Below are positions 1 through 32,780 of a stretch of DNA of 32,780 nt, one piece after another. How positions within the stretch are numbered: the stretch's first letter is position 1; every line of letters begins with the position of its first letter. The DNA is taken from UHGV virus genome UHGV-0305798. One strand, given 5' to 3'. The notes under the pieces were generated by a model that was not told where the DNA came from, did not search any database, and was given only the letters and a program-made list of their open reading frames with translations. This DNA comes from a virus. The translations under genes were made by a program, and so were the position numbers.

Positions 1-315
1 GCCGAACACTGTTTTTTGCCCACTCTCCTTTTTCGATCCGACGACCAGAACGGACTGAGATACCAGCCTTCATGGCCGAGATATGCTGAGTTATACCTTT
101 CTTACGCTGAGTCATATAGTAACTGACCTGAGAAGTATTGAGCGTCACGCCATTTCCTGTTGGATCATGTAAATGACACTCAGGTTACAAAACCGGCCAG
201 AATAATCGGCGCCAGGCGGACTGAGTTATTGTCGTCTCATAGCGGATCTTCGTTCTCCGTTTTCTTGAGTCATGAGAAGCGTCATAAATGCTGCTCGAAA
301 CAGTGTTCCAACATA

Positions 316-624
316 ATGCGTTCTTCTCTGATGAAGGGGGAAGGAAATCCAAACTGGTCTGGTGGATTATCGAGATTGCCGTATCCGTGGGATTTCCGAG
401 AAACGAGCAAGAGGGTTATTGAGCGAGATGGTTTTACTTGTCAGAACCCAGGTTGTGATGGAACAGACAAAAGGCTAACAACTCATCACATCAATTACGA
501 CAAGCAAGACTGTCGTCAGGAGAACCTTATTTGCCTTTGTTCGAGCTGTAACTCGAAGGCTAATTTCGGTCGGCATAAGTGGCAAAAGTTTTATGAATCA
601 CTGATGAAAAATAGATCGGCATGA
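316..624 (+). CDS. HNH endonuclease (phage-type)
   Basis: ORF 160..624 carries Cys/His motifs typical of HNH nucleases (GFTCQNPGCDG...THHINYDKQDC...LCSSCNSKANF) and an NPNWSGG block. Position 160 is TTG; first in-frame ATG is at 316 (MRSSLMKGEGNPNW), so start is uncertain (160, 316 or 331). Confidence 0.6.
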   Translation: MRSSLMKGEGNPNWSGGLSRLPYPWDFRETSKRVIERDGFTCQNPGCDGTDKRLTTHHINYDKQDCRQENLICLCSSCNSKANFGRHKWQKFYESLMKNRSA

Positions 625-685
625 ATCGACGATCTTTTTAGTTATCAATGTTATCAATAAGTTATGTGGATAAGCGAGGGTAAAG

Positions 686-1210
686 ATGGAAAGTAATATC
701 AAAGGGTTAGTTGCCGCCGGGCATGAGATGGCTTCGGAACTGAAAGCAGAATGTGGTGCCGTTGATATGCGCAGTGTGGCAAAGCTGATCAGCGATTTGG
801 CAACGCAACTGGAAGTGCAACTGGTGCGTGCTAATGCGCTGGCCGAAGACCAGCAGAAAGCGATTGAGTCAATTAAGCAGGCTGATGCAGCTGTTAAGTT
901 GGCACACGAGAAGTTTTCGGCGCTGGCAGCGGAGAATGCGGGGCTGAAACATGCAATGGCTGTAACTCTTGAGCATGTGTCGGTCACGGATGCAGGGCAG
1001 GCCGGAGTTGCTGCAATGATTATCAACGATGCCCTGCACCACAGCGAAACTCCAGCCACCGATGCTTTTCTGGCTGAAATTGAACGCAAAGCAATCCGCA
1101 AGTTCATTAACAGCATTGAACACATCCTGCGTGACAAGTTGTCACCGTATGACACCGAAGAGATGCTTGAGGCTATGCGTATTTTTCTGGAAGAACAGGA
1201 AGGTGAGTAA
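686..1210 (+). CDS. hypothetical phage protein (174 aa)
   Basis: Clean ORF with ATG at 686 preceded by GAGGG at 5 nt spacing; alanine/glutamate-rich, probably helical. No family recognised. Confidence 0.5.
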   Translation: MESNIKGLVAAGHEMASELKAECGAVDMRSVAKLISDLATQLEVQLVRANALAEDQQKAIESIKQADAAVKLAHEKFSALAAENAGLKHAMAVTLEHVSVTDAGQAGVAAMIINDALHHSETPATDAFLAEIERKAIRKFINSIEHILRDKLSPYDTEEMLEAMRIFLEEQEGE

Positions 1211-1212
1211 AA

Positions 1213-1524
1213 ATGACGATCACAAAACAACGTGTAGAAGAAATCATATCCCGTATTGAAATGTATGGGCATGGTGCCGGGTATACCGCTGATGAGGTTT
1301 ATGACCTTGCTGTACTGGCGCTGAATTTATCAAATATCGCAAAACTCAAGCGATACGAGCTTGATATGGATGGTTGTGACTCGTTCGGTCAGGATTGTGG
1401 CGCTGACATGACTGAAGATTCTGATGGCGATTATGTCCTGTTTGATGACGTGGTTAAGTTGTTTGAGTTTGATACAACCACTCAGAAGTTAGAAAGCCCA
1501 GCAAAGGAGGCAGCCAGTGAATAA
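1213..1524 (+). CDS. hypothetical acidic protein (103 aa)
   Basis: ATG at 1213 directly after AGGTGAG; tightly packed behind the previous gene; acidic C-terminus. Confidence 0.5.
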   Translation: MTITKQRVEEIISRIEMYGHGAGYTADEVYDLAVLALNLSNIAKLKRYELDMDGCDSFGQDCGADMTEDSDGDYVLFDDVVKLFEFDTTTQKLESPAKEAASE

Positions 1525-2161
1525 CCGCTTTTACATGATGTGCTTGCGTGAAACTGTGGGTAATAACGCTTCATTCCATTGCCATAACGGCAATGGTTAC
1601 AGTTCTGATATCGATCGCGCTCATGTTTACACGCTGGAAGAAGCCCAAAAAGCCTGGAATTGTGGGCGAGATATCGATCAGCCTGTTTGTGCCGATAGTG
1701 TGGATGCAATGGCTGTGTGGCACGTTGATTGCCAGTACATCCCTACAGAAAGCCTGATTGAGTCAGATTGCACTGCGTATGTGGCCTACAAAAAAGGCAG
1801 CTGGAACGGCAACGATGTTTACTGGCTTCAACACGGTGGATTGCCAACAGATGACTTCAGTAAAGCGACCATCTTTAGCGTCGCCAACAAAAACGAACCA
1901 GGAATAGTTTGGTTGCCATTTTCCATTGCTGATGCAGCAAAGCGCCGGACGTTCAATATCAATAACTTTAACCGCAGAACAATGGTTCAGGGCGCAGGTT
2001 TGGTCATGCCTGACTGGTTGAAAGAGCAGAACAGAAGAAAGAAGTCGCGAAGCGGGAAGGTGCGTTGGAATTGTCCGCATTGCGGAAAAATAACCTGGCA
2101 GTACAGCCCATATGATTTTGAAGGCTGTAGTGATTACAACTGTGAAGGATGGCGAGAATGA
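1517..2161 (+). CDS. hypothetical protein with C-terminal Cys cluster (zinc-ribbon-like)
   Basis: GTG start at 1517 preceded by AAGGAGG at 6 nt; overlaps upstream stop by 8 nt. C-terminal CPHCG...CSDYNCEG suggests a zinc ribbon. Confidence 0.55.
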   Translation: MNNRFYMMCLRETVGNNASFHCHNGNGYSSDIDRAHVYTLEEAQKAWNCGRDIDQPVCADSVDAMAVWHVDCQYIPTESLIESDCTAYVAYKKGSWNGNDVYWLQHGGLPTDDFSKATIFSVANKNEPGIVWLPFSIADAAKRRTFNINNFNRRTMVQGAGLVMPDWLKEQNRRKKSRSGKVRWNCPHCGKITWQYSPYDFEGCSDYNCEGWRE

Positions 2162-2880
2162 CAATTGACTATCAGGCACTGCGTGAAAAGGCAGAGAAAG
2201 CAACGTGTGGTGTGTGGTCGCTCGAATATGGAGAGGGACGATTTGATGGTGATGATGCACTAATTCATCGCGAGGTTGCTGGATATATTCCTATTTGCAG
2301 AATTGAAGGAGCGCATCCAGAAAGCCGTTTCTATGAAGATTTCCAAATGGAACAGCAGGCCAATGCTGAATTCATCGCCGCAGCCAATCCAGCTACCGTG
2401 CTGGCACAACTGGATGAAAGGGAAAGAAACCAGCAATACATCAAACGCCGTGACCAGGAGAACGAGGATATTGCGCTTACGGTTGGGAAGCTGCGCGTTG
2501 AGCTTGAAGCAGCAAAATCAAAACTCAACGAGCAGCGCGAGTATTACGAAGGTGTTATCTCGGATGGAAGTAAGCGCATAGCAGAACTGGAAGCGCGGGA
2601 AATAAAACCAGCCAAAGGTGAAGTTCTGGTCGTTGTATCTGGTTTTACTGGTTGCGGAAAAAGCGCCATTGCCGGGGAAATAGAAATCGCGATGAAGGCT
2701 ATTGGTGTACCGGTTAAGTGGACTAATGGCGATGCAGAAAAGCGCATGACTGGCGCTGACTGGCTGACTGCGATTGAGATGTACAAACCAACTGTGCGCA
2801 TCGTGGAAGTTAATGTGCCACGCGCCGCTGGAATTCGCACCAAAGGAGATGCAGGAGAGCAAAGCGATGAAAAACCGTAA
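2158..2880 (+). CDS. Ea22-like coiled-coil protein with C-terminal Walker-A-like motif
   Basis: ATG at 2158 overlaps the upstream stop (ATGA). N-terminal half reads as a charged coiled coil resembling lambdoid Ea22/Ead-family proteins (from recall). C-terminal GFTGCGKS matches the GxxxxGK[ST] P-loop pattern. Alternative start at 2149. Confidence 0.5.
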   Translation: MTIDYQALREKAEKATCGVWSLEYGEGRFDGDDALIHREVAGYIPICRIEGAHPESRFYEDFQMEQQANAEFIAAANPATVLAQLDERERNQQYIKRRDQENEDIALTVGKLRVELEAAKSKLNEQREYYEGVISDGSKRIAELEAREIKPAKGEVLVVVSGFTGCGKSAIAGEIEIAMKAIGVPVKWTNGDAEKRMTGADWLTAIEMYKPTVRIVEVNVPRAAGIRTKGDAGEQSDEKP

Positions 2881-3055
2881 AGCAAAGATTCTGTTAGTTC
2901 GTAGAAACGCTCCTGGCGTCTGGCAGTGGGTGAGACTCAGCAACCGACGGATGGGGTTGATGAAATATTACGGGATGATGGATTGTGGTTTTTGCAAAAA
3001 GCCCAGCGCGGCGCAAAACCGCTGGAAAAACCACTTGCGCACTAAAGGAGAGTGA
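2867..3055 (+). CDS. small hypothetical protein (62 aa)
   Basis: ATG at 2867 inside ORF 2774..3055, overlapping the stop of the upstream gene; basic, Cys-containing. Weak support. Confidence 0.35.
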   Translation: MKNRKAKILLVRRNAPGVWQWVRLSNRRMGLMKYYGMMDCGFCKKPSAAQNRWKNHLRTKGE

Positions 3056-3056
3056 T

Positions 3057-3266
3057 ATGGCTATCGCTGCAAGTTACACCATGCATCTCTATTGTGATTG
3101 CCTCCAGTGTACAGATGGCAAATATAAGTCGCCAGACTTCGGTGAGTATATAGGTACGTCATGGGCTGGCTGTGCAAAAGAGGCGCGCAAGGATGGCTGG
3201 CGAATAAGCAAAGACAAAACGCGTGCTTTTGCGCCCGGGCATAAAGTTTTGAGGATTAACAAATGA
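3057..3266 (+). CDS. small Cys-rich hypothetical protein (69 aa)
   Basis: ATG at 3057 preceded by AAAGGAGAG; CDCLQC motif; packed between neighbours. Confidence 0.45.
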   Translation: MAIAASYTMHLYCDCLQCTDGKYKSPDFGEYIGTSWAGCAKEARKDGWRISKDKTRAFAPGHKVLRINK

Positions 3267-4006
3267 CCACTTTAACCGACAAAGAACTGATTAAAGAAAT
3301 CAAAGAGCGCATAGGTAGCCTGGATGTGAGAGACAATATTGAGCGCCGTGCTTATGAAATTGCTCTGGCATCGCTGGAAGCAAAACCAATAGGTGCATTC
3401 CACATTGCAGAACAGCAAGTTGACGGCACAAGTGACTACCTCAAGGATGGAGAATGGCCTATTGATAATGGAATTATTGAGGTCTACGCCGCTCCCCCCG
3501 TTCCAGTAGTACCGGAAGAAAAACCAATGCCTAACGCTCTAAGCATGCTTGAAAGAGAGATCACACAACTGATTGGTGATGCGCAGGAAGCCACTGTTAC
3601 TGGCTATGAGTTAATCGCTGAAGCTTGGCGTTTGATGGATGGACAAGACCCTAAAACCAGCGATTGGCATAGCAAGGCTTCGAAGTATTTAAATTCCAAT
3701 ATTGTAGAAAAAGTTGATGATGACCGTATTGATGCAATTAAGGCTGTTTTGCGTAGACTGGCTGGCAACTATCCGGTAACTCCGGATGGTTGGATAAGCT
3801 GTAGTGAGCGAATGCCGAAAAAGAATCAGAACGTACTTATTTCGGTGAATTTCGATAGTGATCTGGTTGAGCCGCTAATATGCTCCGCACGCTATACCGG
3901 AAGTACCTTTCGGCGAGGACAAGCAACGATTAAGCCGGGTAATGGTATTGAGCAGGCAACCCACTGGATGCCGCTGCCAGAACCGCCGCAGGAGGTGAAT
4001 CAATGA
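3263..4006 (+). CDS. DUF551-like prophage protein
   Basis: ATG at 3263 preceded by GAGGA. C-terminal block (WISCSERMPK...HWMPLPEPP) resembles the DUF551 domain common in enterobacterial prophages (recall-based). Confidence 0.55.
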   Translation: MTTLTDKELIKEIKERIGSLDVRDNIERRAYEIALASLEAKPIGAFHIAEQQVDGTSDYLKDGEWPIDNGIIEVYAAPPVPVVPEEKPMPNALSMLEREITQLIGDAQEATVTGYELIAEAWRLMDGQDPKTSDWHSKASKYLNSNIVEKVDDDRIDAIKAVLRRLAGNYPVTPDGWISCSERMPKKNQNVLISVNFDSDLVEPLICSARYTGSTFRRGQATIKPGNGIEQATHWMPLPEPPQEVNQ

Positions 4007-4086
4007 GCTGGCCTGATGCAATCGTAACTCTGGGGATGGTATTCGCAGTAGCGTTTGTTGTGTACTCGATTTGTCGATGGGGATAA
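4003..4086 (+). CDS. possible small hydrophobic peptide (27 aa)
   Basis: ATG at 4003 overlaps upstream stop (ATGA); encodes MSWPDAIVTLGMVFAVAFVVYSICRWG, a single predicted transmembrane helix. Below the ORF track length cutoff; speculative. Confidence 0.2.
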   Translation: MSWPDAIVTLGMVFAVAFVVYSICRWG

Positions 4087-4090
4087 CCAC

Positions 4091-4333
4091 ATGTTCGCTT
4101 TGATTCAACGCGGGCAGATATACACCGATAGTGCTGGCTATCCAGTAAAAATCATTCGTAGTACTGATCACTCAGTGTTCTTCAAGAGGATGGATGGCTA
4201 TCCTGGAAGGGTGTGCATCAGAAAATTCAATAATTTATTCGAACACATTGATCACAGAGAATATCACCAGATCCTGGCTGAAACAGAACAGGAGAACCAT
4301 CTGAAAAAATTACGTGCCATGCAAAGGAGATAA
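4091..4333 (+). CDS. hypothetical protein (80 aa)
   Basis: First ATG (4091) within ORF 4055..4333; no family recognised. Confidence 0.45.
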   Translation: MFALIQRGQIYTDSAGYPVKIIRSTDHSVFFKRMDGYPGRVCIRKFNNLFEHIDHREYHQILAETEQENHLKKLRAMQRR

Positions 4334-4368
4334 ACCGGTAAAGGTGTTCGCGATAAAGGTAAATATTG

Positions 4369-4707
4369 ATGGCTAAATCAGCAGCAGAGCGCAAAGCCGC
4401 TCAGAGAGCCAGACAAGCTGCATCTGGTGTGCGTAAGCTGGAAATTGTGCTTGATGCTCAGGAAATTGAAATGCTGGAGCGTAACTGTGCCACGCGTCGC
4501 CCCGGGCGTGCGCCTTACGAATTTGGTGAGTATATAGCGTTACTGATCCGCCAGGATGATGCACGTGTGCGCGGGCGTATAAAATCGATCAGCAGAAAAC
4601 GTTGCGGTAAGTGCGGCGAGAGAGTTCCAGTTAATTCATGCCCGTGTAATGGTGACTCGCAATGCTGGGTGACTAAAGGCTGGCATGAAACGAAATTAAT
4701 AGTGTGA
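4369..4707 (+). CDS. hypothetical basic protein with C-terminal zinc-ribbon (candidate regulator)
   Basis: ATG at 4369 (4366 is TTG). Basic N-terminus, C-terminal CGKCG...CPCNGDSQC. It is the last gene before the terminator and the terminase operon. Confidence 0.5.
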   Translation: MAKSAAERKAAQRARQAASGVRKLEIVLDAQEIEMLERNCATRRPGRAPYEFGEYIALLIRQDDARVRGRIKSISRKRCGKCGERVPVNSCPCNGDSQCWVTKGWHETKLIV

Positions 4708-4715
4708 CATGTCAC
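4704..4715. repeat. 12-bp perfect palindrome GTGACATGTCAC (copy 1)
   Basis: Read directly; overlaps the stop codon of the 4369..4707 gene. Identical copy at 6969..6980. Confidence 0.6.
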
Positions 4716-4756
4716 GAGTAGATTATGCATGATGAATTTGATGGATTTTGAATACT

Positions 4757-4782
4757 GCCGCCAACTATGGCGGCTTTATTTT
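4757..4782 (+). terminator. rho-independent terminator upstream of terminase operon
   Basis: GCCGCCA-acta-TGGCGGC hairpin followed by TTTATTTT. Confidence 0.5.
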
Positions 4783-4793
4783 GCATGGTATTA

Positions 4794-4808
4794 TTACCAC
4801 AACGGTAA
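4794..4808. promoter_or_regulatory. palindromic site TTACC-ACAAC-GGTAA (copy A)
   Basis: Read directly; a half-degenerate second copy (TTACC-ACGGT-GGTTA) follows immediately. Lies 18 bp upstream of the terminase small subunit ATG. Confidence 0.4.
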
Positions 4809-4825
4809 CAATTACCACGGTGGTT

Positions 4826-5422
4826 ATGATGCCTGCTGAACCTAAAACCTATAAACGCAAATCAACGCAATTTAAGCCACTAACAGCAATGCAGGAGGCT
4901 TATTGCCAGTCATACATCAAAACGCCTGAAAACCAGACTCAGGCAGCGATTAACGCAGGATTCTCCCCAAATACAGCGGCAGTTAAAGCCAGTGTCATGA
5001 TGCGCGATGAACGCATTCAAAAACGGATTGCCGAGTTGATGGAGGAGCGCAACAAACGAATGCGCGTCAGTGCTGATTACGTTCTCATGCGCCTGGTGGA
5101 GATCGACCAGATGGACGTGATCGACATCCTCAACGACGATGGGAGCCTTAAACCAATCCGCGAGTGGCCGAAAATCTGGCGCACTACGCTTAGCGGCTTT
5201 GATCTGTCATCGACCATCATGAACATGAACGAGGATTCGATAGAGACAATCCTCAAAAAAATTAAATGGCCTGACAAGGTGAAGAACCTTGAGCTGATTG
5301 GTAAGCATGTTGATGTCAACGCGTTCAAAGAACGCCTGGATGTTAATGTGAATGTGACAATTGCTGATCGCATAGCGGCAGCCAGGAAGAGACTGAAAGA
5401 ACGTCAGGATGGCAATCAGTGA
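4826..5422 (+). CDS. terminase small subunit
   Basis: Contains the TerS-type helix-turn-helix block (LTAMQEAYCQSY...QTQAAINAGFSPNTAAVKAS...IQKRIAELMEER). Start placed at ATG 4826 after GGTGG; the ORF-track start 4748 would add an implausible hydrophobic extension. Overlaps the large subunit start. Confidence 0.8.
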   Translation: MMPAEPKTYKRKSTQFKPLTAMQEAYCQSYIKTPENQTQAAINAGFSPNTAAVKASVMMRDERIQKRIAELMEERNKRMRVSADYVLMRLVEIDQMDVIDILNDDGSLKPIREWPKIWRTTLSGFDLSSTIMNMNEDSIETILKKIKWPDKVKNLELIGKHVDVNAFKERLDVNVNVTIADRIAAARKRLKERQDGNQ

Positions 5423-6894
5423 CAGATACAGCGTTATCTCCTGAAGAGCAGTTGATCGAGGATATTGCAGGGTTCACTCACGATCCGCTTGGCTATGCCC
5501 TCTATGCGTTCCCGTGGGGGGAAGAAGGGACTGAACTGGCACATGCTACCGGCCCACGTCAGTGGCAGGCTGATGCGTTCCGAGAGATACGTGATCACCT
5601 GCAGAATCCAGAGACGCGATATCAGCCGCTTATGCTGGCACGTGCTTCTGGTCACGGTATTGGTAAATCCGCATTCATCTCAATGCTGATCAACTGGGGC
5701 ATGTCCACTTGCGAGGATTGTAAGGTCGTGGTGACCGCCAACACCGACAACCAGCTACGAACGAAGACCTGGCCGGAAATTATCAAGTGGTCAAACCTTG
5801 CTATCACGAAAGACTGGTTTACCTGTACCGCTACCGCGATGTACAGCAATGACCCTGGGCACGACAAGCGGTGGCGAGCTGACGCAATCCCCTGGTCTGA
5901 GCACAACACTGAGGCGTTCGCCGGACTACACAACGAGCGCAAACGCATCATCGTGGTATTCGATGAAGCGTCGAACATTGCGGATCTGGTGTGGGAAGTT
6001 GCTGAGGGTGCGCTTACGGACGAAGACACTGAGATTATCTGGGTAGCGTTCGGAAACCCTACACGTAACACCGGGCGTTTCCGCGAATGTTTCCGCAAAT
6101 ATAAACACCGCTGGAAAACTGCGCAGATTGACAGCCGGACGGTGGAAGGCACTAACAAACAGCAGTTGCAGAAATGGGTTGATGACTACGGGGAAGATAG
6201 CGACTTCGTTAAAATCCGTGTGCGCGGCATATTCCCTGATGCATCTGAATTGCAGTTTATCCCTACCGGTCTTACTGATGAGGCAATGAAACGGGTGGTA
6301 ACCGCTGCGCAGGTTGCACATGCTCCGGTGATAATCGGCGTTGACCCGGCATACTCAGGCGTTGATGACGCGGTGATATACCTGCGGCAGGGGCTGCACA
6401 GTAAGGTGCTATGGACTGGTAACAAGACCACCGACGATCTGATTATGGCGAAGCGTATCGCTGACTTTGAAGACCAGTATCAGGCTGACGCGGTGTTCAT
6501 CGACTTCGGTTACGGAACCGGTTTGAAGTCAATCGGTGATGGCTGGGGACGTACATGGCAACTTGTTCCGTTCGGCGGTGCGTCCACTGACCCGCAGATG
6601 CTTAACAAGCGTGGGGAGATGTTCAACTCATGTAAGACATGGCTGAGGCTGGGCGGCATGCTGGATGACCAGGAAACTGCAGACGACCTGTCAGCGGCAG
6701 AGTACAAAGTTCGTGTGGACGGTAAAATCGTTATCGAACCGAAGGAAGATATCAAGGAGCGGCTTGGGCGTTCGCCGGGTAAAGGCGATGCGCTACTGCT
6801 GACGTTTGCTTTCCCTGTGTCGAAGCGTCTGCGAATTCCTGGGCAGCAGAACCAGCAAGGCAAGGCCATCACAGATTATGACCCGTATGCTTAA
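5419..6894 (+). CDS. terminase large subunit
   Basis: 491 aa with Walker-A-like ATPase motif (ARASGHGIGKS) and C-terminal nuclease-type acidic motifs (VVFDEAS, GVDPAYSG). GTG start at 5419 preceded by AGGATGG. Confidence 0.9.
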   Translation: MTDTALSPEEQLIEDIAGFTHDPLGYALYAFPWGEEGTELAHATGPRQWQADAFREIRDHLQNPETRYQPLMLARASGHGIGKSAFISMLINWGMSTCEDCKVVVTANTDNQLRTKTWPEIIKWSNLAITKDWFTCTATAMYSNDPGHDKRWRADAIPWSEHNTEAFAGLHNERKRIIVVFDEASNIADLVWEVAEGALTDEDTEIIWVAFGNPTRNTGRFRECFRKYKHRWKTAQIDSRTVEGTNKQQLQKWVDDYGEDSDFVKIRVRGIFPDASELQFIPTGLTDEAMKRVVTAAQVAHAPVIIGVDPAYSGVDDAVIYLRQGLHSKVLWTGNKTTDDLIMAKRIADFEDQYQADAVFIDFGYGTGLKSIGDGWGRTWQLVPFGGASTDPQMLNKRGEMFNSCKTWLRLGGMLDDQETADDLSAAEYKVRVDGKIVIEPKEDIKERLGRSPGKGDALLLTFAFPVSKRLRIPGQQNQQGKAITDYDPYA

Positions 6895-6944
6895 TCCGCT
6901 GGTGGGGATAATGTCGTTGATATCCTCTGATGAGGATAAAACAA

Positions 6945-6970
6945 AGCCAGCTCATCGGCTGGCTGTTTGT
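6945..6970. terminator. terminator hairpin after terminase large subunit
   Basis: AGCCAGC-tcatc-GGCTGGCT followed by GTTTGT; a second hairpin (TATCCTC-tgat-GAGGATA) lies just upstream. Sits between convergent genes. Confidence 0.45.
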
Positions 6971-6980
6971 GACATGTCAC
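6969..6980. repeat. 12-bp perfect palindrome GTGACATGTCAC (copy 2)
   Basis: Read directly; identical to 4704..4715, with the same flanking T and G. Confidence 0.6.
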
Positions 6981-6984
6981 GGTG

Positions 6985-7407
6985 TTAGAAGGTTATTTTA
7001 TCGAATGCGGCGTTGATTGCCTTGGCGTCCTGCTCAGCACCAACCACATCAAGTAAAGATCTTTTACTAAGCACTTCAGCCAGGCATTGTAACTTCATGT
7101 TGTATAAGTTTTCGCGCATGTAATCATCATCACTTTTTTCTTTGGCGTATACAGCGCGAGAAATATCAAACACATTGCCTTTTTCCATTTCAGTTTTCTG
7201 CGCTGAAATCCAGTCATGGCAAGTAACTCCTATTCCATGGTCATCGCTAAGCGTTAACCCGGCAAGTCGCTCACCTGGAATTGCTTCACAAAGCATTTCA
7301 TTTCCTGCAAAAACACCATAAAAAATTGAGTCATCACCCTGAACAATGCGTACATATTTGCACGGCCATTCATTTAGATATTTAGCTAGCATGTCGGCTG
7401 TTTTCAT
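6985..7407 (-). CDS. hypothetical protein (140 aa), reverse-strand insert between terminase and portal
   Basis: ATG at 7407 preceded by AAGGTGAG; clean ORF; looks AT-richer than flanking genes by eye; no family recognised. Confidence 0.6.
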   Translation of the reverse strand: MKTADMLAKYLNEWPCKYVRIVQGDDSIFYGVFAGNEMLCEAIPGERLAGLTLSDDHGIGVTCHDWISAQKTEMEKGNVFDISRAVYAKEKSDDDYMRENLYNMKLQCLAEVLSKRSLLDVVGAEQDAKAINAAFDKITF

Positions 7408-7424
7408 GATCTCACCTTAAAAAA

Positions 7425-7448
7425 ATGCCCGGCGAACCGGGCTGTACT
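7425..7448 (-). terminator. rho-independent terminator (minus strand) between tRNA and the 140-aa gene
   Basis: Minus-strand reading GCCCGG-ttcg-CCGGGC followed by ATTTTTTT, immediately upstream of the gene's RBS. Confidence 0.4.
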
Positions 7449-7572
7449 GGTTTACAGCATGAAGTCATCGCAATGGCGTCCTGCTGTAAAAAGGGCGGTG
7501 ATAGTTCTTCAAGGGAAACCATCACCGCCAAGCCCCTGGAACTTCTGGCATCACGGTCCTTAGGCGTGATTC

Positions 7573-7649
7573 TGGCGTGGCATGCAGGATTCGAACCTGC
7601 GACCAACCGCTTAGAAGGCGGTTGCTCTGTCCGACTGAGCTAATGCCAC
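7573..7649 (-). tRNA. tRNA-Arg (anticodon UCU)
   Basis: Minus-strand sequence GTGGCATTAGCTCAGTCGGACAGAGCAACCGCCTTCTAAGCGGTTGGTCGCAGGTTCGAATCCTGCATGCCACGCCA folds as a cloverleaf: 7-bp acceptor stem, D arm, anticodon stem ACCGC/GCGGT with loop CTTCTAA, T loop TTCGAAT, encoded CCA end. Confidence 0.85.
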
Positions 7650-7971
7650 AACGCTGAGAGCACTTAGCCTGTTAAGGCGCCACACTTTGTCGCGGCTCCA
7701 TAAATGCTCTCATCGTTGTACCCTCGTCTCTTCCGAGGCGTCACACCGAATCGCCGGGATGGTGAATCCCCGTGCGCGGAATAAAACCGCTCGACTTGCA
7801 CATTCCGGCTACCTGGTTCGTTTGCCCGAGCAAGGGAGGGTGCCCCTTAAACGTATCCAGACCGCTATCGGCGCATGTGCCATACGCCGTACTGCTCAAA
7901 ATAAAAGCTCACTCCACCTGTTTAATTTAACGACAAGCCAGTCAGGTTAGTAACCAGAATGAGCTCTTTAG

Positions 7972-7986
7972 TTACCTGAAAGGTAA
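7972..7986. promoter_or_regulatory. palindromic site TTACC-TGAAA-GGTAA (copy B)
   Basis: Read directly; about 90 bp upstream of the small ORF and portal operon; 17-mer TTACCTGAAAGGTAATA is identical to copy E. Confidence 0.4.
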
Positions 7987-8076
7987 TAATTCACGCGTTA
8001 AATGTCAACCTTCTACGATAAATAAATCATATGTGGTTAAATTGGTAATAATTTAATTGCGTACGGAGTCATTGAT

Positions 8077-8283
8077 ATGTGCATGGGTAGCTCACCATCA
8101 GTGCCTGCAACACCAGAAGTTCAGGCAGCACCACAGGAGCAGGATGCCGCCGTTGTTGATGCCCGCGACGAAGAAACACGTCGCCGTCGCGCTGCTGCTG
8201 GTCGTAGTTCTACGCTGCTTACCGGTTCTCAGGGCGACACATCAACCGCTAATACCAGCGGTAAAACGCTGCTTGGTCAGTAA
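8077..8283 (+). CDS. small hypothetical protein (68 aa)
   Basis: ATG at 8077 preceded by GGAGTCATTGA, the same 11-nt initiation region that precedes the portal ATG. Low-complexity product; the overlapping frame 8057..8296 is less convincing. Confidence 0.4.
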   Translation: MCMGSSPSVPATPEVQAAPQEQDAAVVDARDEETRRRRAAAGRSSTLLTGSQGDTSTANTSGKTLLGQ

Positions 8284-8297
8284 CCGGAGTCATTGAA

Positions 8298-9977
8298 ATG
8301 GCGGAAACAACTAAAGAGCGATTGAACAAACAGTTCGCACAACTTGAAAGCGAGCGTCAGTCGTTCGAGCCGCACTGGCGCGAGTTGAGTGATTACATCA
8401 ACCCGCGTGGTTCCCGCTTTCTGACTTCTGAGGTCAACCGTAACGATCGACGCAATACACGCATTATTGATTCGACCGGGACTATGGCGGCGCGCACTCT
8501 CGCCAGCGGCATGATGTCAGGCATCACAAGCCCTGCGCGTCCGTGGTTTCGCCTGGCTACGCCAGATCCTGAAATGATGGATTATGGTCCTGTTAAGTTG
8601 TGGCTCGAGGCGGTGCAGAACCGCATGAACGATATGTTCAATAAGTCGAATCTCTACCAGTCTCTTCCGCAGTTATACGGAAGCCTCGGCACATACAGCA
8701 CTGGTGCAATGGCGGTGCTGGAGGATGACGAGGACATCATTCGCACAATGCCATTCCCGATAGGCAGTTACTACCTGGCTAACTCACCTCGTGGCAGTGT
8801 GGACACCTGTTTTCGCAAGTTCTCTATGACTGTTCGTCAGCTTGTTCAGGAGTTCGGGCTAAATAACGTCAGCGAATCCGTAAAAAGCATGTGGGAAAGC
8901 GGCACCTACGAGAAGTGGATTGACGTGATGCATTCGGTTTACCCGAACATTGACCGCGATACATCGAAGCTGGATAGCAAGAACAAGCCATTCAAATCGG
9001 TTTATTACGAGGTTGGTGGCGATAACGACAAGTTGTTGCGTGAGTCCGGATTTGATGAGTTTCCAATTATGGCTCCGCGCTGGGAAGTTAATGGCGAAGA
9101 TGTTTATGGATCATCATGCCCGGGTATGCTGGCGCTTGGACCTGTTAAGGCATTGCAGCTTCTCCAGAAGCGCAAGTCGCAGTTGATTGATAAAGCCACC
9201 AATCCGCCGATGGTTGCTCCGACTTCCCTCAAGAATCAGCGCGCCTCCCTTCTTCCTGGCGACATCACGTATATCGATCAGATTACTGGTCAGGATGGTT
9301 TCAGGCCTGCTTATCTGGTTAACCCCAGTACAGCAGATCTGGTAGCAGACATTCAGGACACTCGTCAAATCATTAACAGCGCCTACTTTGTCGATCTGTT
9401 CATGATGTTGCAGAACATCAATACCCGCTCGATGCCTGTTGAAGCGGTGATCGAAATGAAAGAAGAAAAACTTCTGATGTTGGGGCCGGTTCTGGAGCGT
9501 CTGAACGACGAATGTCTTAACCCTCTCATTGACCGCGCTTTCTCGATGATGGTGCGTAAAAACATGCTGCCGCCACCGCCTGACGCGATGGAAGGTATGC
9601 CCCTGAAGGTCGAATACATTTCCGTCATGGCTCAGGCGCAGAAGTCTATCGGCCTGTCCAGTCTGGCGTCCACGGTTAACTTCATTGGTCAACTTGCGCA
9701 AGCGAAACCAGAAGCTCTCGACAAACTCAACGTTGATCAGGCGATCGATGCATTCGCTGATATGTCCGGAGTGTCTCCAACCGTCATTGTTCCGCAGGAA
9801 CAGGTTGAGCAGGCTCGCCAGCAACGGGCACAGCAACAACAGCAGCAACAAATGATGGCGATGGGGATGGCGGCGGCACAGGGTGCCAAGACGCTAAGCG
9901 AAGCTAAAACTTCGGATCCGAGTGTTTTGTCAGCTATGGCGAATGCAGTTAGTGGTCAGGGTGGGCAATCACAATGA
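8298..9977 (+). CDS. portal (head-to-tail connector) protein, T7 gp8-like
   Basis: 559 aa; position after terminase; Gln/Ala/Met-rich C-terminal tail (QQQQQQMMAMGMAAAQGA) resembles the T7 gp8 C-terminus (recall-based). Confidence 0.8.
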   Translation: MAETTKERLNKQFAQLESERQSFEPHWRELSDYINPRGSRFLTSEVNRNDRRNTRIIDSTGTMAARTLASGMMSGITSPARPWFRLATPDPEMMDYGPVKLWLEAVQNRMNDMFNKSNLYQSLPQLYGSLGTYSTGAMAVLEDDEDIIRTMPFPIGSYYLANSPRGSVDTCFRKFSMTVRQLVQEFGLNNVSESVKSMWESGTYEKWIDVMHSVYPNIDRDTSKLDSKNKPFKSVYYEVGGDNDKLLRESGFDEFPIMAPRWEVNGEDVYGSSCPGMLALGPVKALQLLQKRKSQLIDKATNPPMVAPTSLKNQRASLLPGDITYIDQITGQDGFRPAYLVNPSTADLVADIQDTRQIINSAYFVDLFMMLQNINTRSMPVEAVIEMKEEKLLMLGPVLERLNDECLNPLIDRAFSMMVRKNMLPPPPDAMEGMPLKVEYISVMAQAQKSIGLSSLASTVNFIGQLAQAKPEALDKLNVDQAIDAFADMSGVSPTVIVPQEQVEQARQQRAQQQQQQQMMAMGMAAAQGAKTLSEAKTSDPSVLSAMANAVSGQGGQSQ

Positions 9978-10270
9978 CAGATTACGAAGACGATCAACTG
10001 AAAGAAGAAAACGCCCGTAAGCAACGTGACATGGCACAGCGTGAAATTGATGACATTCGCTTTGTCATGAGCAGTGAACAGGGGCGTCGCGTTGTCTGGT
10101 CGGTGCTGGAGAAAGGCCGTGTGTTTTCCGCTATCTCACCGATGGACGCTATGGCAATGGCATTTAATGAGGGGCAACGCAATCTGGCGCTGGAACTGTT
10201 TCAGCGCGTTATGGCGCATTGCCCTGAACAGTATTTGAAGATGGCCAAAGAGGCCAGTGAACAGGAGTGA
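9974..10270 (+). CDS. hypothetical head-assembly-region protein (98 aa)
   Basis: ATG overlaps portal stop (ATGA); charged helical protein between portal and scaffold. Confidence 0.5.
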   Translation: MTDYEDDQLKEENARKQRDMAQREIDDIRFVMSSEQGRRVVWSVLEKGRVFSAISPMDAMAMAFNEGQRNLALELFQRVMAHCPEQYLKMAKEASEQE

Positions 10271-10272
10271 TC

Positions 10273-10968
10273 ATGAATTTATTTGAGCGTTTGCTGTATA
10301 GCCGTCTTTGCAATGAGCAACCAGTCGATGGTGGAGCAGCTCCGGCTGCGTCAGAACCGTCAGCGCCTGCAGGTGATAACCCTGCTCCAGTTGGTGATCC
10401 ATCACAACAGGAAGGTGATAAGCCACAACCTGTTGCTGATGGCGATAAACCTGCTGATGACAAAAAGCCTGAAAACGATAAGCAGGATGAAAAAAAGGAC
10501 GGCGATAAACCAGAGGGTGCGCCTGAGAAGTACGAGTTTCAGGCTGCCGAAGGCGTAGAGCTGGATACAGAAGCGTTGAAGGAATTCGAGCCGGTGGCGC
10601 GAGAACTTAACCTGACCAACGAGCAAGCGCAAAAGCTGGTTGATGCTTATCCGAAGATTCTGGCAGGTGTTCAGCAGCGCCAGGCAGAAGCCTGGCAGAA
10701 AACAACCGAGCAGTGGGCTGCGGATGTAAAAGCTGACAAAGAAATCGGTGGCGACAAGTTGATTTCTAACCTTAGCGCCGCACAGCGTGCGCTTGACCAG
10801 TTCGGGACACCTGAACTCAAAGAATATCTGAACACCACCGGGCTGGGTAATCACCCTGATCTGGTCAAAACGTTCGTGAAAATCGGAAAGGCGATGTCTG
10901 AAGATGGCATGGTCACCGGTGGTAATGAAGGCCAGCGTAGTGCGGCCGAAGTGCTCTATGGCAAATAA
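10273..10968 (+). CDS. scaffolding protein (putative)
   Basis: Acidic low-complexity N-terminal region (DKP/DDKK repeats) and helical C-terminus, sited between portal and capsid as in T7 gene 9. ATG 10273 follows AGGAG; 10267 is GTG. Confidence 0.65.
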   Translation: MNLFERLLYSRLCNEQPVDGGAAPAASEPSAPAGDNPAPVGDPSQQEGDKPQPVADGDKPADDKKPENDKQDEKKDGDKPEGAPEKYEFQAAEGVELDTEALKEFEPVARELNLTNEQAQKLVDAYPKILAGVQQRQAEAWQKTTEQWAADVKADKEIGGDKLISNLSAAQRALDQFGTPELKEYLNTTGLGNHPDLVKTFVKIGKAMSEDGMVTGGNEGQRSAAEVLYGK

Positions 10969-10976
10969 GAGAGGAA

Positions 10977-11969
10977 ATGACAATGGCTGTTAAAGGCTTA
11001 ACTGCGCTAACGCTGGCTGACTGGGGTAAGCGCGTCGATCCAAACGGGAAAGTCGATAAGATTATCGAGCTTCTCGGTCAAACTAACCCGATCCTTCAGG
11101 ATATGCCTTTTGTCGAAGGGAACCTTCCTACCGGACACCGAACCACCATTCGTTCTGGTTTACCTTCAGCTACCTGGCGTTTGCTGAACTATGGTGTACA
11201 GCCAAGCAAATCAACCACAGTGCAGGTCACCGATTCCGTTGGCATGCTGGAAACCTATGCTGAAGTCGATAAGTCACTGGCTGATCTGAACGGTAATACC
11301 GCCGAATTCCGCCTGTCTGAAGACCGCGCATTTATTGAAGCGATGAATCAGCAGATGGCGCAGACACTGTTTTATGGTGATTCCAGCGTTAACCCTCAGC
11401 AGTTTATGGGACTGTCCTCCCGCTATTCCAGCCTGTCTGCGGGTAATGCTCAGAACATCATTGATGCTGGTGGCACGGGTACAGATAACACCTCAATCTG
11501 GTTAGTGGTGTGGGGCGAAAACACCGTGCATGGCATCTTCCCGAAAGGGCAGAAGGCTGGCATCCAGATGGAAGATAAAGGCCAGGTGACACTGGAAGAT
11601 GCTAATGGCGGCAAGTACGAAGGCTATCGCACCCATTACAAATGGGACAACGGACTTGCTCTGCGTGACTGGCGTTATGTTGTTCGCATTGCAAACATCG
11701 ATGTCAGCAATCTTTCAGAACCTTCCTCTGCCGCAAATATTGCGAAGTTGATGGTTAAAGCACTGCATCGCATTCCAAACCGTGGAATGGGTCGCCCGGT
11801 GTTCTACATGAACCGCACTGTAGGCCAGGCTCTTGATCTGCAATCTCTGGAGAAAACATCTCTGGCGATCAGCGTAAAAGAGACAGAAGGCGAGTGGTGG
11901 ACTTCATTCCGTGGTGTACCAATCCGTGAAACTGATGCGCTTCTGGAAACAGAAGCCCGTGTGGTGTAA
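10977..11969 (+). CDS. major capsid protein (putative)
   Basis: 330 aa immediately after scaffold, preceded by GAGAGGAA; alternative ATG at 10983 has better spacing. Call rests on gene order and size. Confidence 0.7.
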   Translation: MTMAVKGLTALTLADWGKRVDPNGKVDKIIELLGQTNPILQDMPFVEGNLPTGHRTTIRSGLPSATWRLLNYGVQPSKSTTVQVTDSVGMLETYAEVDKSLADLNGNTAEFRLSEDRAFIEAMNQQMAQTLFYGDSSVNPQQFMGLSSRYSSLSAGNAQNIIDAGGTGTDNTSIWLVVWGENTVHGIFPKGQKAGIQMEDKGQVTLEDANGGKYEGYRTHYKWDNGLALRDWRYVVRIANIDVSNLSEPSSAANIAKLMVKALHRIPNRGMGRPVFYMNRTVGQALDLQSLEKTSLAISVKETEGEWWTSFRGVPIRETDALLETEARVV

Positions 11970-12020
11970 CGCCTGTTATTAACCAGTGGGTCGTAACAGA
12001 CCCACTAATGGAGAAAGAAG

Positions 12021-12458
12021 ATGATCACCGACAAACTGTTGATGTTCTCCGAAGCACAGGCGGTAACTGATACCGCGGCTTCTACTGAAGTAATCGATCT
12101 CGGTCCAATTGACGGAAACCGTCGCGATATCGGTGTGGGTTACCCGCTTGAGTTTTGGGCGCTGGTTAACGAAGCCGCCACGGCAAGTGGTGAGGCAACT
12201 GTAAACATCCAGTTGCAGACGAGTGAGAATAACAGCTCATGGTCCACTATTTATGATAGTGGCGCACTGGCAAAGGCCACCCTGACAGCAGGTAAGCGAG
12301 TTGTTTCTGCAAAGGTGCCAGCCGGTGTTCAGCGATATCTGCGTGTTAACTACTCCGTCGCAACTGGCCCACTAACGGCTGGCAAATTCACTGCGGGTAT
12401 CAATCTTGATGTTGATGCCAATACGCCGTATCCGATCCGCTCAAAAGTAACTGGTTAA
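12021..12458 (+). CDS. hypothetical virion protein (145 aa), possibly capsid-associated
   Basis: ATG at 12021 after GGAGAAAG; Ser/Thr/Ala-rich; position after capsid gene. Function not supported beyond location. Confidence 0.45.
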   Translation: MITDKLLMFSEAQAVTDTAASTEVIDLGPIDGNRRDIGVGYPLEFWALVNEAATASGEATVNIQLQTSENNSSWSTIYDSGALAKATLTAGKRVVSAKVPAGVQRYLRVNYSVATGPLTAGKFTAGINLDVDANTPYPIRSKVTG

Positions 12459-12468
12459 GGTGATATTG

Positions 12469-12804
12469 ATGTCAGGTGAGAAACCAAGATACCGCGTTCT
12501 GCGCCTCTCTCATATCCATAACACTCTGTGGCCGGAGGGGGCAGAAATCGAATACGAAGGTGAGCCTGGTAGCGCACTGGAACCTGTTAACGATGCAGCC
12601 AGACAGGCAAAAGCAAAGGTAGCGGGAAAGGTGTCAATGGCAGCAACCAGCACCAAAATCATCAACGATGTGTCAGATGATGGTGAACTGGATAAGCTCC
12701 GTGAAGAGTACGAATTGCTCTTTAACGAGAAGCCACACCATAACGCCAAAGCAGAAACGCTCCGCGAGAAGATCGCAGATAAGCGTAAAGAACTGGGCGT
12801 GTAA
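12469..12804 (+). CDS. hypothetical protein (111 aa)
   Basis: ATG at 12469 preceded by AAGGTGA (12460 is GTG); charged helical C-terminus. Confidence 0.45.
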   Translation: MSGEKPRYRVLRLSHIHNTLWPEGAEIEYEGEPGSALEPVNDAARQAKAKVAGKVSMAATSTKIINDVSDDGELDKLREEYELLFNEKPHHNAKAETLREKIADKRKELGV

Positions 12805-12822
12805 GCCTCGCGAATCAGACAA

Positions 12823-12842
12823 GGGGCTTCGGCCCCTTTATT
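12823..12842 (+). terminator. rho-independent terminator after capsid region
   Basis: GGGGC-ttcg-GCCCC followed by TTTATT; analogous in position to the terminator after gene 10 in T7-like genomes. Confidence 0.5.
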
Positions 12843-12860
12843 GCAGGAGTATAGAAACTT

Positions 12861-13466
12861 ATGGCCTCTGTAGTAGAGATCTGCAATCGTGCGCTGTCCA
12901 ATATTGGCAACAGCCGCAGTATTAACAGCCTGACGGAAGCCAGCAAGGAAGCGGGGGAATGTTCGCTGCACTTTGAGGCCTGCCGTGATGCTGTGCTTTC
13001 TGATTTTGACTGGAACTTTGCTACCAAACGCGTGGCGCTTGCAGATACGAGCAATCCGCCGCCAGACTGGGAATACGCATACCAGTACCCGTCCGATTGT
13101 CTGCGCATTACTGAAATTATGCTTCCTGGTGTACGCAATCCAACAGCAGCAATGCGCGTTCAGTACGAAGTTGGTGCAGACACCGACGGAACAGGAAAGT
13201 TGATCTACACAGACCAGCCTCAGGCATGGCTCAAGTATGTCTCTCGCGTTACAGATGTGAACATGTTTGATGCCATTTTTATGGAGGCGTTGGCCTGGCG
13301 TCTTGCGGCAGCTATTAACATGGCGCTGACTGGGAATGCAGACCTCGGTACGTTTGCCCTCAATATGTACAATCGCGTGATTCTTAGTGCTGGCTCGCAT
13401 AGCCAGAATGAATCACAGGAACCACAGCCACCGGTTGACGAGTTTACCATTGCGAGGTTGTCCTGA
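12861..13466 (+). CDS. tail tubular protein A-like (adaptor), putative
   Basis: 201 aa, directly upstream of and overlapping the gp12-like gene; N-terminus (VVEICNRALSNIG) loosely resembles T7 gp11. Call is mainly by position and size. Confidence 0.5.
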   Translation: MASVVEICNRALSNIGNSRSINSLTEASKEAGECSLHFEACRDAVLSDFDWNFATKRVALADTSNPPPDWEYAYQYPSDCLRITEIMLPGVRNPTAAMRVQYEVGADTDGTGKLIYTDQPQAWLKYVSRVTDVNMFDAIFMEALAWRLAAAINMALTGNADLGTFALNMYNRVILSAGSHSQNESQEPQPPVDEFTIARLS

Positions 13467-15937
13467 TGGCTATCAGTTGGATCCAGCCCAGCTTTGCCGG
13501 TGGTGAGATTGGACCGTCGTTGTACGGTCGTATCGACATGGCGAAGTACCAGGTGGCATTGCGCAAGTGCGATAACTTTATCGTGCGGCAGTATGGCGGC
13601 GTTGAGAATCGACCTGGTACGCGTTTTGTCGGTGCCGCCAAATACCCAAATCGGAAATGCCGCCTGATCCCGTTCCAGTTCTCGACGGTTCAGACCTATG
13701 CTCTGGAGTTCGGACACCAGTACATGCGCGTTATCAAAGATGGTGCGTTGGTGCTGAACAGCAGCAATGTTATTTATGAAATTGCCACGCCATATACTGA
13801 AGCCGATCTGTACCGAATTAAATTCACGCAAAGCGCAGACGTGCTTACGCTGGTTCATCCGGCATACCCGCCGAAAGAGTTGCGCCGCTATGCGCATGAC
13901 AACTGGCAACTGGTTGATGTGGTAACGAAGAACGGGCCATTTGAAGATATCAATATTGACGATTCAGTGACGGTTTATGCCAGCGCCAGCACCGGGACAA
14001 TTACGTTAACGGCAAGCGCCTCAATTTTTGGCGCGGAGCAGGTAGGCAAATTGTTCTATCTGGAACAGCCTGCAGTGGATTCTGTGCCGGTATGGGAAAC
14101 CAGTAAGAGTACGTCGATTGGCGATATTCGCCGTGCAGACAGTAACTACTATCGCGCCGTTACAGCAGGCAAAACAGGCACTTTGCGCCCTTCGCATACA
14201 GAAGGCACATCATGGGATGGCTGGGGCGGATCCGGTGATGATGATACCGGCATTGAGTGGGAGTATCTGCACAGTGGTTTTGGCATTGCCCGTATCTCTG
14301 CTGCAAATGGAACTACTGCAACTGCCGAGGTGATTTCCTATATCCCTTCGCAGGTAGTTGGCGAGGATAATGCCAGCTATAAATGGGCTAAATATGCCTG
14401 GAACAGTATTAACGGTTATCCTGGCACTGTTGTTTATTATCAACAACGCCTTTACTTCGCCGCATCGACTGCGTTCCCTCAGACTATCTGGGCCAGCCGT
14501 ACCGGGGATTATAAGGATTTTGGCAAAAGCAATCCTACGCAGGATGACGACAGAATTATCTACACCTATGCCGGGCGTCAGGTTAATGAGATCCGTCACC
14601 TGATTGATGTTGGTTCGCTGGTGGCGCTGACTTCCGGAGGTGAGTACGTCATCACTGGCGACCAGAACAAAGTGCTTACCCCATCATCATTTGCATTCAG
14701 CTCTCAGGGATCAAATGGCTCGAGCAATGTCCCACCAATTGCCGTGGCGAATATTGCTCTGTTCGTCCAGGAGAAAGGCAGTGTTGTCCGTGATCTGGCC
14801 TACTCATTCGATGTTGACGGCTATCAGGGGAACGACCTGACCATCCTTGCCAATCATCTTTTTCAGAAGCACAGCATTGTTGACTGGTGCTTCTCGATTG
14901 TCCCTTACTCCAGCGCCTTCTGCATTCGTGATGACGGTAAATTACTGGTGATGACCTATTTGCGTGATCAGCAGGTTTTTGCATGGGCACCACAATCCAG
15001 TACCGGAAAATATGAAAGCACATGCAGTATCAGCGAAGGCAATGAAGATGCGGTGTATTTCGTCGTTAACCGAACCGTTAACGGGCAAACAGTGAGATAC
15101 ATAGAGCGACTGTCCAGCCGTTTATTTACCAGCGATGAAGATGCTTTCTTTGTTGATTCTGGCCTTAGCTATGATGGAAGAAATACGTCTGACAGAACGA
15201 TGATCGTCACTGGTGGTTCTGGCGAATGGGATTACCGCGCGGAATATACAATCAGTGTTTCTGGTGGTGCGTACTTCACCAGTAGTGATGTCGGTGCTCA
15301 ACTACAGTTCCCTTATACCGGAACTGATCCTGATACTGGCGATGAAGTGTCAAAAGAATTACGTTGCGACATCATTTCTGTAACCAGCAATACCGCTGTA
15401 GTGGTTCGTGCTAACAGGAACGTCCCGCCATCCCTCAGGAATGTGGCTACCACGAACTGGCAGATGGCGCGCCGGACATTTGGAGGCCTGTCTCATCTTG
15501 AAGGCCAGACCGTAAACATTCTCTCTGATGCGAACGTGGAACCACAGAAAGTGGTTTCCGGAGGTGCCGTCACGCTGGAATCACCTGGGGCTGTTGTGCA
15601 CATCGGCCTGCCAATAACTGCTGAATTCGAAACACTGGATATCAACATTAACGGACAGGAAACGCTGCTGGACAAAAAACAGGTGATCCCCTCCGTTACT
15701 CTGGTTGTGAATGCCAGTCGCGGCATCTGGGCGACTACGCCCGGCGGTAAATGGTACGAATATCCACAGCGTGAATTCGAGTTCTACGATGATCCTGTTG
15801 ATGATGCTACCGGAAAAGTAGAAGTGAAACTGGACAGTAACTGGGGCAAAAACGGACGTGTAAGAATCCGTCAGCTTGACCCGTTGCCGCTGTCTGTTCT
15901 TGCCGTTATTCCTCGCCTTACTGTTGGGGGATTCTGA
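13466..15937 (+). CDS. tail tubular protein B-like (nozzle), T7 gp12-like
   Basis: 823 aa; an internal block (FAASTAFPQTIWASRTGDYKDFGKSNPTQDDDRIIYTY...LVALTSGGEYVITG) resembles the conserved region of T7 gp12 (recall-based). Confidence 0.65.
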   Translation: MAISWIQPSFAGGEIGPSLYGRIDMAKYQVALRKCDNFIVRQYGGVENRPGTRFVGAAKYPNRKCRLIPFQFSTVQTYALEFGHQYMRVIKDGALVLNSSNVIYEIATPYTEADLYRIKFTQSADVLTLVHPAYPPKELRRYAHDNWQLVDVVTKNGPFEDINIDDSVTVYASASTGTITLTASASIFGAEQVGKLFYLEQPAVDSVPVWETSKSTSIGDIRRADSNYYRAVTAGKTGTLRPSHTEGTSWDGWGGSGDDDTGIEWEYLHSGFGIARISAANGTTATAEVISYIPSQVVGEDNASYKWAKYAWNSINGYPGTVVYYQQRLYFAASTAFPQTIWASRTGDYKDFGKSNPTQDDDRIIYTYAGRQVNEIRHLIDVGSLVALTSGGEYVITGDQNKVLTPSSFAFSSQGSNGSSNVPPIAVANIALFVQEKGSVVRDLAYSFDVDGYQGNDLTILANHLFQKHSIVDWCFSIVPYSSAFCIRDDGKLLVMTYLRDQQVFAWAPQSSTGKYESTCSISEGNEDAVYFVVNRTVNGQTVRYIERLSSRLFTSDEDAFFVDSGLSYDGRNTSDRTMIVTGGSGEWDYRAEYTISVSGGAYFTSSDVGAQLQFPYTGTDPDTGDEVSKELRCDIISVTSNTAVVVRANRNVPPSLRNVATTNWQMARRTFGGLSHLEGQTVNILSDANVEPQKVVSGGAVTLESPGAVVHIGLPITAEFETLDININGQETLLDKKQVIPSVTLVVNASRGIWATTPGGKWYEYPQREFEFYDDPVDDATGKVEVKLDSNWGKNGRVRIRQLDPLPLSVLAVIPRLTVGGF

Positions 15938-16401
15938 TGATCGACGTTCAAATTATTCCCGCTACCGAAGAGCATCTTCAGATGATTTTGCCGGATATTC
16001 GTCAGGCTGATATTGAAGAACTGTATGCGGTATCGCTGATGACTACCGAAGATGCACTGCGTGTTGGCCTGCGTACTGCGACTATGGCCTGGTCAGGGTT
16101 CGCGAACGGAGAACTGGTAACCATGTTTGGTGTATCTCCGGCGTCAATGATCGGTGGCAATGGTACGCCCTGGCTGGTAGGAACCAGCCGTATTGAAAAA
16201 TATCAGAAGACATTTCTTCGCCACTGCCACCCTGTATTGCGGCAGATGCTGGCAGTTTATCCGCGCCTGGAAAACTACGTCGACGAGCGAAACCATGTTG
16301 CCAAAGCATGGCTCCACTGGCTTGGATTCAGGCTTGAAGAAGCCGCGCCTTATGGTGCTCTTGGTCTTAATTTCCACAGATTTCACATGGAGAGAAAATA
16401 A
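15937..16401 (+). CDS. hypothetical virion-module protein (154 aa; gp13 position)
   Basis: ATG overlaps upstream stop; lies between the gp12-like and gp14-like genes. Confidence 0.45.
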   Translation: MIDVQIIPATEEHLQMILPDIRQADIEELYAVSLMTTEDALRVGLRTATMAWSGFANGELVTMFGVSPASMIGGNGTPWLVGTSRIEKYQKTFLRHCHPVLRQMLAVYPRLENYVDERNHVAKAWLHWLGFRLEEAAPYGALGLNFHRFHMERK

Positions 16402-16976
16402 TGTGCGATCCGGTTATTGCTGGTGGCGCAATGCTCGCCATGAGTGGCATTCAGGCATACACCCAGTACCAACAGGGAAAGTATGCCTCGAAGGTTGCAG
16501 AAGCGAACGCAGATATAGCCACAGCTCAGGCAAATGATGCAATAAACAGGGGTAACGCTGAAGCTGAGCAACGACGCAGAGAGACCCGACAGCGGCTTGG
16601 TACACAGGCGGCGACAATGGGGGCTACCGGCGCTGATTTATCTACAGGTAACGCGCTGGATATATTTGGCGACACTGCCCAGTTTGGCGCTCTTGATTCG
16701 CTGACGACGGTGAATAACGCGCAACGCGAGGCTTACGGTTATCAGGTTCAGGCTGCCAACTATAAAGCAGAAGCCAGTTCAGCCCGTAAACAGGGGAATG
16801 TGGGAGCAGCAACAACATTGCTCACTGCGCCTCTGAAGGCATACGGTGCGTACCAGATGTTTGGTGGGACGTGGAGTCCGTTCTCTAAAGGAAGTACATC
16901 TAGTGGTGGGACGCCAATGTTATCTAACTCAGGTTTTATGAATTCTGACTCCCGATTCAAAATAGGAGGTTACTGA
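16401..16976 (+). CDS. internal virion protein B-like (T7 gp14-like)
   Basis: 191 aa starting MC..., Ala/Gln-rich N-terminal region like T7 gp14; positioned before two giant core-protein genes. Confidence 0.55.
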   Translation: MCDPVIAGGAMLAMSGIQAYTQYQQGKYASKVAEANADIATAQANDAINRGNAEAEQRRRETRQRLGTQAATMGATGADLSTGNALDIFGDTAQFGALDSLTTVNNAQREAYGYQVQAANYKAEASSARKQGNVGAATTLLTAPLKAYGAYQMFGGTWSPFSKGSTSSGGTPMLSNSGFMNSDSRFKIGGY

Positions 16977-19723
16977 TGCCTGTTGTTCCTACTACATCCG
17001 GACGCCAGGTGCAAAGTCGTGGTGTGCAAACCGGTGGTTTTCAGACCTTCGATGTTCCTCAAGCAGGTCAGGTGCTGGCGAATGTCGCAGATCAGTATGC
17101 GGTGGCATATGGTGAAGCTAGGCAGAAAGCGAATGTTGCTATGGCCCAGGAGGCGTTACTGCAATTTAACCAATTTGCAGATGACCAGATTAACAACCCT
17201 GAAAATGGGCTGATTTCTAAACAGGGTAAAAACGCTCTTGGTCAGAGTGACGCTGTTATGAAAAATATGCAGGAAAGGGCTCAGGCATTATTAGGCTCAA
17301 TTCCTGAAAGTGAGGAAAGGAATAAATTATCCTTTCAACTCCAGCAGTCTATGCAGTCTTATTACAATCAGGCACGTCGATATGAAGTTGGGCAGTTTCA
17401 GCAATTCCAAGATCAAACGTATTTGTCAGGAAATGCATTGGCTGTCACTCAGTCTGCGGGGCTATATAGCGATAACCAAGCATTTGTCGATTTAGCCAAG
17501 CAGCGATTTGAATCTATTGATCAATACGCTGATGCGCATGGGCTTCCTGATGAGTGGCGTGTTCAGCAGAAAACTCAGCTCAAGGAACAAATGGGGCAGC
17601 AAGCATGGATAGGAAATATCGCTCAAAAATACAACGAGTTTCTTCAGGTTAATGGAGAGCCAGGGGATCTTGATGGTGTGAGTCGTGCAATATCACATGG
17701 TAATTCATTGGATGCTCGTGGTTTACGTAATAATAACCCTGGTAATATTGAAGCGAGCAAATCTAACCCGTGGGAAGGTCAGATCGGTAGTGATGGACGT
17801 TTTGCAACGTTTGCTACCCCTGAGCATGGAATCCGCGCGTTGGGTAAAAATATGTTGTCTTACCAGCGTCAAGGCTATGACACCGTTAGCGAGATTGTTA
17901 ATCGCTATGCTCCGGCTAGTGATGGTAATAATACTGATGCTTATATTAGGGCATTGTGTAGTGAGCTTGGTGTTGGGGAGAATGATCAGCTTGATATCTC
18001 TAACCCAAAGACACTAGCTGCTTTATGTGCTGGGATTATTAAACACGAAAATGGCAGTATGCCTTATAGCACCGAACAGCTTGAAACTGGTATCTCGGCA
18101 GCCCTTGGTCTAACTAACCTTGATTCACCTAAGCGTTATACGGGCAATGCGGCATTTGACGCTATGAGCCCTCAAATGCAAATACAGGCATTGAGGCAGG
18201 CTAATGAGCTGAGAAATCAGTACCGCCAGCAGTATGCGGACCAGCTTAGCACCGTAGTTAAAGATGCATATTCAGCCCTTGATGAAGGATTGAAACCTGA
18301 GAAGTTACCTTCTGAGGACGATTTTATCCGGGCCAATGGTCCGCGCATTGGCGCTATGAAGTGGAAGGATATGCAGGCGCAGATACAATATGGAGGTGTC
18401 ATTGGTGCCGCTAAAGACCTCACTCCAGAAGGACGACAAGACATTCTTGAACGTTTACGTCCACAGGATCCAAATGCTCCTGGATTTGCAGCTAACCAGC
18501 AACGCTGGGAGAAAATGCAGGCCAAATTTAAAGAGATGGATAGGGAGTGGGAGATTCAGCAGGGAAGAAACAGGTTCGTGTCTTCAATGCAAAATAACTT
18601 CCCGCTGGACCCTAACGACAAAAACAATCAGGCAGCGGTAGACCGTTATTTCGCGCAGGATATCGCGCCTTCGTTTTCCATATCTGATCCGCAGAGCATC
18701 AATACACTGGTCACCGTCACAACTAAAAGCGGCATGATACCAACTCAGGTTAAAACAATGCTTAACAGTGGAGCAACATCAAGAGATCCTGCGCTGGTTG
18801 TCCCGATGGCAAAATTCTACGGTCAGTTATTCGATAATAATCCGGCGGCAGCGGCAACACTTGATAAAAGTACGATGGCATTTTACGGCAAGGTTTACGA
18901 TTATTCCCGCGCTGGCGTGCCGGAGGATAAGGCTGTTGATATGGCTTACAGCCAGGTGTTCCAACAGGATGACCGAATGAAACAGATGCTTTCCACTGCC
19001 ATGCGAGACAAAAAATATGTCGCGGCGAGGGCAACTGCTGCACAAAATAACGCCAGCAGTCTGACTTCCTTTGGTTCGTGGTCTCCGGATATTACCGATC
19101 CAGGAAAATCAAATGCGGCCTATCAGCGAGATTACCAGACAATTTACGATGCTAACTTTGTACAGACAGGTGGCGATGCAGAACAGGCTGAGAAAATGAC
19201 CAATGCCATGATCAGAACCACCTGGGGAGTTTCTACAGTTAATGGCAAAGCAGAGGTTATGAAGTATGCACCTGAGGCATTGTACGGAGTAAATAATGGT
19301 GCTGGTAACTGGATACAGGGGCAGTGGGAGCAGGAAAAACGCGAGCTTAAATCAAAATCCTTTGGCGGTCCTCGCAGTGATACGGACTTAATACTTGTTT
19401 CTGATGGCCTTACGGCAAGGGATAGGAGTTATGCTGTTATGGTTTTACAGCCTGACGCAAACGGAGCGATAGAACCGAGAAATTATATTGGAGAAAATGG
19501 TCTCCCTGTTCGTTTCAAGCCGGATCAGCTGACATCTCCAATGTACAGGCAAACCATTCAGTTCCAGCAACAGCGTGTTGATGAGGCTAGAGTGCGGAGA
19601 GAAGGCAATCCGCTGCCGCAGTTCAGCAATAAAGATGGATATACTCCTCCAGATCTGACCAAACCATTCGGTTATGGTTCAGCCAATTACCTTCCGAGCA
19701 ATATATACGCAGGGGGCAAATAA
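16976..19723 (+). CDS. internal core protein C-like (gp15 position), 915 aa
   Basis: Large ORF in the gp15 slot with tight overlaps to neighbours; contains a distinctive block (RGLRNNNPGNIEASKSNPWEGQ...VNRYAP) that may be a catalytic or cell-wall-interacting domain. Confidence 0.6.
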   Translation: MPVVPTTSGRQVQSRGVQTGGFQTFDVPQAGQVLANVADQYAVAYGEARQKANVAMAQEALLQFNQFADDQINNPENGLISKQGKNALGQSDAVMKNMQERAQALLGSIPESEERNKLSFQLQQSMQSYYNQARRYEVGQFQQFQDQTYLSGNALAVTQSAGLYSDNQAFVDLAKQRFESIDQYADAHGLPDEWRVQQKTQLKEQMGQQAWIGNIAQKYNEFLQVNGEPGDLDGVSRAISHGNSLDARGLRNNNPGNIEASKSNPWEGQIGSDGRFATFATPEHGIRALGKNMLSYQRQGYDTVSEIVNRYAPASDGNNTDAYIRALCSELGVGENDQLDISNPKTLAALCAGIIKHENGSMPYSTEQLETGISAALGLTNLDSPKRYTGNAAFDAMSPQMQIQALRQANELRNQYRQQYADQLSTVVKDAYSALDEGLKPEKLPSEDDFIRANGPRIGAMKWKDMQAQIQYGGVIGAAKDLTPEGRQDILERLRPQDPNAPGFAANQQRWEKMQAKFKEMDREWEIQQGRNRFVSSMQNNFPLDPNDKNNQAAVDRYFAQDIAPSFSISDPQSINTLVTVTTKSGMIPTQVKTMLNSGATSRDPALVVPMAKFYGQLFDNNPAAAATLDKSTMAFYGKVYDYSRAGVPEDKAVDMAYSQVFQQDDRMKQMLSTAMRDKKYVAARATAAQNNASSLTSFGSWSPDITDPGKSNAAYQRDYQTIYDANFVQTGGDAEQAEKMTNAMIRTTWGVSTVNGKAEVMKYAPEALYGVNNGAGNWIQGQWEQEKRELKSKSFGGPRSDTDLILVSDGLTARDRSYAVMVLQPDANGAIEPRNYIGENGLPVRFKPDQLTSPMYRQTIQFQQQRVDEARVRREGNPLPQFSNKDGYTPPDLTKPFGYGSANYLPSNIYAGGK

Positions 19724-22700
19724 TGCCGATATATGAACAGGATCCTAAAGAGTTGCTTGGCGAGGATATTCAGCAAATAGCAGCACCTGATGACAGTAAT
19801 TTCTATATGGAAACACCTTCTTTGCTTTCTGCTGTGAACCCATTTACCAGTGAGCAACGCGTTCAAAGGTCTAGACAAGCAGCATTTCGTATAGATAACA
19901 CGCTGGGTAGCTTTATTGCCAGTGCTCCTTTCAGTCAGTTTGACAGGGTTGAAGGATATAACCCATTTGATAACGATGCAGCAGATATTAAAGGCTATGA
20001 AGATTTTGCAGATTCGTTTATCAACTCCGGTTCGCATGAAGAAACAATGGCAATTAAACATCGAATCGATAAGCAAAGAACAGATAGAGAATATCTATCT
20101 GAAATGGGTGGTGCTGGTACTATTTCAAGCTTAGCAATGGGAATGATAGACCCGGTTAATGTGGCTGCAATGTTCATCCCTGTAGGGGCGGTAGCGCGTG
20201 GAGGAAGTATTGCTGAGACGGCAGGGCGTTTTGCCCTGGCGAATGCTGCTGGTGGGGGAGTATCAGAAGCCGCATTACAGGCCACTCAGGAAGCTCGCTC
20301 ACCGATGGAGAGCGTATCGAACGTTGTTGTTGATGCTCTCGTTGGTGGGATCCTTGGTGCTGGTGCACAGCTACTTGCTGGACCTAGCGCGCGCGAGGCA
20401 GTGGTTAACTCAGTAGGTAATCATTTGCGAGGTATGGATTCTCCTCAAAGCATTGGTGCAGCTCAGGTTTTCAATACCACACTCGATCAGGAACAGCTCG
20501 CTGGACTTGGACTTGCTAACAAAACGTTGAGTGTCACTCCTGCTGGCCGCTTGGCGCAATCACCATCTCTTGTCTCCCGTCAGATTAACCAGCAGCTTGC
20601 CGAAAATAACTATTTCTTCGCCAAAAATGATGAGGGGTTGGCTACGTTTACGGCAGTCGAGACTAAGATTAAGCAATACGACGCCATGCTTTATAAGCAG
20701 ATGGAAGCTACTCGTGATGCTTACCAGCAGTACAGCAAATCTGTCAGCGCCCGCGGCGTGAAGAGGATGAACTTTATTGATTTCAATGAAGCTGTTGGCA
20801 TGGCTATGCGCCGTGGTGATCAGAGTGATATTCCTGAGGTTTCACAAGCAGCCGCCAGAATCCGCCCCATTTTTGAGACCACAAAAGCCCGTATGCAGGA
20901 ATTGGGGATCCTTCCTGAGGATATCGATGTCGTGACGGCGAAGAGTTATCTTCCCCGCATTTATAAGTTCGATAAGATACTTTCCGACCGCACTGAATTC
21001 AGAGGGCGAATTGCCAACTGGATACAAGGGATTAGTGCCAAAGGTGCTGACAAAGCAGGTCAGCGAATTGAAAAGATAAATTCATTGCTAAAAACTGCAG
21101 AGGAATCAGCACCGCGCGCTGATGCTCTCGCTAGTGAAATCGCTGAAGCGGAGAAATGGTCTGGTAAAAAAATTCTACTCATGGAAGAACTGGATAAACG
21201 AAATAAGCTTATATCTCAGGAGACTGACACACAGGCGCGTCTTACAAGAATAGAAAAAGAGTTGGCCGAGACTTCATCAGAAAAACTTCAGGCAAGAATG
21301 ATGAAAGAAAGCTCTGACCTTAAAACACGCCTTGATGATATAGCGCAGGCAAAGAGTGAGCTTCCTGTCTATCAGCGCCATATGGAGTTGCTGGATAATC
21401 CACGGAAATATCGTTCTGAGCTTCGCCGACTGCAAAAACGGGCAAATTCAACCACAAGGCTGAATGCAAGCCGCGAGCGAGCACTGAAGCAGATGGAGCC
21501 TCTATCCCGAGAGGAAGCAGAGGACGCTGCTGACGAGATCGTGAATAAAATAATAGGCGCACCTTCCGGGCTTGTACCAGCCGATATTATCCCAGAGAGA
21601 CTCGTTGGTCGGGCTGGTTTCACTAAAAGCAGAACGCTGCTTATTCCTGATGAGCGTATAGAAGATTTTCTTGAATCAGATGTTAACTACATCATGGAAA
21701 GTTATCTCCGGCAGGTGGCACCAGAAATTGAGCTGACTGCGCAGTTTGGCCGTAAAGATATGGGGGAGCAAATCCGTCAGGTTAGTGAGGAATATACCCG
21801 GCTAATAAAAGAGGCTAAAACACCTAAACGACGTGCAGTTCTTGAGAAGCAACGGGAGGCTGATATTAGGGATATTACGGCTATGCGTGATCGACTGCTT
21901 GGTACTTACGGTGCACCTCAAGATCCACGCAGTTTCTTTGTTCGTGCCGGGCGAGTTGCTAGGAATATTAACTTCCTCCGTTTGCTTGGTGGAATGACTG
22001 TCTCCGCTGCAACTGATCTGATGCGACCGATGATGCAGCATGGCCTGAGAAAATCTCTCGGACCAATGGTAAGCATGCTTAAAAATATGGACTCAGTAAA
22101 AATTGCAACCAGGGATTTGCGAGAAATGGCAGTTGGGCTTGATTATGTCCTGTCTACGCGTACAAAGGCTATAGCGGATCTTACTGACCCCTATAGCCGG
22201 AGAAGCGCCGCTGAGCGAGGTCTGAACTGGATGACGCAGAAATTCGGTAACTGGACGCTGATGAATCAGTGGAACAGCGCACTTAAATCATGGTCTGGGA
22301 TGATAGTGCAGTCGAGGATACTTGACGCGGCTCGCCAAGTTTCTGCTGGTGGCACGCTCTCCAAAAGTGAAATGCGGAAGATGGCACAGGTCGGCATCAA
22401 TGAAGATGTTCTGCGCCGAATCGGGGAGCAATTCGGGAAGCACGGAGAGGATATGGACGGGCTGTTAACCGGGCATAGTCATCTGTGGGATGACCGTTTC
22501 GCTAGAGAGATTTTCCAGTCTGCAGTGCTGAAAGATGTAGACTCAGTGATTGTAACGCCTGGCGTAGGTGATACACCGCTGTTTTTTAGTAAAGAAGGCT
22601 GGAAGATGATCACGCAGTTCAAAACGTTTATCTTCGCACAGCATAACAGGGTGCTGGTATCTGGTATCCAGCAGGGCGATGCTGCATTCTATCTTGGTGC

Positions 22701-23112
22701 GCTTGGCACGATTGCGCTTGGCTCAATGGTCTATATGATGAAACAGAAGTTAAGCGGTCGCGATATCGACTACAGCTGGAATAACCTTGTGAAAGAGGGG
22801 ATCGACCGGGGCGGAATGCTTGGCTGGCTCTCTGAGCCGCTGAATACCGTTGAGAACATAAGCGGCGGTAGGTTTGGTCTTGGCGCGATGTTTGGTGCGC
22901 CTCCGGTATCAAGGTTTCAGAGTCGTAATGCTATTGGTGCTTTACTTGGTCCTACCTTTGATCTTGGCGGTGATGCCGCGACGGTTGCAAATGGTGTACT
23001 TAACGGAGAATTTGACAGCCAGCAAACCCACGCTGTCCGTAAAATGCTACCTTTTCAGAATCTGTGGGCGATATCACCATTACTAAATAAAGTTGAAGAG
23101 CAGATGAAATAG
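19723..23112 (+). CDS. internal core/ejection protein D-like (gp16 position), 1129 aa
   Basis: Largest ORF in the module, in the gp16 slot; long charged coiled-coil centre and Gly/Ala-rich hydrophobic segments. No transglycosylase motif recognised. Confidence 0.6.
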   Translation: MPIYEQDPKELLGEDIQQIAAPDDSNFYMETPSLLSAVNPFTSEQRVQRSRQAAFRIDNTLGSFIASAPFSQFDRVEGYNPFDNDAADIKGYEDFADSFINSGSHEETMAIKHRIDKQRTDREYLSEMGGAGTISSLAMGMIDPVNVAAMFIPVGAVARGGSIAETAGRFALANAAGGGVSEAALQATQEARSPMESVSNVVVDALVGGILGAGAQLLAGPSAREAVVNSVGNHLRGMDSPQSIGAAQVFNTTLDQEQLAGLGLANKTLSVTPAGRLAQSPSLVSRQINQQLAENNYFFAKNDEGLATFTAVETKIKQYDAMLYKQMEATRDAYQQYSKSVSARGVKRMNFIDFNEAVGMAMRRGDQSDIPEVSQAAARIRPIFETTKARMQELGILPEDIDVVTAKSYLPRIYKFDKILSDRTEFRGRIANWIQGISAKGADKAGQRIEKINSLLKTAEESAPRADALASEIAEAEKWSGKKILLMEELDKRNKLISQETDTQARLTRIEKELAETSSEKLQARMMKESSDLKTRLDDIAQAKSELPVYQRHMELLDNPRKYRSELRRLQKRANSTTRLNASRERALKQMEPLSREEAEDAADEIVNKIIGAPSGLVPADIIPERLVGRAGFTKSRTLLIPDERIEDFLESDVNYIMESYLRQVAPEIELTAQFGRKDMGEQIRQVSEEYTRLIKEAKTPKRRAVLEKQREADIRDITAMRDRLLGTYGAPQDPRSFFVRAGRVARNINFLRLLGGMTVSAATDLMRPMMQHGLRKSLGPMVSMLKNMDSVKIATRDLREMAVGLDYVLSTRTKAIADLTDPYSRRSAAERGLNWMTQKFGNWTLMNQWNSALKSWSGMIVQSRILDAARQVSAGGTLSKSEMRKMAQVGINEDVLRRIGEQFGKHGEDMDGLLTGHSHLWDDRFAREIFQSAVLKDVDSVIVTPGVGDTPLFFSKEGWKMITQFKTFIFAQHNRVLVSGIQQGDAAFYLGALGTIALGSMVYMMKQKLSGRDIDYSWNNLVKEGIDRGGMLGWLSEPLNTVENISGGRFGLGAMFGAPPVSRFQSRNAIGALLGPTFDLGGDAATVANGVLNGEFDSQQTHAVRKMLPFQNLWAISPLLNKVEEQMK

Positions 23113-23113
23113 G

Positions 23114-23965
23114 ATGAAAAAAATAAATTTGTTTTTTGGCATAGTGCTTTCAATAGTCTCTGTAAATCCTACAGCTGCCAGTTCATTGCAATGCAATAAG
23201 GATAACTTTGATGCATGCAAAACGTGCGAACAATTATCAAAGGCTATCGACTTAAAAGAACCTAATCGTGGCGATTACTATAGAGGGGCTTTATGGAATG
23301 GGCTTTACGCCTCTTATGTAATTAATTGCCCTGTGGTTGCAGAGAAGTTACTGAGCCATGGTGCTATACCATCATATGGCGGATATATGGGGTCTATGGG
23401 GGCGGTTCTGACAGGAAAATGGCCTCATAACAATGAATCAATAAATCTTTCATGGGCAGATTTGCTTATAAAACATGGATTTGATGTTAATAGGCATACG
23501 GGGAATTATAAATCAGCTACTGAAGTATGGGCTATAGATAAAAAACAGATTGAATATAAGTCAGTTTTTGACAAGTTAATTCAATCCAGCGAAGTAAAAC
23601 CACTCGATCCTTCAAGAAATTTAGAATGGTGTGCGTCTGAAGGGTATCGCTCAGTTGTCGTTTATTCCCTTAACTCATGTATAGAAAATGCTATAAAACG
23701 TTTGGATGACGGTGTTTCTTCAGCGTCTGATATTTCATCAGCAGCCGTAAATTCCTGTACTAGCGATGTAGAAAATTTCAATAAGCATTTGGCATGCAAA
23801 GCAGCTGTTAAAGAAAACTCTGATAAAGAGAGAAGCAACGTTTACCAGTTATTAACCAGTGATAGTCAAATGAATAAAAATGTTATTGATATGCTGAAGG
23901 AAAGAAATATTGAAACGGTTCTTGAATTTAGAGCTGAAAATCGATCAGCGAAAACTGCACAGTGA
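23114..23965 (+). CDS. AT-rich secreted protein (283 aa), accessory gene
   Basis: Sec-type signal peptide (MKKINLFFGIVLSIVSVNPTAAS), several Cys, and visibly lower GC than flanking genes (by eye); followed by a strong terminator. Confidence 0.6.
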   Translation: MKKINLFFGIVLSIVSVNPTAASSLQCNKDNFDACKTCEQLSKAIDLKEPNRGDYYRGALWNGLYASYVINCPVVAEKLLSHGAIPSYGGYMGSMGAVLTGKWPHNNESINLSWADLLIKHGFDVNRHTGNYKSATEVWAIDKKQIEYKSVFDKLIQSSEVKPLDPSRNLEWCASEGYRSVVVYSLNSCIENAIKRLDDGVSSASDISSAAVNSCTSDVENFNKHLACKAAVKENSDKERSNVYQLLTSDSQMNKNVIDMLKERNIETVLEFRAENRSAKTAQ

Positions 23966-23971
23966 TCAAAC

Positions 23972-23997
23972 AGGCCGCTTTCGCGGCCTTGTTTTTA
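23972..23997 (+). terminator. rho-independent terminator after the secreted-protein gene
   Basis: GGCCGC-tttc-GCGGCC hairpin followed by TGTTTTT. Confidence 0.55.
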
Positions 23998-24156
23998 ACG
24001 AATGCCACCGCCGCCCGGACGGGAATCCGCAGAACGCCCACCGCAGCGGGAGCCGTCAGCGGCAGTATCGCTGTCGTGCTGACAACGACCGGCAAAGGCC
24101 TGAGTTGAAGCTACCAGAGACAACAAAACGAACAGTGCAGCAAATGCTTTTTTCAT
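23995..24156 (-). CDS. small secreted peptide (53 aa), putative
   Basis: Minus-strand ATG at 24156 gives MKKAFAALFVLLSLVASTQAFA (signal peptide) then a Gly/Arg/Asp-rich mature region with two Cys. Weak RBS; the longer ORF-track start looks spurious. Confidence 0.35.
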   Translation of the reverse strand: MKKAFAALFVLLSLVASTQAFAGRCQHDSDTAADGSRCGGRSADSRPGGGGIR

Positions 24157-24228
24157 TGTGAAATTTCCATCTATAAGCCACCTCAATGTGGCGTCAATGA
24201 GTGTAGCACTGACTTTTGTTTCGTCCAC

Positions 24229-24249
24229 AAAAAAGCCCGCGCTGCGGGC
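24229..24249 (-). terminator. rho-independent terminator (minus strand) after the 210-aa gene
   Basis: Minus-strand GCCCGC-agc-GCGGGC followed by TTTTTT, 5 bp past the stop codon. Confidence 0.5.
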
Positions 24250-24254
24250 TTCTA

Positions 24255-24887
24255 TTAATGCAGTTTATCTTTGCTTATAACCAGTAGTCTGTGGGTATGC
24301 ACATCTTTATCACTGCCCCAACAGAAATCAGCCCACTGGCTATAGAAATCATCCCATGATGTCATGAAGCTAAGAGGTCTATCTTCTTCAGAGCCATCTG
24401 AAACGTATACATTATATCCTGGGGTGTTTATAGCCCAAGAAATCATTCTTTCCCAGAATCTTCTCCCATCGATTGTTTGTTGCTCATCAGATACAACGAT
24501 CGCATATTGCTCTAGGAAGAACTGAAAAAAAATCTGAGGCAAACCATGAACAGCACGGTCATGAATAACATTAGGCGTACGCCATACCATGATCTGCGTA
24601 CATGTTCTTTTGGCTTCGACGATATCTTCCCGAAAGATTAACTTAACCGCATACACCGTTTCTGGAGTATCGCTGGTAGTAATCATTCTGTAATGATCGC
24701 CATTACAAGATTTTACAAGGCGATAACCATAAGGTGTTGTGAATCCCGGAAGAACGAAATCAACCACACCTTTCGCTAAGTAGCTTTCGGTGTGACTAGT
24801 GTTCTTCTCAGACATGTTCAGTTTTCTATCGAAATCTGCTTCTGGGATAATGTATGGCATCGCTTTTCTTGTTGTATTTGTTCTCAT
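24255..24887 (-). CDS. hypothetical protein (210 aa), reverse-strand accessory gene
   Basis: ATG at 24887 preceded by GGGAGG at 5 nt; own terminator downstream and palindromic site upstream; AT-rich by eye; no family recognised. Confidence 0.6.
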   Translation of the reverse strand: MRTNTTRKAMPYIIPEADFDRKLNMSEKNTSHTESYLAKGVVDFVLPGFTTPYGYRLVKSCNGDHYRMITTSDTPETVYAVKLIFREDIVEAKRTCTQIMVWRTPNVIHDRAVHGLPQIFFQFFLEQYAIVVSDEQQTIDGRRFWERMISWAINTPGYNVYVSDGSEEDRPLSFMTSWDDFYSQWADFCWGSDKDVHTHRLLVISKDKLH

Positions 24888-24946
24888 TTCGTCCTCCCAT
24901 GTTTGGCTACAGGACGCGTTTTGAAGGGAAGATTAAAAATGCTTTC

Positions 24947-24961
24947 TTACCCTTGAGGTAA
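24947..24961. promoter_or_regulatory. palindromic site TTACC-CTTGA-GGTAA (copy C)
   Basis: Read directly; about 60 bp upstream of the 210-aa gene start. Confidence 0.4.
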
Positions 24962-24997
24962 TAGTACGCTATTCACCCCCAGTCTGCAATCTGTACA

Positions 24998-25025
24998 GAA
25001 TTATTTAAAGGCACATCCCTGTGCC
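24998..25025 (-). terminator. possible terminator (minus strand) after antirepressor gene
   Basis: Minus-strand GGCAC-agggat-GTGCC followed by TTTAAATAATT; moderate. Confidence 0.35.
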
Positions 25026-25033
25026 GCCGCCCG

Positions 25034-25726
25034 TCAGAAGAACCCTGCCTTGTCGTTGATGTACTCCGCGTGGGTCTGGATATCACGCAGGCATTTGCTC
25101 ACACCAACGATGTAGCAGAACATGGTGGTCAGCTCCGCCGCCGCGCCCGATACGTCGTGCCCGTCTTCCTGTAACTGGTTCAGCAGATTCATCAGCAGTG
25201 AGTTCTCCGTCAGGCCGAGAACACCAGACGGAGAATGAATCAGGCTGCGGTAGCCGGGCTTCAGCGGGGCGCTGTAGGTTTTGTTCTCTATCTTCATTGC
25301 CTGCATCACTGCTGATGCTGTGGCGTTTGCAACCTGGTCGGCAACCATCTTTATGCGTTCTTCCTGCGGGAGCGAGTTTTTAATGTAACTTCCGGTGCGG
25401 CGGATCTGAGGAAGAACCTCACCTGTAACCCATTCAAGAAATCTGAATGCTCTCGTTCCCTCAGTCATTGCCTCTTTGCAACGCAGAATAAGGATGTAGA
25501 GACCTGATTCTGAAACGATGGATAGTTCTTGTATTCCACCAGGGGTCTGTATTGAATACAGCCCCTTTTTGTTCCAGCCTTTTTTATCAAGTTTTCTCGC
25601 TTGTGTAACATCAATATTCAAAGCATTGCACACATCTTTGGTGACAAACCAAGGTTCTCCGTCAATCATGAACATACGGATCTGGCAGGATGACTCAAAG
25701 GAAAAGATGGAAGGTTTGGTATTCAT
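25034..25726 (-). CDS. Bro-N domain antirepressor-like protein
   Basis: N-terminus (MNTKPSIFSFESSCQIRMFMIDGEPWFVTKDVCNALNI) matches the BRO-N signature of phage antirepressors; start at 25726 after AAAGGTGA (the ORF-track start 25771 adds 15 aa). C-terminal 70 aa are paralogous to the small gene at 26040..26297. Confidence 0.75.
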   Translation of the reverse strand: MNTKPSIFSFESSCQIRMFMIDGEPWFVTKDVCNALNIDVTQARKLDKKGWNKKGLYSIQTPGGIQELSIVSESGLYILILRCKEAMTEGTRAFRFLEWVTGEVLPQIRRTGSYIKNSLPQEERIKMVADQVANATASAVMQAMKIENKTYSAPLKPGYRSLIHSPSGVLGLTENSLLMNLLNQLQEDGHDVSGAAAELTTMFCYIVGVSKCLRDIQTHAEYINDKAGFF

Positions 25727-25880
25727 GGCGATCACCTTTGTAGTTAGGTTAATCACCACCGCTGAGACCAATCAGATGGTGGTGAACTGTGCAGAGTTGG
25801 TCTTACCGGCTACAAAGGAACCCGGCGCACCTTTCGGTGCCCCCACACAGCCCACCATAGAATAGGTGCGCTTTACACAT

Positions 25881-25906
25881 AAAAAAACCGCTTATGCGGC
25901 ATATGT
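25881..25906 (-). terminator. possible terminator (minus strand) downstream of the small LexA-box gene
   Basis: Minus-strand GCCGC-ataa-GCGGU followed by seven U; short stem, so moderate. Confidence 0.35.
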
Positions 25907-25993
25907 GCCTCTGTAGTAATCCGGGAGACCAATCCCGGCACTGGATTTTGCCAGTGCCCGATTACTATGGCACAAGAGGAGTGCGATGTAAAT

Positions 25994-26008
25994 TTACCGC
26001 AAAGGTAA
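25994..26008. promoter_or_regulatory. palindromic site TTACC-GCAAA-GGTAA (copy D)
   Basis: Read directly; extended palindrome ATTTACC-GCAAA-GGTAAAT; lies between the antirepressor and the small paralogous gene. Confidence 0.4.
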
Positions 26009-26039
26009 ATATAAGCACTCCATTTGGTAATTGCAAACC

Positions 26040-26297
26040 TTATCTGGTTTGTTTTCGTAATTGTTCGGCACAATAGTCGAGATGTGTTTGCAGATCCTGC
26101 ATAGACATCTGTGAGCTGGTGACGTAGTTAATCAGTGCAGTCAGTTCGGCAAGTGGGCCATCGACATTAAATCCATCCTTATCGAGATCCCGGAGTAATT
26201 TCATCAAGTGCGATCCCTCCACCAGTGACCTGACGCCTCCCGGCGTGTGAATCCTTTCGGTAAATCCGTCTTCCAGTGGATAGTGATACTGCTGCAT
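26040..26297 (-). CDS. small antirepressor-like protein (Tum-like, about 85 aa)
   Basis: About 40% identical by eye to the C-terminal domain of the adjacent antirepressor (shared IH-P-GV, AELT, DxQTHxxY motifs). ATG at 26297 has GGAG at 9 nt; alternative ATG at 26312. A LexA box lies immediately upstream. Confidence 0.6.
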   Translation of the reverse strand: MQQYHYPLEDGFTERIHTPGGVRSLVEGSHLMKLLRDLDKDGFNVDGPLAELTALINYVTSSQMSMQDLQTHLDYCAEQLRKQTR

Positions 26298-26317
26298 CTT
26301 AATCTTCTCCATGCAAT

Positions 26318-26337
26318 AACTGTATATTTATACAGTA
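26318..26337. promoter_or_regulatory. LexA (SOS) box
   Basis: AACTGTATATTTATACAGTA matches the CTGT-N8-ACAG consensus (TACTGTATATATATACAGTA) at 18 of 20 positions; sits just upstream of the small antirepressor-like gene. Confidence 0.7.
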
Positions 26338-26374
26338 TCAAATAATTTGTTTGCTATCCAGCACGTTTTGAAAA

Positions 26375-26389
26375 TTACCTGAAAGGTAA
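26375..26389. promoter_or_regulatory. palindromic site TTACC-TGAAA-GGTAA (copy E)
   Basis: Read directly; about 105 bp upstream of the tailspike ATG and about 40 bp beyond the LexA box; 17-mer identical to copy B. Confidence 0.4.
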
Positions 26390-26493
26390 TATCTATTCAT
26401 ATTCACAGTCTTTCTATCCATATATGGTTTTTTGGGTAATAGAATAACCAGATATGCGGCGCAACGGGTGCTGCGACTATCTGGAGATTTAAC

Positions 26494-28956
26494 ATGACGG
26501 TCTCAACCGAAGTTGACCACAACGAATACACAGGTAACGGCGTTACGACATCATTTCCGTATACCTTCCGTATTTTCAAAAAATCCGACCTGGTTGTTCA
26601 GGTGTCTGACCTTAACGGTAACGTTACAAAACTAGTGCTGGATGCTGGTTATACGGTAACAGGGGCGGGAACTTATAGTGGCGGTGCAGTGGTTCTTCCG
26701 TCGCCGCTTGCTGCTGGCTGGCGAATCACGATAGAGCGTGTGCTTGATGTGGTGCAGGAGACTGATCTTCGCAATCAGGGAAAATTTTTCCCCGAAGTTC
26801 ATGAGGATGCATTTGACTACCTGACGATGCTGATCCAGCGATGTTTTGGGTGGTTCAGACGTGCATTGATGAAACCATCTTTGCTTGCAAAATATTACGA
26901 TGCAAAGCAAAACAGAATATCTAACCTTGCAGATCCATCATTTGAGCAGGACGCTGTAAATAATCGCTCAATGCGCAATTATGTCGATGCTGCAATCGCC
27001 GGGGTTGTTGGTGGTTTTGGTTGGTTTATTCAGTATGGTTCTGGAGCGGTATACAGAACACTCCAAGATAAGATGCGTGATGGTGTCAGCATTAAGGATT
27101 TTGGAGCTCAAAATGGAATCTTAAATGATAACAAGGAGTCTTTTACAAAATCATCACATTCGTTTAGCAGTGTTTTTGTTCCGGAAGGGGTATTCAATAC
27201 ATCTTTAGTTTCTCTTTCACGTTGTGGCTTGTACGGAACAGGTGGGGGAACGATAAAACAGTATGACAGAGATGGTAATCATCTGGTTTTTAACATGCCC
27301 GATGGTGGCATGCTTAGTACGCTAACAATTATGGGAAATAAATCAGATGATAGTGTGCAGGGACACCAGGTGTCATTTTCAGGTGGCCATGATGTATCGG
27401 TTAAAAATATCAGATTTACAAATACGCGAGGACCAGGATTTAGCTTGATCGCTTATCCGAATAATGGTATTCCGTCAGGTTACATTGTTAGAGATATAAG
27501 AGGAGAGTATTTAGGGTTCGCAAATAATAAAAAAGCAGGTTGTGTGCTTTTTGATTCATCGCAAAACACGCTAATTGATGGTGTGATAGCCAGAAATTAT
27601 CCTCAGTTTGGTGCAGTGGAACTTAAAACAGCAGCAAAATATAACATTGTCAGCAATGTTATTGGTGAAGAGTGTCAGCACGTTGTTTACAATGGAACTG
27701 AGACGGAAACTGCCCCAACGAATAATATCATTAGCAGTGTAATGGCTAACAACCCAAAATACGCCGCAGTAGTTGTTGGCAAGGGGACTGGTAACCTGAT
27801 TTCGGATGTGCTGGTTGATTACTCTGAATCGGACGCAACGCAGGCGCACGGCGTCACCGTTCAGGGAAATAATAATATTGCCAGTAATATTCTAATGACT
27901 GGGTGTGACGGGAAAAATGAATCAGGAGATCTGCAGAAATCTACAACCATTCGTTTCTTAAATGCTGCAGGCAGTAATTATGCGTCAATATTCCCCATGT
28001 ATAGTTCTTCTGGCGTGGTTACCTTCGAGGAAGGGTGTATCAGGAACTTTGTTGAAATTAAACATCCGGGTGATAGAAATAATATTCTGAGTTCTGCATC
28101 AGCGGTGACTGGTATTTCCAGTATAGACGGCACTACAAATAGCAATGTTGTTCACGTCCCTGCGCTTGGTCAGTACATTGGGACTATGTCAGGGCGTTTT
28201 GAATGGTGGGTTAAATATTTTAACCTTGCTAACCAGACGCTTGTTTCTGCAGATAAATTCAGAATGCTTGCTGAAGGAGATGTATCTCTGGCTGTGGGAG
28301 GCGGTATAAGGTCGCAATTGAAATTATTCAATAGTGATAATACTAAAGGCACTATGTCGCTAATAAATGGAAATATTCGAATATCTACTGGAAATTCAGA
28401 ATATATACAGTTTTCTGATTCAGCCATGACACCATCGACAACGAATACTTATTCTCTTGGGTTGGCTGGTCGTGCATGGTCGGGGGGATTTACCCAGTCA
28501 GCGTTTACGGTGCTGTCCGATGCGCGTTTCAAGACTGCTCCAGAGGTTATTGATGAGAAAATACTGGACGCATGGGAAAGAGTGGAATGGGTTTCATACC
28601 AGTACCTTGACAGGATCGAAGTGAAAGGTAAAGACGGAGCAAGATGGCACTTTGGTGCAGTTGCGCAGCATGTTATCAGTGTATTTCAGAATGAAGGCAT
28701 AGATGTGTCACGACTGGCATTTATCTGTTATGACAAGTGGAATGAGACCCCGGCAGAATACAGGGATGTGACGGAAGAAGAGCATTCTGCAGGAGTTTAC
28801 CCACTTATACAGACAAAGGTTCTGGTACGCGAAGCCGTCGAGGCTGGTGAATGTTACGGTATCCGTTATGAAGAGGCTCTGATTCTGGAATCTGCGATGA
28901 TGAGACGCAGGGTTAAAAAGCTGGAAGAGCAAGTTTTGCAATTAACAGGGAATTGA
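26494..28956 (+). CDS. tailspike/tail fiber with T7 gp17-like N-terminal domain and C-terminal intramolecular chaperone domain
   Basis: N-terminal 110 aa follow the T7 gp17 particle-binding pattern. Central region is Gly/Asn/Thr-rich with repetitive beta-strand-like segments, consistent with a beta-helix. C-terminal block (SDARFKTAPEVIDEKILDAWERVEWVSYQY...WHFGAVAQHV...EALILESAMMRR) matches the self-cleaving chaperone domain (peptidase S74-like) of endosialidase-type tailspikes. Confidence 0.85.
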   Translation: MTVSTEVDHNEYTGNGVTTSFPYTFRIFKKSDLVVQVSDLNGNVTKLVLDAGYTVTGAGTYSGGAVVLPSPLAAGWRITIERVLDVVQETDLRNQGKFFPEVHEDAFDYLTMLIQRCFGWFRRALMKPSLLAKYYDAKQNRISNLADPSFEQDAVNNRSMRNYVDAAIAGVVGGFGWFIQYGSGAVYRTLQDKMRDGVSIKDFGAQNGILNDNKESFTKSSHSFSSVFVPEGVFNTSLVSLSRCGLYGTGGGTIKQYDRDGNHLVFNMPDGGMLSTLTIMGNKSDDSVQGHQVSFSGGHDVSVKNIRFTNTRGPGFSLIAYPNNGIPSGYIVRDIRGEYLGFANNKKAGCVLFDSSQNTLIDGVIARNYPQFGAVELKTAAKYNIVSNVIGEECQHVVYNGTETETAPTNNIISSVMANNPKYAAVVVGKGTGNLISDVLVDYSESDATQAHGVTVQGNNNIASNILMTGCDGKNESGDLQKSTTIRFLNAAGSNYASIFPMYSSSGVVTFEEGCIRNFVEIKHPGDRNNILSSASAVTGISSIDGTTNSNVVHVPALGQYIGTMSGRFEWWVKYFNLANQTLVSADKFRMLAEGDVSLAVGGGIRSQLKLFNSDNTKGTMSLINGNIRISTGNSEYIQFSDSAMTPSTTNTYSLGLAGRAWSGGFTQSAFTVLSDARFKTAPEVIDEKILDAWERVEWVSYQYLDRIEVKGKDGARWHFGAVAQHVISVFQNEGIDVSRLAFICYDKWNETPAEYRDVTEEEHSAGVYPLIQTKVLVREAVEAGECYGIRYEEALILESAMMRRRVKKLEEQVLQLTGN

Positions 28957-29028
28957 ACCGTAAATGGTGTGTTGTTGCGCGGTATACTTTTCCTGAAGCA
29001 GGGTGTTTGCAAATAAACGGGTTTCGTT

Positions 29029-29433
29029 ATGTCATTCCAACTAACCAATGAAACTTCAAATCAGTGGCTTAGTGTTAGTTCTCTTGCTGCGGTTATTGCA
29101 GGTGTCCCTCCGGAGGTTGCTTTAGGGGCTTTGGCTGGGGCGGTAATTTTTGTTACCTCTGCAGTAGAGTACCCCATCCGTCGCCGGGTGCTCCTGTCGA
29201 TGCTCAGCTTTCTTTGCGGCCTTCTCTTTTACAAACCAGCAGCATCAATTCTTATCGGCATAGCCAGCCTGATCCCTACCATCACGCAGGACTCTTTTGA
29301 AAAAGGGATTGTTTTCTCTGCAGGCGCATTCGTGTCAGCAATTGTCGCTGTGCGTATTGGTATATGGCTCTATCACCGTTCCGATAATCCACGCGAGTTA
29401 ATTCCGGGGAGAAAAGACGATGGTAACGCATGA
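29029..29433 (+). CDS. membrane protein (134 aa), holin-like
   Basis: Several hydrophobic helices; first gene of the lysis cassette; stop overlaps the next gene. Confidence 0.5.
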   Translation: MSFQLTNETSNQWLSVSSLAAVIAGVPPEVALGALAGAVIFVTSAVEYPIRRRVLLSMLSFLCGLLFYKPAASILIGIASLIPTITQDSFEKGIVFSAGAFVSAIVAVRIGIWLYHRSDNPRELIPGRKDDGNA

Positions 29434-29728
29434 GTTTTTTTTGCTTATCACCAATGCAGTTATTTGCACTGGCATAGCAATTCGCGTTGTCACATTCCGG
29501 CGTAACGGCTCTCAACATCGAAGGTGGGGAGGATGGCTTGCTTATTTCCTGATTGTTGCTGCGGCCAGTATTCCTGTTCGAGTCGCCTATGCAATCTGGT
29601 TACGCACGCCAATGGCTGTGGATTTATCTGAGGTCATTATCAACGCTGTCATGCTTGCTGCGGTTCTTAAAACTCGCGGTAACGTCGTTCAGATTTTCAA
29701 GATAACGAGGTCTAAACATGGAGATTAA
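29420..29728 (+). CDS. membrane protein (102 aa), putative holin
   Basis: Three predicted transmembrane segments and a charged C-terminus; directly upstream of the endolysin. Confidence 0.5.
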
Positions 29729-30347
29729 ACAATTCCAGCGAGCTGCTGGTATTAGCGAGGCGCTGGCCGCACGCTGGTTCTCGCATATAACTTCTGCGAT
29801 GAAAGAGTTTGGTATCAGCAAAGCAGAAGATCAGGCAATGTTTATTGCTCAAGTCGGGCATGAGTCTGGGGGCTTCACCAGGTTGCAGGAGAATTTCAAC
29901 TACAGTGTCAGCGGACTGGCTAACTTCGTTCGGGCTGGGCGTCTCACTCAGGGGCAGGCTAATGCACTGGGGCGCCGTGCTGGTGAACCACCATTGCCAC
30001 TTGAGCGCCAGCGCGCGATCGCAAATCTGGTATACAGCAAACGCATGGGGAACAATGCCCCTGGTGATGGCTGGAATTACCGAGGGCGCGGACTTATCCA
30101 GATTACCGGTTTGAATAACTATCGTGATTGCGGAAACGGTCTGAAGGTTGACCTGCTGGAGAGCCCTGAACTGCTGGCGCAGGACGAATATGCGGCTCGT
30201 AGCGCGGCGTGGTTCTTCGCCAGCAAAGGATGCATGAAGTATACCGGCGATATTGCACGTGTAACTCTGATTATCAATGGTGGCCGGAACGGCATCGACG
30301 ACCGGCGCGCGCGGTACATCGCTGCCAGTAAGGTGCTGGCGGTATGA
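29718..30347 (+). CDS. endolysin, glycoside hydrolase family 19 (chitinase-like) type
   Basis: Motifs [12 protein letters not shown] and [16 protein letters not shown] are characteristic of GH19-type phage endolysins (recall-based); sits between holin-like genes and Rz. Confidence 0.8.
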
Positions 30348-30826
30348 TCTGGGCATTCGTAAAAGCATACCGGAAACAGTTGATTATCATGGCGGTGCTT
30401 GCTGTTCTGGTCATATCAGGAGTTGCTGCCTGGAGTGTACACGGCAGTCGTCAGTACGACGCCGGGTATGCGCAGGCGAAAGAAGACCGCAAAACCGAAG
30501 ATGAGAGAATTCGTCAGCACTACGAACAGGAGAAAGCGATCAATGAACGTGAAGCGCAGCAGAGGATCGACCAGGCGCGCAATGATGCTCTTGATGCTGC
30601 CGCTCGCGCTGGCCGGTTGCAGCAACAGCTCGTTGCCATCCGTGAGCAGCTCAGGCAGTATAACGCCATTGTCGGCGCTGGGACGTCAGCCGCAGACACC
30701 GGAGTTTTGCTTGCCGACGTGCTCAGTAAATCTCTCGAGAGAAACAGACAACTGGCAGAGTATGCTGACCGGGCAGCCGAAGCCGGAAGAGTCTGTGAAA
30801 AACAGTACGACACCCTGACCAGATAG
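30344..30826 (+). CDS. Rz-like inner-membrane spanin (i-spanin)
   Basis: N-terminal transmembrane helix then a long charged coiled coil; overlaps the endolysin stop (ATGA); contains an embedded lipoprotein ORF in the +1 frame. Confidence 0.75.
30582..30818 (+). CDS. Rz1-like outer-membrane lipoprotein spanin (o-spanin), embedded in Rz
   Basis: The +1 frame inside Rz encodes [17 protein letters not shown]..., a lipoprotein signal with lipobox LAGC followed by a Pro/Ser-rich segment. Start placed at the first ATG before the signal peptide; the longer ORF 30399..30818 is probably not translated from its first codon. Confidence 0.6.
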   Translation: MMLLMLPLALAGCSNSSLPSVSSSGSITPLSALGRQPQTPEFCLPTCSVNLSRETDNWQSMLTGQPKPEESVKNSTTP

Positions 30827-30883
30827 CATGGCATTTTTCATGGTACTGATTTCCGGTGACGGTATATAAAACGGTACGAGGAA

Positions 30884-30944
30884 AATTGAGTTTTGGAAAA
30901 ATGTTATCACTCAATTGGTTATGGTATCCGTAAATAATTGAGTG
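30884..30944. repeat. short repeated 8-9 bp elements (AATTGAGT) in the prophage-host junction region; candidate att arm sites
   Basis: AATTGAGT at 30884-30891, its reverse complement CACTCAATT at 30908-30916 and AATTGAGTG at 30936-30944, between the last phage gene and the host terminator. Confidence 0.3.
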
Positions 30945-30975
30945 GGAATGATTTGACCCTGCACTATGAATGAAC

Positions 30976-31007
30976 AAAACCCTCTGTTACTACAGAGGGT
31001 TTTTTAT
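30976..31007. terminator. bidirectional rho-independent terminator
   Basis: AAAA-CCCTCTG-ttacta-CAGAGGG-TTTTTTAT; A-tract on one side and T-tract on the other; downstream of the reverse-strand yfgI-like gene. Confidence 0.65.
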
Positions 31008-31043
31008 CCTAAAGAATTATAGGTTTGAAGTTACTAACATCGT

Positions 31044-31583
31044 TTAGTTAAACCAGCTATCTGATTTATTCTCTTCTGCTTTACCCACGCTTTTCATCAG
31101 ATCGCGACCGCCTTCAGTCATATTTCTGTTTGCGTCAGCTTCAGATTGCACCACATCGGTTTGCGCAGCTTTGTGCTTCAGTTCCTGATCGATAAATTCG
31201 TTTTCGCGCTTAACGCGGGCTTCTTCTTTCGCCAGCGCCAGTTTTTGTTTCTGAATCTCTAAGCTACGTAGCTCATCTTCATAACTTTGATCGCGTTTTT
31301 TGTCCGCAGTGGCTTCGGCGTCCAGTTTATCCTGACGAGCTTTCTTATTCGCTGCTGCCGTTGCCGCTCTTTTATTAGCCGCGGCCTGGGCGTTTGCGCG
31401 ACGTTGCTTCTCTTGCTGGATTTCCCTGTTGCGCTCCGCGACCCATTCGTCATGCTGCCTTTGCTCTTCATTTTTACCTTGCTGTTCCGCTTCTGCGACA
31501 GCCGAGAGTTGATCCTGCAATGATGAGGCGATAGCCGGATAGCTTAAGGAGGCTAAGATGGCGCAAAGAAAAACTTTCTTCAT
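31044..31583 (-). CDS. yfgI: periplasmic charged coiled-coil protein, YfgI-like (179 aa)
   Basis: Signal peptide (MKKVFLCAILASLSYPAIA) then Lys/Glu/Ala/Gln-rich helical protein. Length and the neighbouring 172-aa lipoprotein and 63-aa genes match my recollection of the E. coli yfgG-yfgH-yfgI locus; symbol is recall-based. Confidence 0.55.
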   Translation of the reverse strand: MKKVFLCAILASLSYPAIASSLQDQLSAVAEAEQQGKNEEQRQHDEWVAERNREIQQEKQRRANAQAAANKRAATAAANKKARQDKLDAEATADKKRDQSYEDELRSLEIQKQKLALAKEEARVKRENEFIDQELKHKAAQTDVVQSEADANRNMTEGGRDLMKSVGKAEENKSDSWFN

Positions 31584-31598
31584 GACTCCTCCTGATTA

Positions 31599-32117
31599 TT
31601 AGCTCTTTTCAGGACATTTGGTATTTGGCTGAATACGCGTTTCGTTATACGTCGTGGTAATAACAACGGCTAAACCTGTCGTAAACTGGCACTCTTTACC
31701 CACTTGGGTGGAGGTATACACTTTGGTGCCTTCCTTATATGTTAAAGAAACACCTTCCACTAAGGTTTTATCATTCACCATAGAACCCGCTGCCGCGCCT
31801 ACAGCTCCGCCGCCAACTGCACCTGCCGTCGTTCCGGAATTGCTACCAGACCCGACGTTGTGGCCGATAACACCGCCAGCGACAGCGCCAATAAGCGCGC
31901 CGAAGGCTTGTGCGTTCCGTTTATTTTGGGCGTTGTCTACGGCAACTTTTGCGGGAAGAATGGAAATAATATTAACGGTTTTAGTTTCTTGTTTGGTATT
32001 CAGTTGATCGGTTTGATAAACATCGGCGGCATGATCATCAGCATTTGACTGGCATCCTGCCAGAGTGAATGACGCTAACATTGCCACAGGCAGAAGACAT
32101 TTTTTAAATTTCATCAC
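31599..32117 (-). CDS. yfgH: glycine-zipper outer-membrane lipoprotein, YfgH-like (SlyB/Pcp family; 172 aa)
   Basis: Lipoprotein signal with lipobox (FTLAGC), DVY motif, Gly-zipper (GALIGAVAGGVIGHNVGSG...GAVGGGAVGAAAGS) and C-terminal beta-rich region, as in SlyB-family lipoproteins; length matches recalled E. coli YfgH. Confidence 0.6.
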   Translation of the reverse strand: MMKFKKCLLPVAMLASFTLAGCQSNADDHAADVYQTDQLNTKQETKTVNIISILPAKVAVDNAQNKRNAQAFGALIGAVAGGVIGHNVGSGSNSGTTAGAVGGGAVGAAAGSMVNDKTLVEGVSLTYKEGTKVYTSTQVGKECQFTTGLAVVITTTYNETRIQPNTKCPEKS

Positions 32118-32418
32118 TATTCCTTGTTATACACATTACGAAAAATAAGACATTTAAGATCATCAAAAGAGGAAAGTAAATGTATTGCGTATAAAGGAAT
32201 AGATTAAATTTATTAAAATTCATGTGGGGAATAATTTATAAAAATACATCATCACAACATATGTATTAATGATGTATTTATTTCGCAGCCGAACTGCAGT
32301 CAGAACAAAGACGTAAAATTTAAGATGAAAGAATATCTGCCGCTTTGATAATCTCAAAGAGCAAAAGCATCCGACAGCGAGGTGCCGTTATGTTCTGTGA
32401 GAGTGGAGAAGGTAACCG

Positions 32419-32610
32419 CTAACGTTGTACCGGTGATTCGACGGAGAGTGTGGATTGCTGAGCTTCTTTTTTGCTCTGATGGTGCTGCCAGGCACCGACG
32501 GACGAGTAGATAAAACGGCCAAAGAAGAAGATAAAGCTGATGAGCAGTACGATACGGGTCATGCGACTGTTAAATCGGTGTCGTTTTCGCATACTGGTTG
32601 CCTGACTCAC
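32419..32610 (-). CDS. yfgG: small membrane protein, YfgG-like (63 aa)
   Basis: 63-aa ORF with basic N-terminus and one hydrophobic helix (IVLLISFIFFFGRFIY); position and size agree with recalled E. coli yfgG. Confidence 0.45.
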   Translation of the reverse strand: MSQATSMRKRHRFNSRMTRIVLLISFIFFFGRFIYSSVGAWQHHQSKKEAQQSTLSVESPVQR

Positions 32611-32780
32611 AAAAGGTTCCTTGAAGTATGTCCCACGCCGTGGACGGTACTTACATTAAGGCACAACAGGACAAAATGGTCAATTCTTCGTTATGTAAAG
32701 AAGCGTCAGTGAATACATATTTTAATGTTATGGAAGTTAATTTAATTATTTACAATGATGATGTAATAATGATGAGTTAA

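What the first reader, a model, noticed from the sequence alone, without database searches (positions are those of the whole stretch)
4704..6980. Identical 12-bp palindrome GTGACATGTCAC on both sides of the terminase cassette
The perfect palindrome, with identical flanking T and G, occurs at 4704-4715 (overlapping the stop codon of the gene before the terminase operon) and at 6969-6980 (just after the terminase large subunit terminator). Chance expectation for a second copy of a given 12-mer in this window is about 0.004. A near-copy (GTGACATGGCAC) at about 10025-10036 is inside a coding region and treated as coincidence. Possible roles: a protein-binding site bracketing the packaging genes, boundary sequences mediating module exchange, or a nuclease or packaging recognition element.
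Basis: seen in the sequence. Interest (0 to 1): 0.5.

Follow-up and report, generated by a model that had tools for sequence, protein, structure and literature searches.

The report
Conserved phage palindrome marking operon ends
The repeated 12-base palindrome is real and strictly conserved across a whole genus of temperate phages, but it goes with a small uncharacterised DNA-binding-like protein and with the ends of transcription blocks where accessory genes are swapped, not with the DNA-packaging genes.

Summary
Both copies of GTGACATGTCAC exist at the stated coordinates, with the same flanking T and G. The window is a phiV10/epsilon15-like (Uetakevirus) prophage.

The palindrome is under strong selection. 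It is invariant in relatives from at least 12 enterobacterial genera, while the flanking DNA becomes unalignable. Only the two central bases ever vary (GTGAC-N2-GTCAC).

It is not specific to the terminase genes:
- Complete genomes (PAS61, VB_ST_E15, Tyrion) carry exactly three copies. All are intergenic, at 3' ends of transcription blocks beside intrinsic terminators.
- Accessory genes are exchanged, ORF-precisely, right next to these copies.
- The copy after terL is missing in 11 of 78 relatives with ≥99% identical TerL.
- The first copy always accompanies the stop codon of a 112-aa orphan protein (phrog_536). In a species-wide scan, 18/18 loci with that gene had the palindrome and 0/31 without it did. 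This includes non-Uetakevirus prophages where the gene lies beside xis/int with no terminase nearby.

Best reading: a protein-binding boundary element. Its function is inferred and has not been shown.

The parts
4704..4715 (.). Palindrome copy 1 (site 1), GTGACATGTCAC, overlapping the TGA stop of the 112-aa gene. This is the core copy of the family.
   Evidence: It overlaps the stop, or lies within 9 nt of it, in 44 of 50 distinct 3' contexts of the gene and in 68 of 90 contexts anchored on the GWHET-coding pattern. It is present in 18 of 18 species-level loci that encode the protein.
6969..6980 (.). Palindrome copy 2 (site 2), between the bidirectional terL terminator and the stop of the minus-strand accessory ORF.
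   Evidence: It lies within 150 nt of the terL stop in 76 of 119 distinct contexts. Exactly 4 nt separate it from the reverse-strand stop codon in all 39 distinct downstream sequences.
4369..4707 (+). 112-aa orphan protein (phrog_536), last gene of the early-right block. It is the candidate binder of the palindrome and is predicted to have a ribbon-helix-helix-like core plus a C-terminal Cys cluster (C79, C82, C91, C93, C99).
4725..4751 (+). Remnant (ATGCAT|GATGAATTTGATGGATTTTGA) of a roughly 70-codon small ORF that is intact in relatives. This is accessory slot 1, emptied by a 186-bp internal deletion.
   Evidence: Comparison with L006: the palindrome lies 309 nt rather than 123 nt from the terS ATG.
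4757..4782 (+). Intrinsic terminator t1 (GCCGCCaactatGGCGGC plus T-run) that closes the early block and slot 1.
   Evidence: It is conserved, with compensatory stem changes, in relatives.
4794..4808 (.). A different palindrome, TTACC-N5-GGTAA, immediately upstream of terS (operator/promoter-associated motif).
   Evidence: The same motif occurs in the repressor-cro intergenic region of PAS61 and upstream of terS and of the portal block in 16 of the 18 enterobacterial relatives that encode the 112-aa protein.
4826..6894 (+). terS (4826-5422, Terminase_2) and terL (5419-6894). These are the genes lying between the two copies in this window.
6945..6964 (.). Bidirectional intrinsic terminator t2 (AGCCAGCtcatcGGCTGGCT).
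6985..7407 (-). Accessory ORF (phrog_4846, 140 aa) occupying slot 2. It is replaced ORF-precisely by about 10 unrelated genes in relatives.
7408..7442 (-). Conserved 5' flank of slot 2: hairpin GCCCGGttcgCCGGGC, then ATTTTTTTAAGGTGAGATC, then ATG.
10026..10037 (+). One-mismatch near-copy GTGACATGGCAC inside ORF 9974-10270. Judged a coding coincidence and not part of the element.
23973..23988 (+). Terminator GGCCGCtttcGCGGCC at the end of the structural block. This is the position where relatives carry the third palindrome copy; the window lacks it.

Best explanation
GTGACATGTCAC (consensus T-GTGAC-N2-GTCAC-R) is a selected, family-specific cis element. It is most likely the binding site of a dimeric sequence-specific DNA-binding protein. 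The best candidate is the 112-aa ribbon-helix-helix-like protein encoded immediately upstream (4369-4707), whose stop codon lies inside copy 1.

The element punctuates the 3' ends of transcription blocks: the early-right block, the block closed by the terL terminator (where terS-terL and the minus-strand accessory gene converge), and, in relatives, the structural block. It always lies close to intrinsic terminators and at the edge of the slots where accessory ('moron') genes are exchanged.

Inferred mechanism: the protein is made as the last early gene and occupies these sites. There it acts as a boundary element, either insulating lytic operons from neighbouring accessory genes or bridging the sites.

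In this window the two copies flank terS-terL only because they close two consecutive blocks.

Shown: conservation, strict spacing, positions, co-occurrence with the gene, and ORF-precise cassette swapping.
Inferred: protein binding, the identity of the binder, and the boundary function.
For: 1. Selection. The palindrome is exact in relatives whose TerL is 75-95% identical and whose phrog_536 protein is 47-80% identical, from Erwinia, Scandinavium, Klebsiella, Pseudocitrobacter, Buttiauxella, Rahnella, Citrobacter, Superficieibacter, Pantoea, Pseudescherichia, Cronobacter, Salmonella and Enterobacter. Downstream flanks there are at background similarity.
2. Variation. In the species-level relatives, changes at the conserved sites are confined to the two central bases, as expected for two half-sites read by a dimer. 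Rare single half-site changes occur among close relatives.
3. Spacing. Held phage loci contain 538 copies with a 2-bp centre, 0 with 3 bp, 1 with 1 bp and 2 with 4 bp.
4. Copy number. Three complete genomes from three host genera each have exactly three copies, all at block ends beside terminators.
5. Link to the gene. 18 of 18 loci with a phrog_536 homologue (30-80% aa identity) have the palindrome and 0 of 31 without one do. In 42 of 50 distinct contexts it overlaps the stop, and in 2 more it lies 5-9 nt after it. The pair also travels together into prophages where xis/int lies downstream.
7. RNA structure. As RNA the palindrome folds at only -1.2 kcal/mol, no better than shuffles. No Rfam family matches.
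8. Host frequency. It is not a common host repeat: 0 copies in 108 kb of E. coli K-12.
Against: - No binding data exist.
- The protein has no significant sequence match to any DNA-binding family. hhalign against MatP gives 0.2% probability.
- Co-occurrence is confounded by physical linkage, because the site overlaps the stop codon, and by phylogeny, because all positives are Enterobacterales.
- Sites at 3' ends are unusual for an RHH regulator.
- Spacing to the terminator is not constant: about 22 nt or more at site 1 against 1-5 nt at sites 2 and 3.
- Copies 2 and 3 are dispensable.
- A few homologues lack the site (L342, L351, L352, L354, L366).
Confidence: 0.5

Rival explanations
1. Recombination anchor. 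The palindrome is part of short conserved regulatory flanks (terminator, palindrome, RBS) that serve mainly as homology for exchanging accessory-gene cassettes between phages. This would resemble the PeSL cassettes of T4-type phages (recalled from Arbiol et al. 2010). On this view its conservation reflects that role, or hitch-hiking with functional terminators.
For: Variable DNA begins right after the palindrome at all three hot spots. At slot 2, about 10 unrelated ORF families sit between identical flanks: hairpin-ATTTTTTTAAGGTGAGATT-ATG upstream and STOP-CRCC-GTGACATGTCAC-AAWCAG-hairpin downstream. L032 carries two tandem cassettes, each with its own hairpin and palindrome. The phage encodes RecT and an exonuclease.
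Against: Selection for evolvability is second-order and is unlikely to keep 12 bp invariant across genera while adjacent terminator stems change by compensatory substitutions. 12-14 bp is short for homologous recombination. This reading does not explain the tie to the 112-aa gene in unrelated prophage backgrounds. It is compatible with, rather than exclusive of, a binding-site function.
Confidence: 0.2
2. Host-factor site. The palindrome is a matS-like site (E. coli consensus GTGACATTGTCAC minus one central base) bound by host MatP or another host nucleoid protein. It would link the phage or prophage to chromosome organisation.
For: The half-sites, and even the flanking T and G, match the consensus matS oligonucleotide (PMC8669397). 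The matS pattern is GTGAC[AG]N[TC]GTCAC (PMC3603311 and PMC3116907). The element is confined to Enterobacterales; to my recollection MatP has a similar taxonomic range. Prophages avoid true matS (PMC3603311).
Against: Spacing is strictly 2 bp and never 3 bp, which moves and rotates the half-sites for a symmetric dimer. The SlmA site GTGAGTACTCAC differs at the four central positions. A host-factor site would not explain the tight coupling to the phage gene. No binding data exist.
Confidence: 0.1
3. RNA-level element. The palindrome acts in the transcript between stop codon and terminator, for example as the target of an RNA-binding antiterminator, a processing site or a 3'-end stability signal.
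For: In the minimal arrangements every copy lies between a stop codon and an intrinsic terminator, in the direction of the gene that ends there. The predicted small hairpin abuts the terminator stem. The fixed 4-nt distance from the stop at site 2 could reflect ribosome occupancy.
Against: The hairpin is only -1.2 kcal/mol, with z-score -0.03. Perfect two-fold symmetry, including a self-complementary centre, is not needed for an RNA hairpin. No compensatory changes are seen among variants. The orientation of the T...G flanks relative to transcription differs between site 1 and sites 2/3. The distance to the terminator varies. There is no Rfam match.
Confidence: 0.1
4. Packaging signal. The palindromes are pac or terminase-recognition or cleavage sites flanking the packaging genes.
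For: Copy 1 lies upstream of terS, where pac or cos sites often lie. The element is shared by phages whose TerL is at least 75% identical and is absent from those with TerL at 58% or less.
Against: Relatives have three copies per genome, one of them 17 kb away. Copy 2 is absent in phages with the same terminase. The distance to terS is variable. The palindrome follows the 112-aa gene where no terminase is nearby. Packaging is by headful, with permuted ends (PMC5754475).
Confidence: 0.05

Closest known systems
MatP-matS of E. coli (13-bp GTGAC-RNY-GTCAC bound by an RHH-containing protein)
   Same: The half-sites GTGAC/GTCAC are identical, and the phage site equals the consensus matS minus one central base. 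There are few dispersed copies. The element is confined to Enterobacterales. The candidate binder's best, though weak, structural match is the MatP-matS complex.
   Different: The centre is 2 bp rather than 3 bp, with no exceptions. The element is in a phage, not in the chromosomal Ter domain. The protein is 112 aa, has no detectable MatP Pfam domains, and has a Cys-rich C-terminus where (from memory) MatP has a coiled coil; the N-terminal four-helix bundle I recall for MatP is also not predicted. Homology has not been shown.
Ribbon-helix-helix repressor-operator pairs (Arc, Mnt, CopG, MetJ, antitoxins)
   Same: A short perfect palindrome with half-site conservation and a tolerant centre, next to a small RHH-like protein encoded nearby.
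   Different: The sites lie at the 3' ends of genes and operons, not in the protein's own promoter. No autoregulatory arrangement is visible.
PeSL regulatory cassettes of T4-type phages (promoter-early plus stem-loop units flanking variable ORFs; recalled from Arbiol et al. 2010, not read here)
   Same: Short conserved regulatory sequences, including a stem-loop, flank interchangeable ORFs in hyperplastic regions. Tandem cassettes each carry a copy.
   Different: The unit contains no promoter. It is a temperate podovirus. An invariant 12-bp palindrome is an added, sequence-specific component.
Stoperators of mycobacteriophage L5 and dispersed C1 operators of P1 (recalled from the literature)
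   Same: A short regulator site dispersed in intergenic regions, often touching stop codons, and thought to affect transcription between genes.
   Different: Those sites are asymmetric, number in the tens per genome and bind the immunity repressor. Here there are three symmetric copies. The repressor-like dispersed motif of this phage is a different sequence, TTACC-N5-GGTAA.

Membership tests
matS (MatP-binding site) | 13-bp motif GTGAC[AG]N[TC]GTCAC | tested here: not met
   The site is 12 bp. There are 0 matches to the 13-bp pattern in the window or in 3.65 Mb of held phage loci, against 538 12-bp copies. The pattern is taken from PMC3603311 and PMC3116907.
matS (MatP-binding site) | Located in the chromosomal Ter macrodomain and bound by MatP | not testable with these tools
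   Binding needs EMSA or ChIP. The element is phage-borne. A 108-kb K-12 Ter sample held one true matS and no 12-bp form.
MatP protein family (candidate binder) | MatP N-terminal and C-terminal (RHH) Pfam domains PF06303 and PF17414, or MatP-like sequence | tested here: not met
   No Pfam hit even at E<=10. hhalign probability is 0.2%. True MatP proteins carry both domains.
Ribbon-helix-helix DNA-binding proteins | Beta-strand, helix, helix fold forming a dimer | tested here: inconclusive
pac/cos packaging site | Single site in or next to terS that co-varies with the terminase and defines the DNA ends | tested here: not met
   Relatives have three copies per genome. Copy 2 is absent with an identical terminase. 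The element occurs without a terminase nearby. Ends are permuted. The cleavage position itself was not testable.
Intrinsic (rho-independent) terminator | Stable GC-rich hairpin followed by a U-tract | tested here: not met
   The palindrome hairpin is -1.2 kcal/mol, no better than shuffles, and has no T-run of its own. True terminators lie beside it.
Sigma-70 promoter | -35 and -10 hexamers at 16-18 bp | tested here: not met
   The only match is a weak 9/12 (GTGACA-18-CATGAT) at copy 1. The region holds fewer promoter-like sites than its shuffles, and copy 2 has none.
SlmA-binding site | GTGAGTACTCAC | tested here: not met
   The length and the outer 4 bp are the same, but all four central positions differ. 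There are 0 SBS-pattern matches in the held loci.
PeSL-like mobile regulatory cassette | Conserved promoter plus stem-loop units flanking variable ORFs and mediating their shuffling | tested here: inconclusive
   Conserved stem-loop/RBS and palindrome/terminator flanks around about 10 ORF families were found. There is no promoter in the unit. Recombination activity is not testable here.
Known RNA families (Rfam) | Covariance-model match | tested here: not met
   Only the tRNA-Arg matched in 4000-8500.

The most novel reading that the evidence does not exclude
Uetakeviruses and some other enterobacterial prophages encode their own MatP/matS-like system. A small RHH-plus-zinc-cluster protein would recognise a 'phage matS' that is one base pair shorter than the host site, and so insulated from host MatP. 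It would bridge or insulate the three boundaries of the phage genome, or interfere with host MukBEF/MatP-dependent DNA organisation during infection or lysogeny.
Probability: 0.15. Interest if true: 0.85.

Novelty: new variant of a known kind. Interest (0 to 1): 0.55.

Why it matters
If confirmed, this would define a previously undescribed cis element and give a first functional handle on an orphan phage protein family of about 1000 members, all annotated 'hypothetical'.

It would also show how a temperate phage genus punctuates its genome. One palindrome (TTACC-N5-GGTAA) sits at the heads of transcription blocks, and another (GTGACATGTCAC) sits at the ends of three of them, exactly where host-conversion and other accessory genes are plugged in and swapped.

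The near-identity to the host matS site, in a class of elements reported to avoid true matS, raises a testable link between phage genome organisation and host chromosome-structuring proteins.

On the practical side, the conserved slot flanks are natural landing pads for engineering phiV10-type reporter phages.

Tried and rejected
- Physical genome end or cos site: the phiV10 record starts at window 4708 and the Tyrion record is cut in the middle of the palindrome. Both are arbitrary linearisations after the last gene, and Tyrion is circularly permuted.
- Promoter: only a weak 9/12 match.
- RNA hairpin: -1.2 kcal/mol. No Rfam match.
- Immunity operator: the repressor-cro region of PAS61 carries TTACC-N5-GGTAA instead.
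- CRP and SlmA sites: wrong spacing or wrong centre (own knowledge for CRP; for SlmA).
- Common host repeat: none in 108 kb of K-12.
- 14-mer hits in unrelated phages are either coding coincidences (for example the start of a likely Q-like antiterminator gene, reading MRDMSQ) or GTGAC arrays inside ORFs of high-GC phages that may encode replication initiators.
- An analogous recurrent palindrome in distant TerL relatives: none found.
- Sequence homology of the 112-aa protein to MatP, RHH families or defence proteins: nothing significant.
- The first AF2 model (pLDDT 61) and its Foldseek search were uninformative.
- The MatP homologue search returned sequences that were almost all at least 97% identical, so no better profile comparison was possible.
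- Literature: no paper in the library contains the 12-mer or describes matS-like sites in phages. The epsilon15 genome paper could not be retrieved and the phiV10 genome paper was not looked up.
Full report
**1. Observation**

GTGACATGTCAC occurs exactly twice in the window, at 4704-4715 and 6969-6980. Both copies are preceded by T and followed by G. A one-mismatch copy lies at 10026-10037.

- Copy 1 contains the TGA stop (4705-4707) of ORF 4369-4707.
- Copy 2 lies 4 nt after the hairpin 6945-6964 that follows terL, and 4 nt before the reverse-strand stop of ORF 6985-7407.

The window has eight perfect 12-bp palindromes, as expected by chance. Only 33 of 2000 Markov shuffles contained a recurring one. 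The window alone is therefore suggestive rather than decisive.

**2. What the window is**

The region is 99% identical to Escherichia phage vB_EcoP_PAS61 and 95-97% identical to phiV10, TL-2011b, ZX5 and hundreds of E. coli prophages. These belong to the genus Uetakevirus, the epsilon15/phiV10 group.

The genes around the finding are:
- Ead/Ea22, DUF551 and DUF4222 early genes;
- a 112-aa orphan (phrog_536);
- terS (Terminase_2) and terL;
- a minus-strand accessory gene (phrog_4846);
- tRNA-Arg;
- the portal gene.

**3. Conservation**

Among 80 IMG/VR relatives with TerL at least 99% identical, the upstream copy is present, exact or with one mismatch, in all 79 with enough upstream flank. The downstream copy is present in most and missing in 11 of 78.

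In one-genome-per-species data, every enterobacterial relative with TerL 75-95% identical has GTGAC-N2-GTCAC upstream of terS, and about half have it after terL. Relatives with TerL at 58% or less have none.

The flanks are unalignable between these genomes, yet the 12 bases are invariant. The only changes at these conserved positions are at the two central positions: ACCTGT, ACAGGT, ACGTGT. Among close relatives, rare single half-site changes do occur.

Pantoea and Cronobacter prophages show the same pattern.

In all held phage DNA there are 538 copies with a 2-bp centre and none with a 3-bp centre.

**4. It is not a terminase element**

Complete genomes from three host genera each have exactly three copies: PAS61 (E. 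coli), VB_ST_E15 (Salmonella) and Tyrion (Enterobacter). The positions are:

1. at the stop of the 112-aa gene, then about 24 nt, then terminator t1, then TTACC-N5-GGTAA, then terS;
2. after the terminator downstream of terL, abutting the stop of a minus-strand accessory gene (directly after the terL terminator in PAS61 and VB_ST_E15; in Tyrion one extra minus-strand gene lies in between);
3. at the end of the structural operon, directly before terminator GGCCGC..GCGGCC and a region of minus-strand accessory genes.

The window has the third terminator (23973-23988) but not the palindrome.

The distance from copy 1 to terS ranges from 123 to about 1900 bp. The two copies in this window flank terS-terL because they close two consecutive transcription blocks, not because they belong to the packaging module.

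Packaging in this group is by headful (PMC5754475). The phiV10 record start inside the palindrome is an arbitrary cut.

**5. Junctions of gene exchange**

- At site 2, homology between the window and phiV10 ends at 6987 (the stop codon) and resumes at 7407 (the start codon).
- Across relatives, about 10 unrelated ORF families occupy this slot between the same flanks. The upstream flank is hairpin-ATTTTTTTAAGGTGAGATT-ATG. The downstream flank is STOP-CRCC-GTGACATGTCAC-AAWCAG-hairpin.
- The palindrome is always exactly 4 nt from the stop.
- L032 carries two such cassettes in tandem, each with its own hairpin and palindrome.
- At site 1 the variable segment lies between the palindrome and t1. It holds a small ORF, LexA-box-driven genes or nothing. 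The window keeps only a deletion remnant at 4725-4751.
- At site 3, at least nine different sequences follow the same terminator-plus-palindrome.

**6. Link to the 112-aa gene**

- Of 50 distinct 3' contexts of the gene, 42 have the palindrome overlapping the stop and 2 have it 5-9 nt later.
- Of 90 contexts anchored on the GWHET-coding pattern, 68 have it. Most of the remainder are unrelated sequences or one-mismatch variants.
- In the species-level set, 18 of 18 loci with a homologue (30-80% aa identity) have the palindrome and 0 of 31 without one do.
- Gene and palindrome also occur together in prophages that share nothing else with the window. There they lie next to an alpA/xis-like gene and an integrase, or next to a lambda-type integrase.

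This is compatible with a protein and its site. It is also what physical linkage would give, so it is suggestive rather than proof.

**7. The protein**

The family has about 1000 members, all called hypothetical and, where named, all from Enterobacterales. There is no significant Pfam, NCBIfam, PADLOC or PDB sequence hit.

The invariant residues include an N-terminal basic helix, the motif NC-x2-RRPG-x2-PY, and five C-terminal cysteines.

The better AF2 model has pLDDT 67.8, with the core near 80. It has helices 5-18, 30-43 and 52-75 after an extended segment.

**8. Resemblance to matS**

The matS pattern is GTGAC[AG]N[TC]GTCAC (PMC3603311, PMC3116907). The E. coli consensus is GTGACATTGTCAC (PMC8669397). 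The phage site is that consensus minus one central base.

True matS is reported to be absent from, and avoided in, 500 Escherichia/Salmonella prophages (PMC3603311). None occurs in the held loci.

The SlmA site shares the length and the outer four bases but differs at the four central positions.

Membership in the matS/MatP system fails on the defining 13-bp spacing and on protein sequence. The functional analogy, an RHH-type protein reading GTGAC half-sites, remains open.

**9. Other readings**

- As RNA the palindrome is a -1.2 kcal/mol hairpin, no better than shuffles.
- No promoter is evident.
- No Rfam family matches.
- It is not the immunity operator, which appears to be TTACC-N5-GGTAA.
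- It is absent from 108 kb of K-12.
- No paper in the library mentions the sequence.

**10. Verdict**

The terminase-centred and packaging ideas are not.

The most likely mechanism is a dimeric protein, probably the adjacent RHH-like 112-aa protein, binding a boundary element at the ends of transcription blocks next to accessory-gene slots. That mechanism is inferred and needs binding and mutational tests.

Noticed in passing
window 4794-4808, 7972-7986, 24947-24961, 25994-26008, 26375-26389: A second dispersed palindrome, TTACC-N5-GGTAA(T), has 5 copies in the window, where chance expects about 0.03. Complete relatives carry 8-11 copies, clustered in the repressor-cro region and placed singly upstream of terS, the portal block, the tailspike and other blocks. 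It is often followed 30-45 nt later by CATATGTGGTT (window 8029 and 26420). It looks like a genome-wide operator or promoter signature of the genus.
   Followed up: partly
window 6981-7442 and relatives L001-L082, L085-L094, L336, L337: The accessory slot after terL is swapped ORF-precisely. About 10 unrelated ORF families run from the same ATG to a stop placed exactly 4 nt from the palindrome, between conserved hairpin/RBS and palindrome/terminator flanks. How unrelated genes acquire such exact junctions is unexplained.
   Followed up: partly
window 7573-7649 (-): A tRNA-Arg (anticodon TCT) lies in the variable region between the accessory slot and the portal operon. It is also annotated in E. 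coli and Klebsiella relatives.
   Followed up: no
window 26320-26335 and 7442-7457; L083 ~1040-1060, L085 ~1600-1620: LexA-box-like sequences (CTGT-N8-ACAG) occur next to accessory genes. In Klebsiella, Enterobacter and Citrobacter relatives, a near-consensus promoter (TTGACT-17-TATACT) overlapped by a LexA box starts exactly 6 nt after palindrome copy 1 and drives a small inserted gene.
   Followed up: partly
window 4716-4756: The short stretch after copy 1 is the remnant of a roughly 70-codon ORF. Its ATG and its last eight codons are kept and 186 bp are deleted. The ORF is intact in about a quarter of close relatives.
   Followed up: yes
L250 7225-8950, L223 1441-3250, L168 9030-11400: The 112-aa gene plus palindrome also sits at the end of other prophages, directly upstream of an alpA/xis-like gene and a convergent integrase, or of a lambda-type integrase. 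The pair is therefore mobile between phage types.
   Followed up: partly
L154 10760-10860, L202 1890-1950, L173 755-800, L240 10810-10900: In unrelated high-GC phages, GTGAC/GTCAC units, including GTGACATGTCAC, form dense arrays inside ORFs that may encode replication initiators (not annotated here). They may be origin iterons read by a different protein.
   Followed up: no
L337 (Tyrion, NC_031077) record ends; L001/L002 (phiV10) record ends: Both GenBank records are linearised inside the palindrome: Tyrion at GTGACA|TGTCAC and phiV10 at GTGA|CATGTTAC. This appears to be a convention (a cut after the last gene) rather than a mapped end. phiV10 copy 1 carries a C-to-T change.
   Followed up: yes

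Follow-up and report, generated by a model that had tools for sequence, protein, structure and literature searches.

The analysis reveals that a perfect palindrome, TTACC-N5-GGTAA, recurs in the window, the whole 32,780-nucleotide stretch of DNA analysed, which represents the right arm of an epsilon15/phiV10-like prophage (Uetakevirus). The repeated palindrome is genuine. With a probability of roughly 0.85, we infer that it is the operator of the prophage immunity repressor Rep, bound by Rep on lytic and accessory units. The finding is correct but ordinary: an earlier sequence-only reading did not recognise the motif as a known E. coli factor site, but the same dyad is already annotated in the related phage epsilon15.

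A DNA pattern search with TTACCNNNNNGGTAA returns five exact matches, the same five that the sequence-only reading had located, and its description of the neighbouring genes holds at each.

4794-4808, plus strand: dyad A, TTACCACAACGGTAA, exact match; putative operator spanning -7 to +8 of the terS (late operon 1) promoter
7972-7986, no strand assigned: dyad B, TTACCTGAAAGGTAA, exact match; between a variable minus-strand tRNA/accessory insert and the plus-strand portal operon
24947-24961, minus strand: dyad C, exact match; putative operator abutting the -10 of a weak promoter, 5' of a 210-aa gene (24887-24255)
25994-26008, minus strand: dyad D, exact match plus promoter scan; putative operator of the isrK-C4-antirepressor unit
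26375-26389, no strand assigned: dyad E, TTACCTGAAAGGTAA, exact match; within the divergent ant-tailspike control region

Base composition predicts 0.033 matches per window (Poisson P(>=5) = 3e-10), and 100 dinucleotide-preserving shuffles of the window yield no perfect match, so five copies are indeed far above chance. The 17-mer TTACCTGAAAGGTAATA is common to copies B and E, as had been noted. All five are intergenic, again as claimed, and fall within the 9.4% of the window that is non-coding by our own coding/non-coding call (P = 7e-6). A mechanical ORF at 4748-5422 contains site A, yet the start codon conserved for terS is the ATG at 4829. Beyond the exact five, two copies match at nine of the ten bases (4812-4826 and 26607-26621); the second, within the tailspike gene, is probably due to chance. 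The extended consensus is (a)TTACC-wwWww-GGTAA(t).

The prophage terminates inside the window at the attR core of its family (30937-30953), and the initial 622 bp of the window are unlike sibling prophages. The rep gene is outside the window; Rep of the source prophage would be encoded a few kilobases left of the window start. The antirepressor Ant, beside a LexA box, is encoded inside.

Epsilon15 belongs to the same genus and shares the gene order. Its record (GenBank AY150271.2) annotates seven protein_bind features as 'repressor; lysogeny', at 12-27, 2931-2947, 19895-19911, 32479-32494, 32554-32570, 32616-32632 and 35906-35922. These features span 16-17 bp, appear to be annotations and not footprints, and contain the same dyad, of which the epsilon15 genome has 11 exact copies. 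Features one to three are the orthologues of A, B and E, respectively, and precede terS, the gene upstream of portal, and the tailspike. Unlike the window, epsilon15 is without the Bro-N/Ant gene, the isrK-C4 RNAs and the 210-aa gene, and therefore has no annotated counterpart of C and D.

In all relatives examined, from at least nine enterobacterial genera, the repressor gene has the dyad beside it. Two or three dyads are present on each side of rep in epsilon15, SPC32H, phiV10, Tyrion, EC.W1-9, PAT1, TL-2011b, Kp4865-1 and the sibling guaA prophages, with recurring spacings of 17-18, 30, 48, 62-63 and 76 bp. The adjacent dyads 17-18 bp apart suggest cooperative occupancy. In addition, a PL-like promoter (TTGACA-17-AATTAT) abuts a dyad. 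The same dyads occur beside Rep homologues in Klebsiella, Citrobacter, Scandinavium, Erwinia and Superficieibacter genomes. No heteroimmune relative was found among the relatives examined. The motif is present at the orthologous junctions of A, B and E in multiple relatives. About 65 of the 69 exact sites in seven annotated genomes are non-coding (hand count from annotation tables), and the others lie in over-extended or doubtful ORFs. The arms are constant across 76 unique sites, while spacers, flanks and even neighbouring genes vary.

The dyad could be the site of an Enterobacterales transcription factor recruited by the phage; a conserved host protein would suit a half-site that is kept across phages from at least nine host genera. 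This is highly improbable. Eight Uetakevirus genomes contain 79 exact dyads in 327 kb, whereas 255 kb of control loci (other phage types, host DNA including flanks, and distant DBD-only homologues) contain a single unique copy. The dyads also co-occur with rep and cluster near it, and the LexA box, present separately, has a different sequence. We know of no E. coli factor with a TTACC-N5-GGTAA consensus; CpxR sites are direct repeats, and NarL 7-2-7 sites are spaced differently.

Rep, with about 194 aa, belongs to the HTH_XRE proteins, and epsilon15 gp38 and SPC32H Rep are its homologues. The Rep of a sibling prophage aligns over its full length with SPC32H Rep (PDB 5D50_A, E = 3.5e-42); SPC32H and E. 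coli Reps are only 43% identical. Across eight Reps, with overall identity of only 43%, the segment NLVNRW is invariant; from its position in the HTH, it is presumed to be the recognition helix. SPC32H Rep (PDB 5D4Z, 5D50) is described as a tetramer on palindromic sites that Ant disassembles. The proposal of an operator for a phage-encoded dimeric regulator thus stands as regards the operator and its phage-encoded regulator, but 'dimeric' does not fit the tetramer described for the homologue. Over-expression of the identical repressor of vB_EcoP_ZX5, a near relative, lowers holin and endolysin transcripts by 99.97-99.99%, a figure in which direct and indirect repression are not separated (PMC9782041).

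Site A is located between a terminator (4757-4774) and terS, and is accompanied by two further elements.

4786-4794, plus strand: extended -10 element TGGTATTAT, from promoter scoring; 3' of the terminator, its final T being the first T of dyad A
4812-4826, plus strand: dyad A2, TTACCACGGTGGTTA, nine of ten bases; starts 18 bp after A and overlies the terS Shine-Dalgarno GGTGG

Orthologues of dyad A are found in phiV10, EC.W1-9, Tyrion, PAT1, Kp4865-1, L010, epsilon15 and SPC32H. The abutting TGnTAYTAT is kept in nine of nine relatives, including Kp4865-1 despite its unrelated upstream sequence. The 18-bp pair of A and A2 recurs in phiV10, epsilon15, Tyrion, EC.W1-9, PAT1 and TL-2011b. Here and below, promoters are assigned by consensus matches, and their activity is predicted.

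The overlap of A2 with a ribosome-binding site would fit a dyad that works at the RNA level, where a small hairpin could govern termination, processing or translation. Each copy can pair as a 4-5-bp stem, and RNase III sites are annotated nearby in the epsilon15 record. Such a role is scarcely credible. The hairpins have a predicted stability of just -2.6 to -3.9 kcal/mol, with a U-tract absent on the 3' side; compensatory pairs, which a structure would tolerate, are absent from the 76 unique sites; and several copies lie upstream of predicted transcription starts.

Sites B and E are each associated with a conserved block in the late direction, and B also with an element in the opposite direction.

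7980-8008, minus strand: leftward promoter-like element, -35 TTGACA (8008-8003), 17 bp, -10 TACCTT (7985-7980) within dyad B
8020-8057, plus strand: invariant block AAATAAATCATATGTGGTTAAATTGGTAATAATTTAAT, candidate portal-operon promoter
26417-26445, plus strand: conserved block TCCATATATGGTTTTTTGGGTAATAGAAT, candidate tailspike promoter, -35 TCCATA, 17 bp, -10 TAGAAT

Dyad B precedes a 68-aa gene and portal. Its arms are invariant in eight phages; the spacer and upstream flank vary. The leftward element is directed toward a 140-aa gene and the minus-strand tRNA-Arg (7573-7649) of the insert upstream of B, and its GTCAA core and 17-bp distance to TACC are kept in 8 of 8 phages. In the rightward block, about 32 bp from ATCATATG to TTTAA are identical in eight Uetakeviruses, with the initial bases differing in Tyrion, and Kp4865-1 shares this portion although its portal is only 60% identical. 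The 15-mer TGGTTAAATTGGTAA, with a perfect right arm, starts exactly 62 bp after dyad B, a spacing that matches full dyad pairs elsewhere. Dyad E is kept in eight phages, with one mismatch in phiV10, as is CATATRTGGTT...GGTAATAGAAT of the tailspike block. A GGTAA half-site (26435-26439) abuts the -10 of this block, and the centre of dyad E falls near -70.

The -35 elements of the rightward B and E blocks are poor, which suggests activator dependence. The dyad might then serve chiefly another phage regulator, either the 76-aa Cro-like protein divergent from rep or the gp49-family protein (4366-4707), a protein of the latter type activating or timing the late operons rather than silencing them. 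The Cys-rich gp49-family protein falls in phrog_536, 'transcriptional regulator', and its gene closes the early-right operon, immediately 5' of the late operon. The Cro-like protein matches phrog_35, 'transcriptional repressor', and by analogy with lambda would be expected to share the operators. We nevertheless regard a primary role for either as unlikely. The densest and best-ordered dyad clusters are found around the rep/cro-like pair rather than the late genes, and the invariance of the arms is paralleled by the invariant helix in Rep. The gp49-family protein, which the sequence-only reading had offered as a zinc-ribbon candidate, has no link to the dyad sequence and no specific support as a binder; the other candidate of that reading, the prophage repressor, is favoured by the epsilon15 annotation and by the dyads bracketing rep in all relatives. 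Use of the dyad by the Cro-like protein, expected on the same sites as Rep, is compatible with Rep as the main ligand and not opposed to it.

Sites C and D head accessory genes, and the unit downstream of D contains three elements.

25775-25957, minus strand: isrK sRNA (25957-25881) and C4 antisense RNA (25862-25775, RF01695); Rfam, 74.7 and 78.6 bits, both passing the gathering threshold
25726-25034, minus strand: Bro-N/Ant-fusion antirepressor CDS, 3' of isrK-C4; Bro-N by Pfam, anti-repressor families by PHROGs

Dyad C lies 60 bp 5' of the 210-aa gene on the minus strand, and the promoter beside it, TTGCAG (24989-24984)-17-TACTAT (24966-24961), matches the consensus at only 7 of 12 positions. 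Dyad D, between the Bro-N antirepressor gene and that of the 90-aa Ant, is flanked by TTGCAA (26036-26031)-17-TATATT (26013-26008) and TTTACA (25992-25987)-17-CATAGT (25969-25964); the second predicts a start at the isrK 5' end, 25957. Six phages keep the left flank of D; in EC.W1-9, another -35/-10 abuts this dyad. The isrK-C4-ant module of the lambdoid phage CP-1639, a natural control, has its own promoter and lacks the dyad.

Several of these sites coincide with boundaries of homology. TL-2011b has, at 33333, the dyad and promoter side as at C with unrelated cargo past the dyad edge, so that homology with the window breaks exactly at the outer edge of C; it also breaks at D against TL-2011b or EC.W1-9. 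The sequence upstream of A and B is variable and conservation begins at the dyad, and the D dyad of phiV10 forms the centre of a perfect 41-bp palindrome. The palindromes may accordingly be read as module-boundary sequences kept for recombination of mosaic phages, with no regulatory role. This reading is very unlikely, as phased dyad clusters surround rep, where no module boundary exists, and the dyads hold fixed distances to -10 and -35 elements. Recombination at conserved regulatory sequence is an expected by-product of operators heading each unit.

The window's internal link to the Rep system is Ant, the partner that inactivates Rep.

26312-26040, minus strand: ant, 90 aa; E = 4e-47 to the SPC32H anti-repressor chain 5D50_E, 83 residues aligned
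26320-26335, minus strand: LexA box CTGTATATTTATACAG, read from sequence; adjoins ant and dyad E

Over its C-terminal 80 residues, the Bro-N protein shares 42% identity with Ant, in agreement with the proposed paralogy of the two. In SPC32H, the source of the close Ant homologue, these dyads likewise surround rep and precede terS, portal and tailspike. The window differs in its second antirepressor, the Bro-N/Ant fusion behind isrK and C4, which is absent from SPC32H. Kim and Ryu reportedly found in 2013 that the SPC32H repressor is inactivated by the antirepressor and not by RecA-stimulated self-cleavage.

The arrangement can be compared with two classical systems. In phage P1, one immunity repressor, C1, acts on operators dispersed over the genome, including Op51 of the immI operon (c4 antisense RNA-icd-ant). 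The window likewise has scattered candidate operators, one of which (D) precedes a C4-type antisense RNA and an antirepressor. However, C1 recognises an asymmetric 17-mer whose sequence is unrelated and is not known to belong to the HTH_XRE proteins, whereas here the operator is a perfect dyad and the late operons would also be direct targets. The analogy with P1 is thus one of mode of working, not of family membership. Like lambda CI/Cro, the Rep system has a divergent rep/cro-like pair with multiple dyad operators on both sides. Lambda keeps its operators to the immunity region and reaches the late genes via the N and Q antitermination cascade, whereas in the Rep system full operators are also found at terminase, portal, tailspike and, in relatives, lysis promoters.

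In a lysogen, Rep would occupy OL, OR and every lytic or accessory transcription unit of the right arm. The dyads at A, C, D and the minus strand of B overlap the -10/+1 region of promoter-like elements, which suggests repression by occlusion; lying over about -7 to +8, or abutting the -35, they would let Rep exclude RNA polymerase. At portal (B, plus strand) and tailspike (E), the full dyad is 70-80 bp upstream of a late-promoter block with a GGTAAT half-site against the -10. This geometry suggests looping, and we conjecture that a Rep tetramer bridges a strong distal and a weak proximal site. Upon DNA damage, LexA would leave its box at 26320-26335 and Ant would be released. Ant would then strip Rep from the DNA, and all units held by Rep would be freed together.

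Megablast assigns the window to the genus Uetakevirus, with 97-99% identity to Escherichia phages EC.W1-9, PAS61, phiV10 and TL-2011b and 76-82% identity to Salmonella phages epsilon15, SPN1S and SPC32H. It runs from early-right accessory genes through a gp49-family gene, a terminator, terS and terL to a minus-strand insert (a 140-aa gene and tRNA-Arg), a 68-aa gene, and the portal, head and tail genes. Minus-strand accessory genes, the tailspike gene, a lysis cassette and an attR core complete the order. Sibling prophages are integrated at the guaA 3' end and carry, left of the equivalent region, an integrase gene, recombination genes, a gene for a 194-aa helix-turn-helix repressor (Rep) and replication genes. 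The repressor gene is therefore placed outside the window.

Features of the window
4366-4707, plus strand: gp49-family gene
4757-4774: terminator
4794-4808: dyad A, exact
4812-4826: A2, a 9/10 dyad 18 bp past A, over the terS ribosome-binding site
4829: ATG of terS
7573-7649, minus strand: tRNA-Arg (UCU)
7972-7986: dyad B, exact
24947-24961: dyad C, exact
25726-25034, minus strand: Bro-N antirepressor gene, downstream of isrK and C4
25862-25775, minus strand: C4 antisense RNA, Rfam gathering-level match
25957-25881, minus strand: isrK Hfq-binding sRNA, Rfam gathering-level match
25994-26008: dyad D, exact
26375-26389: dyad E, exact
26494: tailspike gene
26607-26621: 9/10 dyad, within the tailspike gene
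30937-30953: attR core ATTGAGTGGGAATGATT (sequence from PMC9782041)

The first 622 bp hold an HNH-type ORF in place of the siblings' DUF1064 gene and its upstream region. This left end (1-624) is unlike all sibling prophages recovered, and homology is back at 622; the HNH-endonuclease-like ORF at 160-624 also replaces a dyad pair that precedes the DUF1064 gene in relatives. The gp49-family gene is the last of the early-right operon, ahead of the terminator and the late operon, the position of Q in lambda. Its product has no Pfam or NCBIfam match and shows by eye a ribbon-helix-helix-like N terminus and a Cys-rich C terminus. It is a candidate late-gene regulator.

The pattern TTACCNNNNNGGTAA matches the window five times, with starts at 4794, 7972, 24947, 25994 and 26375 (0/100 in dinucleotide-preserving shuffles). 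Base composition predicts 0.033 copies per window, giving P(≥5) of ~3e-10. All five dyads fall in non-coding DNA, which by our gene calls makes up 9.4% of the window (P ~7e-6), and B and E have a 17-mer in common. The sequence-only reading, which had described five intergenic copies far above chance and an identical 17-mer at B and E, is thus borne out on each count.

The same dyad is already annotated in epsilon15. Its GenBank record (AY150271.2) contains seven protein_bind features labelled 'repressor; lysogeny', all of which contain TTACC-N5-GGTAA, and the five window sites match exactly.

Repressor features in epsilon15
12-27: before terS
2931-2947: before gene 3 and portal
19895-19911: before tailspike
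Other features: three left of the repressor gene, one further right

Because the annotated junctions are the same, the finding is rated as already known. Sites C and D, the promoter geometry, a 62-bp phasing and invariant late-promoter blocks are modest additions to the epsilon15 record.

Exact copies number 11 in epsilon15, 10 in SPC32H, 8 in phiV10, 9 in Tyrion, 11 in EC.W1-9, and 10 each in PAT1, TL-2011b and Klebsiella phage Kp4865-1, which keeps the dyads despite a portal protein only 60% identical. These eight Uetakevirus genomes contain 79 exact copies in 327 kb. The control loci, composed of other phage types, host flanks and distant homologues, contain one unique exact copy in 255 kb, and this near absence makes a host factor an unlikely user of the dyad. 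The lone control copy (L030 and L031) adjoins a helix-turn-helix gene whose product is unrelated to Rep, and it was treated as background. Readings of the dyad or the conserved blocks as sigma-54, IHF, NarL or CpxR sites were rejected for misfits of spacing or orientation, judged by eye against consensus sequences. The LexA (SOS) box, CTGT-N8-ACAG, differs from the dyad in arms and spacing, and a true LexA box lies apart at 26320-26335.

The sequence-only reading had also proposed a phage-encoded regulator as the user of the palindrome, and two comparisons with relatives agree with an operator. When the control regions of terS, portal and tailspike are aligned (7-8 phages), the dyad arms are present, invariant and in the same column. 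A manual count on seven annotated genomes, with their annotation tables as reference, puts ~65/69 exact copies in non-coding DNA, the remaining ~4 lying inside over-long terS calls or a doubtful small ORF. Dyad C is common to the window and TL-2011b, and dyad D to the window, phiV10, TL-2011b, EC.W1-9, Tyrion and Kp4865-1.

Across 76 unique sites the half-site is invariant, and the spacer is A/T-rich with a central base of A or T in 96%. An RNA hairpin is unlikely to be what is conserved: arms that never vary leave no covariation, the stems are weak (-2.6 to -3.9 kcal/mol), and terminator scans call none of the dyads. The dyads accordingly lack the stable G+C-rich stem with U-tract, or the compensatory pairing, of an intrinsic terminator or structured RNA. 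Stoperators of the mycobacteriophage L5 type are asymmetric sites within transcription units, all oriented alike with respect to transcription, and block elongation. The sites described here are perfect intergenic dyads that overlap or precede promoter elements, and the stoperator reading was rejected.

The distribution of the dyads points to Rep. In each genome the divergent rep/cro-like pair is bracketed by two or three dyads per side, and this clustering on both sides of rep is present in the sibling guaA prophages and all eight complete relatives. Centre-to-centre spacings of 17-18, 30, 48, 62-63 and 76 bp recur across phages. A Rep-alignment scan, taking one genome per species, detected homologues in Klebsiella, Citrobacter (two species), Scandinavium, Erwinia and Superficieibacter. 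All of them have these dyads on their flanks, with 62-bp pairs (61 bp in Scandinavium). No variant dyad specificity was found among these enterobacterial homologues. Likewise, a search for a heteroimmune relative found the same dyad in every Uetakevirus of the phage collection, down to 60% portal identity. Homologues in Paraburkholderia, Hydrogenovibrio and Thiomicrospira, which have only the DNA-binding domain in common, have no dyad nearby and are uninformative; Sodalis phiSG1 is a degraded mosaic without dyads. Another phage regulator, either the Cro-like protein or the gp49-family protein, could use the dyads, the latter being classed in phrog_536 as a 'transcriptional regulator'. The clusters are, however, centred on rep, and use by a Cro-like protein is compatible with the Rep reading. 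A further conserved 9/10 dyad, TTACCTTAAAGGTAT, lies ~45-60 bp upstream of the integrase gene, beside attP/attL and outside the window (phiV10 26870; sibling prophage L010 1156; equivalent position in other relatives), a hint that Rep may control int as well.

The alignment with the SPC32H repressor (PDB 5D50_A, E = 3.5e-42) takes in the full length of the sibling Rep (L010:6544-7128). Overall identity among eight Reps ranges from 99% down to 43%, and the NLVNRW segment and neighbouring helix-turn-helix residues are invariant. We take NLVNRW to be the recognition helix from its position within the N-terminal helix-turn-helix; its invariance in the eight Reps matches that of the half-site in the 76 unique sites. 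From the match to the annotated site, the orthologous positions and this residue conservation, the window dyads are very probably members of the Uetakevirus Rep operator set. Full-text literature searched for SPC32H, epsilon15 and the arm sequences yielded no paper stating the operator sequence.

Of the Rep-Ant switch, the window contains the antirepressor gene ant and a LexA box, with rep outside; the family attR core is present too. Ant is encoded at 26312-26040 on the minus strand (E = 4e-47 to 5D50_E), and the perfect LexA box lies immediately upstream. Kim & Ryu are said to have found in 2013 that Rep is not cleaved upon DNA damage and is inactivated by LexA-controlled Ant. SPC32H Rep is described as tetrameric, and its tetramerisation domain is p53-like, a type that serves in DNA looping; palindromic sites are bound by DNA-binding domains of different dimers, and the tetrameric antirepressor Ant releases Rep (PMC9638917; PMC9986798). 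In vB_EcoP_ZX5, a close relative with a phiV10-type repressor, over-expression of the repressor cut holin/endolysin transcripts by 99.97-99.99% (PMC9782041).

The promoters assigned at dyads A-E are consensus matches, and all are candidates. At A, TGGTATTAT (4786-4794) forms an extended -10 that shares its final T with the start of the dyad. The TGnTAYTAT motif is retained in nine relatives, even with unrelated upstream sequence. On this promoter dyad A would span roughly -7 to +8, with A2 lying over the leader and the Shine-Dalgarno sequence.

Dyad B has candidate promoters on both strands. On the minus strand, a perfect TTGACA (8008-8003) is located 17 bp from a TACCTT within the dyad; the GTCAA core and the 17-bp distance are invariant in eight phages. 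This leftward candidate (7980-8008) faces the variable insert holding tRNA-Arg(UCU), and a conserved TTGACA aimed through dyad B at the insert suggests that the tRNA may be repressor-controlled and expressed in lytic growth only. On the plus strand, a 38-bp block (8020-8057) begins 34 bp past the dyad and ends 20 bp ahead of the first gene of the portal operon. All eight phages, with proteins as little as 60% identical, agree at every base across about 32 bp of it (ATCATATG...TTTAA). Within the block, the start of the 15-mer TGGTTAAATTGGTAA is exactly 62 bp past dyad B, as far apart as full dyad pairs are elsewhere.

At C, a weak minus-strand match, TTGCAG-17-TACTAT (7/12), abuts the dyad. TL-2011b has an identical dyad and promoter side, with unrelated genes past the outer edge of the dyad. 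At D, the minus-strand TTGCAA-17-TATATT precedes the dyad and its last T is the first base of the dyad, while TTTACA-17-CATAGT begins one base after it. The start predicted from the latter, 25957, coincides with the 5' end of the isrK match. In EC.W1-9 the D dyad has different upstream sequence and, again, a -35/-10 pair ending on the dyad. The same isrK-C4-ant module in the lambdoid phage CP-1639 lacks the dyad and has a separate promoter; we therefore assign the dyad to Uetakevirus control rather than to the module.

The isrK and C4 tandem upstream of the Bro-N gene constitutes a P1 immI-like or Gifsy-1-like sRNA-antirepressor module inside a Uetakevirus. The Bro-N antirepressor (25034-25726, minus) is a fusion: over its C-terminal 80 residues it shares 42% identity with the small Ant (26040-26312, minus). 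The prophage thus has two Ant-domain proteins, one LexA-controlled and the other behind dyad D and two sRNAs.

Homology between relatives breaks exactly at the outer edges of dyads C and D (24947 and 25994 in the window; 33333 and 34385 in TL-2011b). The cargo past the edge is a 210-aa orphan gene in the window and a YafO-type toxin region in TL-2011b. In phiV10, a 41-bp perfect palindrome is centred on the D dyad (20497), suggesting rearrangement at the operator. Given this coincidence with breakpoints, the dyads might be recombination or module-boundary sequences; we read the breakpoints as a by-product of recombination at conserved regulatory sequences, and an operator role as the function.

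Dyad E lies between ant and the tailspike gene. The conserved block TCCATATATGGTTTTTTGGGTAATAGAAT (26417-26445) reads as a -35 (TCCATA) and a -10 (TAGAAT) 17 bp apart. A GGTAA half-site adjoins the -10, and the centre of the dyad is near position -70 of this candidate tailspike promoter. A minus-strand promoter abutting E (TAGAAA-17-GATATT) was rejected because its -35 region is unconserved. In the window, the lysis cassette follows the tailspike gene after 72 bp (28957-29028) with no dyad or separate promoter there. In epsilon15, phiV10, PAT1 and Tyrion, serotype-conversion genes lie between tailspike and lysis region, and a dyad (exact or with one mismatch) and a strong promoter-like element are found ahead of the lysis genes.

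A second recurrent element, CATAT-R-TGGTT, occurs in the window (8020-8057 and 26417-26445) and in phiV10 (24742, 33138 and 35119), usually with a GGTAAT or ATTACC half-site 4-5 nt later. It is found 26 or 47-59 bp downstream of many dyads, and also inverted within the PL spacer. Either Rep, through a weak half-site, or another regulator may bind the element.

The data here establish the sites, together with their conservation, geometry and association with rep, and from them we infer Rep binding, promoter activity and looping. In a lysogen, Rep would sit on all dyads. At A, leftward B, C and D it would keep RNA polymerase off the core promoter, and at the rightward B and E promoters a Rep tetramer may link the distal full dyad to the proximal half-site. 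Upon SOS induction, Ant would strip Rep and the units would fire together. The transcription starts predicted for them are near 4801 (plus), ~7973 (minus), ~8060 (plus), ~24954 (minus), ~26001 and 25957 (minus) and ~26452 (plus), and each would be silent in a lysogen.

In a more speculative reading, given a probability of about 0.4, Rep would be a genome-wide master repressor directly gating every lytic transcription unit (early left and right, replication-accessory, terminase, portal/head/tail, tailspike/lysis, tRNA and the sRNA-antirepressor module) without a lambda-style antitermination cascade. At the late operons it would link a strong dyad, located distally, to a weak GGTAAT half-site set in unusually conserved promoters (CATATRTGGTT-N5-GGTAAT), the two being in helical phase (62 bp). 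A second phage factor, perhaps the gp49-family protein, may be required there as well.

In the way it works, the operator set resembles the dispersed operators of P1 C1, which include control of a C4-antirepressor operon. Lambda is different in that its operators stay within the immunity region, whereas the dyads here also lie beyond it.

As the motif and its assignment are already in the public record, no new question is opened, and the value of the finding lies in annotation. The dyads mark transcription-unit starts in prophages of the phiV10/epsilon15 type, frequent occupants of guaA in E. coli and relatives. One repressor probably holds off the terminase, portal and tailspike operons, tRNA-Arg and the isrK-C4-antirepressor module directly, with joint release via LexA-controlled Ant. 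The map helps with the design of phiV10-type reporter phages and with predictions of the cargo genes that a lysogen keeps silent.

Follow-up and report, generated by a model that had tools for sequence, protein, structure and literature searches.

A leftward tRNA-Arg(UCU) and cargo-gene unit in a Uetakevirus, with a candidate counter-defence protein in an exchangeable slot

What are a tRNA gene and a 140-codon gene doing on the minus strand of a phage genome, between the large terminase subunit gene and the portal gene? In the 32,780-nt stretch of DNA analysed here (hereafter the window), tRNA (7649-7573) and ORF (7407-6985) are oriented against the morphogenesis genes, as an earlier note on this DNA had pointed out. 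The ORF list places the large terminase subunit gene (5419-6894, +) on one flank of the pair, and a small gp3-like ORF (8077-8283, +) on the other, before the portal gene (8298-9977, +; PF12236, E 2e-187). The locus belongs to Uetakevirus (phiV10/epsilon15 type) and is here 99.9% identical to phage PAS61; regions matching at least 80% of its length were found in 113 of 5,426 complete E. coli genomes. The tRNA, the hairpins that follow it and the 140-codon gene, hereafter the cassette gene, most likely form one leftward transcription unit of this temperate phage.

ARAGORN found a single tRNA in the whole window, a tRNA-Arg with anticodon tct (7573..7649, -), 77 nt long and with its CCA encoded. 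The Rfam tRNA model agreed (RF00005, 73.3 bits for a gathering score of 29, E 1e-15), so that the complete tRNA-Arg(UCU) first read by eye is upheld by both a tRNA finder and a cloverleaf model. This tRNA is not new: RefSeq E. coli prophages and several phage records already have it as a tRNA-Arg gene. It occurs in 103 of 137 unique related loci, and is near-invariant across those 103. Arginyl-tRNA synthetase (ArgRS) recognizes A20, C35, U36, a purine at position 73 and the 3' CCA. The corresponding elements are present in the phage tRNA, namely the A after GG in the D-loop AGUCGGACA, U34-C35-U36, G73 and the encoded CCA, the numbering being our own reading of the tRNA sequence. Compared with the host tRNA-Arg(UCU), E. 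coli argU, 63 of 77 positions are identical: anticodon, anticodon loop (CUUCUAA) and T-arm are shared, whereas acceptor stem, anticodon stem and variable loop differ. An origin as attachment-site remnant was ruled out, the tRNA being complete and phages of the phiV10/epsilon15 type integrating at guaA (PMC9782041).

Does the phage need this tRNA for decoding? AGA codons amount to 9.0 per 1000 in the window gene set, 6.8 in PAS61, 4.4 in epsilon15, which has no tRNA, and 2.7 in a host sample of nine genes only. For AGG, the values are 4.9 in the window gene set, 4.1 in epsilon15 and 2.7 in the host sample. AGA is thus enriched 2.5- to 3.4-fold over the nine-gene host sample, and about 2-fold over the tRNA-less epsilon15. 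However, when related loci with and without the tRNA were compared, AGA use around the slot that holds the cassette gene showed no difference (p = 0.2). The earlier suggestion that the tRNA may support AGA/AGG decoding agrees with the comparison with host sample and epsilon15, and not with the comparison among relatives. The codon argument is a weak one, since the tRNA is missing from about a quarter of the relatives, the latter comparison gave p = 0.2 and the host sample contains nine genes, and it lends weak support to a codon-supply role. In the reading we favour, the tRNA most likely supplements the scarce host AGA decoder for phage genes rich in AGA, which are those for tail, injection and tailspike proteins and accessory genes; AGA-rich proteins are encoded at 16976-23112, 24255-24887 and 26494-28956.

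Several hairpins separate the tRNA from the gene. Directly 3' of the tRNA lies a trailer hairpin, H0 (ATCACGCC-UAAGG-ACCGUGAU; 7550..7570, -); it is kept in nearly all loci, whether they bear the tRNA or the tRNA-like scaffold RNAs described below, and is possibly a 3'-processing or stability element. The second, H1 (7529-7494, 14 pairs), is followed by CUUUUUAC (whole element 7486..7529, -), and has a folding energy of -23.2 kcal/mol; one of its stem pairs is G-C in one phage group and A-U in another, a compensatory change. H1 is terminator-like, and probably ends most of the tRNA transcripts. Next comes H2 (UUUACAGCAGGACGCCAUUGCGAUGACUUCAUGCUGUAAA; 7451..7490, -), nearly invariant, whose block was unchanged in 8, then in 18 divergent leaders. 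It is paired by RNAalifold, one pair being G-C in 9 sequences and A-U in 8. The last, H4 (GCCCGGUUCGCCGGGC, 7442-7427, then A and a U7 tract, 7425-7419; whole element 7419..7442, -), folds with -12.7 kcal/mol. Its U7 tract runs straight into the Shine-Dalgarno sequence and then the ATG of the cassette gene, and Salmonella-type phages show compensatory changes at two of its stem pairs (GG/CC to AC/GU). H4 is an intrinsic-terminator-like element, and marks the 5' boundary of the cassette.

On the other side of the gene, a hairpin AGCCAGCCGAUGAGCUGGCU (6964-6945) followed by UUGUUUUAUC (6935..6964, -), 51 nt past the large terminase stop codon, was retrieved by the terminator scan; the phiV10 record lists it as a terminator, and it is conserved in the cross-phage alignment. 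This hairpin would terminate the leftward unit, and may act on the plus strand too. Pattern scan and folding show that H1, H4 and the 3' hairpin all have the GC-rich hairpin and U-tract of intrinsic terminators. The scan retrieved 3 terminator-like sites where shuffled sequences gave 1.8, a count that alone is weak evidence; the conservation of the hairpins and the compensatory changes of their stems across phages give better support. One terminator had been described between tRNA and gene; terminator-like hairpins do lie there, but they are two, H1 and H4. That one of them adjoins the ribosome binding site proved correct, H4 and its U7 standing immediately before the Shine-Dalgarno sequence (7418-7412). 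The idea of terminator read-through is supported as well: no room is left for a promoter between H4 and the ribosome binding site, and tandem cassettes in relatives use the same hairpin-U7-Shine-Dalgarno junction, so that expression of the gene needs read-through of the hairpins.

Where would such transcripts start? A consensus promoter scan of positions 6700-8400 found no promoter, and inspection by eye revealed no convincing sigma-70 promoter inside the leader (H2 block) or directly upstream of the tRNA. Only the cross-phage alignment brought a promoter to light (7972..8008, -), with a consensus -35 box TTGACA (8008-8003), a 17-nt spacer and a -10 box TACCTT (7985-7980); the scan had missed it because this -10 matches the consensus at only 3 of 6 positions. 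The -10 box is enclosed in an operator-type motif, TTACCTTTCAGGTAA (7986-7972, -), present in 7 copies in the window for 0.58 expected, and a homologous motif carries a repressor-site annotation in the epsilon15 record. This promoter-operator arrangement, overlooked in the earlier note, is invariant in an alignment of six divergent phages. Of 139 distinct related loci, 134 have the promoter ahead of the leader, 133 of these with the 17-nt spacer. We predict that it is the promoter of the leftward unit, and the epsilon15 annotation together with the motif enrichment suggests that it is under repressor control. With an operator over the -10, the unit would be shut off in a lysogen and turned on when the phage infects or is induced. 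If transcription starts near 7973, as predicted, the transcript would begin with a 5' leader of about 322 nt (7650..7971, -) containing conserved blocks, among which GGCACATGCGCC and CCTCGGAAGAGACGAGG. These blocks are kept in tRNA-bearing and scaffold-bearing relatives, and deleted in epsilon15. The leader has a predicted folding energy of -118.8 kcal/mol, and gave no match in Rfam.

The cassette gene itself (6985..7418, -) consists of a Shine-Dalgarno sequence AAGGTGA (7418-7412) and an ORF of 140 aa starting with ATG (6985..7407). The protein is conserved over its full length, with 41-89% identity and no frameshifts, in E. coli, Salmonella, Citrobacter, Klebsiella and Enterobacter. Such conservation across five genera rules out a chance reading frame, and the conservation expected of a genuine gene is thus found. 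The gene had been taken for an orphan, which it is not: it belongs to family phrog_4846 (E 7.7e-87, residues 1-140 aligned to profile positions 1-140), with 111 homologous protein clusters in Enterobacterales prophages. The family was seen in Enterobacterales only, and its PHROG entry carries no function. GC content is 41% in the gene and 52% in its flanks, and the gene's presence varies among relatives, as proposed for an accessory insertion. Could the ORF nevertheless be effectively silent, a cargo stuck behind two efficient terminators and persisting by hitch-hiking? Its lack of a promoter of its own and the strength of the upstream hairpins (-23 and -13 kcal/mol, both with U-tracts) would be expected in that case. 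We find this highly improbable, in view of the full-length conservation of the protein, of the conserved Shine-Dalgarno/ATG junction, and of the genes in second position of tandem arrays, which are intact behind the same hairpin.

By comparison with related phages, the ORF sits in a slot for exchangeable cargo, with conserved boundaries: its 5' edge is hairpin-U7-AAGGTGAGAtcATG, and its 3' edge is TAA-CACC-GTGACATGTCAC with the terminator behind it. Both are kept in 8 divergent phages regardless of the cargo. The 3' boundary contains a 12-bp perfect palindrome, GTGACATGTCAC (6969..6980), 4 nt past the stop codon, which is found behind every cargo type in these 8 phages, although one of them, a Klebsiella phage, departs from it at 2 positions. 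Two exact copies of this palindrome are present in the window for 0.11 expected, and three in each of epsilon15 and PAS61, always beside an operon-end terminator. Tandem cassettes in two loci (L003 and L036) are joined by the identical hairpin-U7-Shine-Dalgarno junction, and prophages of Enterobacter and Klebsiella have homologs of the 140-aa protein in this very slot.

A census of the slot was made over 139 loci, which are sequence-unique but do not represent independent lineages: 55 carried PF13876, 28 phrog_4846, the second most common occupant, 11 the membrane/coiled-coil family phrog_4780, 9 PF11195 and 1 PF24729, while 20 had no ORF of at least 40 aa. The slot is therefore dispensable. 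PF13876 is the Acb4 anti-CBASS sponge family, and the slot proteins of epsilon15 and phiV10 are among the Acb4 homologs of Table S3 in bioRxiv 10.1101/2024.12.30.630793; the assignments of PF11195 to Tad2 and of PF13876 to Acb4 are given in bioRxiv 10.1101/2025.07.12.664507. Both the cassette nature of the slot and the presence of sponge families among its occupants had escaped the earlier note. Other cargo includes membrane, lipoprotein-like and coiled-coil proteins resembling exclusion or abortive-infection factors, so that sponges are only part of what the slot takes up. The phrog_4780 cargo comes with a separate promoter whose spacer contains the same operator, which suggests that slot cargo is generally under operator control.

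Lying between the large terminase subunit and portal genes, and belonging to a family restricted to the phiV10/epsilon15-type phages, the 140-aa protein might serve packaging or morphogenesis, as an accessory of terminase or portal, or as a regulator. The census makes this very hard to sustain, as 20 of 139 loci have nothing in the slot and most others have unrelated genes there. Moreover, epsilon15 and phiV10 lack the protein and are viable phages, the gene is on the opposite strand with a separate promoter, the C-terminal domain also exists as a free 61-aa protein, and N-terminal domains are swapped among relatives. We consider a packaging role very unlikely.

We favour another reading, to which we give an about even chance: a leftward, repressor-controlled unit supplies an AGA-decoding tRNA and expresses a 140-aa protein that counters host defences during the lytic phase. 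What makes the protein a candidate counter-defence factor is its position, since the slot holds, in relatives, three families of immune-signal sponges, or nothing. The proposed course is as follows. The sigma-70 promoter TTGACA-N17-TACCTT (8008-7980) would drive a transcript made of the leader, of about 320 nt, and the tRNA. A fraction of the transcripts would pass H1 and H4, by leakiness or antitermination, and reach the ribosome binding site of the cassette gene. The protein would then most likely act in lytic growth, as an immune-evasion factor.

Lambdoid morons, extra genes with their own promoter and terminator inserted between conserved genes, offer another comparison. The 140-aa gene could be a classical moron aiding the lysogen, by superinfection exclusion, abortive infection or increased host fitness. 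It shares with morons a variable presence, a deviant GC content, a downstream terminator and a place between conserved late genes, and its reverse orientation fits as well. Some of the slot cargo also looks like exclusion or abortive-infection genes, for instance phrog_4780, with transmembrane and coiled-coil segments, and the lipoprotein-like gp3 of SPN9TCW; and a prophage of the same type is reported to boost the fitness of E. coli CFT073, though through a different gene (PMC3573123). Yet where a moron would have its promoter, the cassette has a terminator-like hairpin, and no promoter lies between H4 and the ribosome binding site. The sole promoter found, about 570 nt upstream and shared with the tRNA, bears the operator-type motif over its -10, so that little expression is to be expected in a lysogen, and even the promoter of the membrane-protein cargo bears the same operator. 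Finally, the commonest co-occupants of the slot (Acb4, Tad2-like and Acb2/Tad1-like) benefit an infecting phage rather than a lysogen. The gene is thus a variable extra gene of deviant composition with a terminator, but without the immediate promoter of its own that a moron has, and we consider a lysogen-aiding moron unlikely.

The lytic counter-defence reading has its closest parallel in the Acb4 gene of epsilon15 (gp50) and phiV10 (gp03), which has the same position and strand in the same genus, the same leader hairpins, the same hairpin-U7-Shine-Dalgarno 5' junction and the same 3' junction, TAA-CACC-GTGACATGTCAC-terminator. The cargo proteins, however, are unrelated, and epsilon15 has no tRNA. 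Anti-defence loci with interchangeable genes have been described (bioRxiv 10.1101/2025.07.12.664507), and likewise at least three sponge families are found at one locus here. Immune-signal sponges as a class are small homo-oligomers that bind cyclic or ADPR-derived signals in pockets formed where their subunits meet. The known sponges Acb2, Acb4, Tad1, Tad2, Sequestin and Lockin resemble phrog_4846 in being small proteins with modular domains, alone or in different fusions. The latter, known here from its sequence and a monomer model, is homologous to none of them.

In the AlphaFold2 monomer model (pLDDT 82.8), residues 1-75 form an alpha/beta domain, and a disordered linker connects it to a helical hairpin at the C-terminus (residues 93-137). 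Among relatives, the C-terminal domain alone makes up the free 61-aa protein, and the N-terminal domains are exchanged; a profile search with the C-terminal domain found these free proteins, and zero fusions to known domains. Scans of the 140-aa protein against Pfam (E <= 0.1), NCBIfam and PADLOC gave no match, nor did a profile search against PDB sequences. Foldseek with the model against BFVD and PDB yielded nothing at E <= 0.001, and HMMER against 1.84 billion representative proteins returned 31 relatives only, none informative. Neither sequence nor fold resembled Acb4, Tad2, Acb2/Tad1 or Sequestin. In particular, an Acb4 identity was discarded, as Pfam PF13876 did not match (E <= 0.1) and BLASTP against phiV10 gp03 gave no alignment; the Tad2 (PF11195) and Acb2/Tad1 (PF24729) profiles did not match either. 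Kinship of the C-terminal domain with Sequestin (PF21825) was rejected likewise, with no Pfam match and an hhalign probability of 1.4% when the domain alignment was compared to the 23 Sequestin sequences from Table S1 of bioRxiv 10.1101/2025.07.12.664507. phrog_4846 was absent from the searchable supplementary tables of that study, and searches of literature and supplements with peptide strings and accession numbers of the protein found no mention of it.

By themselves, a phage tRNA-Arg and a hypothetical protein are ordinary, and their value lies in the context, a sharply bounded slot behind a repressor-operator promoter, filled in phiV10/epsilon15-type phages by Acb4, Tad2-like and Acb2/Tad1-like genes. 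As sponge genes lie in this slot, its other occupants constitute a short list for new counter-defence proteins, with phrog_4846 first, then phrog_27507, phrog_3163 and several unclassified small proteins. That terminator-like hairpins separate a strong promoter from genes whose products are presumably required in quantity raises the question of read-through or antitermination. Sponges are stoichiometric and need high expression, and a sponge role therefore fits poorly with two upstream hairpins, unless antitermination, which is hypothetical here, takes place.

A precedent for such an arrangement exists in the Stx lambdoid phages, where the ileZ-argN-argO tRNA genes and accessory genes lie downstream of PR'/tR' and are subject to Q antitermination. 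The likeness consists in a tRNA-Arg(UCU)-type gene upstream of an accessory gene, with intermediate terminators that need read-through, but the phage type and the strand logic are different. No antiterminator of the Q or N kind was recognized in the present phage; the adjacent regulator gene (4366-4707) belongs to phrog_536, 'transcriptional regulator'.

Could the tRNA itself be the counter-defence element? Instead of compensating for codon usage, it might replace or outnumber host tRNA-Arg when a tRNA-targeting defence or toxin cuts or depletes the host pool. Some phages are known to carry tRNAs that rescue them from anticodon nucleases, and tRNA-Arg is the substrate of colicin D cleavage. 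A single predicted transcript carries the tRNA and a counter-defence cassette, loci with the tRNA do not stand out by their codon use near the slot, and in 31 of 133 related loci, about a quarter, the tRNA is replaced by tRNA-like scaffold RNAs that are not tRNAs and carry hypervariable inserts, which pure decoding explains poorly. On the other hand, the anticodon loop equals that of host argU, and so has no escape substitutions; AGA is enriched over the host sample and epsilon15, as seen above; and we know of no defence nuclease specific for tRNA-Arg(UCU). This role of the tRNA seems to us improbable.

A two-part counter-defence module can be imagined as well, which we put forward as a tentative and rather doubtful alternative. 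phrog_4846, or its 61-aa C-terminal hairpin, would be a new immune-evasion family without kinship to the known sponges, and the upstream region an RNA-level cassette of which the tRNA would be one allele. The other alleles would be widespread undescribed tRNA-scaffolded phage RNAs, which could decoy or titrate host factors that bind or target RNA. In such a module, the inserts would take the place of the anticodon arm, for example as a helix 11 mimic or a nested tRNA-like unit.

With the tRNA-like scaffold RNAs, phages may have a kind of non-coding RNA that is new. Inspection of their inserts by eye detected no CRISPR-repeat-like sequence. One insert mimics helix 11 of 16S rRNA and, when scaffold inserts were compared to the E. 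coli rrn operon, this L118/L110 type alone matched.

The region between the terminase and portal genes (6900-8300) was 99.9% identical to that of Escherichia phage vB_EcoP_PAS61 (PAS61), of the genus Uetakevirus, and was related to phiV10, O157 typing phages 9 and 10, ZX5, TL-2011b and epsilon15, as well as to Salmonella phages SPN1S, SPN9TCW and SPC32H and to Klebsiella and Enterobacter phages. A match of any extent to the region was present in 1,102 of 5,426 complete E. coli genomes, and 113 contained at least 80% of it. The unit is encoded on the minus strand, between the terminase genes (small subunit, 4748-5422, PF03592; large subunit, 5419-6894) and a gp3-like ORF of 68 aa (8077-8283), itself followed by the portal gene (8298-9977, PF12236). 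Its protein-coding part is an ORF of 140 aa starting with ATG (6985-7407, minus strand), with the Shine-Dalgarno sequence AAGGTGA at 7418-7412.

The earlier note had presented this gene as an orphan. The protein is in fact a full-length match to phrog_4846 (E 8e-87) and is conserved, with homologues forming 111 clusters at 90% identity, found in Enterobacterales only; it is thus a member of a known but uncharacterised family. Among 1.84 billion proteins (50%-identity clusters), only 31 representatives were related to it. In the AlphaFold2 model (mean pLDDT 82.8), residues 1-75 form a small alpha/beta domain at the N terminus, residues 82-89 a disordered linker and residues 93-137 a helical hairpin. 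Conservation is highest in this hairpin. The family is modular: the C-terminal hairpin also occurs alone, as abundant 61-aa proteins, or joined to a different N-terminal domain, and some members carry an additional C-terminal domain, phrog_16206. A relationship of the hairpin to Sequestin, a sponge sequestering immune signals, was tried and rejected (hhalign probability 1.4%).

Enterobacter and Klebsiella homologues of the gene occupy the same genomic slot, and alignment of eight divergent phages revealed that the variable part is a cassette with fixed ends. At the 5' end, a hairpin hereafter named H4 is followed by U7 and AAGGTGAGAt(c/t)ATG; at the 3' end, TAA is followed by C(a/g)CC, the palindrome GTGACATGTCAC, 4 nt, a GCCnGC...GCnGGC hairpin and a U-tract. 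In the window, the stop codon is followed by CACC, the palindrome (6980-6969) and the terminator hairpin (6964-6945). In slots with two genes (L003, L036), the junction consists of the 3' end fused to U7-AAGGTGAGATTATG.

We then examined the cargo of 139 sequence-unique loci sharing the conserved leader motif, which do not represent independent lineages. PF13876 proteins were found in 55 of them, phrog_4846 in 28, phrog_4780 (200-296 aa, transmembrane and coiled-coil) in 11 and PF11195 in 9, next to a dozen rarer small proteins, PF24729 among them. The remaining category, 20 loci, lacked any ORF of at least 40 aa, and some of these held just an 8-codon mini-ORF, MKDEFDGF. PF13876 comprises the Acb4 anti-CBASS sponges, and the 1,331 homologs listed for this family include the slot proteins of epsilon15 and phiV10 (bioRxiv 10.1101/2024.12.30.630793). 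PF11195 corresponds to Tad2 and PF24729 to the Acb2/Tad1 hairpin domain (bioRxiv 10.1101/2025.07.12.664507; Pfam names). Since three unrelated families of immune-signal sponges share the position of the 140-aa gene, this genomic context makes its product a good candidate counter-defence protein. That the unit forms a two-part counter-defence module, with phrog_4846 as a new evasion family and an upstream RNA-level cassette of which the tRNA would be one allele, seems to us rather unlikely.

A consensus promoter scan of 6700-8400 found no promoter. Alignment of the gp3-to-tRNA interval from six phages showed an invariant minus-strand TTGACA, 17 nt, TACCTT (8008-7980), the -10 element of which sits within TTACCTTTCAGGTAA (7986-7972). 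This is a TTACC-N5-GGTAA motif; the epsilon15 record labels it a repressor site, both at the corresponding position and at further promoters. Of the 139 distinct loci, 134 had the combined pattern ahead of the leader (spacer of 17 nt in 133), and the window contains it at a single site (8008-7972). The unit thus carries a putative promoter with a predicted repressor operator, which the earlier note had missed. Seven copies of the operator-type motif were present in the window, for 0.58 expected (4794-4808, 4812-4826, 7972-7986, 24947-24961, 25994-26008, 26375-26389 and 26607-26621). Sites of this type precede the small terminase, gp3/portal, Ant-like and tailspike genes, which suggests that the repressor directly controls several late and accessory promoters via these predicted operators. 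Cassettes of the phrog_4780 type (L041, L055, L062, L071, L073, L095, L103, L131 and others) have their own promoter directly after H4; the spacer of this promoter contains the operator motif, as in ATGACC-N5-TTACCTTAAAGG-TATAAT. From the operator-bearing promoters of the unit and of these cassettes, we infer that the cargo would be silent in the lysogen and switched on at infection or induction. Such timing is more in keeping with counter-defence than with lysogenic conversion.

From this promoter, transcription would start near 7973 and produce a leader of some 320 nt, the tRNA, and then four hairpins, H0, H1, H2 and H4. Within the leader (7650-7971, minus strand), the blocks GGCACATGCGCC, GGTAGCCGGAATGTGCAAG and TCACCATC..GGTGTGAC.CCTCGGAAGAGACGAGG are shared between genera; the leader is missing from epsilon15, gave no match in Rfam, and may hold another structured RNA. 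On the minus strand, H0 is a small trailer hairpin (7570-7550), H1 (7529-7494; 14 pairs, -23 kcal/mol) is followed by CUUUUUAC, H2 (7490-7451) is a 40-nt hairpin nearly invariant among phages, and H4 (7442-7427; GCCCGGUUCGCCGGGC) is followed by A and U7 that abut the Shine-Dalgarno sequence. Compensatory stem changes were observed between phage groups in H1 (G-C to A-U) and H4 (GG/CC to AC/GU), and in H2, where one pair is G-C in 9 sequences and A-U in 8. Most relatives, including phiV10, have a further variable hairpin of about 33 nt, H3 (CACGGAAGGCA...TTGCTTCC), between H2 and H4; it is dispensable, since the window (7427-7451) and PAS61 lack it.

The earlier note was confirmed in its observation and upheld in part in its interpretation. 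A single terminator had been described between the tRNA and the gene, with either read-through or separate expression of the latter. A hairpin does lie directly before the ribosome-binding site (H4), but two terminator-like hairpins are present. As to expression, the interval from H4 to the ribosome-binding site leaves no room for a promoter, and intact tandem genes are found in second position behind the same hairpin. Some transcription must therefore pass the hairpins into the cargo gene, by leakage or by active antitermination; more speculatively, the invariant H2 could be a cis element for this read-through.

The perfect palindrome GTGACATGTCAC is present in 2-3 copies per genome, for about 0.1 expected: at 4704-4715 and 6969-6980 in the window, at 2142, 19517 and 39612 in epsilon15, and at 12343, 14608 and 32674 in PAS61. 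All copies lie at operon ends, over or behind the stop codon of the final gene and just ahead of an intrinsic terminator, and look like a candidate protein-binding site tied to termination. Upstream of the small terminase gene, an 8-codon mini-ORF, MHDEFDGF (4725-4751, plus strand), lies between palindrome and terminator, its stop codon 5 nt ahead of the hairpin. Similar peptides, MKDEFDGF or MKYEFDAF, fill otherwise empty slots (L017, L109, L162), and in epsilon15 MKDEFDRF (about 2157-2183, minus strand) comes after Acb4. This conserved mini-ORF could encode a leader peptide modulating termination; alternatively, it could be what is left of a cassette gene after deletion.

The tRNA-Arg(UCU) proposed from the sequence proved complete. 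ARAGORN placed a tRNA-Arg with anticodon tct at 7573-7649 (minus strand), the sole tRNA of the 32.8-kb window, and it scored 73.3 bits against the Rfam tRNA model (gathering score 29). It is 77 nt long, with an encoded CCA and a fully paired acceptor stem (G1-C72 through U7-A66). Compared with E. coli argU, it has the same anticodon loop (CUUCUAA) and T-arm, and 63 of 77 positions are alike overall. A role as replacement for a targeted host tRNA is conceivable but has no specific support, because its anticodon loop is the same as that of the host. The gene is not new, since it is annotated as tRNA-Arg in RefSeq prophages and several phage records, and one tRNA is reported for ZX5 (PMC9782041); it is unannotated in the PAS61 and phiV10 records. 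The phiV10 record has a CDS, PhiV10p04 (2672-2923, plus strand), which is probably spurious because it overlaps the tRNA on the opposite strand.

Supply of AGA/AGG decoding had been suggested as the role of this tRNA. Per 1000 codons, AGA and AGG amounted to 9.0 and 4.9 in the window (our own gene set), 6.8 and 3.8 in PAS61 (as annotated), 4.4 and 4.1 in epsilon15, which has no tRNA, and 2.7 and 2.7 in a sample of nine E. coli genes. In the window, AGA codons cluster in genes for tail and injection functions and the tailspike, and in a gene at 24255-24887 (minus strand; 210 aa, phrog_1349), which encodes 10 of its 14 arginines with AGA and is the most obvious client of the tRNA. This concentration fits the usual codon-supply explanation. 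On the other side, codon use of the long ORFs near the slot did not differ between loci with and without the tRNA (p = 0.2), and the tRNA is absent from 34 of 137 unique related loci; in epsilon15 it was lost by a deletion running from upstream of the tRNA to within the H1 loop. The phrog_1349 gene adjoins an Ant-type anti-repressor gene (25034-25771, minus strand).

At 31 of 133 unique loci, RNAs with tRNA-like ends stand in for the tRNA between the same flanks. These scaffold RNAs were found, in a position matching 7573-7649, in L004, L042, L094, L112, L118, L134, L142, L143, L154, L162, L167, L168, L171, L176, L188, L210 and L212, and also in L216-L315. Their 5' end, GTGGTGA-AU-GCGC-AGGCUGAU-GCGC, resembles an acceptor strand plus D-arm in geometry, and their 3' end, GCCGG-AGAUCAGCA-CCGGC-CACCAC, forms a T-like arm, a few having the canonical T-loop GGUUCGAAUCC instead. 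The anticodon arm is replaced by an insert of 20-160 nt, different in almost every locus. They were recognised neither by ARAGORN nor by Rfam 15, carried no PGAP annotation in the E. coli genomes sampled, and no description of them was found in the searchable literature; they are possibly more novel than the tRNA and ORF themselves. At least 120 IMG/VR contigs, from phages of several sizes and types, contain the 25-nt 5' motif in exact form. Among the matches listed there were at least 83 distinct elements with at least about 50 insert clusters; again among these matches, the elements usually have their own terminator downstream, often neighbour true tRNA genes or precede holin-like genes, and include compensatory variants in the T-stem. 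Speculatively, they might act as RNA decoys, a proposal that concerns these RNAs and not the tRNA of the window. The insert of L110 (4600-4646) and L118 mimics helix 11 of 16S rRNA (Rfam SSU_rRNA_bacteria 237-283, 31.5 bits, E 9e-6; E. coli 16S rRNA 243-282 by blastn), with TA/AT swaps at its base that keep the pairing. L134 and L142 retain only the base of this helix, and the insert of L315 contains a nested tRNA-like unit.

Follow-up and report, generated by a model that had tools for sequence, protein, structure and literature searches.

The window, meaning the whole 32,780-nucleotide stretch of UHGV virus genome UHGV-0305798 analysed here, is an epsilon15-like Uetakevirus, since a 901-bp query from it (7400-8300) is 99.9% identical to Escherichia phage vB_EcoP_PAS61 by BLAST and it is ~98% identical to phiV10. 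In and around the interval 7650-8056, which lies between a tRNA gene and a small ORF ahead of the portal gene, the following features were recognised:

5419-6894, plus strand: TerL
6985..7407, minus strand: gp03 (140 aa), the first protein gene 3' of the tRNA and terminators
7419..7442, minus strand: intrinsic terminator T2, GCCCGG-UUCG-CCGGGC followed by U7, directly before the gp03 ribosome-binding site
7486..7529, minus strand: intrinsic terminator T1, with a 14-bp stem and a CUUUUUAC tail
7573..7649, minus strand: tRNA-Arg (anticodon UCU), found by ARAGORN and by Rfam RF00005 (73.3 bits), abutting P6
7647..7720, minus strand: hairpin P6, UACAAC-GAUGAGAGCAUU... / ...AGUGCUCUCAGC-GUUGUG, of ~19 bp, interrupted by a single A.G mismatch, with a hypervariable tip
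7719..7890, minus strand: conserved RNA core of ~170 nt (covariance model R1, 136 bits, E 1e-42)
7903..7968, minus strand: hairpin P0, 5' of the core, with a 13-bp stem (7956-7968 / 7903-7915) and a ~40-nt loop
7972..7986, no strand assigned: palindromic operator TTACCTGAAAGGTAA, overlapping the -10 element and the putative start site
7985..7980, minus strand: -10 element TACCTT, 17 nt from the -35 element
8008..8003, minus strand: -35 element TTGACA, invariant in the alignment with epsilon15 and SPN9TCW
8077-8283, plus strand: 68-aa ORF, the next plausible gene beyond the interval
8298-9977, plus strand: portal gene

The minus-strand features are read as a single transcription unit that runs from the promoter and operator through P0, the core, P6, tRNA-Arg(UCU), T1 and T2 to gp03. 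The minus strand from ~7647 to 7973 is best explained as the 5' two-thirds of an operator-controlled non-coding transcript. ARAGORN and the Rfam tRNA model called a tRNA only at 7573-7649 and none within 7650-8056. The gp03 homologue PhiV10p03 is annotated in its record as 'similar to Sf6 gene 66', and gp03 itself has no Pfam match. The loop of T1 has UUCCCUUGA in common with the P2a loop of relatives, and it is also the endpoint of the deletion in epsilon15, which is without the core.

The leftward promoter would start near 7973, judging from its elements. Its layout, TTGAC(A/C)-17-TACCTT, is also present in epsilon15, SPN9TCW and Klebsiella phage ST512-KPC3phi13.3 (L003), and it was not called by a consensus scan because the -10 element matches at three of six positions. 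The operator had been noticed by the sequence-only reading as a palindrome (copy B) near the portal-proximal end of the interval, and it is indeed one of five copies of TTACC-N5-GGTAA in the window, where none is expected. The operator over the -10 element is conserved in epsilon15 and SPN9TCW, and the homologous site is labelled 'repressor / lysogeny' in the epsilon15 record. Hairpin P0 corresponds to inverted repeat I20, appears in the centroid fold of the whole transcript and has a P0-like equivalent at the same position in ST512-KPC3phi13.3. A boxA-like sequence (GCTCTTTAG) at 7963 on the plus strand is merely the complement of a P0 arm. No boxA or boxB of the nut type was found in the window interval; a true boxA-like sequence (TGCTCTTTAACAA) occurs in some lambdoid loci only, after a bidirectional terminator.

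A conserved non-coding RNA core

The interval had been described as about 400 bp of GC-rich sequence, which is accurate for 7650-7900 (55-60% GC) and wrong for 7900-8056 (32-38% GC); the flanking coding DNA at 8100-8250 has 61-62% GC, so even the former part is not richer than its surroundings. The multiple stems proposed for the interval exceed chance: the predicted 563-nt minus-strand transcript folds with a z-score of -4.46, and none of 100 shuffles folded as well. A C4 RNA lies elsewhere in the window. Within the core, the following elements were defined:

7869-7889, minus strand: P1 hairpin, CGGCGUAU-GGCAC-AUGCGCCG, with loop GGCAC
7857-7861 / 7812-7816, minus strand: P2, which encloses a variable hairpin
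7795-7813, minus strand: near-invariant unpaired 19-mer GGUAGCCGGAAUGUGCAAG
3' of the 19-mer, minus strand: P3, a variable hairpin
7793-7795 / 7753-7755 and 7767-7770 / 7756-7759, minus strand: P4, with the 7-nt loop UCACCA
7761-7764 with 7744-7747, minus strand: pseudoknot of loop CACC with GGUG
7734-7738 / 7722-7726, minus strand: P5, CCUCG-GAAGAGA-CGAGG, with loop GAAGAGA

These helices were identified by eye and with RNAalifold in an alignment of 52 core copies, each <90% identical to the others and ranging from 146 to 178 nt across the family. Standard pairs occupy 95.9% of the 1706 paired cells in the 52 copies, compared with 26-48% once the 3' partners are shifted by 1-3 columns, a control that accounts for relatedness and was run on the same 52 sequences from which the structure was derived. 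Compensatory, both-sided changes affect 13 pairs and 119 cells, and the observed values were attained in none of 500 shuffles, a control that ignores relatedness. These double substitutions are the more robust part of the structural support. The pseudoknot itself covaries, pair 188/208 being CG in 47 copies and AU in five, so that CACC/GGUG becomes AACC/GGUU in lambdoids. A structured RNA therefore very probably exists at this locus, and the covariation among the 52 copies supplies the conserved structure that was earlier named as a point on which the proposal would turn. Two further tertiary contacts are possible from the sequences involved: GCAC of loop L1 may pair with GUGC of the 19-mer, both segments being invariant, and UCC/CUUG of the P2a loop may pair with GGA/CAAG, the partner again being invariant.

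The RNA sense is the window minus strand, because G-U pairs kept in most copies (UG in 52/52 and UG in 49/52, for example) would be A.C mismatches on the opposite strand. Furthermore, all 51 neighbouring tRNAs (within 600 nt of a copy) lie on the same strand as the core. The suggestion that the interval might serve as a regulatory leader for the portal operon is wrong for its GC-rich part, since the structure lies on the tRNA strand; the AT-rich operator region, 7972-8056, is the only part that can bear on portal-side transcription.

Previously, the interval was thought to hold no convincing gene, its sole long ORF (7687..7950, plus strand, 87 aa) being rich in arginine, and the comparative evidence bears this out. 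A short protein-coding gene, such as this ORF or a 45-52-aa ORF on the minus strand, would agree with the presence of 45-87-aa ORFs on both strands and with the hypothetical proteins annotated over homologous copies in some phage records, but the strand and frame of those annotations vary from record to record. None of the four interval ORFs (45-87 aa, both strands) has a Pfam match, and no reading frame is conserved, the best being open in at most 22 of the 52 copies. In addition, the variable columns show no codon periodicity (27/28/27), and length differences between copies are not multiples of three. The core is non-coding; the Pfam, frame and periodicity tests reveal no conserved short gene, and the existence of one is vanishingly improbable.

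Distribution and genomic contexts

The nested helices were encoded in a covariance model, R1. At full sensitivity it finds one copy in the window (7719-7890, minus strand) and one in the whole mEp460 genome; loci outside its training set score 130-148 bits, and the window core exceeds the family criterion of ≥130 bits. No copy was found in the K-12 prophages e14 and CPS-53. The P1 hairpin served as an independent anchor for the recovery of loci, and most of those recovered carry the exact 19-mer, five new loci having one substitution each. The constraint on the 19-mer is thus independent of neighbouring genes, since it is near-exact in loci found through another anchor.

The Rfam scan proposed by the sequence-only reading was run on two copies and gave no family match at E≤10: Rfam 15 returned only the tRNA in 7350-8350 of the window, plus chance matches outside 7650-8056 (E≤10), and only chance matches (E>1) for a lambdoid copy. 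No paper containing the core motif sequences was found in the collection searched, and the P1 transcriptome literature yielded nothing relevant to the RNA.

A BLAST search with 7650-8076 showed that 7650-7890 is ~82% identical to unrelated lambdoids (cdtI, mEp460, Ayreon, 2H10, and Stx2c and Stx2a phages), and ~160 bp of it is also present in P1, P7, D6 and SJ46. The element occurs in 1840 of 5426 complete E. coli genomes, with 554 places on plasmids of P1-like size, and is annotated nowhere in those genomes. In a species-representative genome collection the exact 19-mer is found on 24 contigs, and named Enterobacterales genera account for all but two of them. Of the remaining pair, which are metagenome-assembled and labelled Oscillospiraceae and Bacillota, one (L023) matches by chance in coding sequence and the other (L035) has a full copy. 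At least 120 IMG/VR contigs also carry the exact 19-mer.

The flanks of the core are diverse, with 16 kinds upstream and 13 downstream, and a tRNA lies within 600 nt in 50 of 158 copies, always on the same strand. In three phage groups the core is positioned downstream of repressor-controlled promoters. In lambdoids it is flanked by a cI-like repressor gene and by the early-left genes, and all of these share one orientation. The order in mEp460 is cI, a terminator, OL/PL, ~45 nt, the core, 'sRNA-17', T1, a second terminator-like hairpin and yfdP; the operators have the form TTGC-N7-GCAA and recur in OR. P1 has the core between trnI and ban, within the C1-controlled (Oban) ban operon, and begins 15 nt after tRNA-Ile. 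Uetakevirus-like phages of Escherichia, Klebsiella and Salmonella have it 5' of tRNA-Arg, and the homology of the window to lambdoids stops at 7646-7650, which is the start of the tRNA. The earlier suggestion of a long tRNA leader or small RNA had the right strand and direction but understated the case, as the core also occurs without a tRNA (lambdoids) and 3' of one (P1). Because it stands without any tRNA in lambdoid prophages and 3' of a tRNA in P1, the family is autonomous: it is a widespread structured RNA family rather than a leader peculiar to tRNA-Arg.

Flanking hairpins, sRNA-17 and possible functions

Hairpin P6 has the family form YRCAAC-GAUGAGAGCAYU... / ...AGUGCUCUCAGC-GUUGYR, and its 3' end overlaps tRNA-Arg by the first 3 nt of the tRNA. 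It corresponds to inverted repeat I2 and is present in both the minimum free energy (MFE) and centroid folds. The stem sequences covary between types, the whole hairpin ranges from 48 to 137 nt in 37 variants, the tip is hypervariable and a U-tract is absent. On this anatomy P6 is a candidate RNase III-type processing stem. The core is thus bordered by a tRNA or by long duplex hairpins. An attC-like reading of P0 and P6 was rejected, as the ends YRCAAC...GUUGYR fit RYYYAAC/GTTRRRY only at YAAC/GTTR. The base of the P6 stem, with its U.G and G.U pairs, points to RNA rather than attC, and no integrase gene was found beside the inspected loci.

The lambdoid locus coincides with a published small RNA. 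sRNA-17 is a 193-nt RNA of an mEp460-like prophage in E. coli K1 RS218 (PMC7719688); the paper was reached through the neighbouring gene yfdP, and its primer table was mapped onto mEp460. sRNA-17 runs in the same sense as the core. It begins within the 3' arm of the lambdoid P6, a few bases away from the point equivalent to the start of tRNA-Arg in the window, and ends at T1. The RACE method used does not distinguish primary from processed ends, the published probe is located downstream of the core, and sRNA-17 itself was reported to have no Rfam homologue (PMC7719688). The published qRT-PCR forward primer maps to the 5' end of the core (PMC7719688), so the core and sRNA-17 appear to be co-transcribed, and these primers lend indirect support to transcription of the lambdoid copy. 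As sRNA-17 starts within P6 and the amplicon extends from the 5' end of the core, the core and the RNA downstream of it would be co-transcribed and then separated. In the RS218 lysogen yfdP yields only ~0.5 reads (PMC7719688), which indicates that core-bearing transcripts mostly end at the terminators.

What the window has in common with this locus is the upstream core and P6 alone; the sRNA-17 body, from CGUUGUGGUGAAU... to the terminator GCGGUACCAG...CUGGUACCGCUCUUUU, is absent. The MFE fold of sRNA-17 is cloverleaf-like with a 7-bp terminal stem, but its z-score is -0.97; with this value and no Rfam match, a tRNA-like identity for sRNA-17 was rejected. A 25-aa Arg-rich ORF at the sRNA-17 start was also set aside, its AUG not being kept in other contexts. 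The prophage small RNAs Pas, AgvB and AsxR belong to the Q/lysis region and not to the core locus.

The fragment published as the 'sRNA-17 promoter' is the lambdoid core plus P6, and it was used as DNA in a gel shift with ArcA, its nature as a structured RNA going unrecognised (PMC7719688). A DNA-level element, whether a promoter of sRNA-17 with an ArcA site, a 'linker' for recombination where mosaic segments meet or a signal in single-stranded DNA, would agree with that reported shift and with the finding of the core at junctions of the mosaic that join many types of flank. Neither compensatory changes nor strand-specific G-U pairs would be expected of a promoter or a duplex recombination site, the fragment is transcribed, judging from the primer at its 5' end, and no sigma-70-like promoter was found within the core by the promoter scan. 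The shift itself required 20-80 uM protein (PMC7719688), and we consider a DNA-level role very improbable.

The reading we prefer, with a probability of roughly 0.38, is an early phage RNA that is excised by RNase P and RNase III and acts in trans on a conserved host component. Transcription of the core RNA would begin early, once the repressor leaves the operator. RNase P would free one side by cutting where the adjoining tRNA, or tRNA-like RNA, begins, and RNase III-type cuts could fall in the long flanking hairpins P0 and P6; both steps are suggested by the anatomy of the transcript. The released core might persist as a stable compact RNA, whose 19-mer and loops GGCAC, UCACCA and GAAGAGA would contact a conserved partner that all enterobacterial hosts share. 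The invariant segments showed no significant complementarity to 16S, 23S or 5S rRNA, tRNA-Ile/Ala, tmRNA, RNase P RNA or 6S RNA. The sole outlier was loop L1 against 4.5S RNA (z of -4 in one of 45 tests), which is a weak lead. A more specific proposal, that the core is the first early product of lambdoid, P1-like and epsilon15-like temperate phages and represents a new class of RNA acting on conserved host machinery, either as an antiterminator unlike put/nut in architecture or by decoying or inhibiting a host factor of RNA processing or defence, is tentative and on balance unlikely.

The position at the head of an early operon, followed by terminators and then genes, fits a role in cis just as well. 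The main rival reading is accordingly an antitermination leader: while being made, the core, with or without a phage or host factor, would modify RNA polymerase so that it passes the terminators and reaches the genes beyond them, much as with HK022 put or lambda nut. The core occupies the nutL/putL slot in dozens of immunity types, with a cI-like repressor, operators and PL, the core and early-left genes in co-orientation, and mEp460-type phages have no annotated N gene. Two terminators separate the core from the first ORF both in the window and in mEp460 (before yfdP), the promoter scan recognised no promoter belonging to gp03 itself, and L117-type loci have a bidirectional terminator directly after the core. 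Near-invariant unpaired bases would also be expected if the partner were RNA polymerase or Nus factors. Against this, each phage has a single copy and none on the PR side, unlike putL/putR, and the core is unrelated to put. Core transcripts in RS218 end at T1 and the ~0.5 reads for yfdP imply that constitutive readthrough is very low. In P1 and in the 'MANSFKQ' lambdoid context, no strong terminators were found to follow the core. Terminator enrichment 3' of the core is uninformative, as a strict finder detected terminators in 51/124 cases and a relaxed one in 105-111/125 in the sense direction versus 106/125 in antisense. Antitermination in cis is possible, though we would not expect it.

A riboswitch-like sensor is a third option, in which the core, as an aptamer, would recognise a host metabolite or signal and tune early transcription or processing to host physiology. 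Such a sensor is compatible with the compact fold, in which a pseudoknot and covarying helices are interspersed with near-invariant unpaired nucleotides, and with the location in a 5' leader upstream of terminators, and the published qRT-PCR signal across the core varies with growth phase and aeration (PMC7719688). No expression platform overlaps the core, however, P6 having neither a U-tract nor a constant tip, and the first terminator lies beyond the entire tRNA. The P1 core is 2.4 kb into its operon, and the neighbouring genes differ between contexts and suggest no ligand. Such a sensor therefore seems improbable.

The core might instead help the adjoining tRNA or tRNA-like RNA in cis, through the folding, protection or timing of maturation of tRNA-Arg(UCU), whose counterparts would be tRNA-Ile2 in P1 and sRNA-17 in lambdoids. 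The 50 of 158 copies that have a co-oriented tRNA have it at fixed distances, and the tRNA slot of lambdoids is filled by the RNA with the cloverleaf-like MFE fold. Nevertheless, the P1 tRNA is upstream of the core and not downstream, the tRNA identities differ (Arg-UCU and Ile2-CAU), and many copies have no detectable tRNA, sRNA-17 itself having no tRNA match and an insignificant fold. Moreover, ordinary tRNA leaders do not need a 170-nt conserved pseudoknotted domain. A helper role is accordingly a poor prospect.

Few systems in biology are annotated as thoroughly as E. coli and its temperate phages. Under any of the RNA readings, roughly one in three complete E. coli genomes, along with P1, Stx-converting phages and Uetakeviruses, carries an unannotated RNA that is outside Rfam. 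Its place as the first stretch transcribed from early promoters under repressor control suggests that it acts when the phage switches to lytic growth. As an antiterminator it would account for the way in which lambdoids without N pass the terminators ahead of their early-left genes; if it acts in trans, as we favour, it would be a widespread host-directed phage RNA. The published virulence-associated 'sRNA promoter' is to be reread in this light (PMC7719688), and R1 is a ready covariance model for annotation.

Comparison with known phage RNAs

The closest positional parallel is HK022 putL/putR, which like the core is phage RNA without a protein product. Lambdoid copies resemble putL in position: they follow PL closely, ahead of terminators, with the repressor gene on one side and the early-left genes on the other. 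The put RNAs are ~70 nt with two stem-loops and occur in two copies (PL and PR), whereas the core, of ~170 nt, folds into five helices plus a pseudoknot and occurs once per phage. Unlike put, the core is also found far from promoters (P1) and next to tRNAs. A search of the whole HK022 genome with R1 gave a best score of 7 bits (E 0.28), away from the put loci. The lambda N-leader and nutL, with their RNase III site, also resemble the present transcript as a long structured early 5' leader whose duplex stems would suit RNase III; the epsilon15 record places a site for this enzyme in the homologous interval, but on the opposite strand and over the AT-rich part. The sRNA-17 locus (PMC7719688) is the same lambdoid locus as that of the core, and tRNA-Arg takes the place of sRNA-17 in the window.

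Several phage RNAs share individual traits with the core. GOLLD and ROOL are Rfam families of ornate phage and prophage RNAs of 500-800 nt, found mainly in Firmicutes and relatives. Like the core, they are phage-borne, elaborately structured and often beside tRNA genes, but the core is ~170 nt, is confined in our sampling to Enterobacterales and their phages, and has no Rfam match at E≤10. T4 species 1/2 RNAs and the C4/CI RNAs of P1/P4, the latter cut by RNase P, are stable RNAs that share a transcript with tRNAs and are set free by tRNA-processing enzymes, C4 being an antisense RNA of ~80 nt whose targets are known. These too are non-tRNA RNAs in a tRNA-containing phage transcript with a tRNA boundary as one end, although the core has no similarity to them in sequence or structure. 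The core thus belongs to none of put, the Rfam families, tRNA or sRNA-17, its likeness is at most to put/nut in position or to stable RNAs processed together with phage tRNAs, and it is best filed as an unnamed phage structured RNA family outside Rfam.

Genes around the RNA

Two intrinsic terminators lie ahead of gp03, between it and the tRNA-Arg(UCU) gene, and no recognisable promoter for gp03 was found in window 6985-7529 (-). For its expression, gp03 apparently relies on transcription reading through from the RNA/tRNA unit.

7529..7494 (-), intrinsic terminator ahead of gp03
7442..7427 (-), intrinsic terminator ahead of gp03
8064-8079, direct repeat CGGAGTCATTGA(T/A)ATG, first copy
8285-8300, direct repeat CGGAGTCATTGA(T/A)ATG, second copy

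The ribosome-binding and start contexts of the 68-amino-acid ORF and the portal gene are almost identical. Megablast of window 7400-8300 matched 65 Synechococcus phage records, and these matches are apparently due to the tRNA-Arg(UCU) gene (7573-7649) alone.

Variation of the locus among related phages

Comparison of epsilon15 (2115-2545) with window 7405-8015 indicates that the promoter, P0 (the hairpin 5' of the pseudoknotted core) and the P1 hairpin, the first of the core, are retained; the remainder of the core, P6 (the hairpin 3' of it) and tRNA-Arg are missing. The endpoints of this deletion fall within a 13-nt repeat, GGTTCCCTTGATG, shared by the P2a loop of the RNA and the loop of T1, one of the terminators between the tRNA and gp03.

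In the lambdoid phage mEp460, the slot of the window's tRNA-Arg is taken by the published sRNA-17 (2312-2504 [-]; PMC7719688). Its minimum free energy (MFE) fold is cloverleaf-like: the terminal stem GUGGUGA/UCACCAC (7 bp judged by sequence, 6 bp as folded) is accompanied by one hairpin resembling a D-arm and another that abuts the 3' strand. With z = -0.97, this fold does not reach significance, and sRNA-17 has no Rfam tRNA match. In three lambdoid contigs from IMG/VR (L117, L061, and L074), a bidirectional terminator hairpin stands in place of P6, about 90 to 150 nt past the near-invariant 19-mer of the core. After it come a perfect rrn-type boxA (TGCTCTTTAACAA) and a convergent gene of 152 amino acids, the latter in at least L117, the contig for which ORFs are listed. 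This arrangement looks like a moron insertion beside a nut-like site.

Complementarity to 4.5S RNA

The P1 loop region UAUGGCACAUG (window 7877-7887, -) is complementary to GCGUGUGCCGG, nucleotides 79 to 89 of Escherichia coli 4.5S RNA, and this pairing (dG, -13.5; z, -4; equalled in 0/100 shuffles) was one of 45 tests. The adjoining 4.5S RNA stretch, GCCGGGAUGUAGC, is similar to the 19-mer.

Operators and parallels with phage P1

The palindromic operator TTACC-N5-GGTAA occurs five times, against zero expected, and marks the repressor-controlled promoters of the phage.

4794, 7972, 24947, 25994, 26375, operator copies
25775-25957 (-), C4 antisense RNA and isrK-like RNA (78.6 and 74.7 bits)

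The two RNAs are arranged head to tail, and the operator copy at 25994-26008 is just upstream of the pair. In phage P1, a "dicF-like region" (5300-5401) is annotated at the start of the ban operon, which also bears three tRNAs and the core; several noncoding RNAs therefore share this early operon. The C4 and isrK-like RNAs, with their operator, look like a P1/P7-type RNA immunity module within an epsilon15-like phage.

Follow-up and report, generated by a model that had tools for sequence, protein, structure and literature searches.

We examined a 32,780-nt stretch of viral DNA (UHGV virus genome UHGV-0305798; hereafter, the window) and, within it, a block of virion genes at 8298–28956. The listed genes of this module all lie on the + strand, and the module is broken at 23995–26335 by an opposite-strand block. 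The terminase small subunit (TerS, 4748–5422; Pfam PF03592 Terminase_2, E = 1.4e-29) and large subunit (TerL, 5419–6894; phrog_2 "terminase large subunit", E = 1e-52) are each 99.6% identical to their phiV10 counterparts, p01 and p02, respectively. TerL had no BLASTP match to T7 gp19, is not of that type, and yielded no relative with a solved structure in sequence searches. As the first-pass annotation had stated, the terminase genes precede a gp8-like portal gene (8298–9977). Its product matched PF12236 Head-tail_con, the T7 gp8 family (E = 1.8e-187), and the Carin-1 portal (8CK0, E = 1.4e-178), and the portal and T7 gp8 matched reciprocally through phrog_332 and phrog_449. A Bbp19-like small protein follows (9974–10270; PF25181 Phage_Bbp19, E = 2.8e-17).

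The gene between portal and capsid (10267/10273–10968; 231/233 aa) probably encodes the scaffolding protein, judging from its position, its composition and a low-confidence model. The protein contains a variable Pro/Ala/Asp/Lys linker, and its AF2 model (mean pLDDT 53.7) comprised a short N-terminal helix, a disordered stretch at 15–87 and an all-helical part at 99–229. No match was found in Pfam, NCBIfam or the PDB, and no similarity to T7 gp9 was seen by PHROG families or hhalign. The protein carries the public label "peptidase"; a Foldseek search with the model found no protease fold. The major capsid protein (10977/10983–11969; PF20911 GP7, E = 2.1e-149) belongs to the epsilon15 gp7 family, is 99.7% identical to phiV10 p10 and 43% identical to epsilon15 gp7, and gave no signal with T7 gp10 by PHROG families or hhalign. 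For both genes, the place assigned earlier was correct, but kinship with the T7 counterpart was not detected. They are followed by a Bbp16-family capsid cement protein (12021–12458; PF21190 Bbp16, E = 7.8e-48) and an epsilon15 gp9-like small protein (12469–12804; 100% identity to phiV10 p12). A homolog of the capsid "staple" gene (phiV10 p13/epsilon15 gp10) was not found in the sequence by tblastn, and its place, between 12804 and 12861, shows a clean indel.

The tail adaptor, at the gp11 position (12861–13466), was assigned to phrog_394 ("tail protein"), matched the Carin-1 "Connector Protein" (8CK1_E, E = 2.1e-26) and is 86% identical to epsilon15 gp11. Its homology to T7 gp11 rests on a note in the epsilon15 RefSeq record (NC_004775) that cites HHpred similarity of epsilon15 gp11 to T7 tail tubular A; hhalign against T7 gp11 stayed at background (E = 0.14). 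The tail nozzle, a gp12 homolog (13466–15937), was assigned to phrog_376 ("tail protein") and matched the Carin-1 "Tail Nozzle" (8CK1_A, E = 4.5e-216); its relationship to gp12 was reported at HMM-HMM E < 1e-10 by Hardies et al. 2016 (PMC4819975). Internal virion protein A (15937–16401), a gp13 homolog, falls in phrog_308, the family of T7 gp13; this gene was missing from the first-pass gene list. Internal virion protein B (16401–16976) was rightly called gp14-like, with 33.7 bits against PF24072 T7_gp14 (cut-off 27). It aligns to phiV10 p17 over aa 1–170 of 191 only, which marks the left junction of a core swap.

Two giant core proteins occupy 16976–23112, as predicted. The first, an internal protein of 915 aa at the gp15 position (16976–19723; phrog_1044), carries a lytic transglycosylase domain, with aa 247–399 matching the Gp29 N-terminal domain (9VVP, E = 3.9e-35) and the endolysin 7Q47. 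Over aa 1–~500 it has 45% identity with phiV10 p18 and epsilon15 gp15; the remainder is unmatched, and hhalign gave no signal with T7 gp15. The second, internal protein D (19723–23112; 1129 aa), is a gp16 homolog without a transglycosylase domain. It covers positions 192–1227 of phrog_342, the PHROG family of T7 gp16, and T7 gp16 directly matched representatives of the protein's family (E = 2.7e-7). BLAST found no match to it in phiV10 or epsilon15. The family, with 5561 cluster representatives, is widespread in Enterobacterales prophages and is thus not specifically a T7-group protein. A Cys-rich, low-GC (0.38) accessory protein of 283 aa, putatively secreted given its signal-peptide-like N-terminus, is encoded at 23114–23965 (phrog_6118), with a terminator after the gene at 23972–23989.

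The opposite-strand block begins with two accessory genes (23995–24887) for a small secreted peptide and a 210-aa protein (phrog_3117/phrog_14503 and phrog_1349), neither with a PADLOC match. The Bro-N antirepressor gene (25034–25771, − strand; PF02498 Bro-N, E = 2e-13; phrog_130 "anti-repressor Ant") likely starts at 25726, giving about 230 aa, and its product is 75% identical to phiV10 p23. Upstream of it on the same strand lie a C4 antisense RNA (25775–25862; Rfam RF01695, 78.6 bits, gathering 45) and an isrK sRNA (25881–25957; RF01394, 74.7 bits, gathering 50), both also present in phiV10 and EC.W1-9. A small gp19-like protein (26040–26312, − strand; 85/90 aa, 85 aa from 26297) is 98% identical to phiV10 p24 and 84% to epsilon15 gp19. 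It is 42% identical to Bro-N aa 160–237 (E = 6e-17) and is a paralog of the antirepressor C-terminal domain. An exact CTGT-N8-ACAG LexA box (CTGTATATTTATACAG, 26320–26335) precedes this small gene, not the Bro-N gene; across phiV10, EC.W1-9, the DETEC-S566 prophage and epsilon15 its arms are invariant and its spacer is variable. The proposed LexA-controlled antirepressor module was correct as to a real, conserved box, but the antirepressor is not directly LexA-controlled and sits behind isrK and C4.

The tailspike gene (26494–28956) encodes attachment, lyase and chaperone domains. The N-terminal attachment domain (aa 1–~166) is of the T7 gp17 type and has 68–70% identity with the spikes of phiV10 and epsilon15. 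Its assignment to phrog_1640/phrog_27277, families that also hold the N-terminus of T7 gp17, bears out the description of the spike as gp17-like. A K5 (heparosan) lyase beta-helix spans aa ~199–675 (2X3H, E = 1e-182; 9VVR, E = 2.5e-223, for the spike), and aa 675–820 form a self-cleaving chaperone domain (PF13884 Peptidase_S74). The spike is predicted to be a K5-capsule (heparosan) lyase. Another K5 lyase, ElmA, is presumably 820 aa long. A review (PMC3594737) lists this enzyme as encoded by a prophage in E. coli K5.

The lysis cassette (29029–30826, + strand; PF16931 Phage_holin_8) consists of a holin-like membrane protein, holin, endolysin and Rz/Rz1 spanins with 84–98% identity to phiV10 p27–p30; the endolysin of a RefSeq relative is GH19. 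In T7 the holin directly follows gp17 and the spanins are nearby, so the placement of lysis genes after the tailspike, correctly noted before, contrasts with T7 for the endolysin only. The att core ATTGAGTGGGAATGATT, taken from PMC9782041, had a single exact match at 30937–30953 (+ strand), with none expected by chance. It marks the right prophage end (attR), and host yfgI/yfgH/yfgG lie beyond it, in line with the temperate podovirus prophage proposed at first. On sequence grounds, the prophage is at the genus's usual site beside guaA in E. coli. Among the early genes, the Ea22-like (PF13935, E = 9e-38) and DUF551-like (E = 3e-21) assignments were reproduced; the HNH gene matched PADLOC ZorE HNH models (E = 9e-12) but fell under the Pfam cut-off.

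Taken together, 8298–28956 is very probably the virion-gene block of a Uetakevirus (phiV10/epsilon15-group) prophage, a temperate short-tailed E. coli phage. By megablast, EC.W1-9 matched this block at 97.9% DNA identity across 87% of its length, and phiV10, TL-2011b and phiv142-3 at ~97% across ~50%. Proteins from TerS to the gp14-like protein are 94–100% identical to those of phiV10 and 37–95% to those of epsilon15, in unchanged order. Among 5426 complete E. coli genomes, 114 or more carried at least 80% of the length of 8000–32780. The first-pass annotation was right in outline, yet what it described is ordinary and already known. What was read as a mosaic of T7-type virion genes and lambdoid genes is the conserved architecture of the genus Uetakevirus, seen in phiV10 and epsilon15. 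The terminase genes ahead of the portal, the lysis genes behind the spike, the Ea22 and DUF551 early genes and the LexA box are all part of it. The terminase-portal-capsid-tail-internal-protein order reaches distant relatives (MPK9, CP2, Skadi-3, BPP-1 and Pelagibacter phages).

We calibrated the T7 likeness with hhalign on nine cognate profile pairs versus 72 non-cognate controls (lowest control E = 0.018). Five of the nine beat every control: portal versus the gp8 family (E = 4.1e-14, probability 98%), the 1129-aa protein versus gp16 (deep alignment, E = 2.0e-11, probability 97%, 449 columns), the gp13 homolog (E = 8.9e-6, probability 83%), nozzle versus the gp12 family (E = 1.6e-4, 244 central columns) and the gp14-like protein (E = 2.2e-3). 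PHROG families are common with T7 for gp8, gp13, gp16 and the gp17 N-terminus. The BLASTP check suggested in the first-pass annotation gave no similarity of the module proteins to any T7 protein. "T7-like" thus stands as deep homology of portal, gp12, gp13, gp14 and gp16, but not for scaffold, capsid, adaptor/gp11 or gp15, which were without signal; of the gp11/gp12-like tail tube, only the gp12 link was recovered. The likeness most probably reflects an ancient common origin of the podovirus tail and ejection ensemble rather than a recent recombination event. This deep link of the epsilon15 group was published by Hardies et al. 2016 (PMC4819975).

The late (virion and lysis) operon belongs to an apparently intact prophage of which the right ~31 kb only are visible. 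The left ~9 kb (integrase, repressor and replication genes) is outside the window, so that intactness is gauged from the visible part. It is unlikely that the element is a defective, cryptic remnant that kept its virion genes and no longer makes particles. The partial view, the missing staple gene, which could in principle weaken the capsid, and the exact spike sequence being found on two contigs only would fit such a remnant. However, all structural ORFs are full-length, neither truncated nor frameshifted, relative to phiV10 or EC.W1-9, and the att core, regulatory RNAs and LexA box are intact. EC.W1-9, isolated as a phage from sewage, has the same module and core cassette and likewise lacks the staple gene.

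Still less probable is that a lambdoid prophage backbone recently took up, by recombination, the structural module of a T7-like (Autographiviridae) phage and drew its terminase and lysis genes from other sources. Such a history would agree with the portal-to-gp17 co-linearity, with early genes common to lambdoid phages, and with the 1129-aa protein belonging to the T7 gp16 PHROG family while epsilon15 gp17 and phiV10 p20 lie outside it. Against it, terminase and structural genes match phiV10 as a single block, distant relatives including MPK9, CP2, Skadi-3 and BPP-1 share the order from terminase to internal proteins, the 1129-aa family is widespread as described above, and a phage RNA polymerase gene is absent from the complete relatives. 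BLASTP similarity to T7 is nil, and capsid, scaffold, adaptor and the gp15 position are without T7 signal. Identities and profile scores already point to structural proteins that belong to the epsilon15/BPP-1 clade and lie outside Autographiviridae. A P22/Sf6-like podovirus, conceivable from terminase type and temperate lifestyle, has next to no probability and was refuted. In its favour, the RefSeq note on epsilon15 TerL likens the protein to Sf6 gp2 on the basis of HHpred, the phiV10 gene after TerL resembles Sf6 gene 66, and review trees (PMC8954989) place epsilon15 gp14 and gp16 counterparts with P22's. Against it, megablast gave Uetakevirus-type Escherichia, Salmonella, Enterobacter and Klebsiella phages with no P22 or Sf6 record among the matches listed, portal and capsid belong to the T7 gp8 (PF12236) and epsilon15 gp7 families, and Carin-1 rather than P22 supplies the nearest portal and nozzle of solved structure.

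For the Uetakevirus module, we infer functions and particle production from homology. TerS and TerL, of a non-T7 type, would package DNA into an HK97-fold capsid of the gp7 family, built on the probable scaffold and cemented by the Bbp16-type protein. The gp8-type portal would bear the adaptor and gp12-type nozzle. Six trimeric spikes, anchored via the gp17-type N-terminal domain, would cut through the K5 (heparosan) capsule. [quoted passage not shown]

Compared with T7, the module is co-linear from gp8 to gp17, has detectable homology for gp8, gp12, gp13, gp14, gp16 and the gp17 N-terminal domain, includes an internal protein with a transglycosylase domain, and carries its holin and spanin genes beyond the fibre gene. 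Unlike T7, it is temperate, with another terminase type before the portal and the transglycosylase in the gp15-position protein rather than in gp16; pairwise similarity is absent, and capsid, scaffold, adaptor and gp15 are unrelated or undetectable. The closest solved virion is that of the Cobetia marina phage Carin-1 (PDB 8CK0/8CK1), which also matches the spike N-terminal domain (E = 4e-30); it is marine, has a different depolymerase spike (Dpo31), and its ejection proteins are without high-resolution structure. The crystal chain of KflA (coliphage K5A, PDB 2X3H) aligns end to end with spike aa 199–675, before Peptidase_S74, but KflA comes from a lytic phage, whereas the lyase of this spike is joined to an attachment domain of Uetakevirus type.

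Within the genus, the Salmonella phage epsilon15 (NC_004775, type species) shares the architecture, the LexA box upstream of gp19 and high identity in adaptor, nozzle (88%), portal (81%) and TerL (95%). It differs in its capsid, three-protein core, serotype-conversion genes and spike, and lacks the Bro-N antirepressor and isrK/C4 RNAs. phiV10 (NC_007804) is syntenic gene for gene from TerS to Rz and shares the att core, LexA box, isrK/C4 RNAs and lysis cassette. In contrast to the window, it carries a gp10-like staple gene and a gene for an O-acetyltransferase, its spike is specific for O157, and its three core proteins (837/600/824 aa; phrog_992, 1145 and 684) are replaced here by the 915/1129-aa pair and the secreted 283-aa protein. 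EC.W1-9 (PP445227, unclassified phiV10-like) shares the 915/1129/283-aa block, the staple absence, the isrK-C4-Bro-N cassette, the LexA box and a tRNA. It differs in the accessory genes between core block and spike and in the receptor-binding part of its spike (625 aa, annotated "eliminase"), unaligned beyond about aa 190. The prophage is a recurrent Uetakevirus sub-variant marked by a core cassette of two proteins, a K5-lyase spike and the lack of the gp10 staple gene; all three traits recur in EC.W1-9 or in 68–120 complete E. coli genomes.

The virion-gene block at 8298–28956 was compared with phage records by megablast. It matched Escherichia phage EC.W1-9 with 97.9% DNA identity over 87% of its length and phiV10, TL-2011b, phiv142-3, and the O157 typing phages with approximately 97% identity over approximately 50%; weaker matches came from relatives in Enterobacter, Salmonella, and Klebsiella. 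The proteins from TerS to the gp14-like protein were 94–100% identical to those of phiV10, in unchanged order, and the lysis proteins were 84–98% identical. The att core reported for phiV10, epsilon15, and ZX5, which integrate at the 3' end of guaA (PMC9782041), occurs as ATTGAGTGGGAATGATT once in the window (30937–30953; zero occurrences expected by chance), and the host genes yfgI, yfgH, and yfgG lie beyond it. On the strength of the megablast matches, the protein identities, the att core, and the host flank, the element is, by sequence, an ordinary prophage of the phiV10 type, represented here by its right-hand ~31 kb. The window stops short of the left arm of the prophage, where near-identical relatives carry a P4-type integrase and an HTH repressor. 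At least 114 of 5426 complete E. coli genomes, ST131 strains among them, hold at least 80% of the region 8000–32780.

The window follows the order typical of the genus Uetakevirus, whose named species are phiV10 and epsilon15: TerS–TerL–portal–capsid–adaptor–nozzle–internal proteins–(reverse block)–spike–lysis. The first-pass annotation had read the element as a temperate podovirus of mosaic composition. The Uetakevirus identities and the att core beside host genes bear out the first half of that reading; as to the second, the element is no unusual mosaic, because the traits cited as mosaic all occur in phiV10 and/or epsilon15. Terminase genes 5' of the portal, lysis genes 3' of the spike, and Ea22/DUF551 early genes are indeed present, but they are standard for the genus. 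The order of terminase, portal, capsid, tail, and internal-protein genes also recurs in distant relatives, namely Pseudomonas phage MPK9, Xanthomonas phage CP2, Pelagibacter phage Skadi-3, and Bordetella phage BPP-1. The element belongs to a genus that has been well described, and examples of the element's variant features already exist in public records of phages and genomes. As originally proposed, the finding would be of little consequence: the architecture of the epsilon15/phiV10 group, and the deep relationship of that group to T7, had both been published already.

The gene list and coordinates of that annotation were correct, as judged from the Pfam and PHROG assignments of the ORFs. A long plus-strand series begins with TerS (4748–5422) and TerL (5419–6894) and, after a short reverse block with a tRNA-Arg gene, continues with the portal (8298–9977), a Bbp19-like gene, a 231/233-aa gene (10267–10968), the capsid (10977–11969), a Bbp16-like cement gene, a small gene, the adaptor (12861–13466), and the nozzle (13466–15937). 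Four plus-strand internal-protein genes follow, encoding 154 aa (gp13-like, 15937–16401), 191 aa (gp14-like, 16401–16976), 915 aa (at the gp15 position, 16976–19723), and 1129 aa (the gp16 homolog IVP-D, 19723–23112), and then a 283-aa gene (23114–23965, plus strand) and a terminator. Beyond an opposite-strand block (23995–26335, minus strand), the plus strand resumes with the tailspike (26494–28956) and the holin, endolysin, and spanin genes, which extend to 30826.

The minus-strand tRNA-Arg(TCT) gene (7573–7649) between the terminase and portal genes was also detected in phiV10, EC.W1-9, and a Klebsiella relative; the phiV10 RefSeq record has a hypothetical CDS, p04, over it. A 140-aa gene (6985–7407, minus strand, phrog_4846), which lies between TerL and the portal, had no tblastn match in phiV10, EC.W1-9, epsilon15, or the related prophage of E. 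coli DETEC-S566; these carry other genes at that position, which is thus another variable slot. In the early region, a 154-aa protein (160–624, plus strand) fell below the Pfam HNH cut-offs and matched the HNH region of the PADLOC ZorE (Zorya) models (E = 9e-12). The protein is probably no more than an HNH endonuclease of the phage. The 283-aa protein (phrog_6118) has a signal peptide and is cysteine-rich; its gene, of 38% GC, closes the core operon immediately 5' of the terminator. One UniRef name for the protein is 'ankyrin repeat', and in the Klebsiella relative the position is occupied by a different gene, of 204 aa. The 283-aa protein resembles a moron more than a virion component. On the minus strand, 23995–24887 encodes a small secreted peptide (~53 aa from MKKAFAAL) and a 210-aa protein (phrog_1349). 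In DETEC-S566, the E. coli prophage closest to this one, a YafO-family toxin gene takes their place, which makes this a variable accessory slot. Apart from the HNH match, PADLOC assigned no defence system to the accessory genes, the 210-aa protein included.

One departure from phiV10 concerns the ejection proteins. Only the N-terminal ~500 residues of the 915-aa protein aligned to phiV10 p18 and epsilon15 gp15 (45% identity), and BLAST comparisons found no counterpart of the 1129-aa and 283-aa proteins in phiV10 or epsilon15. Whereas those two phages have three core proteins (phrog_992, 1145, and 684), the window has two, of 915 and 1129 aa. The left junction, at ~16910, falls within the C-terminal ~20 residues of the gp14-like protein, whose alignment with phiV10 p17 stops at residue 170 of 191, and the swapped cassette spans ~16910–23965. 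The transglycosylase domain sits in the 915-aa protein (aa 247–399; match to the N-terminus of Gp29 in 9VVP, E = 3.9e-35). EC.W1-9 and Klebsiella phage ST512-KPC3phi13.3 carry the same cassette, as do 120 complete E. coli genomes. We tentatively propose, at slightly less than even confidence, that a single genus holds two interchangeable, mutually unalignable ejection sets, one of three proteins and one of two, beside head and tail genes that are 94–100% identical, with the gp10 staple also missing from the two-protein sub-lineage. The 1129-aa protein of the two-protein set is the nearer to T7 gp16, and proteins of this type now recorded as 'DUF919' or 'hypothetical' are predicted to be gp16-type ejection proteins. 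If a common nozzle and gp14 body serve both sets, the two sets constitute a natural swap experiment on the contacts that an ejectosome needs. No description of this two-form swap was found in the literature searched.

Two Pfam matches were discarded as unconvincing: DUF919 on the 1129-aa protein, which is short (46 of 1129 residues), and DUF724, which is short and far below the cut-off. A protein collection clustered at 90% identity files both large internal proteins (915 and 1129 aa) in a single cluster (2342 members, 1129-aa representative). The joint cluster is probably an artefact of gene fusions or wrong gene calls, a point that matters when homologs are counted.

The gene for the capsid 'staple' protein (phiV10 p13/epsilon15 gp10; GP10 in PDB 3J40), of ~320 bp, is cleanly absent at 12804–12861, and EC.W1-9 likewise lacks it. 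Despite the missing gene, the capsid protein is 99.7% identical to that of phiV10. Thousands of public records label the 231-aa protein encoded between portal and capsid a 'peptidase' or 'endoprotease'. It had no match in Pfam, NCBIfam, or PDB. A conserved N-terminus is followed by a variable-length Pro/Ala/Asp/Lys linker and an all-helical C-terminal domain. Foldseek comparison of an AlphaFold2 model (pLDDT 53.7) with PDB found no protease fold and returned only matches at E > 5; accordingly, no fold was assigned, whether of a protease or of a known scaffold. The position, the low-complexity linker, and the helical C-terminus fit a scaffold, the function given in the first-pass annotation, and we infer that this is a better guess than a peptidase. 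The 'peptidase' label is without support and probably represents a mis-annotated scaffold.

The tailspike combines the attachment domain of the genus (aa 1–165, 68–70% identity) with a region (aa 199–675) that corresponds to the whole KflA crystal chain (2X3H, chain residues 66–542, E = 1e-182), the end of the chain being exactly the aligned boundary. A PF13884 Peptidase_S74 chaperone domain follows (aa 675–735, E = 1.4e-13), and there is a weak PF13229 Beta_helix match. The spike is therefore a predicted K5 (heparosan) lyase. Its lyase part was present at ≥99% identity in 68 complete E. coli genomes. According to a review, the chromosomal K5 lyase ElmA is carried by a prophage (PMC3594737). 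Such a spike would be relevant to capsule-specific host range in extraintestinal lineages of E. coli, for example ST131, and also to heparosan processing.

Within the opposite-strand block, a perfect LexA box, CTGTATATTTATACAG, lies at 26320–26335, 8 nt from the first ATG of an 85/90-aa gene (locus 26040–26335, minus strand) that is homologous to epsilon15 gp19 and is followed by a terminator. Across five genomes (the window, phiV10, EC.W1-9, another prophage, and epsilon15), the arms of the box are invariant and the spacer is variable. The record annotations of epsilon15 and phiV10 give no LexA site. A LexA-controlled antirepressor had been proposed here; the box is real, but it fronts the small gene, with the Bro-N antirepressor gene farther downstream. 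The small gene encodes a free-standing paralog of the Bro-N protein's C-terminal domain (42% identity, E = 6e-17). Homology to 186 Tum was rejected in favor of this paralogy (BLASTP E = 0.053 in a single comparison). A second CTGT-N8-ACAG motif, at 7442–7457 just upstream of the 140-aa gene, was set aside as probably not a LexA site: its spacer contains G/C, it lies beside a terminator hairpin, and it is absent from epsilon15.

When overexpressed, the Bro-N protein of ZX5 promotes lytic growth (PMC9782041). Between the small gene and the Bro-N gene, upstream of the latter and on the same strand, Rfam models identified isrK (25881–25957, minus strand, RF01394, 74.7 bits) and a C4 antisense RNA (25775–25862, minus strand, RF01695, 78.6 bits), both above the gathering score, and a sigma-70-like promoter lies at 25992–25964. 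Both RNAs are also present, unannotated, in phiV10 and EC.W1-9, whereas epsilon15 lacks them and the Bro-N gene. This layout mirrors the immI arrangement of P1. It also mirrors the Gifsy-1 locus, with its order isrK–orf45–anrP (PMC4825925). The small protein is a candidate SOS-induced mini-antirepressor: release of LexA would induce it, and it would inactivate the HTH-type repressor, while the full-length Ant would be under RNA control. In this genus, a mini-antirepressor repressed by LexA appears to operate alongside a full-length one controlled by RNA, a candidate route of SOS induction.

We retrieved the T7 sequence and compared each virion protein with its T7 counterpart. BLASTP against T7 gp7.3–gp19 gave nothing significant. 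PHROG scans of both protein sets placed several pairs in shared families: phrog_308 is common to T7 gp13 and the 154-aa protein, phrog_342 to T7 gp16 and the 1129-aa protein, and phrog_1640 and phrog_27277 to the N-terminal ~160 residues of T7 gp17 and the spike, while reciprocal phrog_332/phrog_449 matches join T7 gp8 and the portal, a gp8-family protein by Pfam (PF12236, E = 1.8e-187). The 1129-aa protein spans positions 192–1227 of the phrog_342 profile and therefore lacks the N-terminal transglycosylase part. As an independent link, representatives of its family were matched directly by T7 gp16 (E = 2.7e-7) and phiV10 p20 (E = 3.4e-9).

Profiles built from nine diverse epsilon15/BPP-1-group phages were then aligned by hhalign with profiles from 19 T7-group loci in a 9 × 9 matrix, in which the lowest E-value among the 72 non-cognate comparisons was 0.018. 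Among the cognate pairs, E-values below this were obtained for portal/gp8 (E = 4.1e-14, probability 98%, 442 columns) and IVP-D/gp16 (E = 2.0e-11, 97%, 449 columns), followed by the gp13 pair (E = 8.9e-6, 83%, 94 columns), nozzle/gp12 (E = 1.6e-4, 50%, 244 central columns), and the gp14 pair (E = 2.2e-3, 13%, 79 columns). Scaffold/gp9 (0.2), capsid/gp10 (0.17), adaptor/gp11 (0.14), and 915-aa/gp15 (0.10) were at background. The gp14-like protein is weakly T7-like, with PF24072 also above cut-off. The nozzle match agrees with PMC4819975; the homology is remote only, and the PHROG family of the nozzle differs from that of T7 gp12. The scaffold and capsid belong to PHROG families (phrog_458 and 212) other than those of T7 (1052 and 267). 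The adaptor shares no PHROG family with T7 gp11 either; an HHpred note in the epsilon15 RefSeq record ties gp11 of that phage to T7 tail tubular A (gp11, 3J4B), a relationship that our hhalign profiles did not detect. Shallow-profile hhalign and hmmsearch comparisons of the 1129-aa family and the nozzle with single T7 sequences were weak or non-significant, and deeper two-sided profiles were used instead. An AlphaFold2 model of the nozzle from 16 sequences at ≥82% identity was unusable (mean pLDDT 40.1), and a scan of viral contigs with the nozzle alignment returned 99–100% identical copies and nothing else.

The description of the module as T7-like in the first-pass annotation thus stands as deep homology for gp8, gp12, gp13, gp14, gp16, and the gp17 N-terminus; it does not extend to BLASTP-level similarity or to the capsid, scaffold, and gp15. 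A further contrast that had been drawn with T7, the placement of the lysis genes, is weak because the T7 holin lies directly 3' of gp17, with spanins close by. The terminase does differ: TerS belongs to PF03592, TerL had no BLASTP match to gp19, and both genes lie upstream of the portal, whereas T7 has gp18/gp19 at the right genome end. A search of PDB sequences with TerL gave no hit. No single-subunit RNA polymerase was found in ORF and family scans of the window, which lacks the prophage left arm, or among the annotated genes of the complete phiV10 and EC.W1-9, and its absence from complete relatives places the element outside the T7 family. What it shares with T7, judging from the profile comparisons, is an ancient podovirus tail and ejection ensemble. 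This relationship of the epsilon15 group to T7 was published by Hardies et al. 2016, who group the epsilon15 terminase with those of siphoviruses (PMC4819975), and it is reproduced here.

Follow-up and report, generated by a model that had tools for sequence, protein, structure and literature searches.

A central Enc34/PHA02564-type domain in a gp15-position podovirus ejection protein as a candidate wall-opening glycosidase

The window analysed here, the whole 32,780-nucleotide stretch of UHGV virus genome UHGV-0305798, encodes a 915-residue protein that lies at the gp15 position of a T7-type block of internal virion protein genes and carries in its middle a peptidoglycan hydrolase domain of the Enc34/PHA02564 type, the family membership being shown by both sequence and fold. 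We consider it likely that the domain acts as a virion-associated peptidoglycan glycosidase inside a gp15-like ejection protein and opens the cell wall during infection.

The central block is an Enc34/PHA02564-type domain

An earlier note on this DNA had singled out positions 17711-18060 (+ strand) as a conserved-looking block, perhaps enzymatic or cell-wall-interacting, within an otherwise helical core protein. The in-frame translation of the block (DARGLRNNNPGNIEASKSNPWEGQIGSDGRFATFATPEHGIRALGKNMLSYQRQGYDTVSEIVNRYAP...GIIKHENGS) is the string quoted there, and it corresponds to residues 246-361 of the 915-residue ORF. The residue estimate given for the domain (about 240-370) was accurate, but the nucleotide end at 18060 loses the last helix of the fold, which reaches residue ~376 (~18103); the range nonetheless covers the codon of the presumed catalytic Glu358. 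The features of the domain are as follows.

17714-18103, + strand: Enc34/PHA02564-type lysozyme-like domain, predicted to be enzymatically active (residues 247-376), with low-confidence linkers on either side
17726-17749, + strand: RNNNPGNI motif, the N-terminal family signature (residues 251-258)
17906-17908, + strand: Tyr311 in NRYAP, counterpart of the substrate-positioning aromatic Trp79 of Enc34 in the 7q47 alignment
17942-17944, + strand: Tyr323 in TDAYI, counterpart of Enc34 Tyr95
18047-18049, + strand: Glu358 in KHENG, counterpart of the catalytic Glu131 of Enc34, pairing with the glutamate of HENGS in the 7q47 alignment

[quoted passage not shown] The block also matched the lysin-domain families phrog_873 and phrog_7182, and its compact, mainly helical fold superposes on 7Q47. 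The domain search, named beforehand as a test that could refute the proposal, thus returned a hydrolase fold (7Q47 and 9VVP chain L). Scans of Pfam-A and NCBIfam with the 915-residue protein and with the isolated domain gave no family, the sole match being a sub-threshold one to GA_3; since these libraries hold no model for the Enc34-type domain, the identification was made through the PDB sequence search and PHROGs. Pfam SLT (PF01464) was found at E <= 1 neither in this protein nor in the 1129-residue gp16-like protein encoded downstream, with T7 gp16 (E 1.7e-31) and gp37 of Escherichia phage TL-2011b (E 3.6e-7) serving as positive controls. Judged by sequence, the Enc34-type domain, which is carried by 808 phage records, is a family distinct from the SLT of T7 gp16, similarity between the two not being recognisable.

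The impression of conservation was borne out. Thirty-five full-length homologues with overall identities of 35-88% were aligned; of the 54 columns without variation, 32 fell within residues 247-376, that is, within 130 of the 915 positions (odds ratio 11, Fisher p = 1e-15). Among the 21 homologues with less than 50% overall identity, the block was 62% identical, while identity in the N-terminal part was 34% and in the C-terminal part 42%. N252, N253, N254, P255, G256 and N257 were invariant in the full-length alignment, and the R, N, N, P, G and N of RNNNPGNI were invariant or nearly so in a separate alignment of 59 domain sequences; the motif was found in Enc34 and in the Gp29 chain of 9VVP as well. 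Glu358 and Tyr323 were invariant in both alignments (E119 and Y84 in domain numbering), and the glutamate was kept in every divergent homologue inspected. Position 311 is Tyr in the present phage and Trp in most homologues, always aromatic, and RWAP or RYAP was kept in the closest 120 full-length homologues, bar one truncated sequence.

[quoted passage not shown] Once the outer membrane is permeabilised, cells of E. coli, P. aeruginosa and H. alvei are lysed by this domain, the activity of Enc34 ORF39 having been measured without its C-terminal transmembrane domain (PMC8943055). M4Lys of Salmonella phage BSPM4, a member of the same family, likewise degraded purified peptidoglycan and released GlcNAc when its transmembrane domain was removed (PMC7143992), although the M4Lys data suggested endopeptidase as well as glucosaminidase activity, so that two specificities are under consideration for the family (PMC8943055). 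The sequence match to Enc34, together with the presence of the putative catalytic Glu and its two aromatic partners, supports the enzymatic reading of the block, and by analogy with these enzymes we infer that the 915-residue protein catalyses wall cleavage.

The carrier protein and its neighbours in the ejection gene block

The domain lies in the third of four consecutive genes.

15937-16401, + strand: gp13-position internal virion protein, 154 aa (phrog_308, E 5.5e-62)
16401-16976, + strand: gp14-like internal virion protein, 191 aa (Pfam PF24072 T7_gp14; phrog_418)
16976-19723, + strand: gp15-position internal virion (ejection) protein, 915 aa (ORF with translation; phrog_1044 match)
19723-23112, + strand: gp16-like internal virion protein, 1129 aa, without an N-terminal muralytic domain (phrog_342)

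PHROGs family phrog_1044 matched the 915-residue protein over its full length (E 0). The AlphaFold model of the full-length protein (pLDDT 78.8, pTM 0.46) suggests a helical N-terminal module (~1-230), the central muralytic domain and a helical or mixed C-terminal module (~400-877). Most of the protein outside the block is predicted to be helical, as had been supposed. The best four Foldseek PDB matches of this model were all T7 gp15 (7k5c_A, 9jyy_G, 6yt5_A and 7eyb_A; E 2.6e-4 to 3.9e-3, probability 0.85-1.0), but the global TM was low (0.12-0.19), and "gp15-like" therefore denotes gene order plus a local structural match. In phmmer against the PDB the protein matched no gp15 chain, and the PHROG families differ (phrog_1044 versus phrog_1339 for T7 gp15). 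Because hhalign gave no significant match of the full-length family alignment to T7 gp15 (E 0.051, probability 1%) or of the scaffold to the tunnel protein of Agrobacterium phage Atu_ph02 (E 0.056), we do not claim sequence homology of the scaffold to either. The gene sits between a T7_gp14-family gene and a gene of phrog_342, the T7 gp16 family, which is the gp15 position, and by analogy its product would be a T7 gp15-type periplasmic tunnel (ejection) protein. An overlapping ORF in another frame (17685-18017, + strand, 110 aa) was set aside as a chance ORF within the strongly conserved coding frame.

The neighbouring proteins fit the same type of block. The 154-residue protein matched Pfam Phage_T7_Gp13 weakly (E 0.047, below cutoff), and the 191-residue protein matched T7_gp14 over the curated cutoff (E 4.4e-8) and the internal virion protein family phrog_418 (E 1e-72); by analogy, the latter may be the outer-membrane component of the ejectosome. 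The 1129-residue protein matched phrog_342 (E 2.7e-235). BLASTP found no significant similarity between it and T7 gp16 (best E 0.78) and phmmer of the gp14-like and gp16-like proteins against the PDB matched nothing, so these two assignments come from the Pfam and PHROG profiles.

It had been proposed that the gp16-like protein lacks a muralytic motif, that in T7-like phages this activity is carried by gp16, and that here it may have moved to the gp15-like protein. The first point agrees with our searches, in which neither SLT nor the Enc34-type domain profile matched the 1129-residue protein, and its residues 21-1129 align to phrog_342 only from profile position 192 onwards (192-1227), whereas T7 gp16 covers positions 4-1227 with residues 1-1315. 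The second holds as well, with Pfam SLT at residues 15-127 of T7 gp16 and T7 gp15 (747 aa) having no enzymatic domain. The third was right in part: the activity probably resides in the gp15-like protein, but the SLT domain of T7 has not itself moved there. Since the Enc34-type domain and SLT are different families, "resides in" describes the situation better than "moved". The lengths of the three ejection proteins, which sum to 2235 aa here (191+915+1129) and to 2261 aa in T7 (196+747+1318), fit a redistribution. The present sum also falls within the 2378 +/- 162 aa given for three ejection proteins in a preprint on the phiKMV-like phage Ar-KM (bioRxiv 10.64898/2026.05.18.726046).

The NCBI pipeline labels the 915-residue protein "hypothetical protein", and its gene was found in 119 of 5,426 complete E. 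coli genomes, in the chromosome. Well over a thousand homologues occur in Enterobacterales genomes, presumably in prophages. The near-identical relative EC.W1-9 is an unclassified temperate member of the Caudoviricetes of E. coli and encodes an integrase and a repressor, and a phage RNA polymerase gene was found neither in EC.W1-9 nor in the window. These features, together with the chromosomal location in the 119 genomes, mark the present phage as temperate and place it outside the Autographivirales.

Proposed wall opening at entry and the alternatives

The Enc34/PHA02564 domain, an all-helical relative of the lysozyme alpha-lobe, would form an insert separating the N-terminal helical module from the C-terminal one in a protein that is presumably held in the capsid core alongside the gp14-like and gp16-like proteins. 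On infection, the 915-residue protein would be ejected through the portal and tail to form the periplasmic part of the DNA conduit, which would place several copies of the muralytic domain per particle at the level of the cell wall. There the domain may cleave glycan strands locally, with Glu358 acting as the general acid while the sugar is kept in position by Tyr323 and Tyr311. To judge from the homologous M4Lys, the bond cut is probably GlcNAc-(1,4)-MurNAc, which would make the enzyme an N-acetylglucosaminidase, and the cut would let the conduit reach the inner membrane. The role proposed here, local peptidoglycan cleavage during ejectosome assembly, is the same as that of T7 gp16. A virion protein with an Enc34-type fold has been described in NO16 (GP11; PMC13552765).

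The closest solved relative of the domain is the N-terminal domain of gp16 of Kayfunavirus (K1F-like, Studiervirinae), represented by 9VVP chain L ("Gp29", 1295 aa), and tblastn of the domain gave 45-49% identity to Kayfunavirus copies. A literature search for a publication on 9VVP gave unrelated papers only; we infer the source of "Gp29" from the aligned 9VVP segment, which is up to 99% identical to Kayfunavirus gene 16 by tblastn. In gene 16 of Kayfunavirus CR44b, a T7-type internal virion/ejectosome protein whose GenBank record notes detection by mass spectrometry, the first ~149 residues are the Enc34-type domain, replacing the SLT of T7. The domain thus sits on the gp16 homologue, the inner-membrane component, in Kayfunavirus, whereas it is central in the gp15-position protein of the present phage.

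It is also conceivable, though unlikely, that the domain is catalytically weak or inactive and that its main task is to bind peptidoglycan and so anchor the periplasmic tunnel in the wall. A "cell-wall-interacting" role was allowed for at the outset, and the counterpart of Enc34 Trp79 is Tyr in the present lineage. Lytic activity may not even be strictly needed in this group of phages: Moak and Molineux reportedly found in 2000 that T7 gp16 transglycosylase mutants are viable, being delayed at low temperature and in stationary-phase cells with highly cross-linked walls. Against an anchor, however, the presumed catalytic Glu and Tyr323 are kept in 35/35 full-length and 59/59 domain homologues, no other part of the 915-residue protein is as well conserved as this block, and the sibling phage TL-2011b has another catalytic module, SLT, at the same position.

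Less probable still is that the domain works from inside the cell when infection ends, as an endolysin or an auxiliary one, instead of at entry. PHROGs annotates phrog_1044 as "endolysin" in the category "lysis", and the characterised family members, ORF39 of the Hafnia phage Enc34 (PDB 7Q47; CDD PHA02564) and M4Lys, are true lysis endolysins. These are stand-alone enzymes of ~26 kDa that carry a transmembrane domain at the C-terminus and belong to siphovirus lysis cassettes (PMC8943055). The present domain, unlike them, is internal to a 915-residue podovirus ejection protein of the internal virion protein block, neither stand-alone nor adjoining a holin, and in Kayfunavirus the same domain is borne by a virion protein, gp16. 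The window moreover holds a complete lysis cassette of its own.

29029-30826, + strand: lysis cassette of two holins (Pfam Phage_holin_8 and Phage_holin_3_7), a GH19-type endolysin and a DUF2514 spanin, assigned from Pfam, PHROGs and the EC.W1-9 annotation
29718-30347, + strand: GH19-type endolysin (Pfam Glyco_hydro_19; phrog_181 endolysin)
30344-30826, + strand: DUF2514 spanin (Pfam DUF2514)

Because holins, GH19 enzyme and spanin are encoded separately, the phage does not need the embedded domain for lysis, and its assignment as the lysis endolysin was rejected. Least probable of all is that the block is unconnected with the cell wall and helps to build or assemble the capsid core, its likeness to Enc34 being a shared helical fold and nothing else.

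Predicted wall-cutting domains at the same or an analogous position in other ejection proteins

Besides the wall-opening reading, comparison with other ejection proteins led us to a more tentative one: in the family of gp15-position ejection proteins to which the present one belongs, the stretch at residues ~230-400 may act as a slot that can be reloaded with wall-cutting domains. TL-2011b gp37 (905 aa; annotated as "lytic transglycosylase" or "endolysin") is built on the same scaffold (BLASTP E 4e-105). Its first 60 residues are ~95% identical to those of the 915-residue protein, both proteins are full-length members of phrog_1044, and the gene order is shared. The central region (~230-400) gave no meaningful alignment, however, and the Enc34-type profile found no match in gp37, which instead has Pfam SLT (GH23 lytic transglycosylase) at residues 263-342, where the present protein has its Enc34-type domain.

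The occupants of this region in the present phage and in TL-2011b, a closely related temperate podophage, are unrelated domains of peptidoglycan-cleaving types. EC.W1-9 and TL-2011b form a clean natural pair for testing whether the choice of domain matters.

A lysozyme domain in a gp15-like tunnel protein has been described for Ar-KM gp42 (bioRxiv 10.64898/2026.05.18.726046; review PMC5380687), where it is reported to point outwards at cell-wall height. In this phiKMV type (phiKMV gp36 and Ar-KM gp42) the domain is C-terminal and T4-lysozyme-like, whereas the present one is central and of the Enc34 type. The same preprint describes a configuration that is "central, around residue 300" and states it to be restricted to the Dunnvirinae (bioRxiv 10.64898/2026.05.18.726046). 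The present domain, at residues 247-376 of 915, fits this central configuration, as does Pfam Hydrolase_2 (240-358) of the Dunnvirinae phage Atu_ph02 (Atuphduovirus), in which Peptidase_M15 (388-474) follows. Membership in the Dunnvirinae does not apply here, the nearest phage, EC.W1-9, being unclassified and temperate and the scaffolds not being detectably homologous. SleB-type and M15 domains are seen at an analogous position in the Dunnvirinae. If the slot reading is true, the "central" configuration would extend beyond that subfamily.

With this domain, a fourth family and a temperate lineage from outside the Autographivirales join the emerging picture of the podovirus ejectosome, in which a wall-cutting module appears to be shuffled between gp15- and gp16-type proteins, and a putative function is assigned to a protein labelled "hypothetical protein" in E. 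coli genomes. To our knowledge, the lysozymes and lytic transglycosylases known to date cut the MurNAc-GlcNAc bond; should the Enc34-type copy share the N-acetylglucosaminidase activity of M4Lys, the present phage would have a T7-type ejectosome that cuts GlcNAc-MurNAc instead. Engineering of Enc34-type domains into enzybiotics for use on Gram-negative bacteria is under way. Those borne by ejection proteins may need to be unfolded for passage out of the capsid and to refold afterwards, and may for that reason be good sources of robust variants, as phiKMV gp36C has been.

A conserved Enc34-type domain in the 915-aa protein

In-frame translation of 17711-18060 (+) gives the peptide quoted in the earlier note, and this block covers residues 246-361 of the 915-aa product of the ORF at 16976-19723 (+). 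An alignment was made of 35 full-length homologues that share 35-88% identity with the query; their sources include Klebsiella, Salmonella, Serratia, Yersinia, Proteus and Providencia. It has 54 invariant columns, of which 32 lie in residues 247-376 (odds ratio 11, Fisher p ~1e-15). In the 21 homologues with less than 50% identity overall, the block was 62% identical, compared with 34% for the N-terminal and 42% for the C-terminal part. Because the invariant columns concentrate there and identity exceeds that of the flanks, the block, singled out earlier as conserved-looking, is indeed conserved. Its position was right, but an end at 18060 removes the last helix; the folded unit reaches about residue 376 (~18103).

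No Pfam-A or NCBIfam model matches the block. A PDB sequence search gave two specific matches, 9VVP chain L ("Gp29", 1295 aa; residues 3-150, E 3.9e-35) and the endolysin catalytic domain of Hafnia phage Enc34 (7Q47; E 2.8e-15). The Enc34 domain (CDD family PHA02564) lysed outer-membrane-permeabilised E. coli, P. aeruginosa and H. alvei; catalysis was assigned to Glu131, with conserved partners in Trp79 and Tyr95, and a GH73-like N-acetylglucosaminidase mechanism was proposed (PMC8943055), which for the family as a whole stays a proposal. The related domain M4Lys degraded purified peptidoglycan, releasing GlcNAc (PMC7143992). The counterpart of Glu131 in the 915-aa protein is E358 (codon 18047-18049), which is unchanged throughout both alignments and in all divergent homologues inspected. 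Tyr95 has its counterpart in the invariant Y323, and Trp79 in Y311, a position that is Trp in most homologues and aromatic in all. The suggestion that the block might be enzymatic thus gains support from the Enc34 and 9VVP matches and the retained active-site residues, and a muralytic function is predicted from sequence.

The carrier protein and its gp16-like neighbour

The genes from the upstream end of the structural module are ordered as follows.

Gene order around the 915-aa protein
1. Portal: Pfam Head-tail_con, T7 gp8 type (PF12236)
2. Protease: PHROG match
3. Major capsid protein: Pfam PF20911 ("Major capsid protein GP7")
4. Tail tubular proteins: gp11- and gp12-like
5. gp13-position protein: phrog_308
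6. gp14-like protein: Pfam T7_gp14, E 4.4e-8
7. 915-aa protein: phrog_1044, full length
8. 1129-aa gp16-like protein: phrog_342, E 2.7e-235

The full-length AlphaFold2 model of the 915-aa protein (pLDDT 78.8) is mostly helical; in it the domain stands apart as a globule, flanked by linkers of low confidence (241-250 and ~377-391). Its best four Foldseek PDB matches are all T7 gp15 (7k5c_A, the periplasmic tunnel, 9jyy_G, 6yt5_A and 7eyb_A; E 2.6e-4 to 3.9e-3). Because the global TM-scores against T7 gp15 are low (0.12-0.19) and the profile-sequence comparison is not significant (E 0.051), the label "gp15-like" is supported by gene position and by local structure in a predicted model, not by sequence.

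The earlier note had seen no muralytic motif in the gp16-like protein, and this holds: the protein has no Pfam SLT match and no match to the Enc34-type domain profile, which gave a single match when the entire window was scanned in all six frames. T7 gp16, which carries SLT at residues 15-127, also falls in phrog_342; its alignment starts at profile position 4, whereas that of the gp16-like protein starts at position 192. The protein at the gp15 position has 168 aa more than its T7 counterpart, and the gp16-like protein has 189 aa fewer; together the three ejection proteins come to 2235 aa, against 2261 aa in T7. These lengths fit a redistribution of one domain between the gp15- and gp16-position proteins.

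The capsid gene, 10977-11969 (+), belongs to PF20911, whereas the portal, 8298-9977 (+), is of T7 gp8 type; in the structural module, T7-like ejection, portal and tail genes stand beside a capsid protein of another family, and the genome is of a temperate lambdoid type without phage RNA polymerase. Directly after the gp16-like gene lies a 283-aa ORF, 23114-23965 (+), matching phrog_6118 (unknown function) at full length and nothing in Pfam; its product may likewise belong to the virion or to the ejection machinery.

Apparent domain exchange and a predicted role in entry

Escherichia phage TL-2011b (NC_019445) encodes gp37 (905 aa; 7981-10698), which shares the scaffold of the 915-aa protein (BLASTP E 4e-105); both are full-length phrog_1044 members. 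The first 60 residues are ~95% identical, whereas the central part of gp37 does not align and carries Pfam SLT at residues 263-342 (E 3.6e-7). One position in the same protein thus holds either of two predicted glycan-cleaving domains that lack recognisable sequence similarity, which is hard to explain unless cell-wall cleavage is the job of that position. Because the N-termini are nearly identical while the centres fail to align, this looks like a recent exchange between related temperate phages. In small Vibrio podophages that share the C-terminal scaffold, the protein is annotated as "putative lytic transglycosylase".

The window has its own lysis cassette.

Lysis cassette
29029-29433, holin 1
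29420-29728, holin 2
29718-30347, GH19-type endolysin
30344-30826, DUF2514 spanin

The label "endolysin" that PHROG gives to phrog_1044 should therefore be understood as "virion-associated lysin". If the phage works as T7 and phiKMV-like phages do, its gp14-, gp15- and gp16-like proteins would be stacked on the portal within the capsid; after ejection they would reassemble into a channel spanning the cell envelope, its periplasmic tunnel formed by the gp15-like protein (background in bioRxiv 10.64898/2026.05.18.726046). The Enc34-type domain would then sit on the tunnel surface, where E358 would act as general acid in the local cleavage of glycan strands. In Ar-KM, a phiKMV-like phage, the gp15-like protein gp42 is predicted to point its lysozyme domain outward, at about the height of the T7 gp16 transglycosylase; the same work distinguishes three placements of lytic domains: at the N-terminus of gp16, at the C-terminus of gp15, or in the middle of gp15, a placement described as "restricted to Dunnvirinae" (bioRxiv 10.64898/2026.05.18.726046). 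The tunnel protein of one Dunnvirinae member, Atu_ph02, differs in carrying Hydrolase_2 (240-358) and Peptidase_M15 (388-474), and its scaffold has no detectable similarity to the 915-aa protein.

The domain family and its activity, and the placement of lysins in gp15-like proteins, are already described, as is the principle of lysins borne on ejection proteins (PMC5380687); PHROG and GenBank already label the scaffold family as lysin. New are an Enc34-type domain placed centrally in a gp15-position protein, the presence of this arrangement in a temperate Enterobacterales phage lineage outside Autographivirales, the apparent exchange with SLT-bearing TL-2011b, and the lack of annotation for the 915-aa protein in NCBI records.

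Distribution of the domain and of the phage

By tblastn, the Enc34-type domain occurs in 808 phage records.

Contexts of the domain
Stand-alone lysis enzymes: Chivirus and Enc34-like phages; Mu-like Pseudomonas phages
"P5"-type proteins: membrane-containing Vinavirales
Microviruses
Proteins annotated as tape-measure or tail proteins
Gene 16, first ~150 residues: Kayfunavirus (K1F-like T7 relatives)

Kayfunavirus gene 16 starts with this domain where T7 has SLT. In Citrobacter phage CR44b (NC_023576) gene 16 (4501-8388) encodes a 1295-aa product, the length of 9VVP Gp29, which RefSeq names "internal virion protein with endolysin domain" and for which the GenBank record notes mass-spectrometry matches. 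Gp29 is of this protein type; a literature search on 9VVP found no publication. Since the CR44b product was matched by mass spectrometry and NO16 GP11, of the same fold, is a virion component (PMC13552765), there is precedent for entry-associated use of the domain.

Over the 915-aa gene, the window shares 99.5% identity with Escherichia phage EC.W1-9 (PP445227). EC.W1-9 is a temperate, unclassified podovirus that carries integrase, repressor, RecT and lambda-like replication genes. An 801-bp stretch of the gene is chromosomal, at ≥99% identity, in 119 of 5,426 complete E. coli genomes, nearly always as "hypothetical protein", because the domain, despite its many phage records, lacks a Pfam-A or NCBIfam model. 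NCBI and UniRef assign two close homologues (P0002 and P0188; 77% identical over the domain, 57% at full length) to Clostridium perfringens; these sequences probably stem from contaminated or mislabelled assemblies, since every other close relative comes from Enterobacterales.

The tailspike gene, 26494-28956 (+), encodes 820 aa that include a beta-helix region and, at the C-terminus, a Peptidase_S74 intramolecular chaperone domain. Because the otherwise near-identical EC.W1-9 has a shorter "eliminase" (624 aa) annotated at this position, the receptor-binding modules appear to differ. Between this gene and the ejection-protein block sit two genes on the reverse strand, at 24255-25771 (-).

Genes before the tailspike
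25034-25771 (-), Ant-like anti-repressor
24255-24887 (-), protein of unknown function, phrog_1349

This region resembles the immI-like region of TL-2011b (Arc-like repressor and Ant), which lies at the corresponding place.

Follow-up and report, generated by a model that had tools for sequence, protein, structure and literature searches.

Gene content of the region

We analyzed a 32,780-nt stretch of viral DNA (UHGV virus genome UHGV-0305798; hereafter, the window), which derives from an epsilon15/phiV10-like prophage of E. coli, based on PHROG matches and the layout of the region. The prophage repressor gene lies outside the window. Positions 23114 to 24887 hold three genes, encoding proteins of 283, 53, and 210 aa, which follow the gene for a large internal virion/ejection protein (Table 1). 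On their other side are a Bro-N antirepressor gene (ant) with its leader and a gp19-like gene, a conserved core gene of the leftward arm. A mechanical ORF call extends the smallest of the three genes to 77 aa from a GTG at 24228. We rejected this version, as its start lies inside the U-run of the upstream terminator and homologues keep an MKK start.

Table 1. Features of the locus, with positions in the window
Feature	Position	Strand	Basis or description
1129-aa internal virion/ejection protein gene (context)	19723-23112	+	phrog_342, "internal virion protein with endolysin domain," E 2.7e-235
283-aa putatively exported protein gene	23114-23965	+	ORF; final cistron of late operon
Bidirectional intrinsic terminator	23972-23989	both	Ends late operon (+) and peptide transcript (-); -16.5 and -17.5 kcal/mol, z -4.2 and -3.3 in the two directions
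53-aa peptide precursor gene	23995-24156	-	phrog_14503; ORF from ATG
Peptide gene promoter-proximal region	24178-24205	-	By eye, alignment of 7 relatives
210-aa gene intrinsic terminator	24229-24251	-	GCCCGCAGCGCGGGC then six U; -16.7 kcal/mol, z -3.4
210-aa stand-alone cytoplasmic protein gene	24255-24887	-	phrog_1349; putative GNAT-like fold
210-aa gene promoter and predicted operator	24947-24989	-	Hexamers by eye, palindrome statistics
Bro-N antirepressor gene (context)	25034-25771	-	Pfam Bro-N 2.1e-13, phrog_130 Ant; likely ATG near 25726
P1-type immI leader of ant	25775-26008	-	Rfam, promoter scan, palindrome scan
C4 antisense RNA	25775-25862	-	Rfam 78.6 bits (gathering score 45)
isrK-like RNA	25881-25957	-	Rfam 74.7 bits (gathering score 50)
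a1/b1 target sites	25918-25970	-	Rfam 39.9 bits, below gathering score 46.7
Predicted repressor operator	25994-26008	-	Adjoins promoter-like site
90-aa epsilon15 gp19-like gene (context)	26040-26312	-	phrog_450; conserved core gene, leftward arm
Predicted repressor operator	26375-26389		Divergent region between gp19-like and tailspike genes

All three proteins have full-length PHROG matches (phrog_6118 for the 283-aa protein, phrog_14503/3117 for the 53-aa protein, and phrog_1349 for the 210-aa protein), each to a family of unknown function, and database searches returned 22, 57, and 63 homologues, respectively. These matches overturn a sequence-only reading that had placed the genes in no family and had called the 210-aa gene an orphan. 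Identical copies of each protein are encoded on at least 1000 contigs. Neither Pfam nor NCBIfam had a match for the three proteins, PADLOC-DB (2023 release) gave none for the three genes at E ≤ 1, and an Rfam scan placed no known RNA inside the three-gene interval. In the literature, neither the protein accessions nor the PHROG numbers led to a paper on the three proteins.

The features that the sequence-only reading had listed (three ORFs, low GC, signal peptides, terminators, and a TTACC-N5-GGTAA site) are all present. Its view that the genes form an island interrupting the virion operon has to be replaced: the 283-aa gene is the final cistron of that operon, and the remainder is the usual epsilon15-like variable region, which precedes the separately promoted tailspike gene and is carried by all epsilon15-like phages. 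The three genes are separate units. They are cargo in a known variable region and belong to uncharacterized families.

The 283-aa gene at the end of the late operon

A single base separates the stop codon of the 1129-aa gene from the ATG of the 283-aa gene. No promoter-like site was found upstream, by inspection of the sequence or by promoter scan, and the gene is directly followed by a terminator. The same order is seen in E. coli, Klebsiella, Serratia, Morganella, and Providencia, where the 283-aa gene follows an ejection gene of ~1130 aa on the same strand, with a gap of 1 to 31 nt. This synteny in five genera indicates a long-established gene rather than a recently gained moron.

At 0.370, the GC content of the gene is markedly lower than the 0.48 of the window, as had been judged by eye, and its GC3 of 0.289 is the lowest among the 22 genes measured. 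The horizontal acquisition once suggested by this composition is not a recent one, because a Morganella copy with 40% identity has the same low GC in the same place. Divergence from Morganella is in step with the flanks, where identity is 56% for the ejection protein and 36% for the gp19-like protein.

The 283-aa protein is predicted to comprise a signal peptide, an ankyrin-repeat-like domain (residues ~60 to 165), and a helical C-terminal domain (residues 170 to 283). The putative signal peptide and eight invariant cysteines occur in all 16 aligned homologues. Read by eye, the N termini of both the 283-aa and the 53-aa proteins follow the pattern MKK, hydrophobic stretch, A-x-A, which is kept in all homologues and agrees with the signal peptide previously assigned to the 283-aa protein. 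Conserved cysteine pairs in the two proteins fit an oxidizing compartment, and neither has an L-[AS]-[GA]-C lipobox, on which ground a lipoprotein reading of the peptide was rejected. The 283-aa protein likely contains four disulfides. Its ankyrin-like fold comes from a structure model with a pTM of 0.53. Ankyrin profiles gave no Pfam match for the 283-aa protein at E ≤ 0.1 or for 16 family members at E ≤ 5, and a PDB sequence search gave only weak matches to DARPins (E about 1).

As the final cistron of the late operon, the gene would be expressed during lytic growth, and the Sec-type signal peptide suggests that the product is exported. Ankyrin repeats are protein-binding modules. Because of this property, and of the constant co-inheritance with the ~1130-aa ejection protein, it is possible, if doubtful, that the protein binds a periplasmic partner linked to DNA entry or envelope breaching. 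It might then block the ejection machinery of a second phage or guard the producing cell or its progeny. Against this proposal, the benefit of a periplasmic exclusion factor made late is not clear. Exported ankyrin proteins of Gram-negative bacteria include those conferring periplasmic immunity to type VI phospholipase effectors, as well as AnkB of Pseudomonas aeruginosa. The 283-aa protein would resemble these in its signal peptide and ankyrin-like domain, but it is phage-borne, is encoded in a late operon, and has an extra cysteine-rich helical domain.

A short peptide gene under purifying selection

The terminators claimed for the two reverse-strand genes are both in place, as hairpins downstream of the peptide gene and the 210-aa gene (Table 1). 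The former also ends the late operon and is shared with phiV10, where a 48-bp stretch at the annotated terminator is 95.8% identical.

Predicted cleavage of the 53-aa precursor between AFA and G would yield a 31-aa periplasmic peptide with one disulfide loop (Cys25-Cys38). The mature peptide has the invariant core CQHDSDTAADGSRCGGRSADSRPGG. The family spans many Enterobacterales, and many of its 57 homologues are named "transmembrane anchored protein" by NCBI. Across homologues, the mature part is invariant and the signal peptide variable. The mature core is under extreme purifying selection: between genera, 12 to 17 of 25 codons differ synonymously and 0 to 1 nonsynonymously. Such near-invariance points to a conserved target or ligand in the host envelope.

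Upstream of the gene, we read by eye a -10-like hexamer, TACACT (24205-24200; TACACT, TACAAT, TAAAAT, or TACGCT in seven relatives), and an inverted repeat, CCAC-N6-GTGG (24191-24178), which is kept in the seven relatives and takes the form CCGC..GCGG in Pectobacterium. The small ORF has no clear Shine-Dalgarno sequence, and a consensus scan found no promoter. The palindrome scan of the window found no TTACC-N5-GGTAA near the gene. Because the peptide gene is served by a separate promoter-like region that includes no repressor site, its product is the only one of the three that, judging by the sequence, could plausibly be made in the lysogen. PHROG places the family in its "moron" category.

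A predicted repressor operator at the promoter of the 210-aa gene

The TTACC-N5-GGTAA site reported upstream of the 210-aa gene is present as TTACCCTTGAGGTAA at 24947-24961. By eye, the promoter consists of a weak -35, TTGCAG (3 of 6 positions; 24989-24984), a 17-nt spacer, and a -10, TACTAT (24966-24961), which shares one base with the palindrome. The site conforms to the 15- to 17-bp palindrome (A)TTACC-N5-GGTAA(T) of the epsilon15-type predicted operator. Five exact and two one-mismatch copies of TTACC-N5-GGTAA occur in the window, compared with 0.58 expected, and none of 100 shuffles reached seven.

Exact copies number 8 in phiV10 and 11 in epsilon15, where they lie in the cI/cro, PL, terS, portal, ant, and tailspike promoter regions. 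Seven of the epsilon15 copies are annotated "protein_bind: repressor," an annotation that is itself a prediction. The copy between the gp19-like and tailspike genes has its epsilon15 equivalent at 19895-19911. The Morganella and Providencia loci do not have TTACC-N5-GGTAA, and a search of these two short sequences for an alternative repeated palindrome, as covariation of operator and repressor would predict, gave nothing clear.

Because the predicted repressor operator overlaps its promoter, the 210-aa gene is predicted to be silent in the lysogen; it would be switched on, together with ant and the late operons, at derepression or upon fresh infection. RNAalifold on a MAFFT alignment of the leaders of 210-aa homologues found no consensus hairpin. 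A candidate hairpin hiding the Shine-Dalgarno sequence in these leaders was discarded, as its pairing probabilities were no better than those of shuffled upstream sequence.

Fold and family of the 210-aa protein

The 63 homologues of the 210-aa protein share 37 to 100% identity with it, and a profile search found 913 representative clusters (at 50% identity) for the phrog_1349 family. The AF2 model (pLDDT 80) has a GNAT-like fold, with Foldseek matches to phage proteins of ~190 aa and to NAT_SF proteins. The most conserved motif of the family, SD-x-x-QT-x-x-G-x-x-FW (here Q137-T-I-D-G141-R-R), occupies the GNAT CoA-pyrophosphate position in the model, but its spacing differs from that of GNAT motif A (Q/R-x-x-G-x-G/A), and the family does not carry motif A. 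Acetyltransf Pfam models matched neither the 210-aa protein nor 37 family members at E ≤ 5. Whole-family alignments of the 283-aa and 210-aa proteins gave only scattered chance matches to Pfam at E ≤ 5, and PDB profile searches gave nothing meaningful.

Based on the GNAT-like fold of the model and a motif placed where GNAT enzymes bind the CoA pyrophosphate, we tentatively suggest, at odds short of even, that the protein is a cytoplasmic acyl-CoA-dependent modifier or acyl-CoA-binding regulator acting on a host or competitor target. The GNAT superfamily includes AcrVA5 and the toxins AtaT and TacT. A phage example is Rac of phiKMV (PMC7552054).

Some homologues of the 210-aa gene neighbor PIN/Phd toxin-antitoxin genes, and others are solitary chromosomal genes. 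One such solitary copy, in Xenorhabdus between ppc and metF, has a TATAAT-like promoter and lies in no phage. Tandem paralogues exist, and one distant relative is fused to an MqsA toxin-binding N-terminal domain.

The cargo slot and comparison with known systems

Immediately downstream of ant is a slot whose cargo is exchanged between phages, and here the 210-aa gene alone fills it. In relatives, the slot is taken by toxin pairs of the YafO family, by a DUF2335 pair, or by other genes, and the -10/operator arrangement is kept whatever the cargo (TL-2011b, IHE3034, EC.W1-9, ZX5, AR_0086, and phiv142-3). In phiv142-3, the same slot, with the same promoter and operator, holds orf10, which differs in encoding a 52-aa protein unrelated to the 210-aa protein; the phiv142-3 homologue of the 53-aa peptide is Orf11. 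orf10 is the sole gene of the slot with a published phenotype, in serum resistance and K1 capsule gene expression, and in the lysogen it is transcribed in serum from behind the same operator (PMC7724020). Thus, either repression is not absolute or serum partly induces the prophage. A paper on neaT (PMC3573123) was set aside, as it concerns a different prophage and a different gene.

The variable regions of epsilon15 (gp18-gp19) and phiV10 (p21-p24) occupy the same genome position, between the ejection and tailspike genes, with the same gp19-like gene and an ATTACC-N5-GGTAAT motif at equivalent promoters. However, epsilon15 has only gp18 and gp19 there, and phiV10 has genes for a 46-aa membrane protein and a Bro-N protein; the 283-aa, 53-aa, and 210-aa genes are missing from both. 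TL-2011b and AR_0086-type relatives also lack the 283-aa gene and, like epsilon15 and phiV10, have other small genes instead.

Next to the three genes is a P1-type immI, in which ant is preceded by C4 RNA and its target sites. P1/P7 immI comprises c4 antisense RNA, icd, and ant, with the C1-controlled Op51 and the periplasmic exclusion protein Sim nearby. The locus here shares with it the C4 RNA and a1/b1 sites upstream of ant and a predicted repressor operator at the promoter, but the antirepressor type differs and no icd was seen. The exported proteins may be likened to Sim by analogy. In P22 immI, sieA, mnt, arc, and ant lie between gene 16 and the tailspike gene 9. The present locus resembles this arrangement in having an antirepressor module and accessory genes between the ejection and tailspike genes of a temperate podovirus, and in Serratia prophages, P22-type ant, Arc, and sar RNA adjoin the 210-aa homologue. 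Unlike in P22, ant here is of the Bro-N type, under a P1-type C4 RNA and a predicted main repressor operator, and we found neither mnt nor arc nor a SieA-like membrane protein.

Interpretation of the locus

We propose that positions 23114 to 24887 are where the end of the virion/ejection-protein operon meets the leftward immI (c4-ant) arm, and that the three unrelated, real, and conserved genes found there each follow a different regulatory logic. We give this reading as a whole a probability of roughly 0.6. Several observations count against it: the low GC of the 283-aa gene is persistent, the ankyrin assignment is a model-based one with no counterpart among the Ank profiles of Pfam, and the solitary chromosomal copy of the 210-aa gene fits a host-beneficial role better than one in the lytic cycle.

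The three genes could instead form an island expressed in the lysogen for lysogenic conversion, superinfection exclusion, or anti-phage defense, as the sequence-only reading had favored. What stands of that claim is that the region is a true site of cargo exchange, with toxin pairs in relatives, and that the peptide, filed under "moron" and free of a repressor site, could be made in the lysogen. The effect of orf10 on serum resistance (PMC7724020) and the 210-aa homologues beside toxin-antitoxin genes or alone in chromosomes agree with it. The parts that concern the other two genes are not supported: the predicted operator overlaps the promoter of the 210-aa gene, the 283-aa gene is joined directly to the late operon and holds the same place in five genera, and PADLOC gave no match. 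The genes also assort independently, which counts against a single island; among 5426 genomes, 499 have part of the region (query 23000-25000), 93 have the 210-aa gene, and 106 have the 283-aa gene, but all three occur together in only 6. We consider this alternative unlikely.

It is improbable that the 210-aa protein acts on its own as a toxin or abortive-infection effector, such as a GNAT-type translation inhibitor, that is silenced by the repressor and released on induction or superinfection. The toxin pairs that otherwise occupy the slot under the same operator, and the relative fused to an MqsA domain, would suit such a role. However, the YafO pairs do have partner genes, and here there is no antitoxin-like partner of the kind found in type II modules: no ORF of at least 20 aa lies between the promoter and the 210-aa gene or before the terminator. 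The chromosomal solitary copies with constitutive-looking promoters argue against strong toxicity, and the tandem paralogues and the lack of a sequence match to known GNAT toxins also weigh against it.

Less probable again is that the 283-aa protein is a part of the virion or ejection apparatus, or its assembly factor, and not accessory at all. Its strict linkage to the ejection gene and its divergence in step with the flanks would be expected of such a part, but the Sec-type signal peptide, together with the eight invariant cysteines, suggests a periplasmic location in the producing cell, several relatives do without the gene, and its GC is strongly deviant. Finally, that any of the ORFs is spurious, as the poor start and promoter signals of the smallest might suggest, is scarcely credible and already refuted by conservation, given the extreme purifying selection on the peptide and the full-length homologues (37 to 89% identity) and confident fold models of the other two.

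Implications for temperate phages

As it stands, all that we describe is within expectation for temperate-phage accessory genes. We think it rather unlikely that at least one of the three families represents a new kind of phage factor, and there are three candidates. The 31-aa peptide, with a core that hardly varies between Escherichia and Pectobacterium, is a candidate for a lysogen-made factor acting on some conserved part of the envelope, which might serve to keep out other phages or to modify the surface of the cell. The phrog_1349 proteins are candidates for widespread GNAT-fold effectors that temperate phages have wired to the immunity repressor, firing at derepression as a counter-defense or host-takeover enzyme. 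The exported ankyrin-like protein is a candidate periplasmic partner or blocker of the ejection-protein conduit.

If our reading is true, a single cargo hot spot would hold opposite regulatory logics, one late, one triggered by derepression, and one possibly constitutive, and whether a gene is expressed in the lysogen could not be foretold just from its location in a "moron" region. The extreme conservation of the peptide and the strict linkage of the ankyrin-like protein to the ejection protein offer concrete handles. Because the three families are common and their functions unassigned, one experiment on any of them would provide an annotation for many genomes.

Prophage context and distribution of the three genes

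The three-gene interval is embedded among genes of an epsilon15/phiV10-like temperate podovirus of E. coli. Among them are genes for both terminase subunits (small and large), the portal and head, internal virion proteins (915 and 1129 aa), a Bro-N antirepressor (ant), and a tailspike that carries an S74 chaperone domain; lysis genes come next. We found the three ORFs where the sequence-only reading had placed them, and the small ORF encodes 53 aa from its ATG. A 77-aa mechanical version of this ORF was rejected, because its GTG start falls within the upstream terminator's U-run and is unsupported by homologues. The three genes had been described as orphans that could not be placed, yet each protein has a full-length match to a PHROG family of unknown function, and the exact protein sequence of each is present on at least 1000 public contigs.

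DNA matches to 22800-25000 came from Escherichia phages EC.W1-9, TL-2011b, phiv142-3, HEMP4, and ZX5, and the phiV10 match was confined to the terminator. Part of the 23000-25000 query is contained in 499 of 5426 complete E. coli genomes; six carry all three genes together, including the ST95-labelled strain ST95-32, IHE3034, and APEC O18. The genes assort independently among E. coli genomes, and they are not one system.

Elsewhere in the window, the stretch that separates the terminase genes from the portal operon contains a tRNA-Arg gene (anticodon TCT), and ZX5 is reported to have a tRNA in a similar position. This tRNA and the large terminase gene flank a reverse-strand 140-aa gene (phrog_4846, unknown function) of low GC (0.41; GC3, 0.36). 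This site looks like another cargo position, because phiV10 (p03) and epsilon15 (p50) have a reverse-strand gene in the equivalent place.

Features of the window discussed in the text
Feature	Position	Strand	Details
140-aa gene	6985-7407	-
tRNA-Arg gene	7573-7649	-
283-aa gene	23114-23965	+
53-aa peptide gene	23995-24156	-
210-aa gene	24255-24887	-
ant	25034-25771	-
gp19-like gene (90 aa)	26040-26312	-
Operator copy, exact	4794		Just before small terminase gene; one-mismatch copy adjoining at 4812 (pair 4794-4826)
Operator copy, exact	7972-7986		Before portal operon
Operator copy, exact	24947-24961		Before 210-aa gene
Operator copy, exact	25994-26008		Before c4-ant unit
Operator copy, exact	26375-26389		Between gp19-like gene and tailspike gene
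Operator copy, one mismatch	26607-26621		Inside start of tailspike gene
Hairpin terminator	23972-23989	both	-16.5 and -17.5 kcal/mol
Hairpin terminator	24229-24251	-	-16.7 kcal/mol, then six U
Inverted repeat CCAC-N6-GTGG	24178-24191		Just before peptide start codon
P1/P7-type C4 antisense RNA	25775-25862	-	Rfam, 78.6 bits; upstream of ant
isrK-like RNA	25881-25957	-	Rfam, 74.7 bits; upstream of ant
a1/b1 targets of C4	25918-25970	-	Rfam, 39.9 bits, below gathering score

A predicted repressor operator

The most informative feature of the region is the TTACC-N5-GGTAA palindrome that the sequence-only reading spotted upstream of the 210-aa gene, where we confirmed it as TTACCCTTGAGGTAA. The window holds five exact and two one-mismatch copies versus 0.58 expected; none of 100 shuffles reached seven, and it is by far the commonest repeated 5+5 palindrome in the window. 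In phiV10, eight exact copies occupy equivalent places as well as the repressor/cro intergenic region and the leftward early promoter. Epsilon15 has 11 exact copies, and its RefSeq record labels 7 of them "protein_bind: repressor, lysogeny." Because of these phiV10 positions and the epsilon15 annotation, we predict that the palindrome is the operator of the main prophage repressor.

Read by eye, the last T of a -10-like sequence is also the first T of the palindrome in three units (TACTAT, 210-aa gene; TATATT, ant; TGgTATTAT, terminase operon); the 210-aa gene has a weak -35. This shared T would put the operator on top of the transcription start region, where a repressing site is expected. The repressor appears to control the late operons directly, a prediction also made in the epsilon15 record. 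Promoter and operator are kept whatever the cargo of the slot downstream of ant, the position filled here by the 210-aa gene (TL-2011b, IHE3034, EC.W1-9, ZX5, AR_0086, and phiv142-3).

The leftward arm and its cargo

Reading leftward from 26493 to 23995, the order is gp19-like gene, ant, 210-aa gene, and peptide gene. The RNA elements upstream of ant make 25775-25970 a P1-style immI control circuit in an epsilon15-like podovirus. The small gp19-like protein (90 aa) and the antirepressor C terminus (~80 residues) hit the same PHROG families, phrog_450 and phrog_15539, so the gp19-like gene looks like a free-standing copy of the antirepressor C-terminal domain. In the IHE3034 prophage, whose tailspike is a K1 endosialidase, a YafO-family toxin pair separates ant from the gp19-like gene, a second position (comparison locus L020, 7646-8585); cargo can thus enter the leftward arm at more than one slot.

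Related prophages carry other cargo in the slot filled here by the 210-aa gene: YafO-family toxin pairs, a DUF2335 pair, a 284+95-aa pair, or phiv142-3 orf9-orf10. We found no partner ORF for the 210-aa gene, which is a single-gene unit. Homologues of ~210 aa occur across Enterobacterales (n = 63), with a conserved core (VWR ... SD-x-x-QT-x-x-G-x-x-FW), and all 57 tested family members fall in phrog_1349 (unknown function). A profile search of 1.84 billion representatives gave 913 matches at E <= 1e-3. Homologues adjoin P22-type ant, Arc, and sar modules within tail operons in Serratia prophages, form a lone insertion between ppc and metF in Xenorhabdus, neighbour a PIN/Phd pair within a secretion-system cluster, or stand in tandem as paralogues. 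Distant relatives are fused to an MqsA N-terminal domain or, weakly, to an SRA-like domain.

Serratia-type prophages (L004, L048, L053, L056, and L058) have a terminator-like hairpin and U-run in the leader of the homologue, between a promoter-like site and the start codon (for example, GCCGAAGC..GCTTCGGC then CTTCTTATC, about 30-60 nt ahead of the start). This arrangement suggests attenuation or read-through control in these phages.

The 283-aa gene

The three genes had been thought to interrupt the virion operon. Instead, the 283-aa gene is the last cistron of the late operon, because just one base separates its ATG from the 1129-aa stop codon, nothing promoter-like was found upstream, and a hairpin follows it, with the 48-bp stretch around 23972-23989 showing 95.8% identity to the annotated late-operon terminator of phiV10. 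This terminator and the one at 24229-24251, both proposed from sequence alone, fold well.

The low GC noted earlier was borne out (GC, 0.370; GC3, 0.289; window GC, 0.48), and this GC3 is the lowest among 22 genes measured in the window; the 210-aa gene has a GC of 0.408. The low GC had been taken to suggest horizontal acquisition, but it is no sign of a recent event in the 283-aa gene: the Morganella copy, only 40% identical, is equally low (0.354; flanks, 0.50 to 0.52). GC3 of this gene, for a putatively exported ankyrin-like protein, is ~0.3 in both E. coli and Morganella (prophage locus L009, 6001-6813; flanks, 0.44 to 0.55).

Homologues were returned from E. coli, Klebsiella, Serratia, Morganella, and Providencia (n = 22), all with an N-terminal signal sequence and eight invariant cysteines. 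In every context examined (five genera), its immediate upstream neighbour, on the same strand, is the gene for the ~1130-aa ejection protein. Flanking genes share 56% and 36% identity between Morganella and the window. Relatives with a different last ejection protein have other small genes in this place (epsilon15 gp18, phiV10 p21, and an AR_0086 126-aa gene). This strict position, flank-like divergence, and replacement elsewhere mark the gene as an old companion of one ejection-protein type, predicted to be made late and exported.

The 53-aa peptide

Peptide homologues (n = 57) were returned from E. coli, Shigella, Klebsiella, Citrobacter, Cronobacter, Franconibacter, Salmonella, Pectobacterium, and Dickeya. 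Their signal peptides are variable, and their mature core, CQHDSDTAADGSRCGGRSADSRPGG, hardly changes. Between genera, 12 to 17 of 25 core codons differ synonymously and 0 to 1 nonsynonymously; in the first 20 signal-peptide codons the two kinds are about equal. The ORF is a real, very strongly constrained gene. NCBI names many homologues "transmembrane anchored protein"; we saw no lipobox, and we predict not a membrane anchor but a soluble periplasmic peptide of 31 aa with a single disulfide loop.

Upstream, relatives keep a -10-like hexamer and the inverted repeat CCAC-N6-GTGG, which lies just before the start codon across genera (equivalents in comparison loci L079, L075, and L078). In Pectobacterium both arms are changed (CCGC..GCGG). 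The repeat could act as a 5' RNA hairpin or bind a protein. No repressor operator was found upstream of the gene in E. coli versions; in the Cronobacter version, the promoter spacer contains a TACC-N5-GGTA core.

Expression in the lysogen

The sequence-only reading had noted that prophage genes of this kind often serve lysogenic conversion, superinfection exclusion, or anti-phage defence. Given the operator at its promoter, the 210-aa gene is predicted to be silent there and on with ant and the late genes, and 283-aa gene expression would follow the late operon. Only the peptide gene, of the three, could be made from the repressed prophage. The slot gene of phiv142-3, orf10, lies behind the same operator as the 210-aa gene, and it ranked second for serum induction among the up-regulated prophage genes that were listed; serum resistance fell when it was deleted (PMC7724020). 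This case counts against a strict reading of operator silencing. The phiv142-3 ant, tail fibre, and endolysin genes also rose with orf10 (PMC7724020), and we infer that this joint rise looks like partial derepression.

Relation to known systems

We found no membership of the three protein families in any described defence, exclusion, or conversion family that could be tested here. The region has the variable-region layout of epsilon15-like phages, the immI regions of P22 and P1 are analogous to it, and its operator motif was already predicted in the epsilon15 annotation. We class the finding as accessory cargo in a known phage hot spot, with three uncharacterised protein families, and we put at about one in four the chance that one of these families hides a truly new mechanism.
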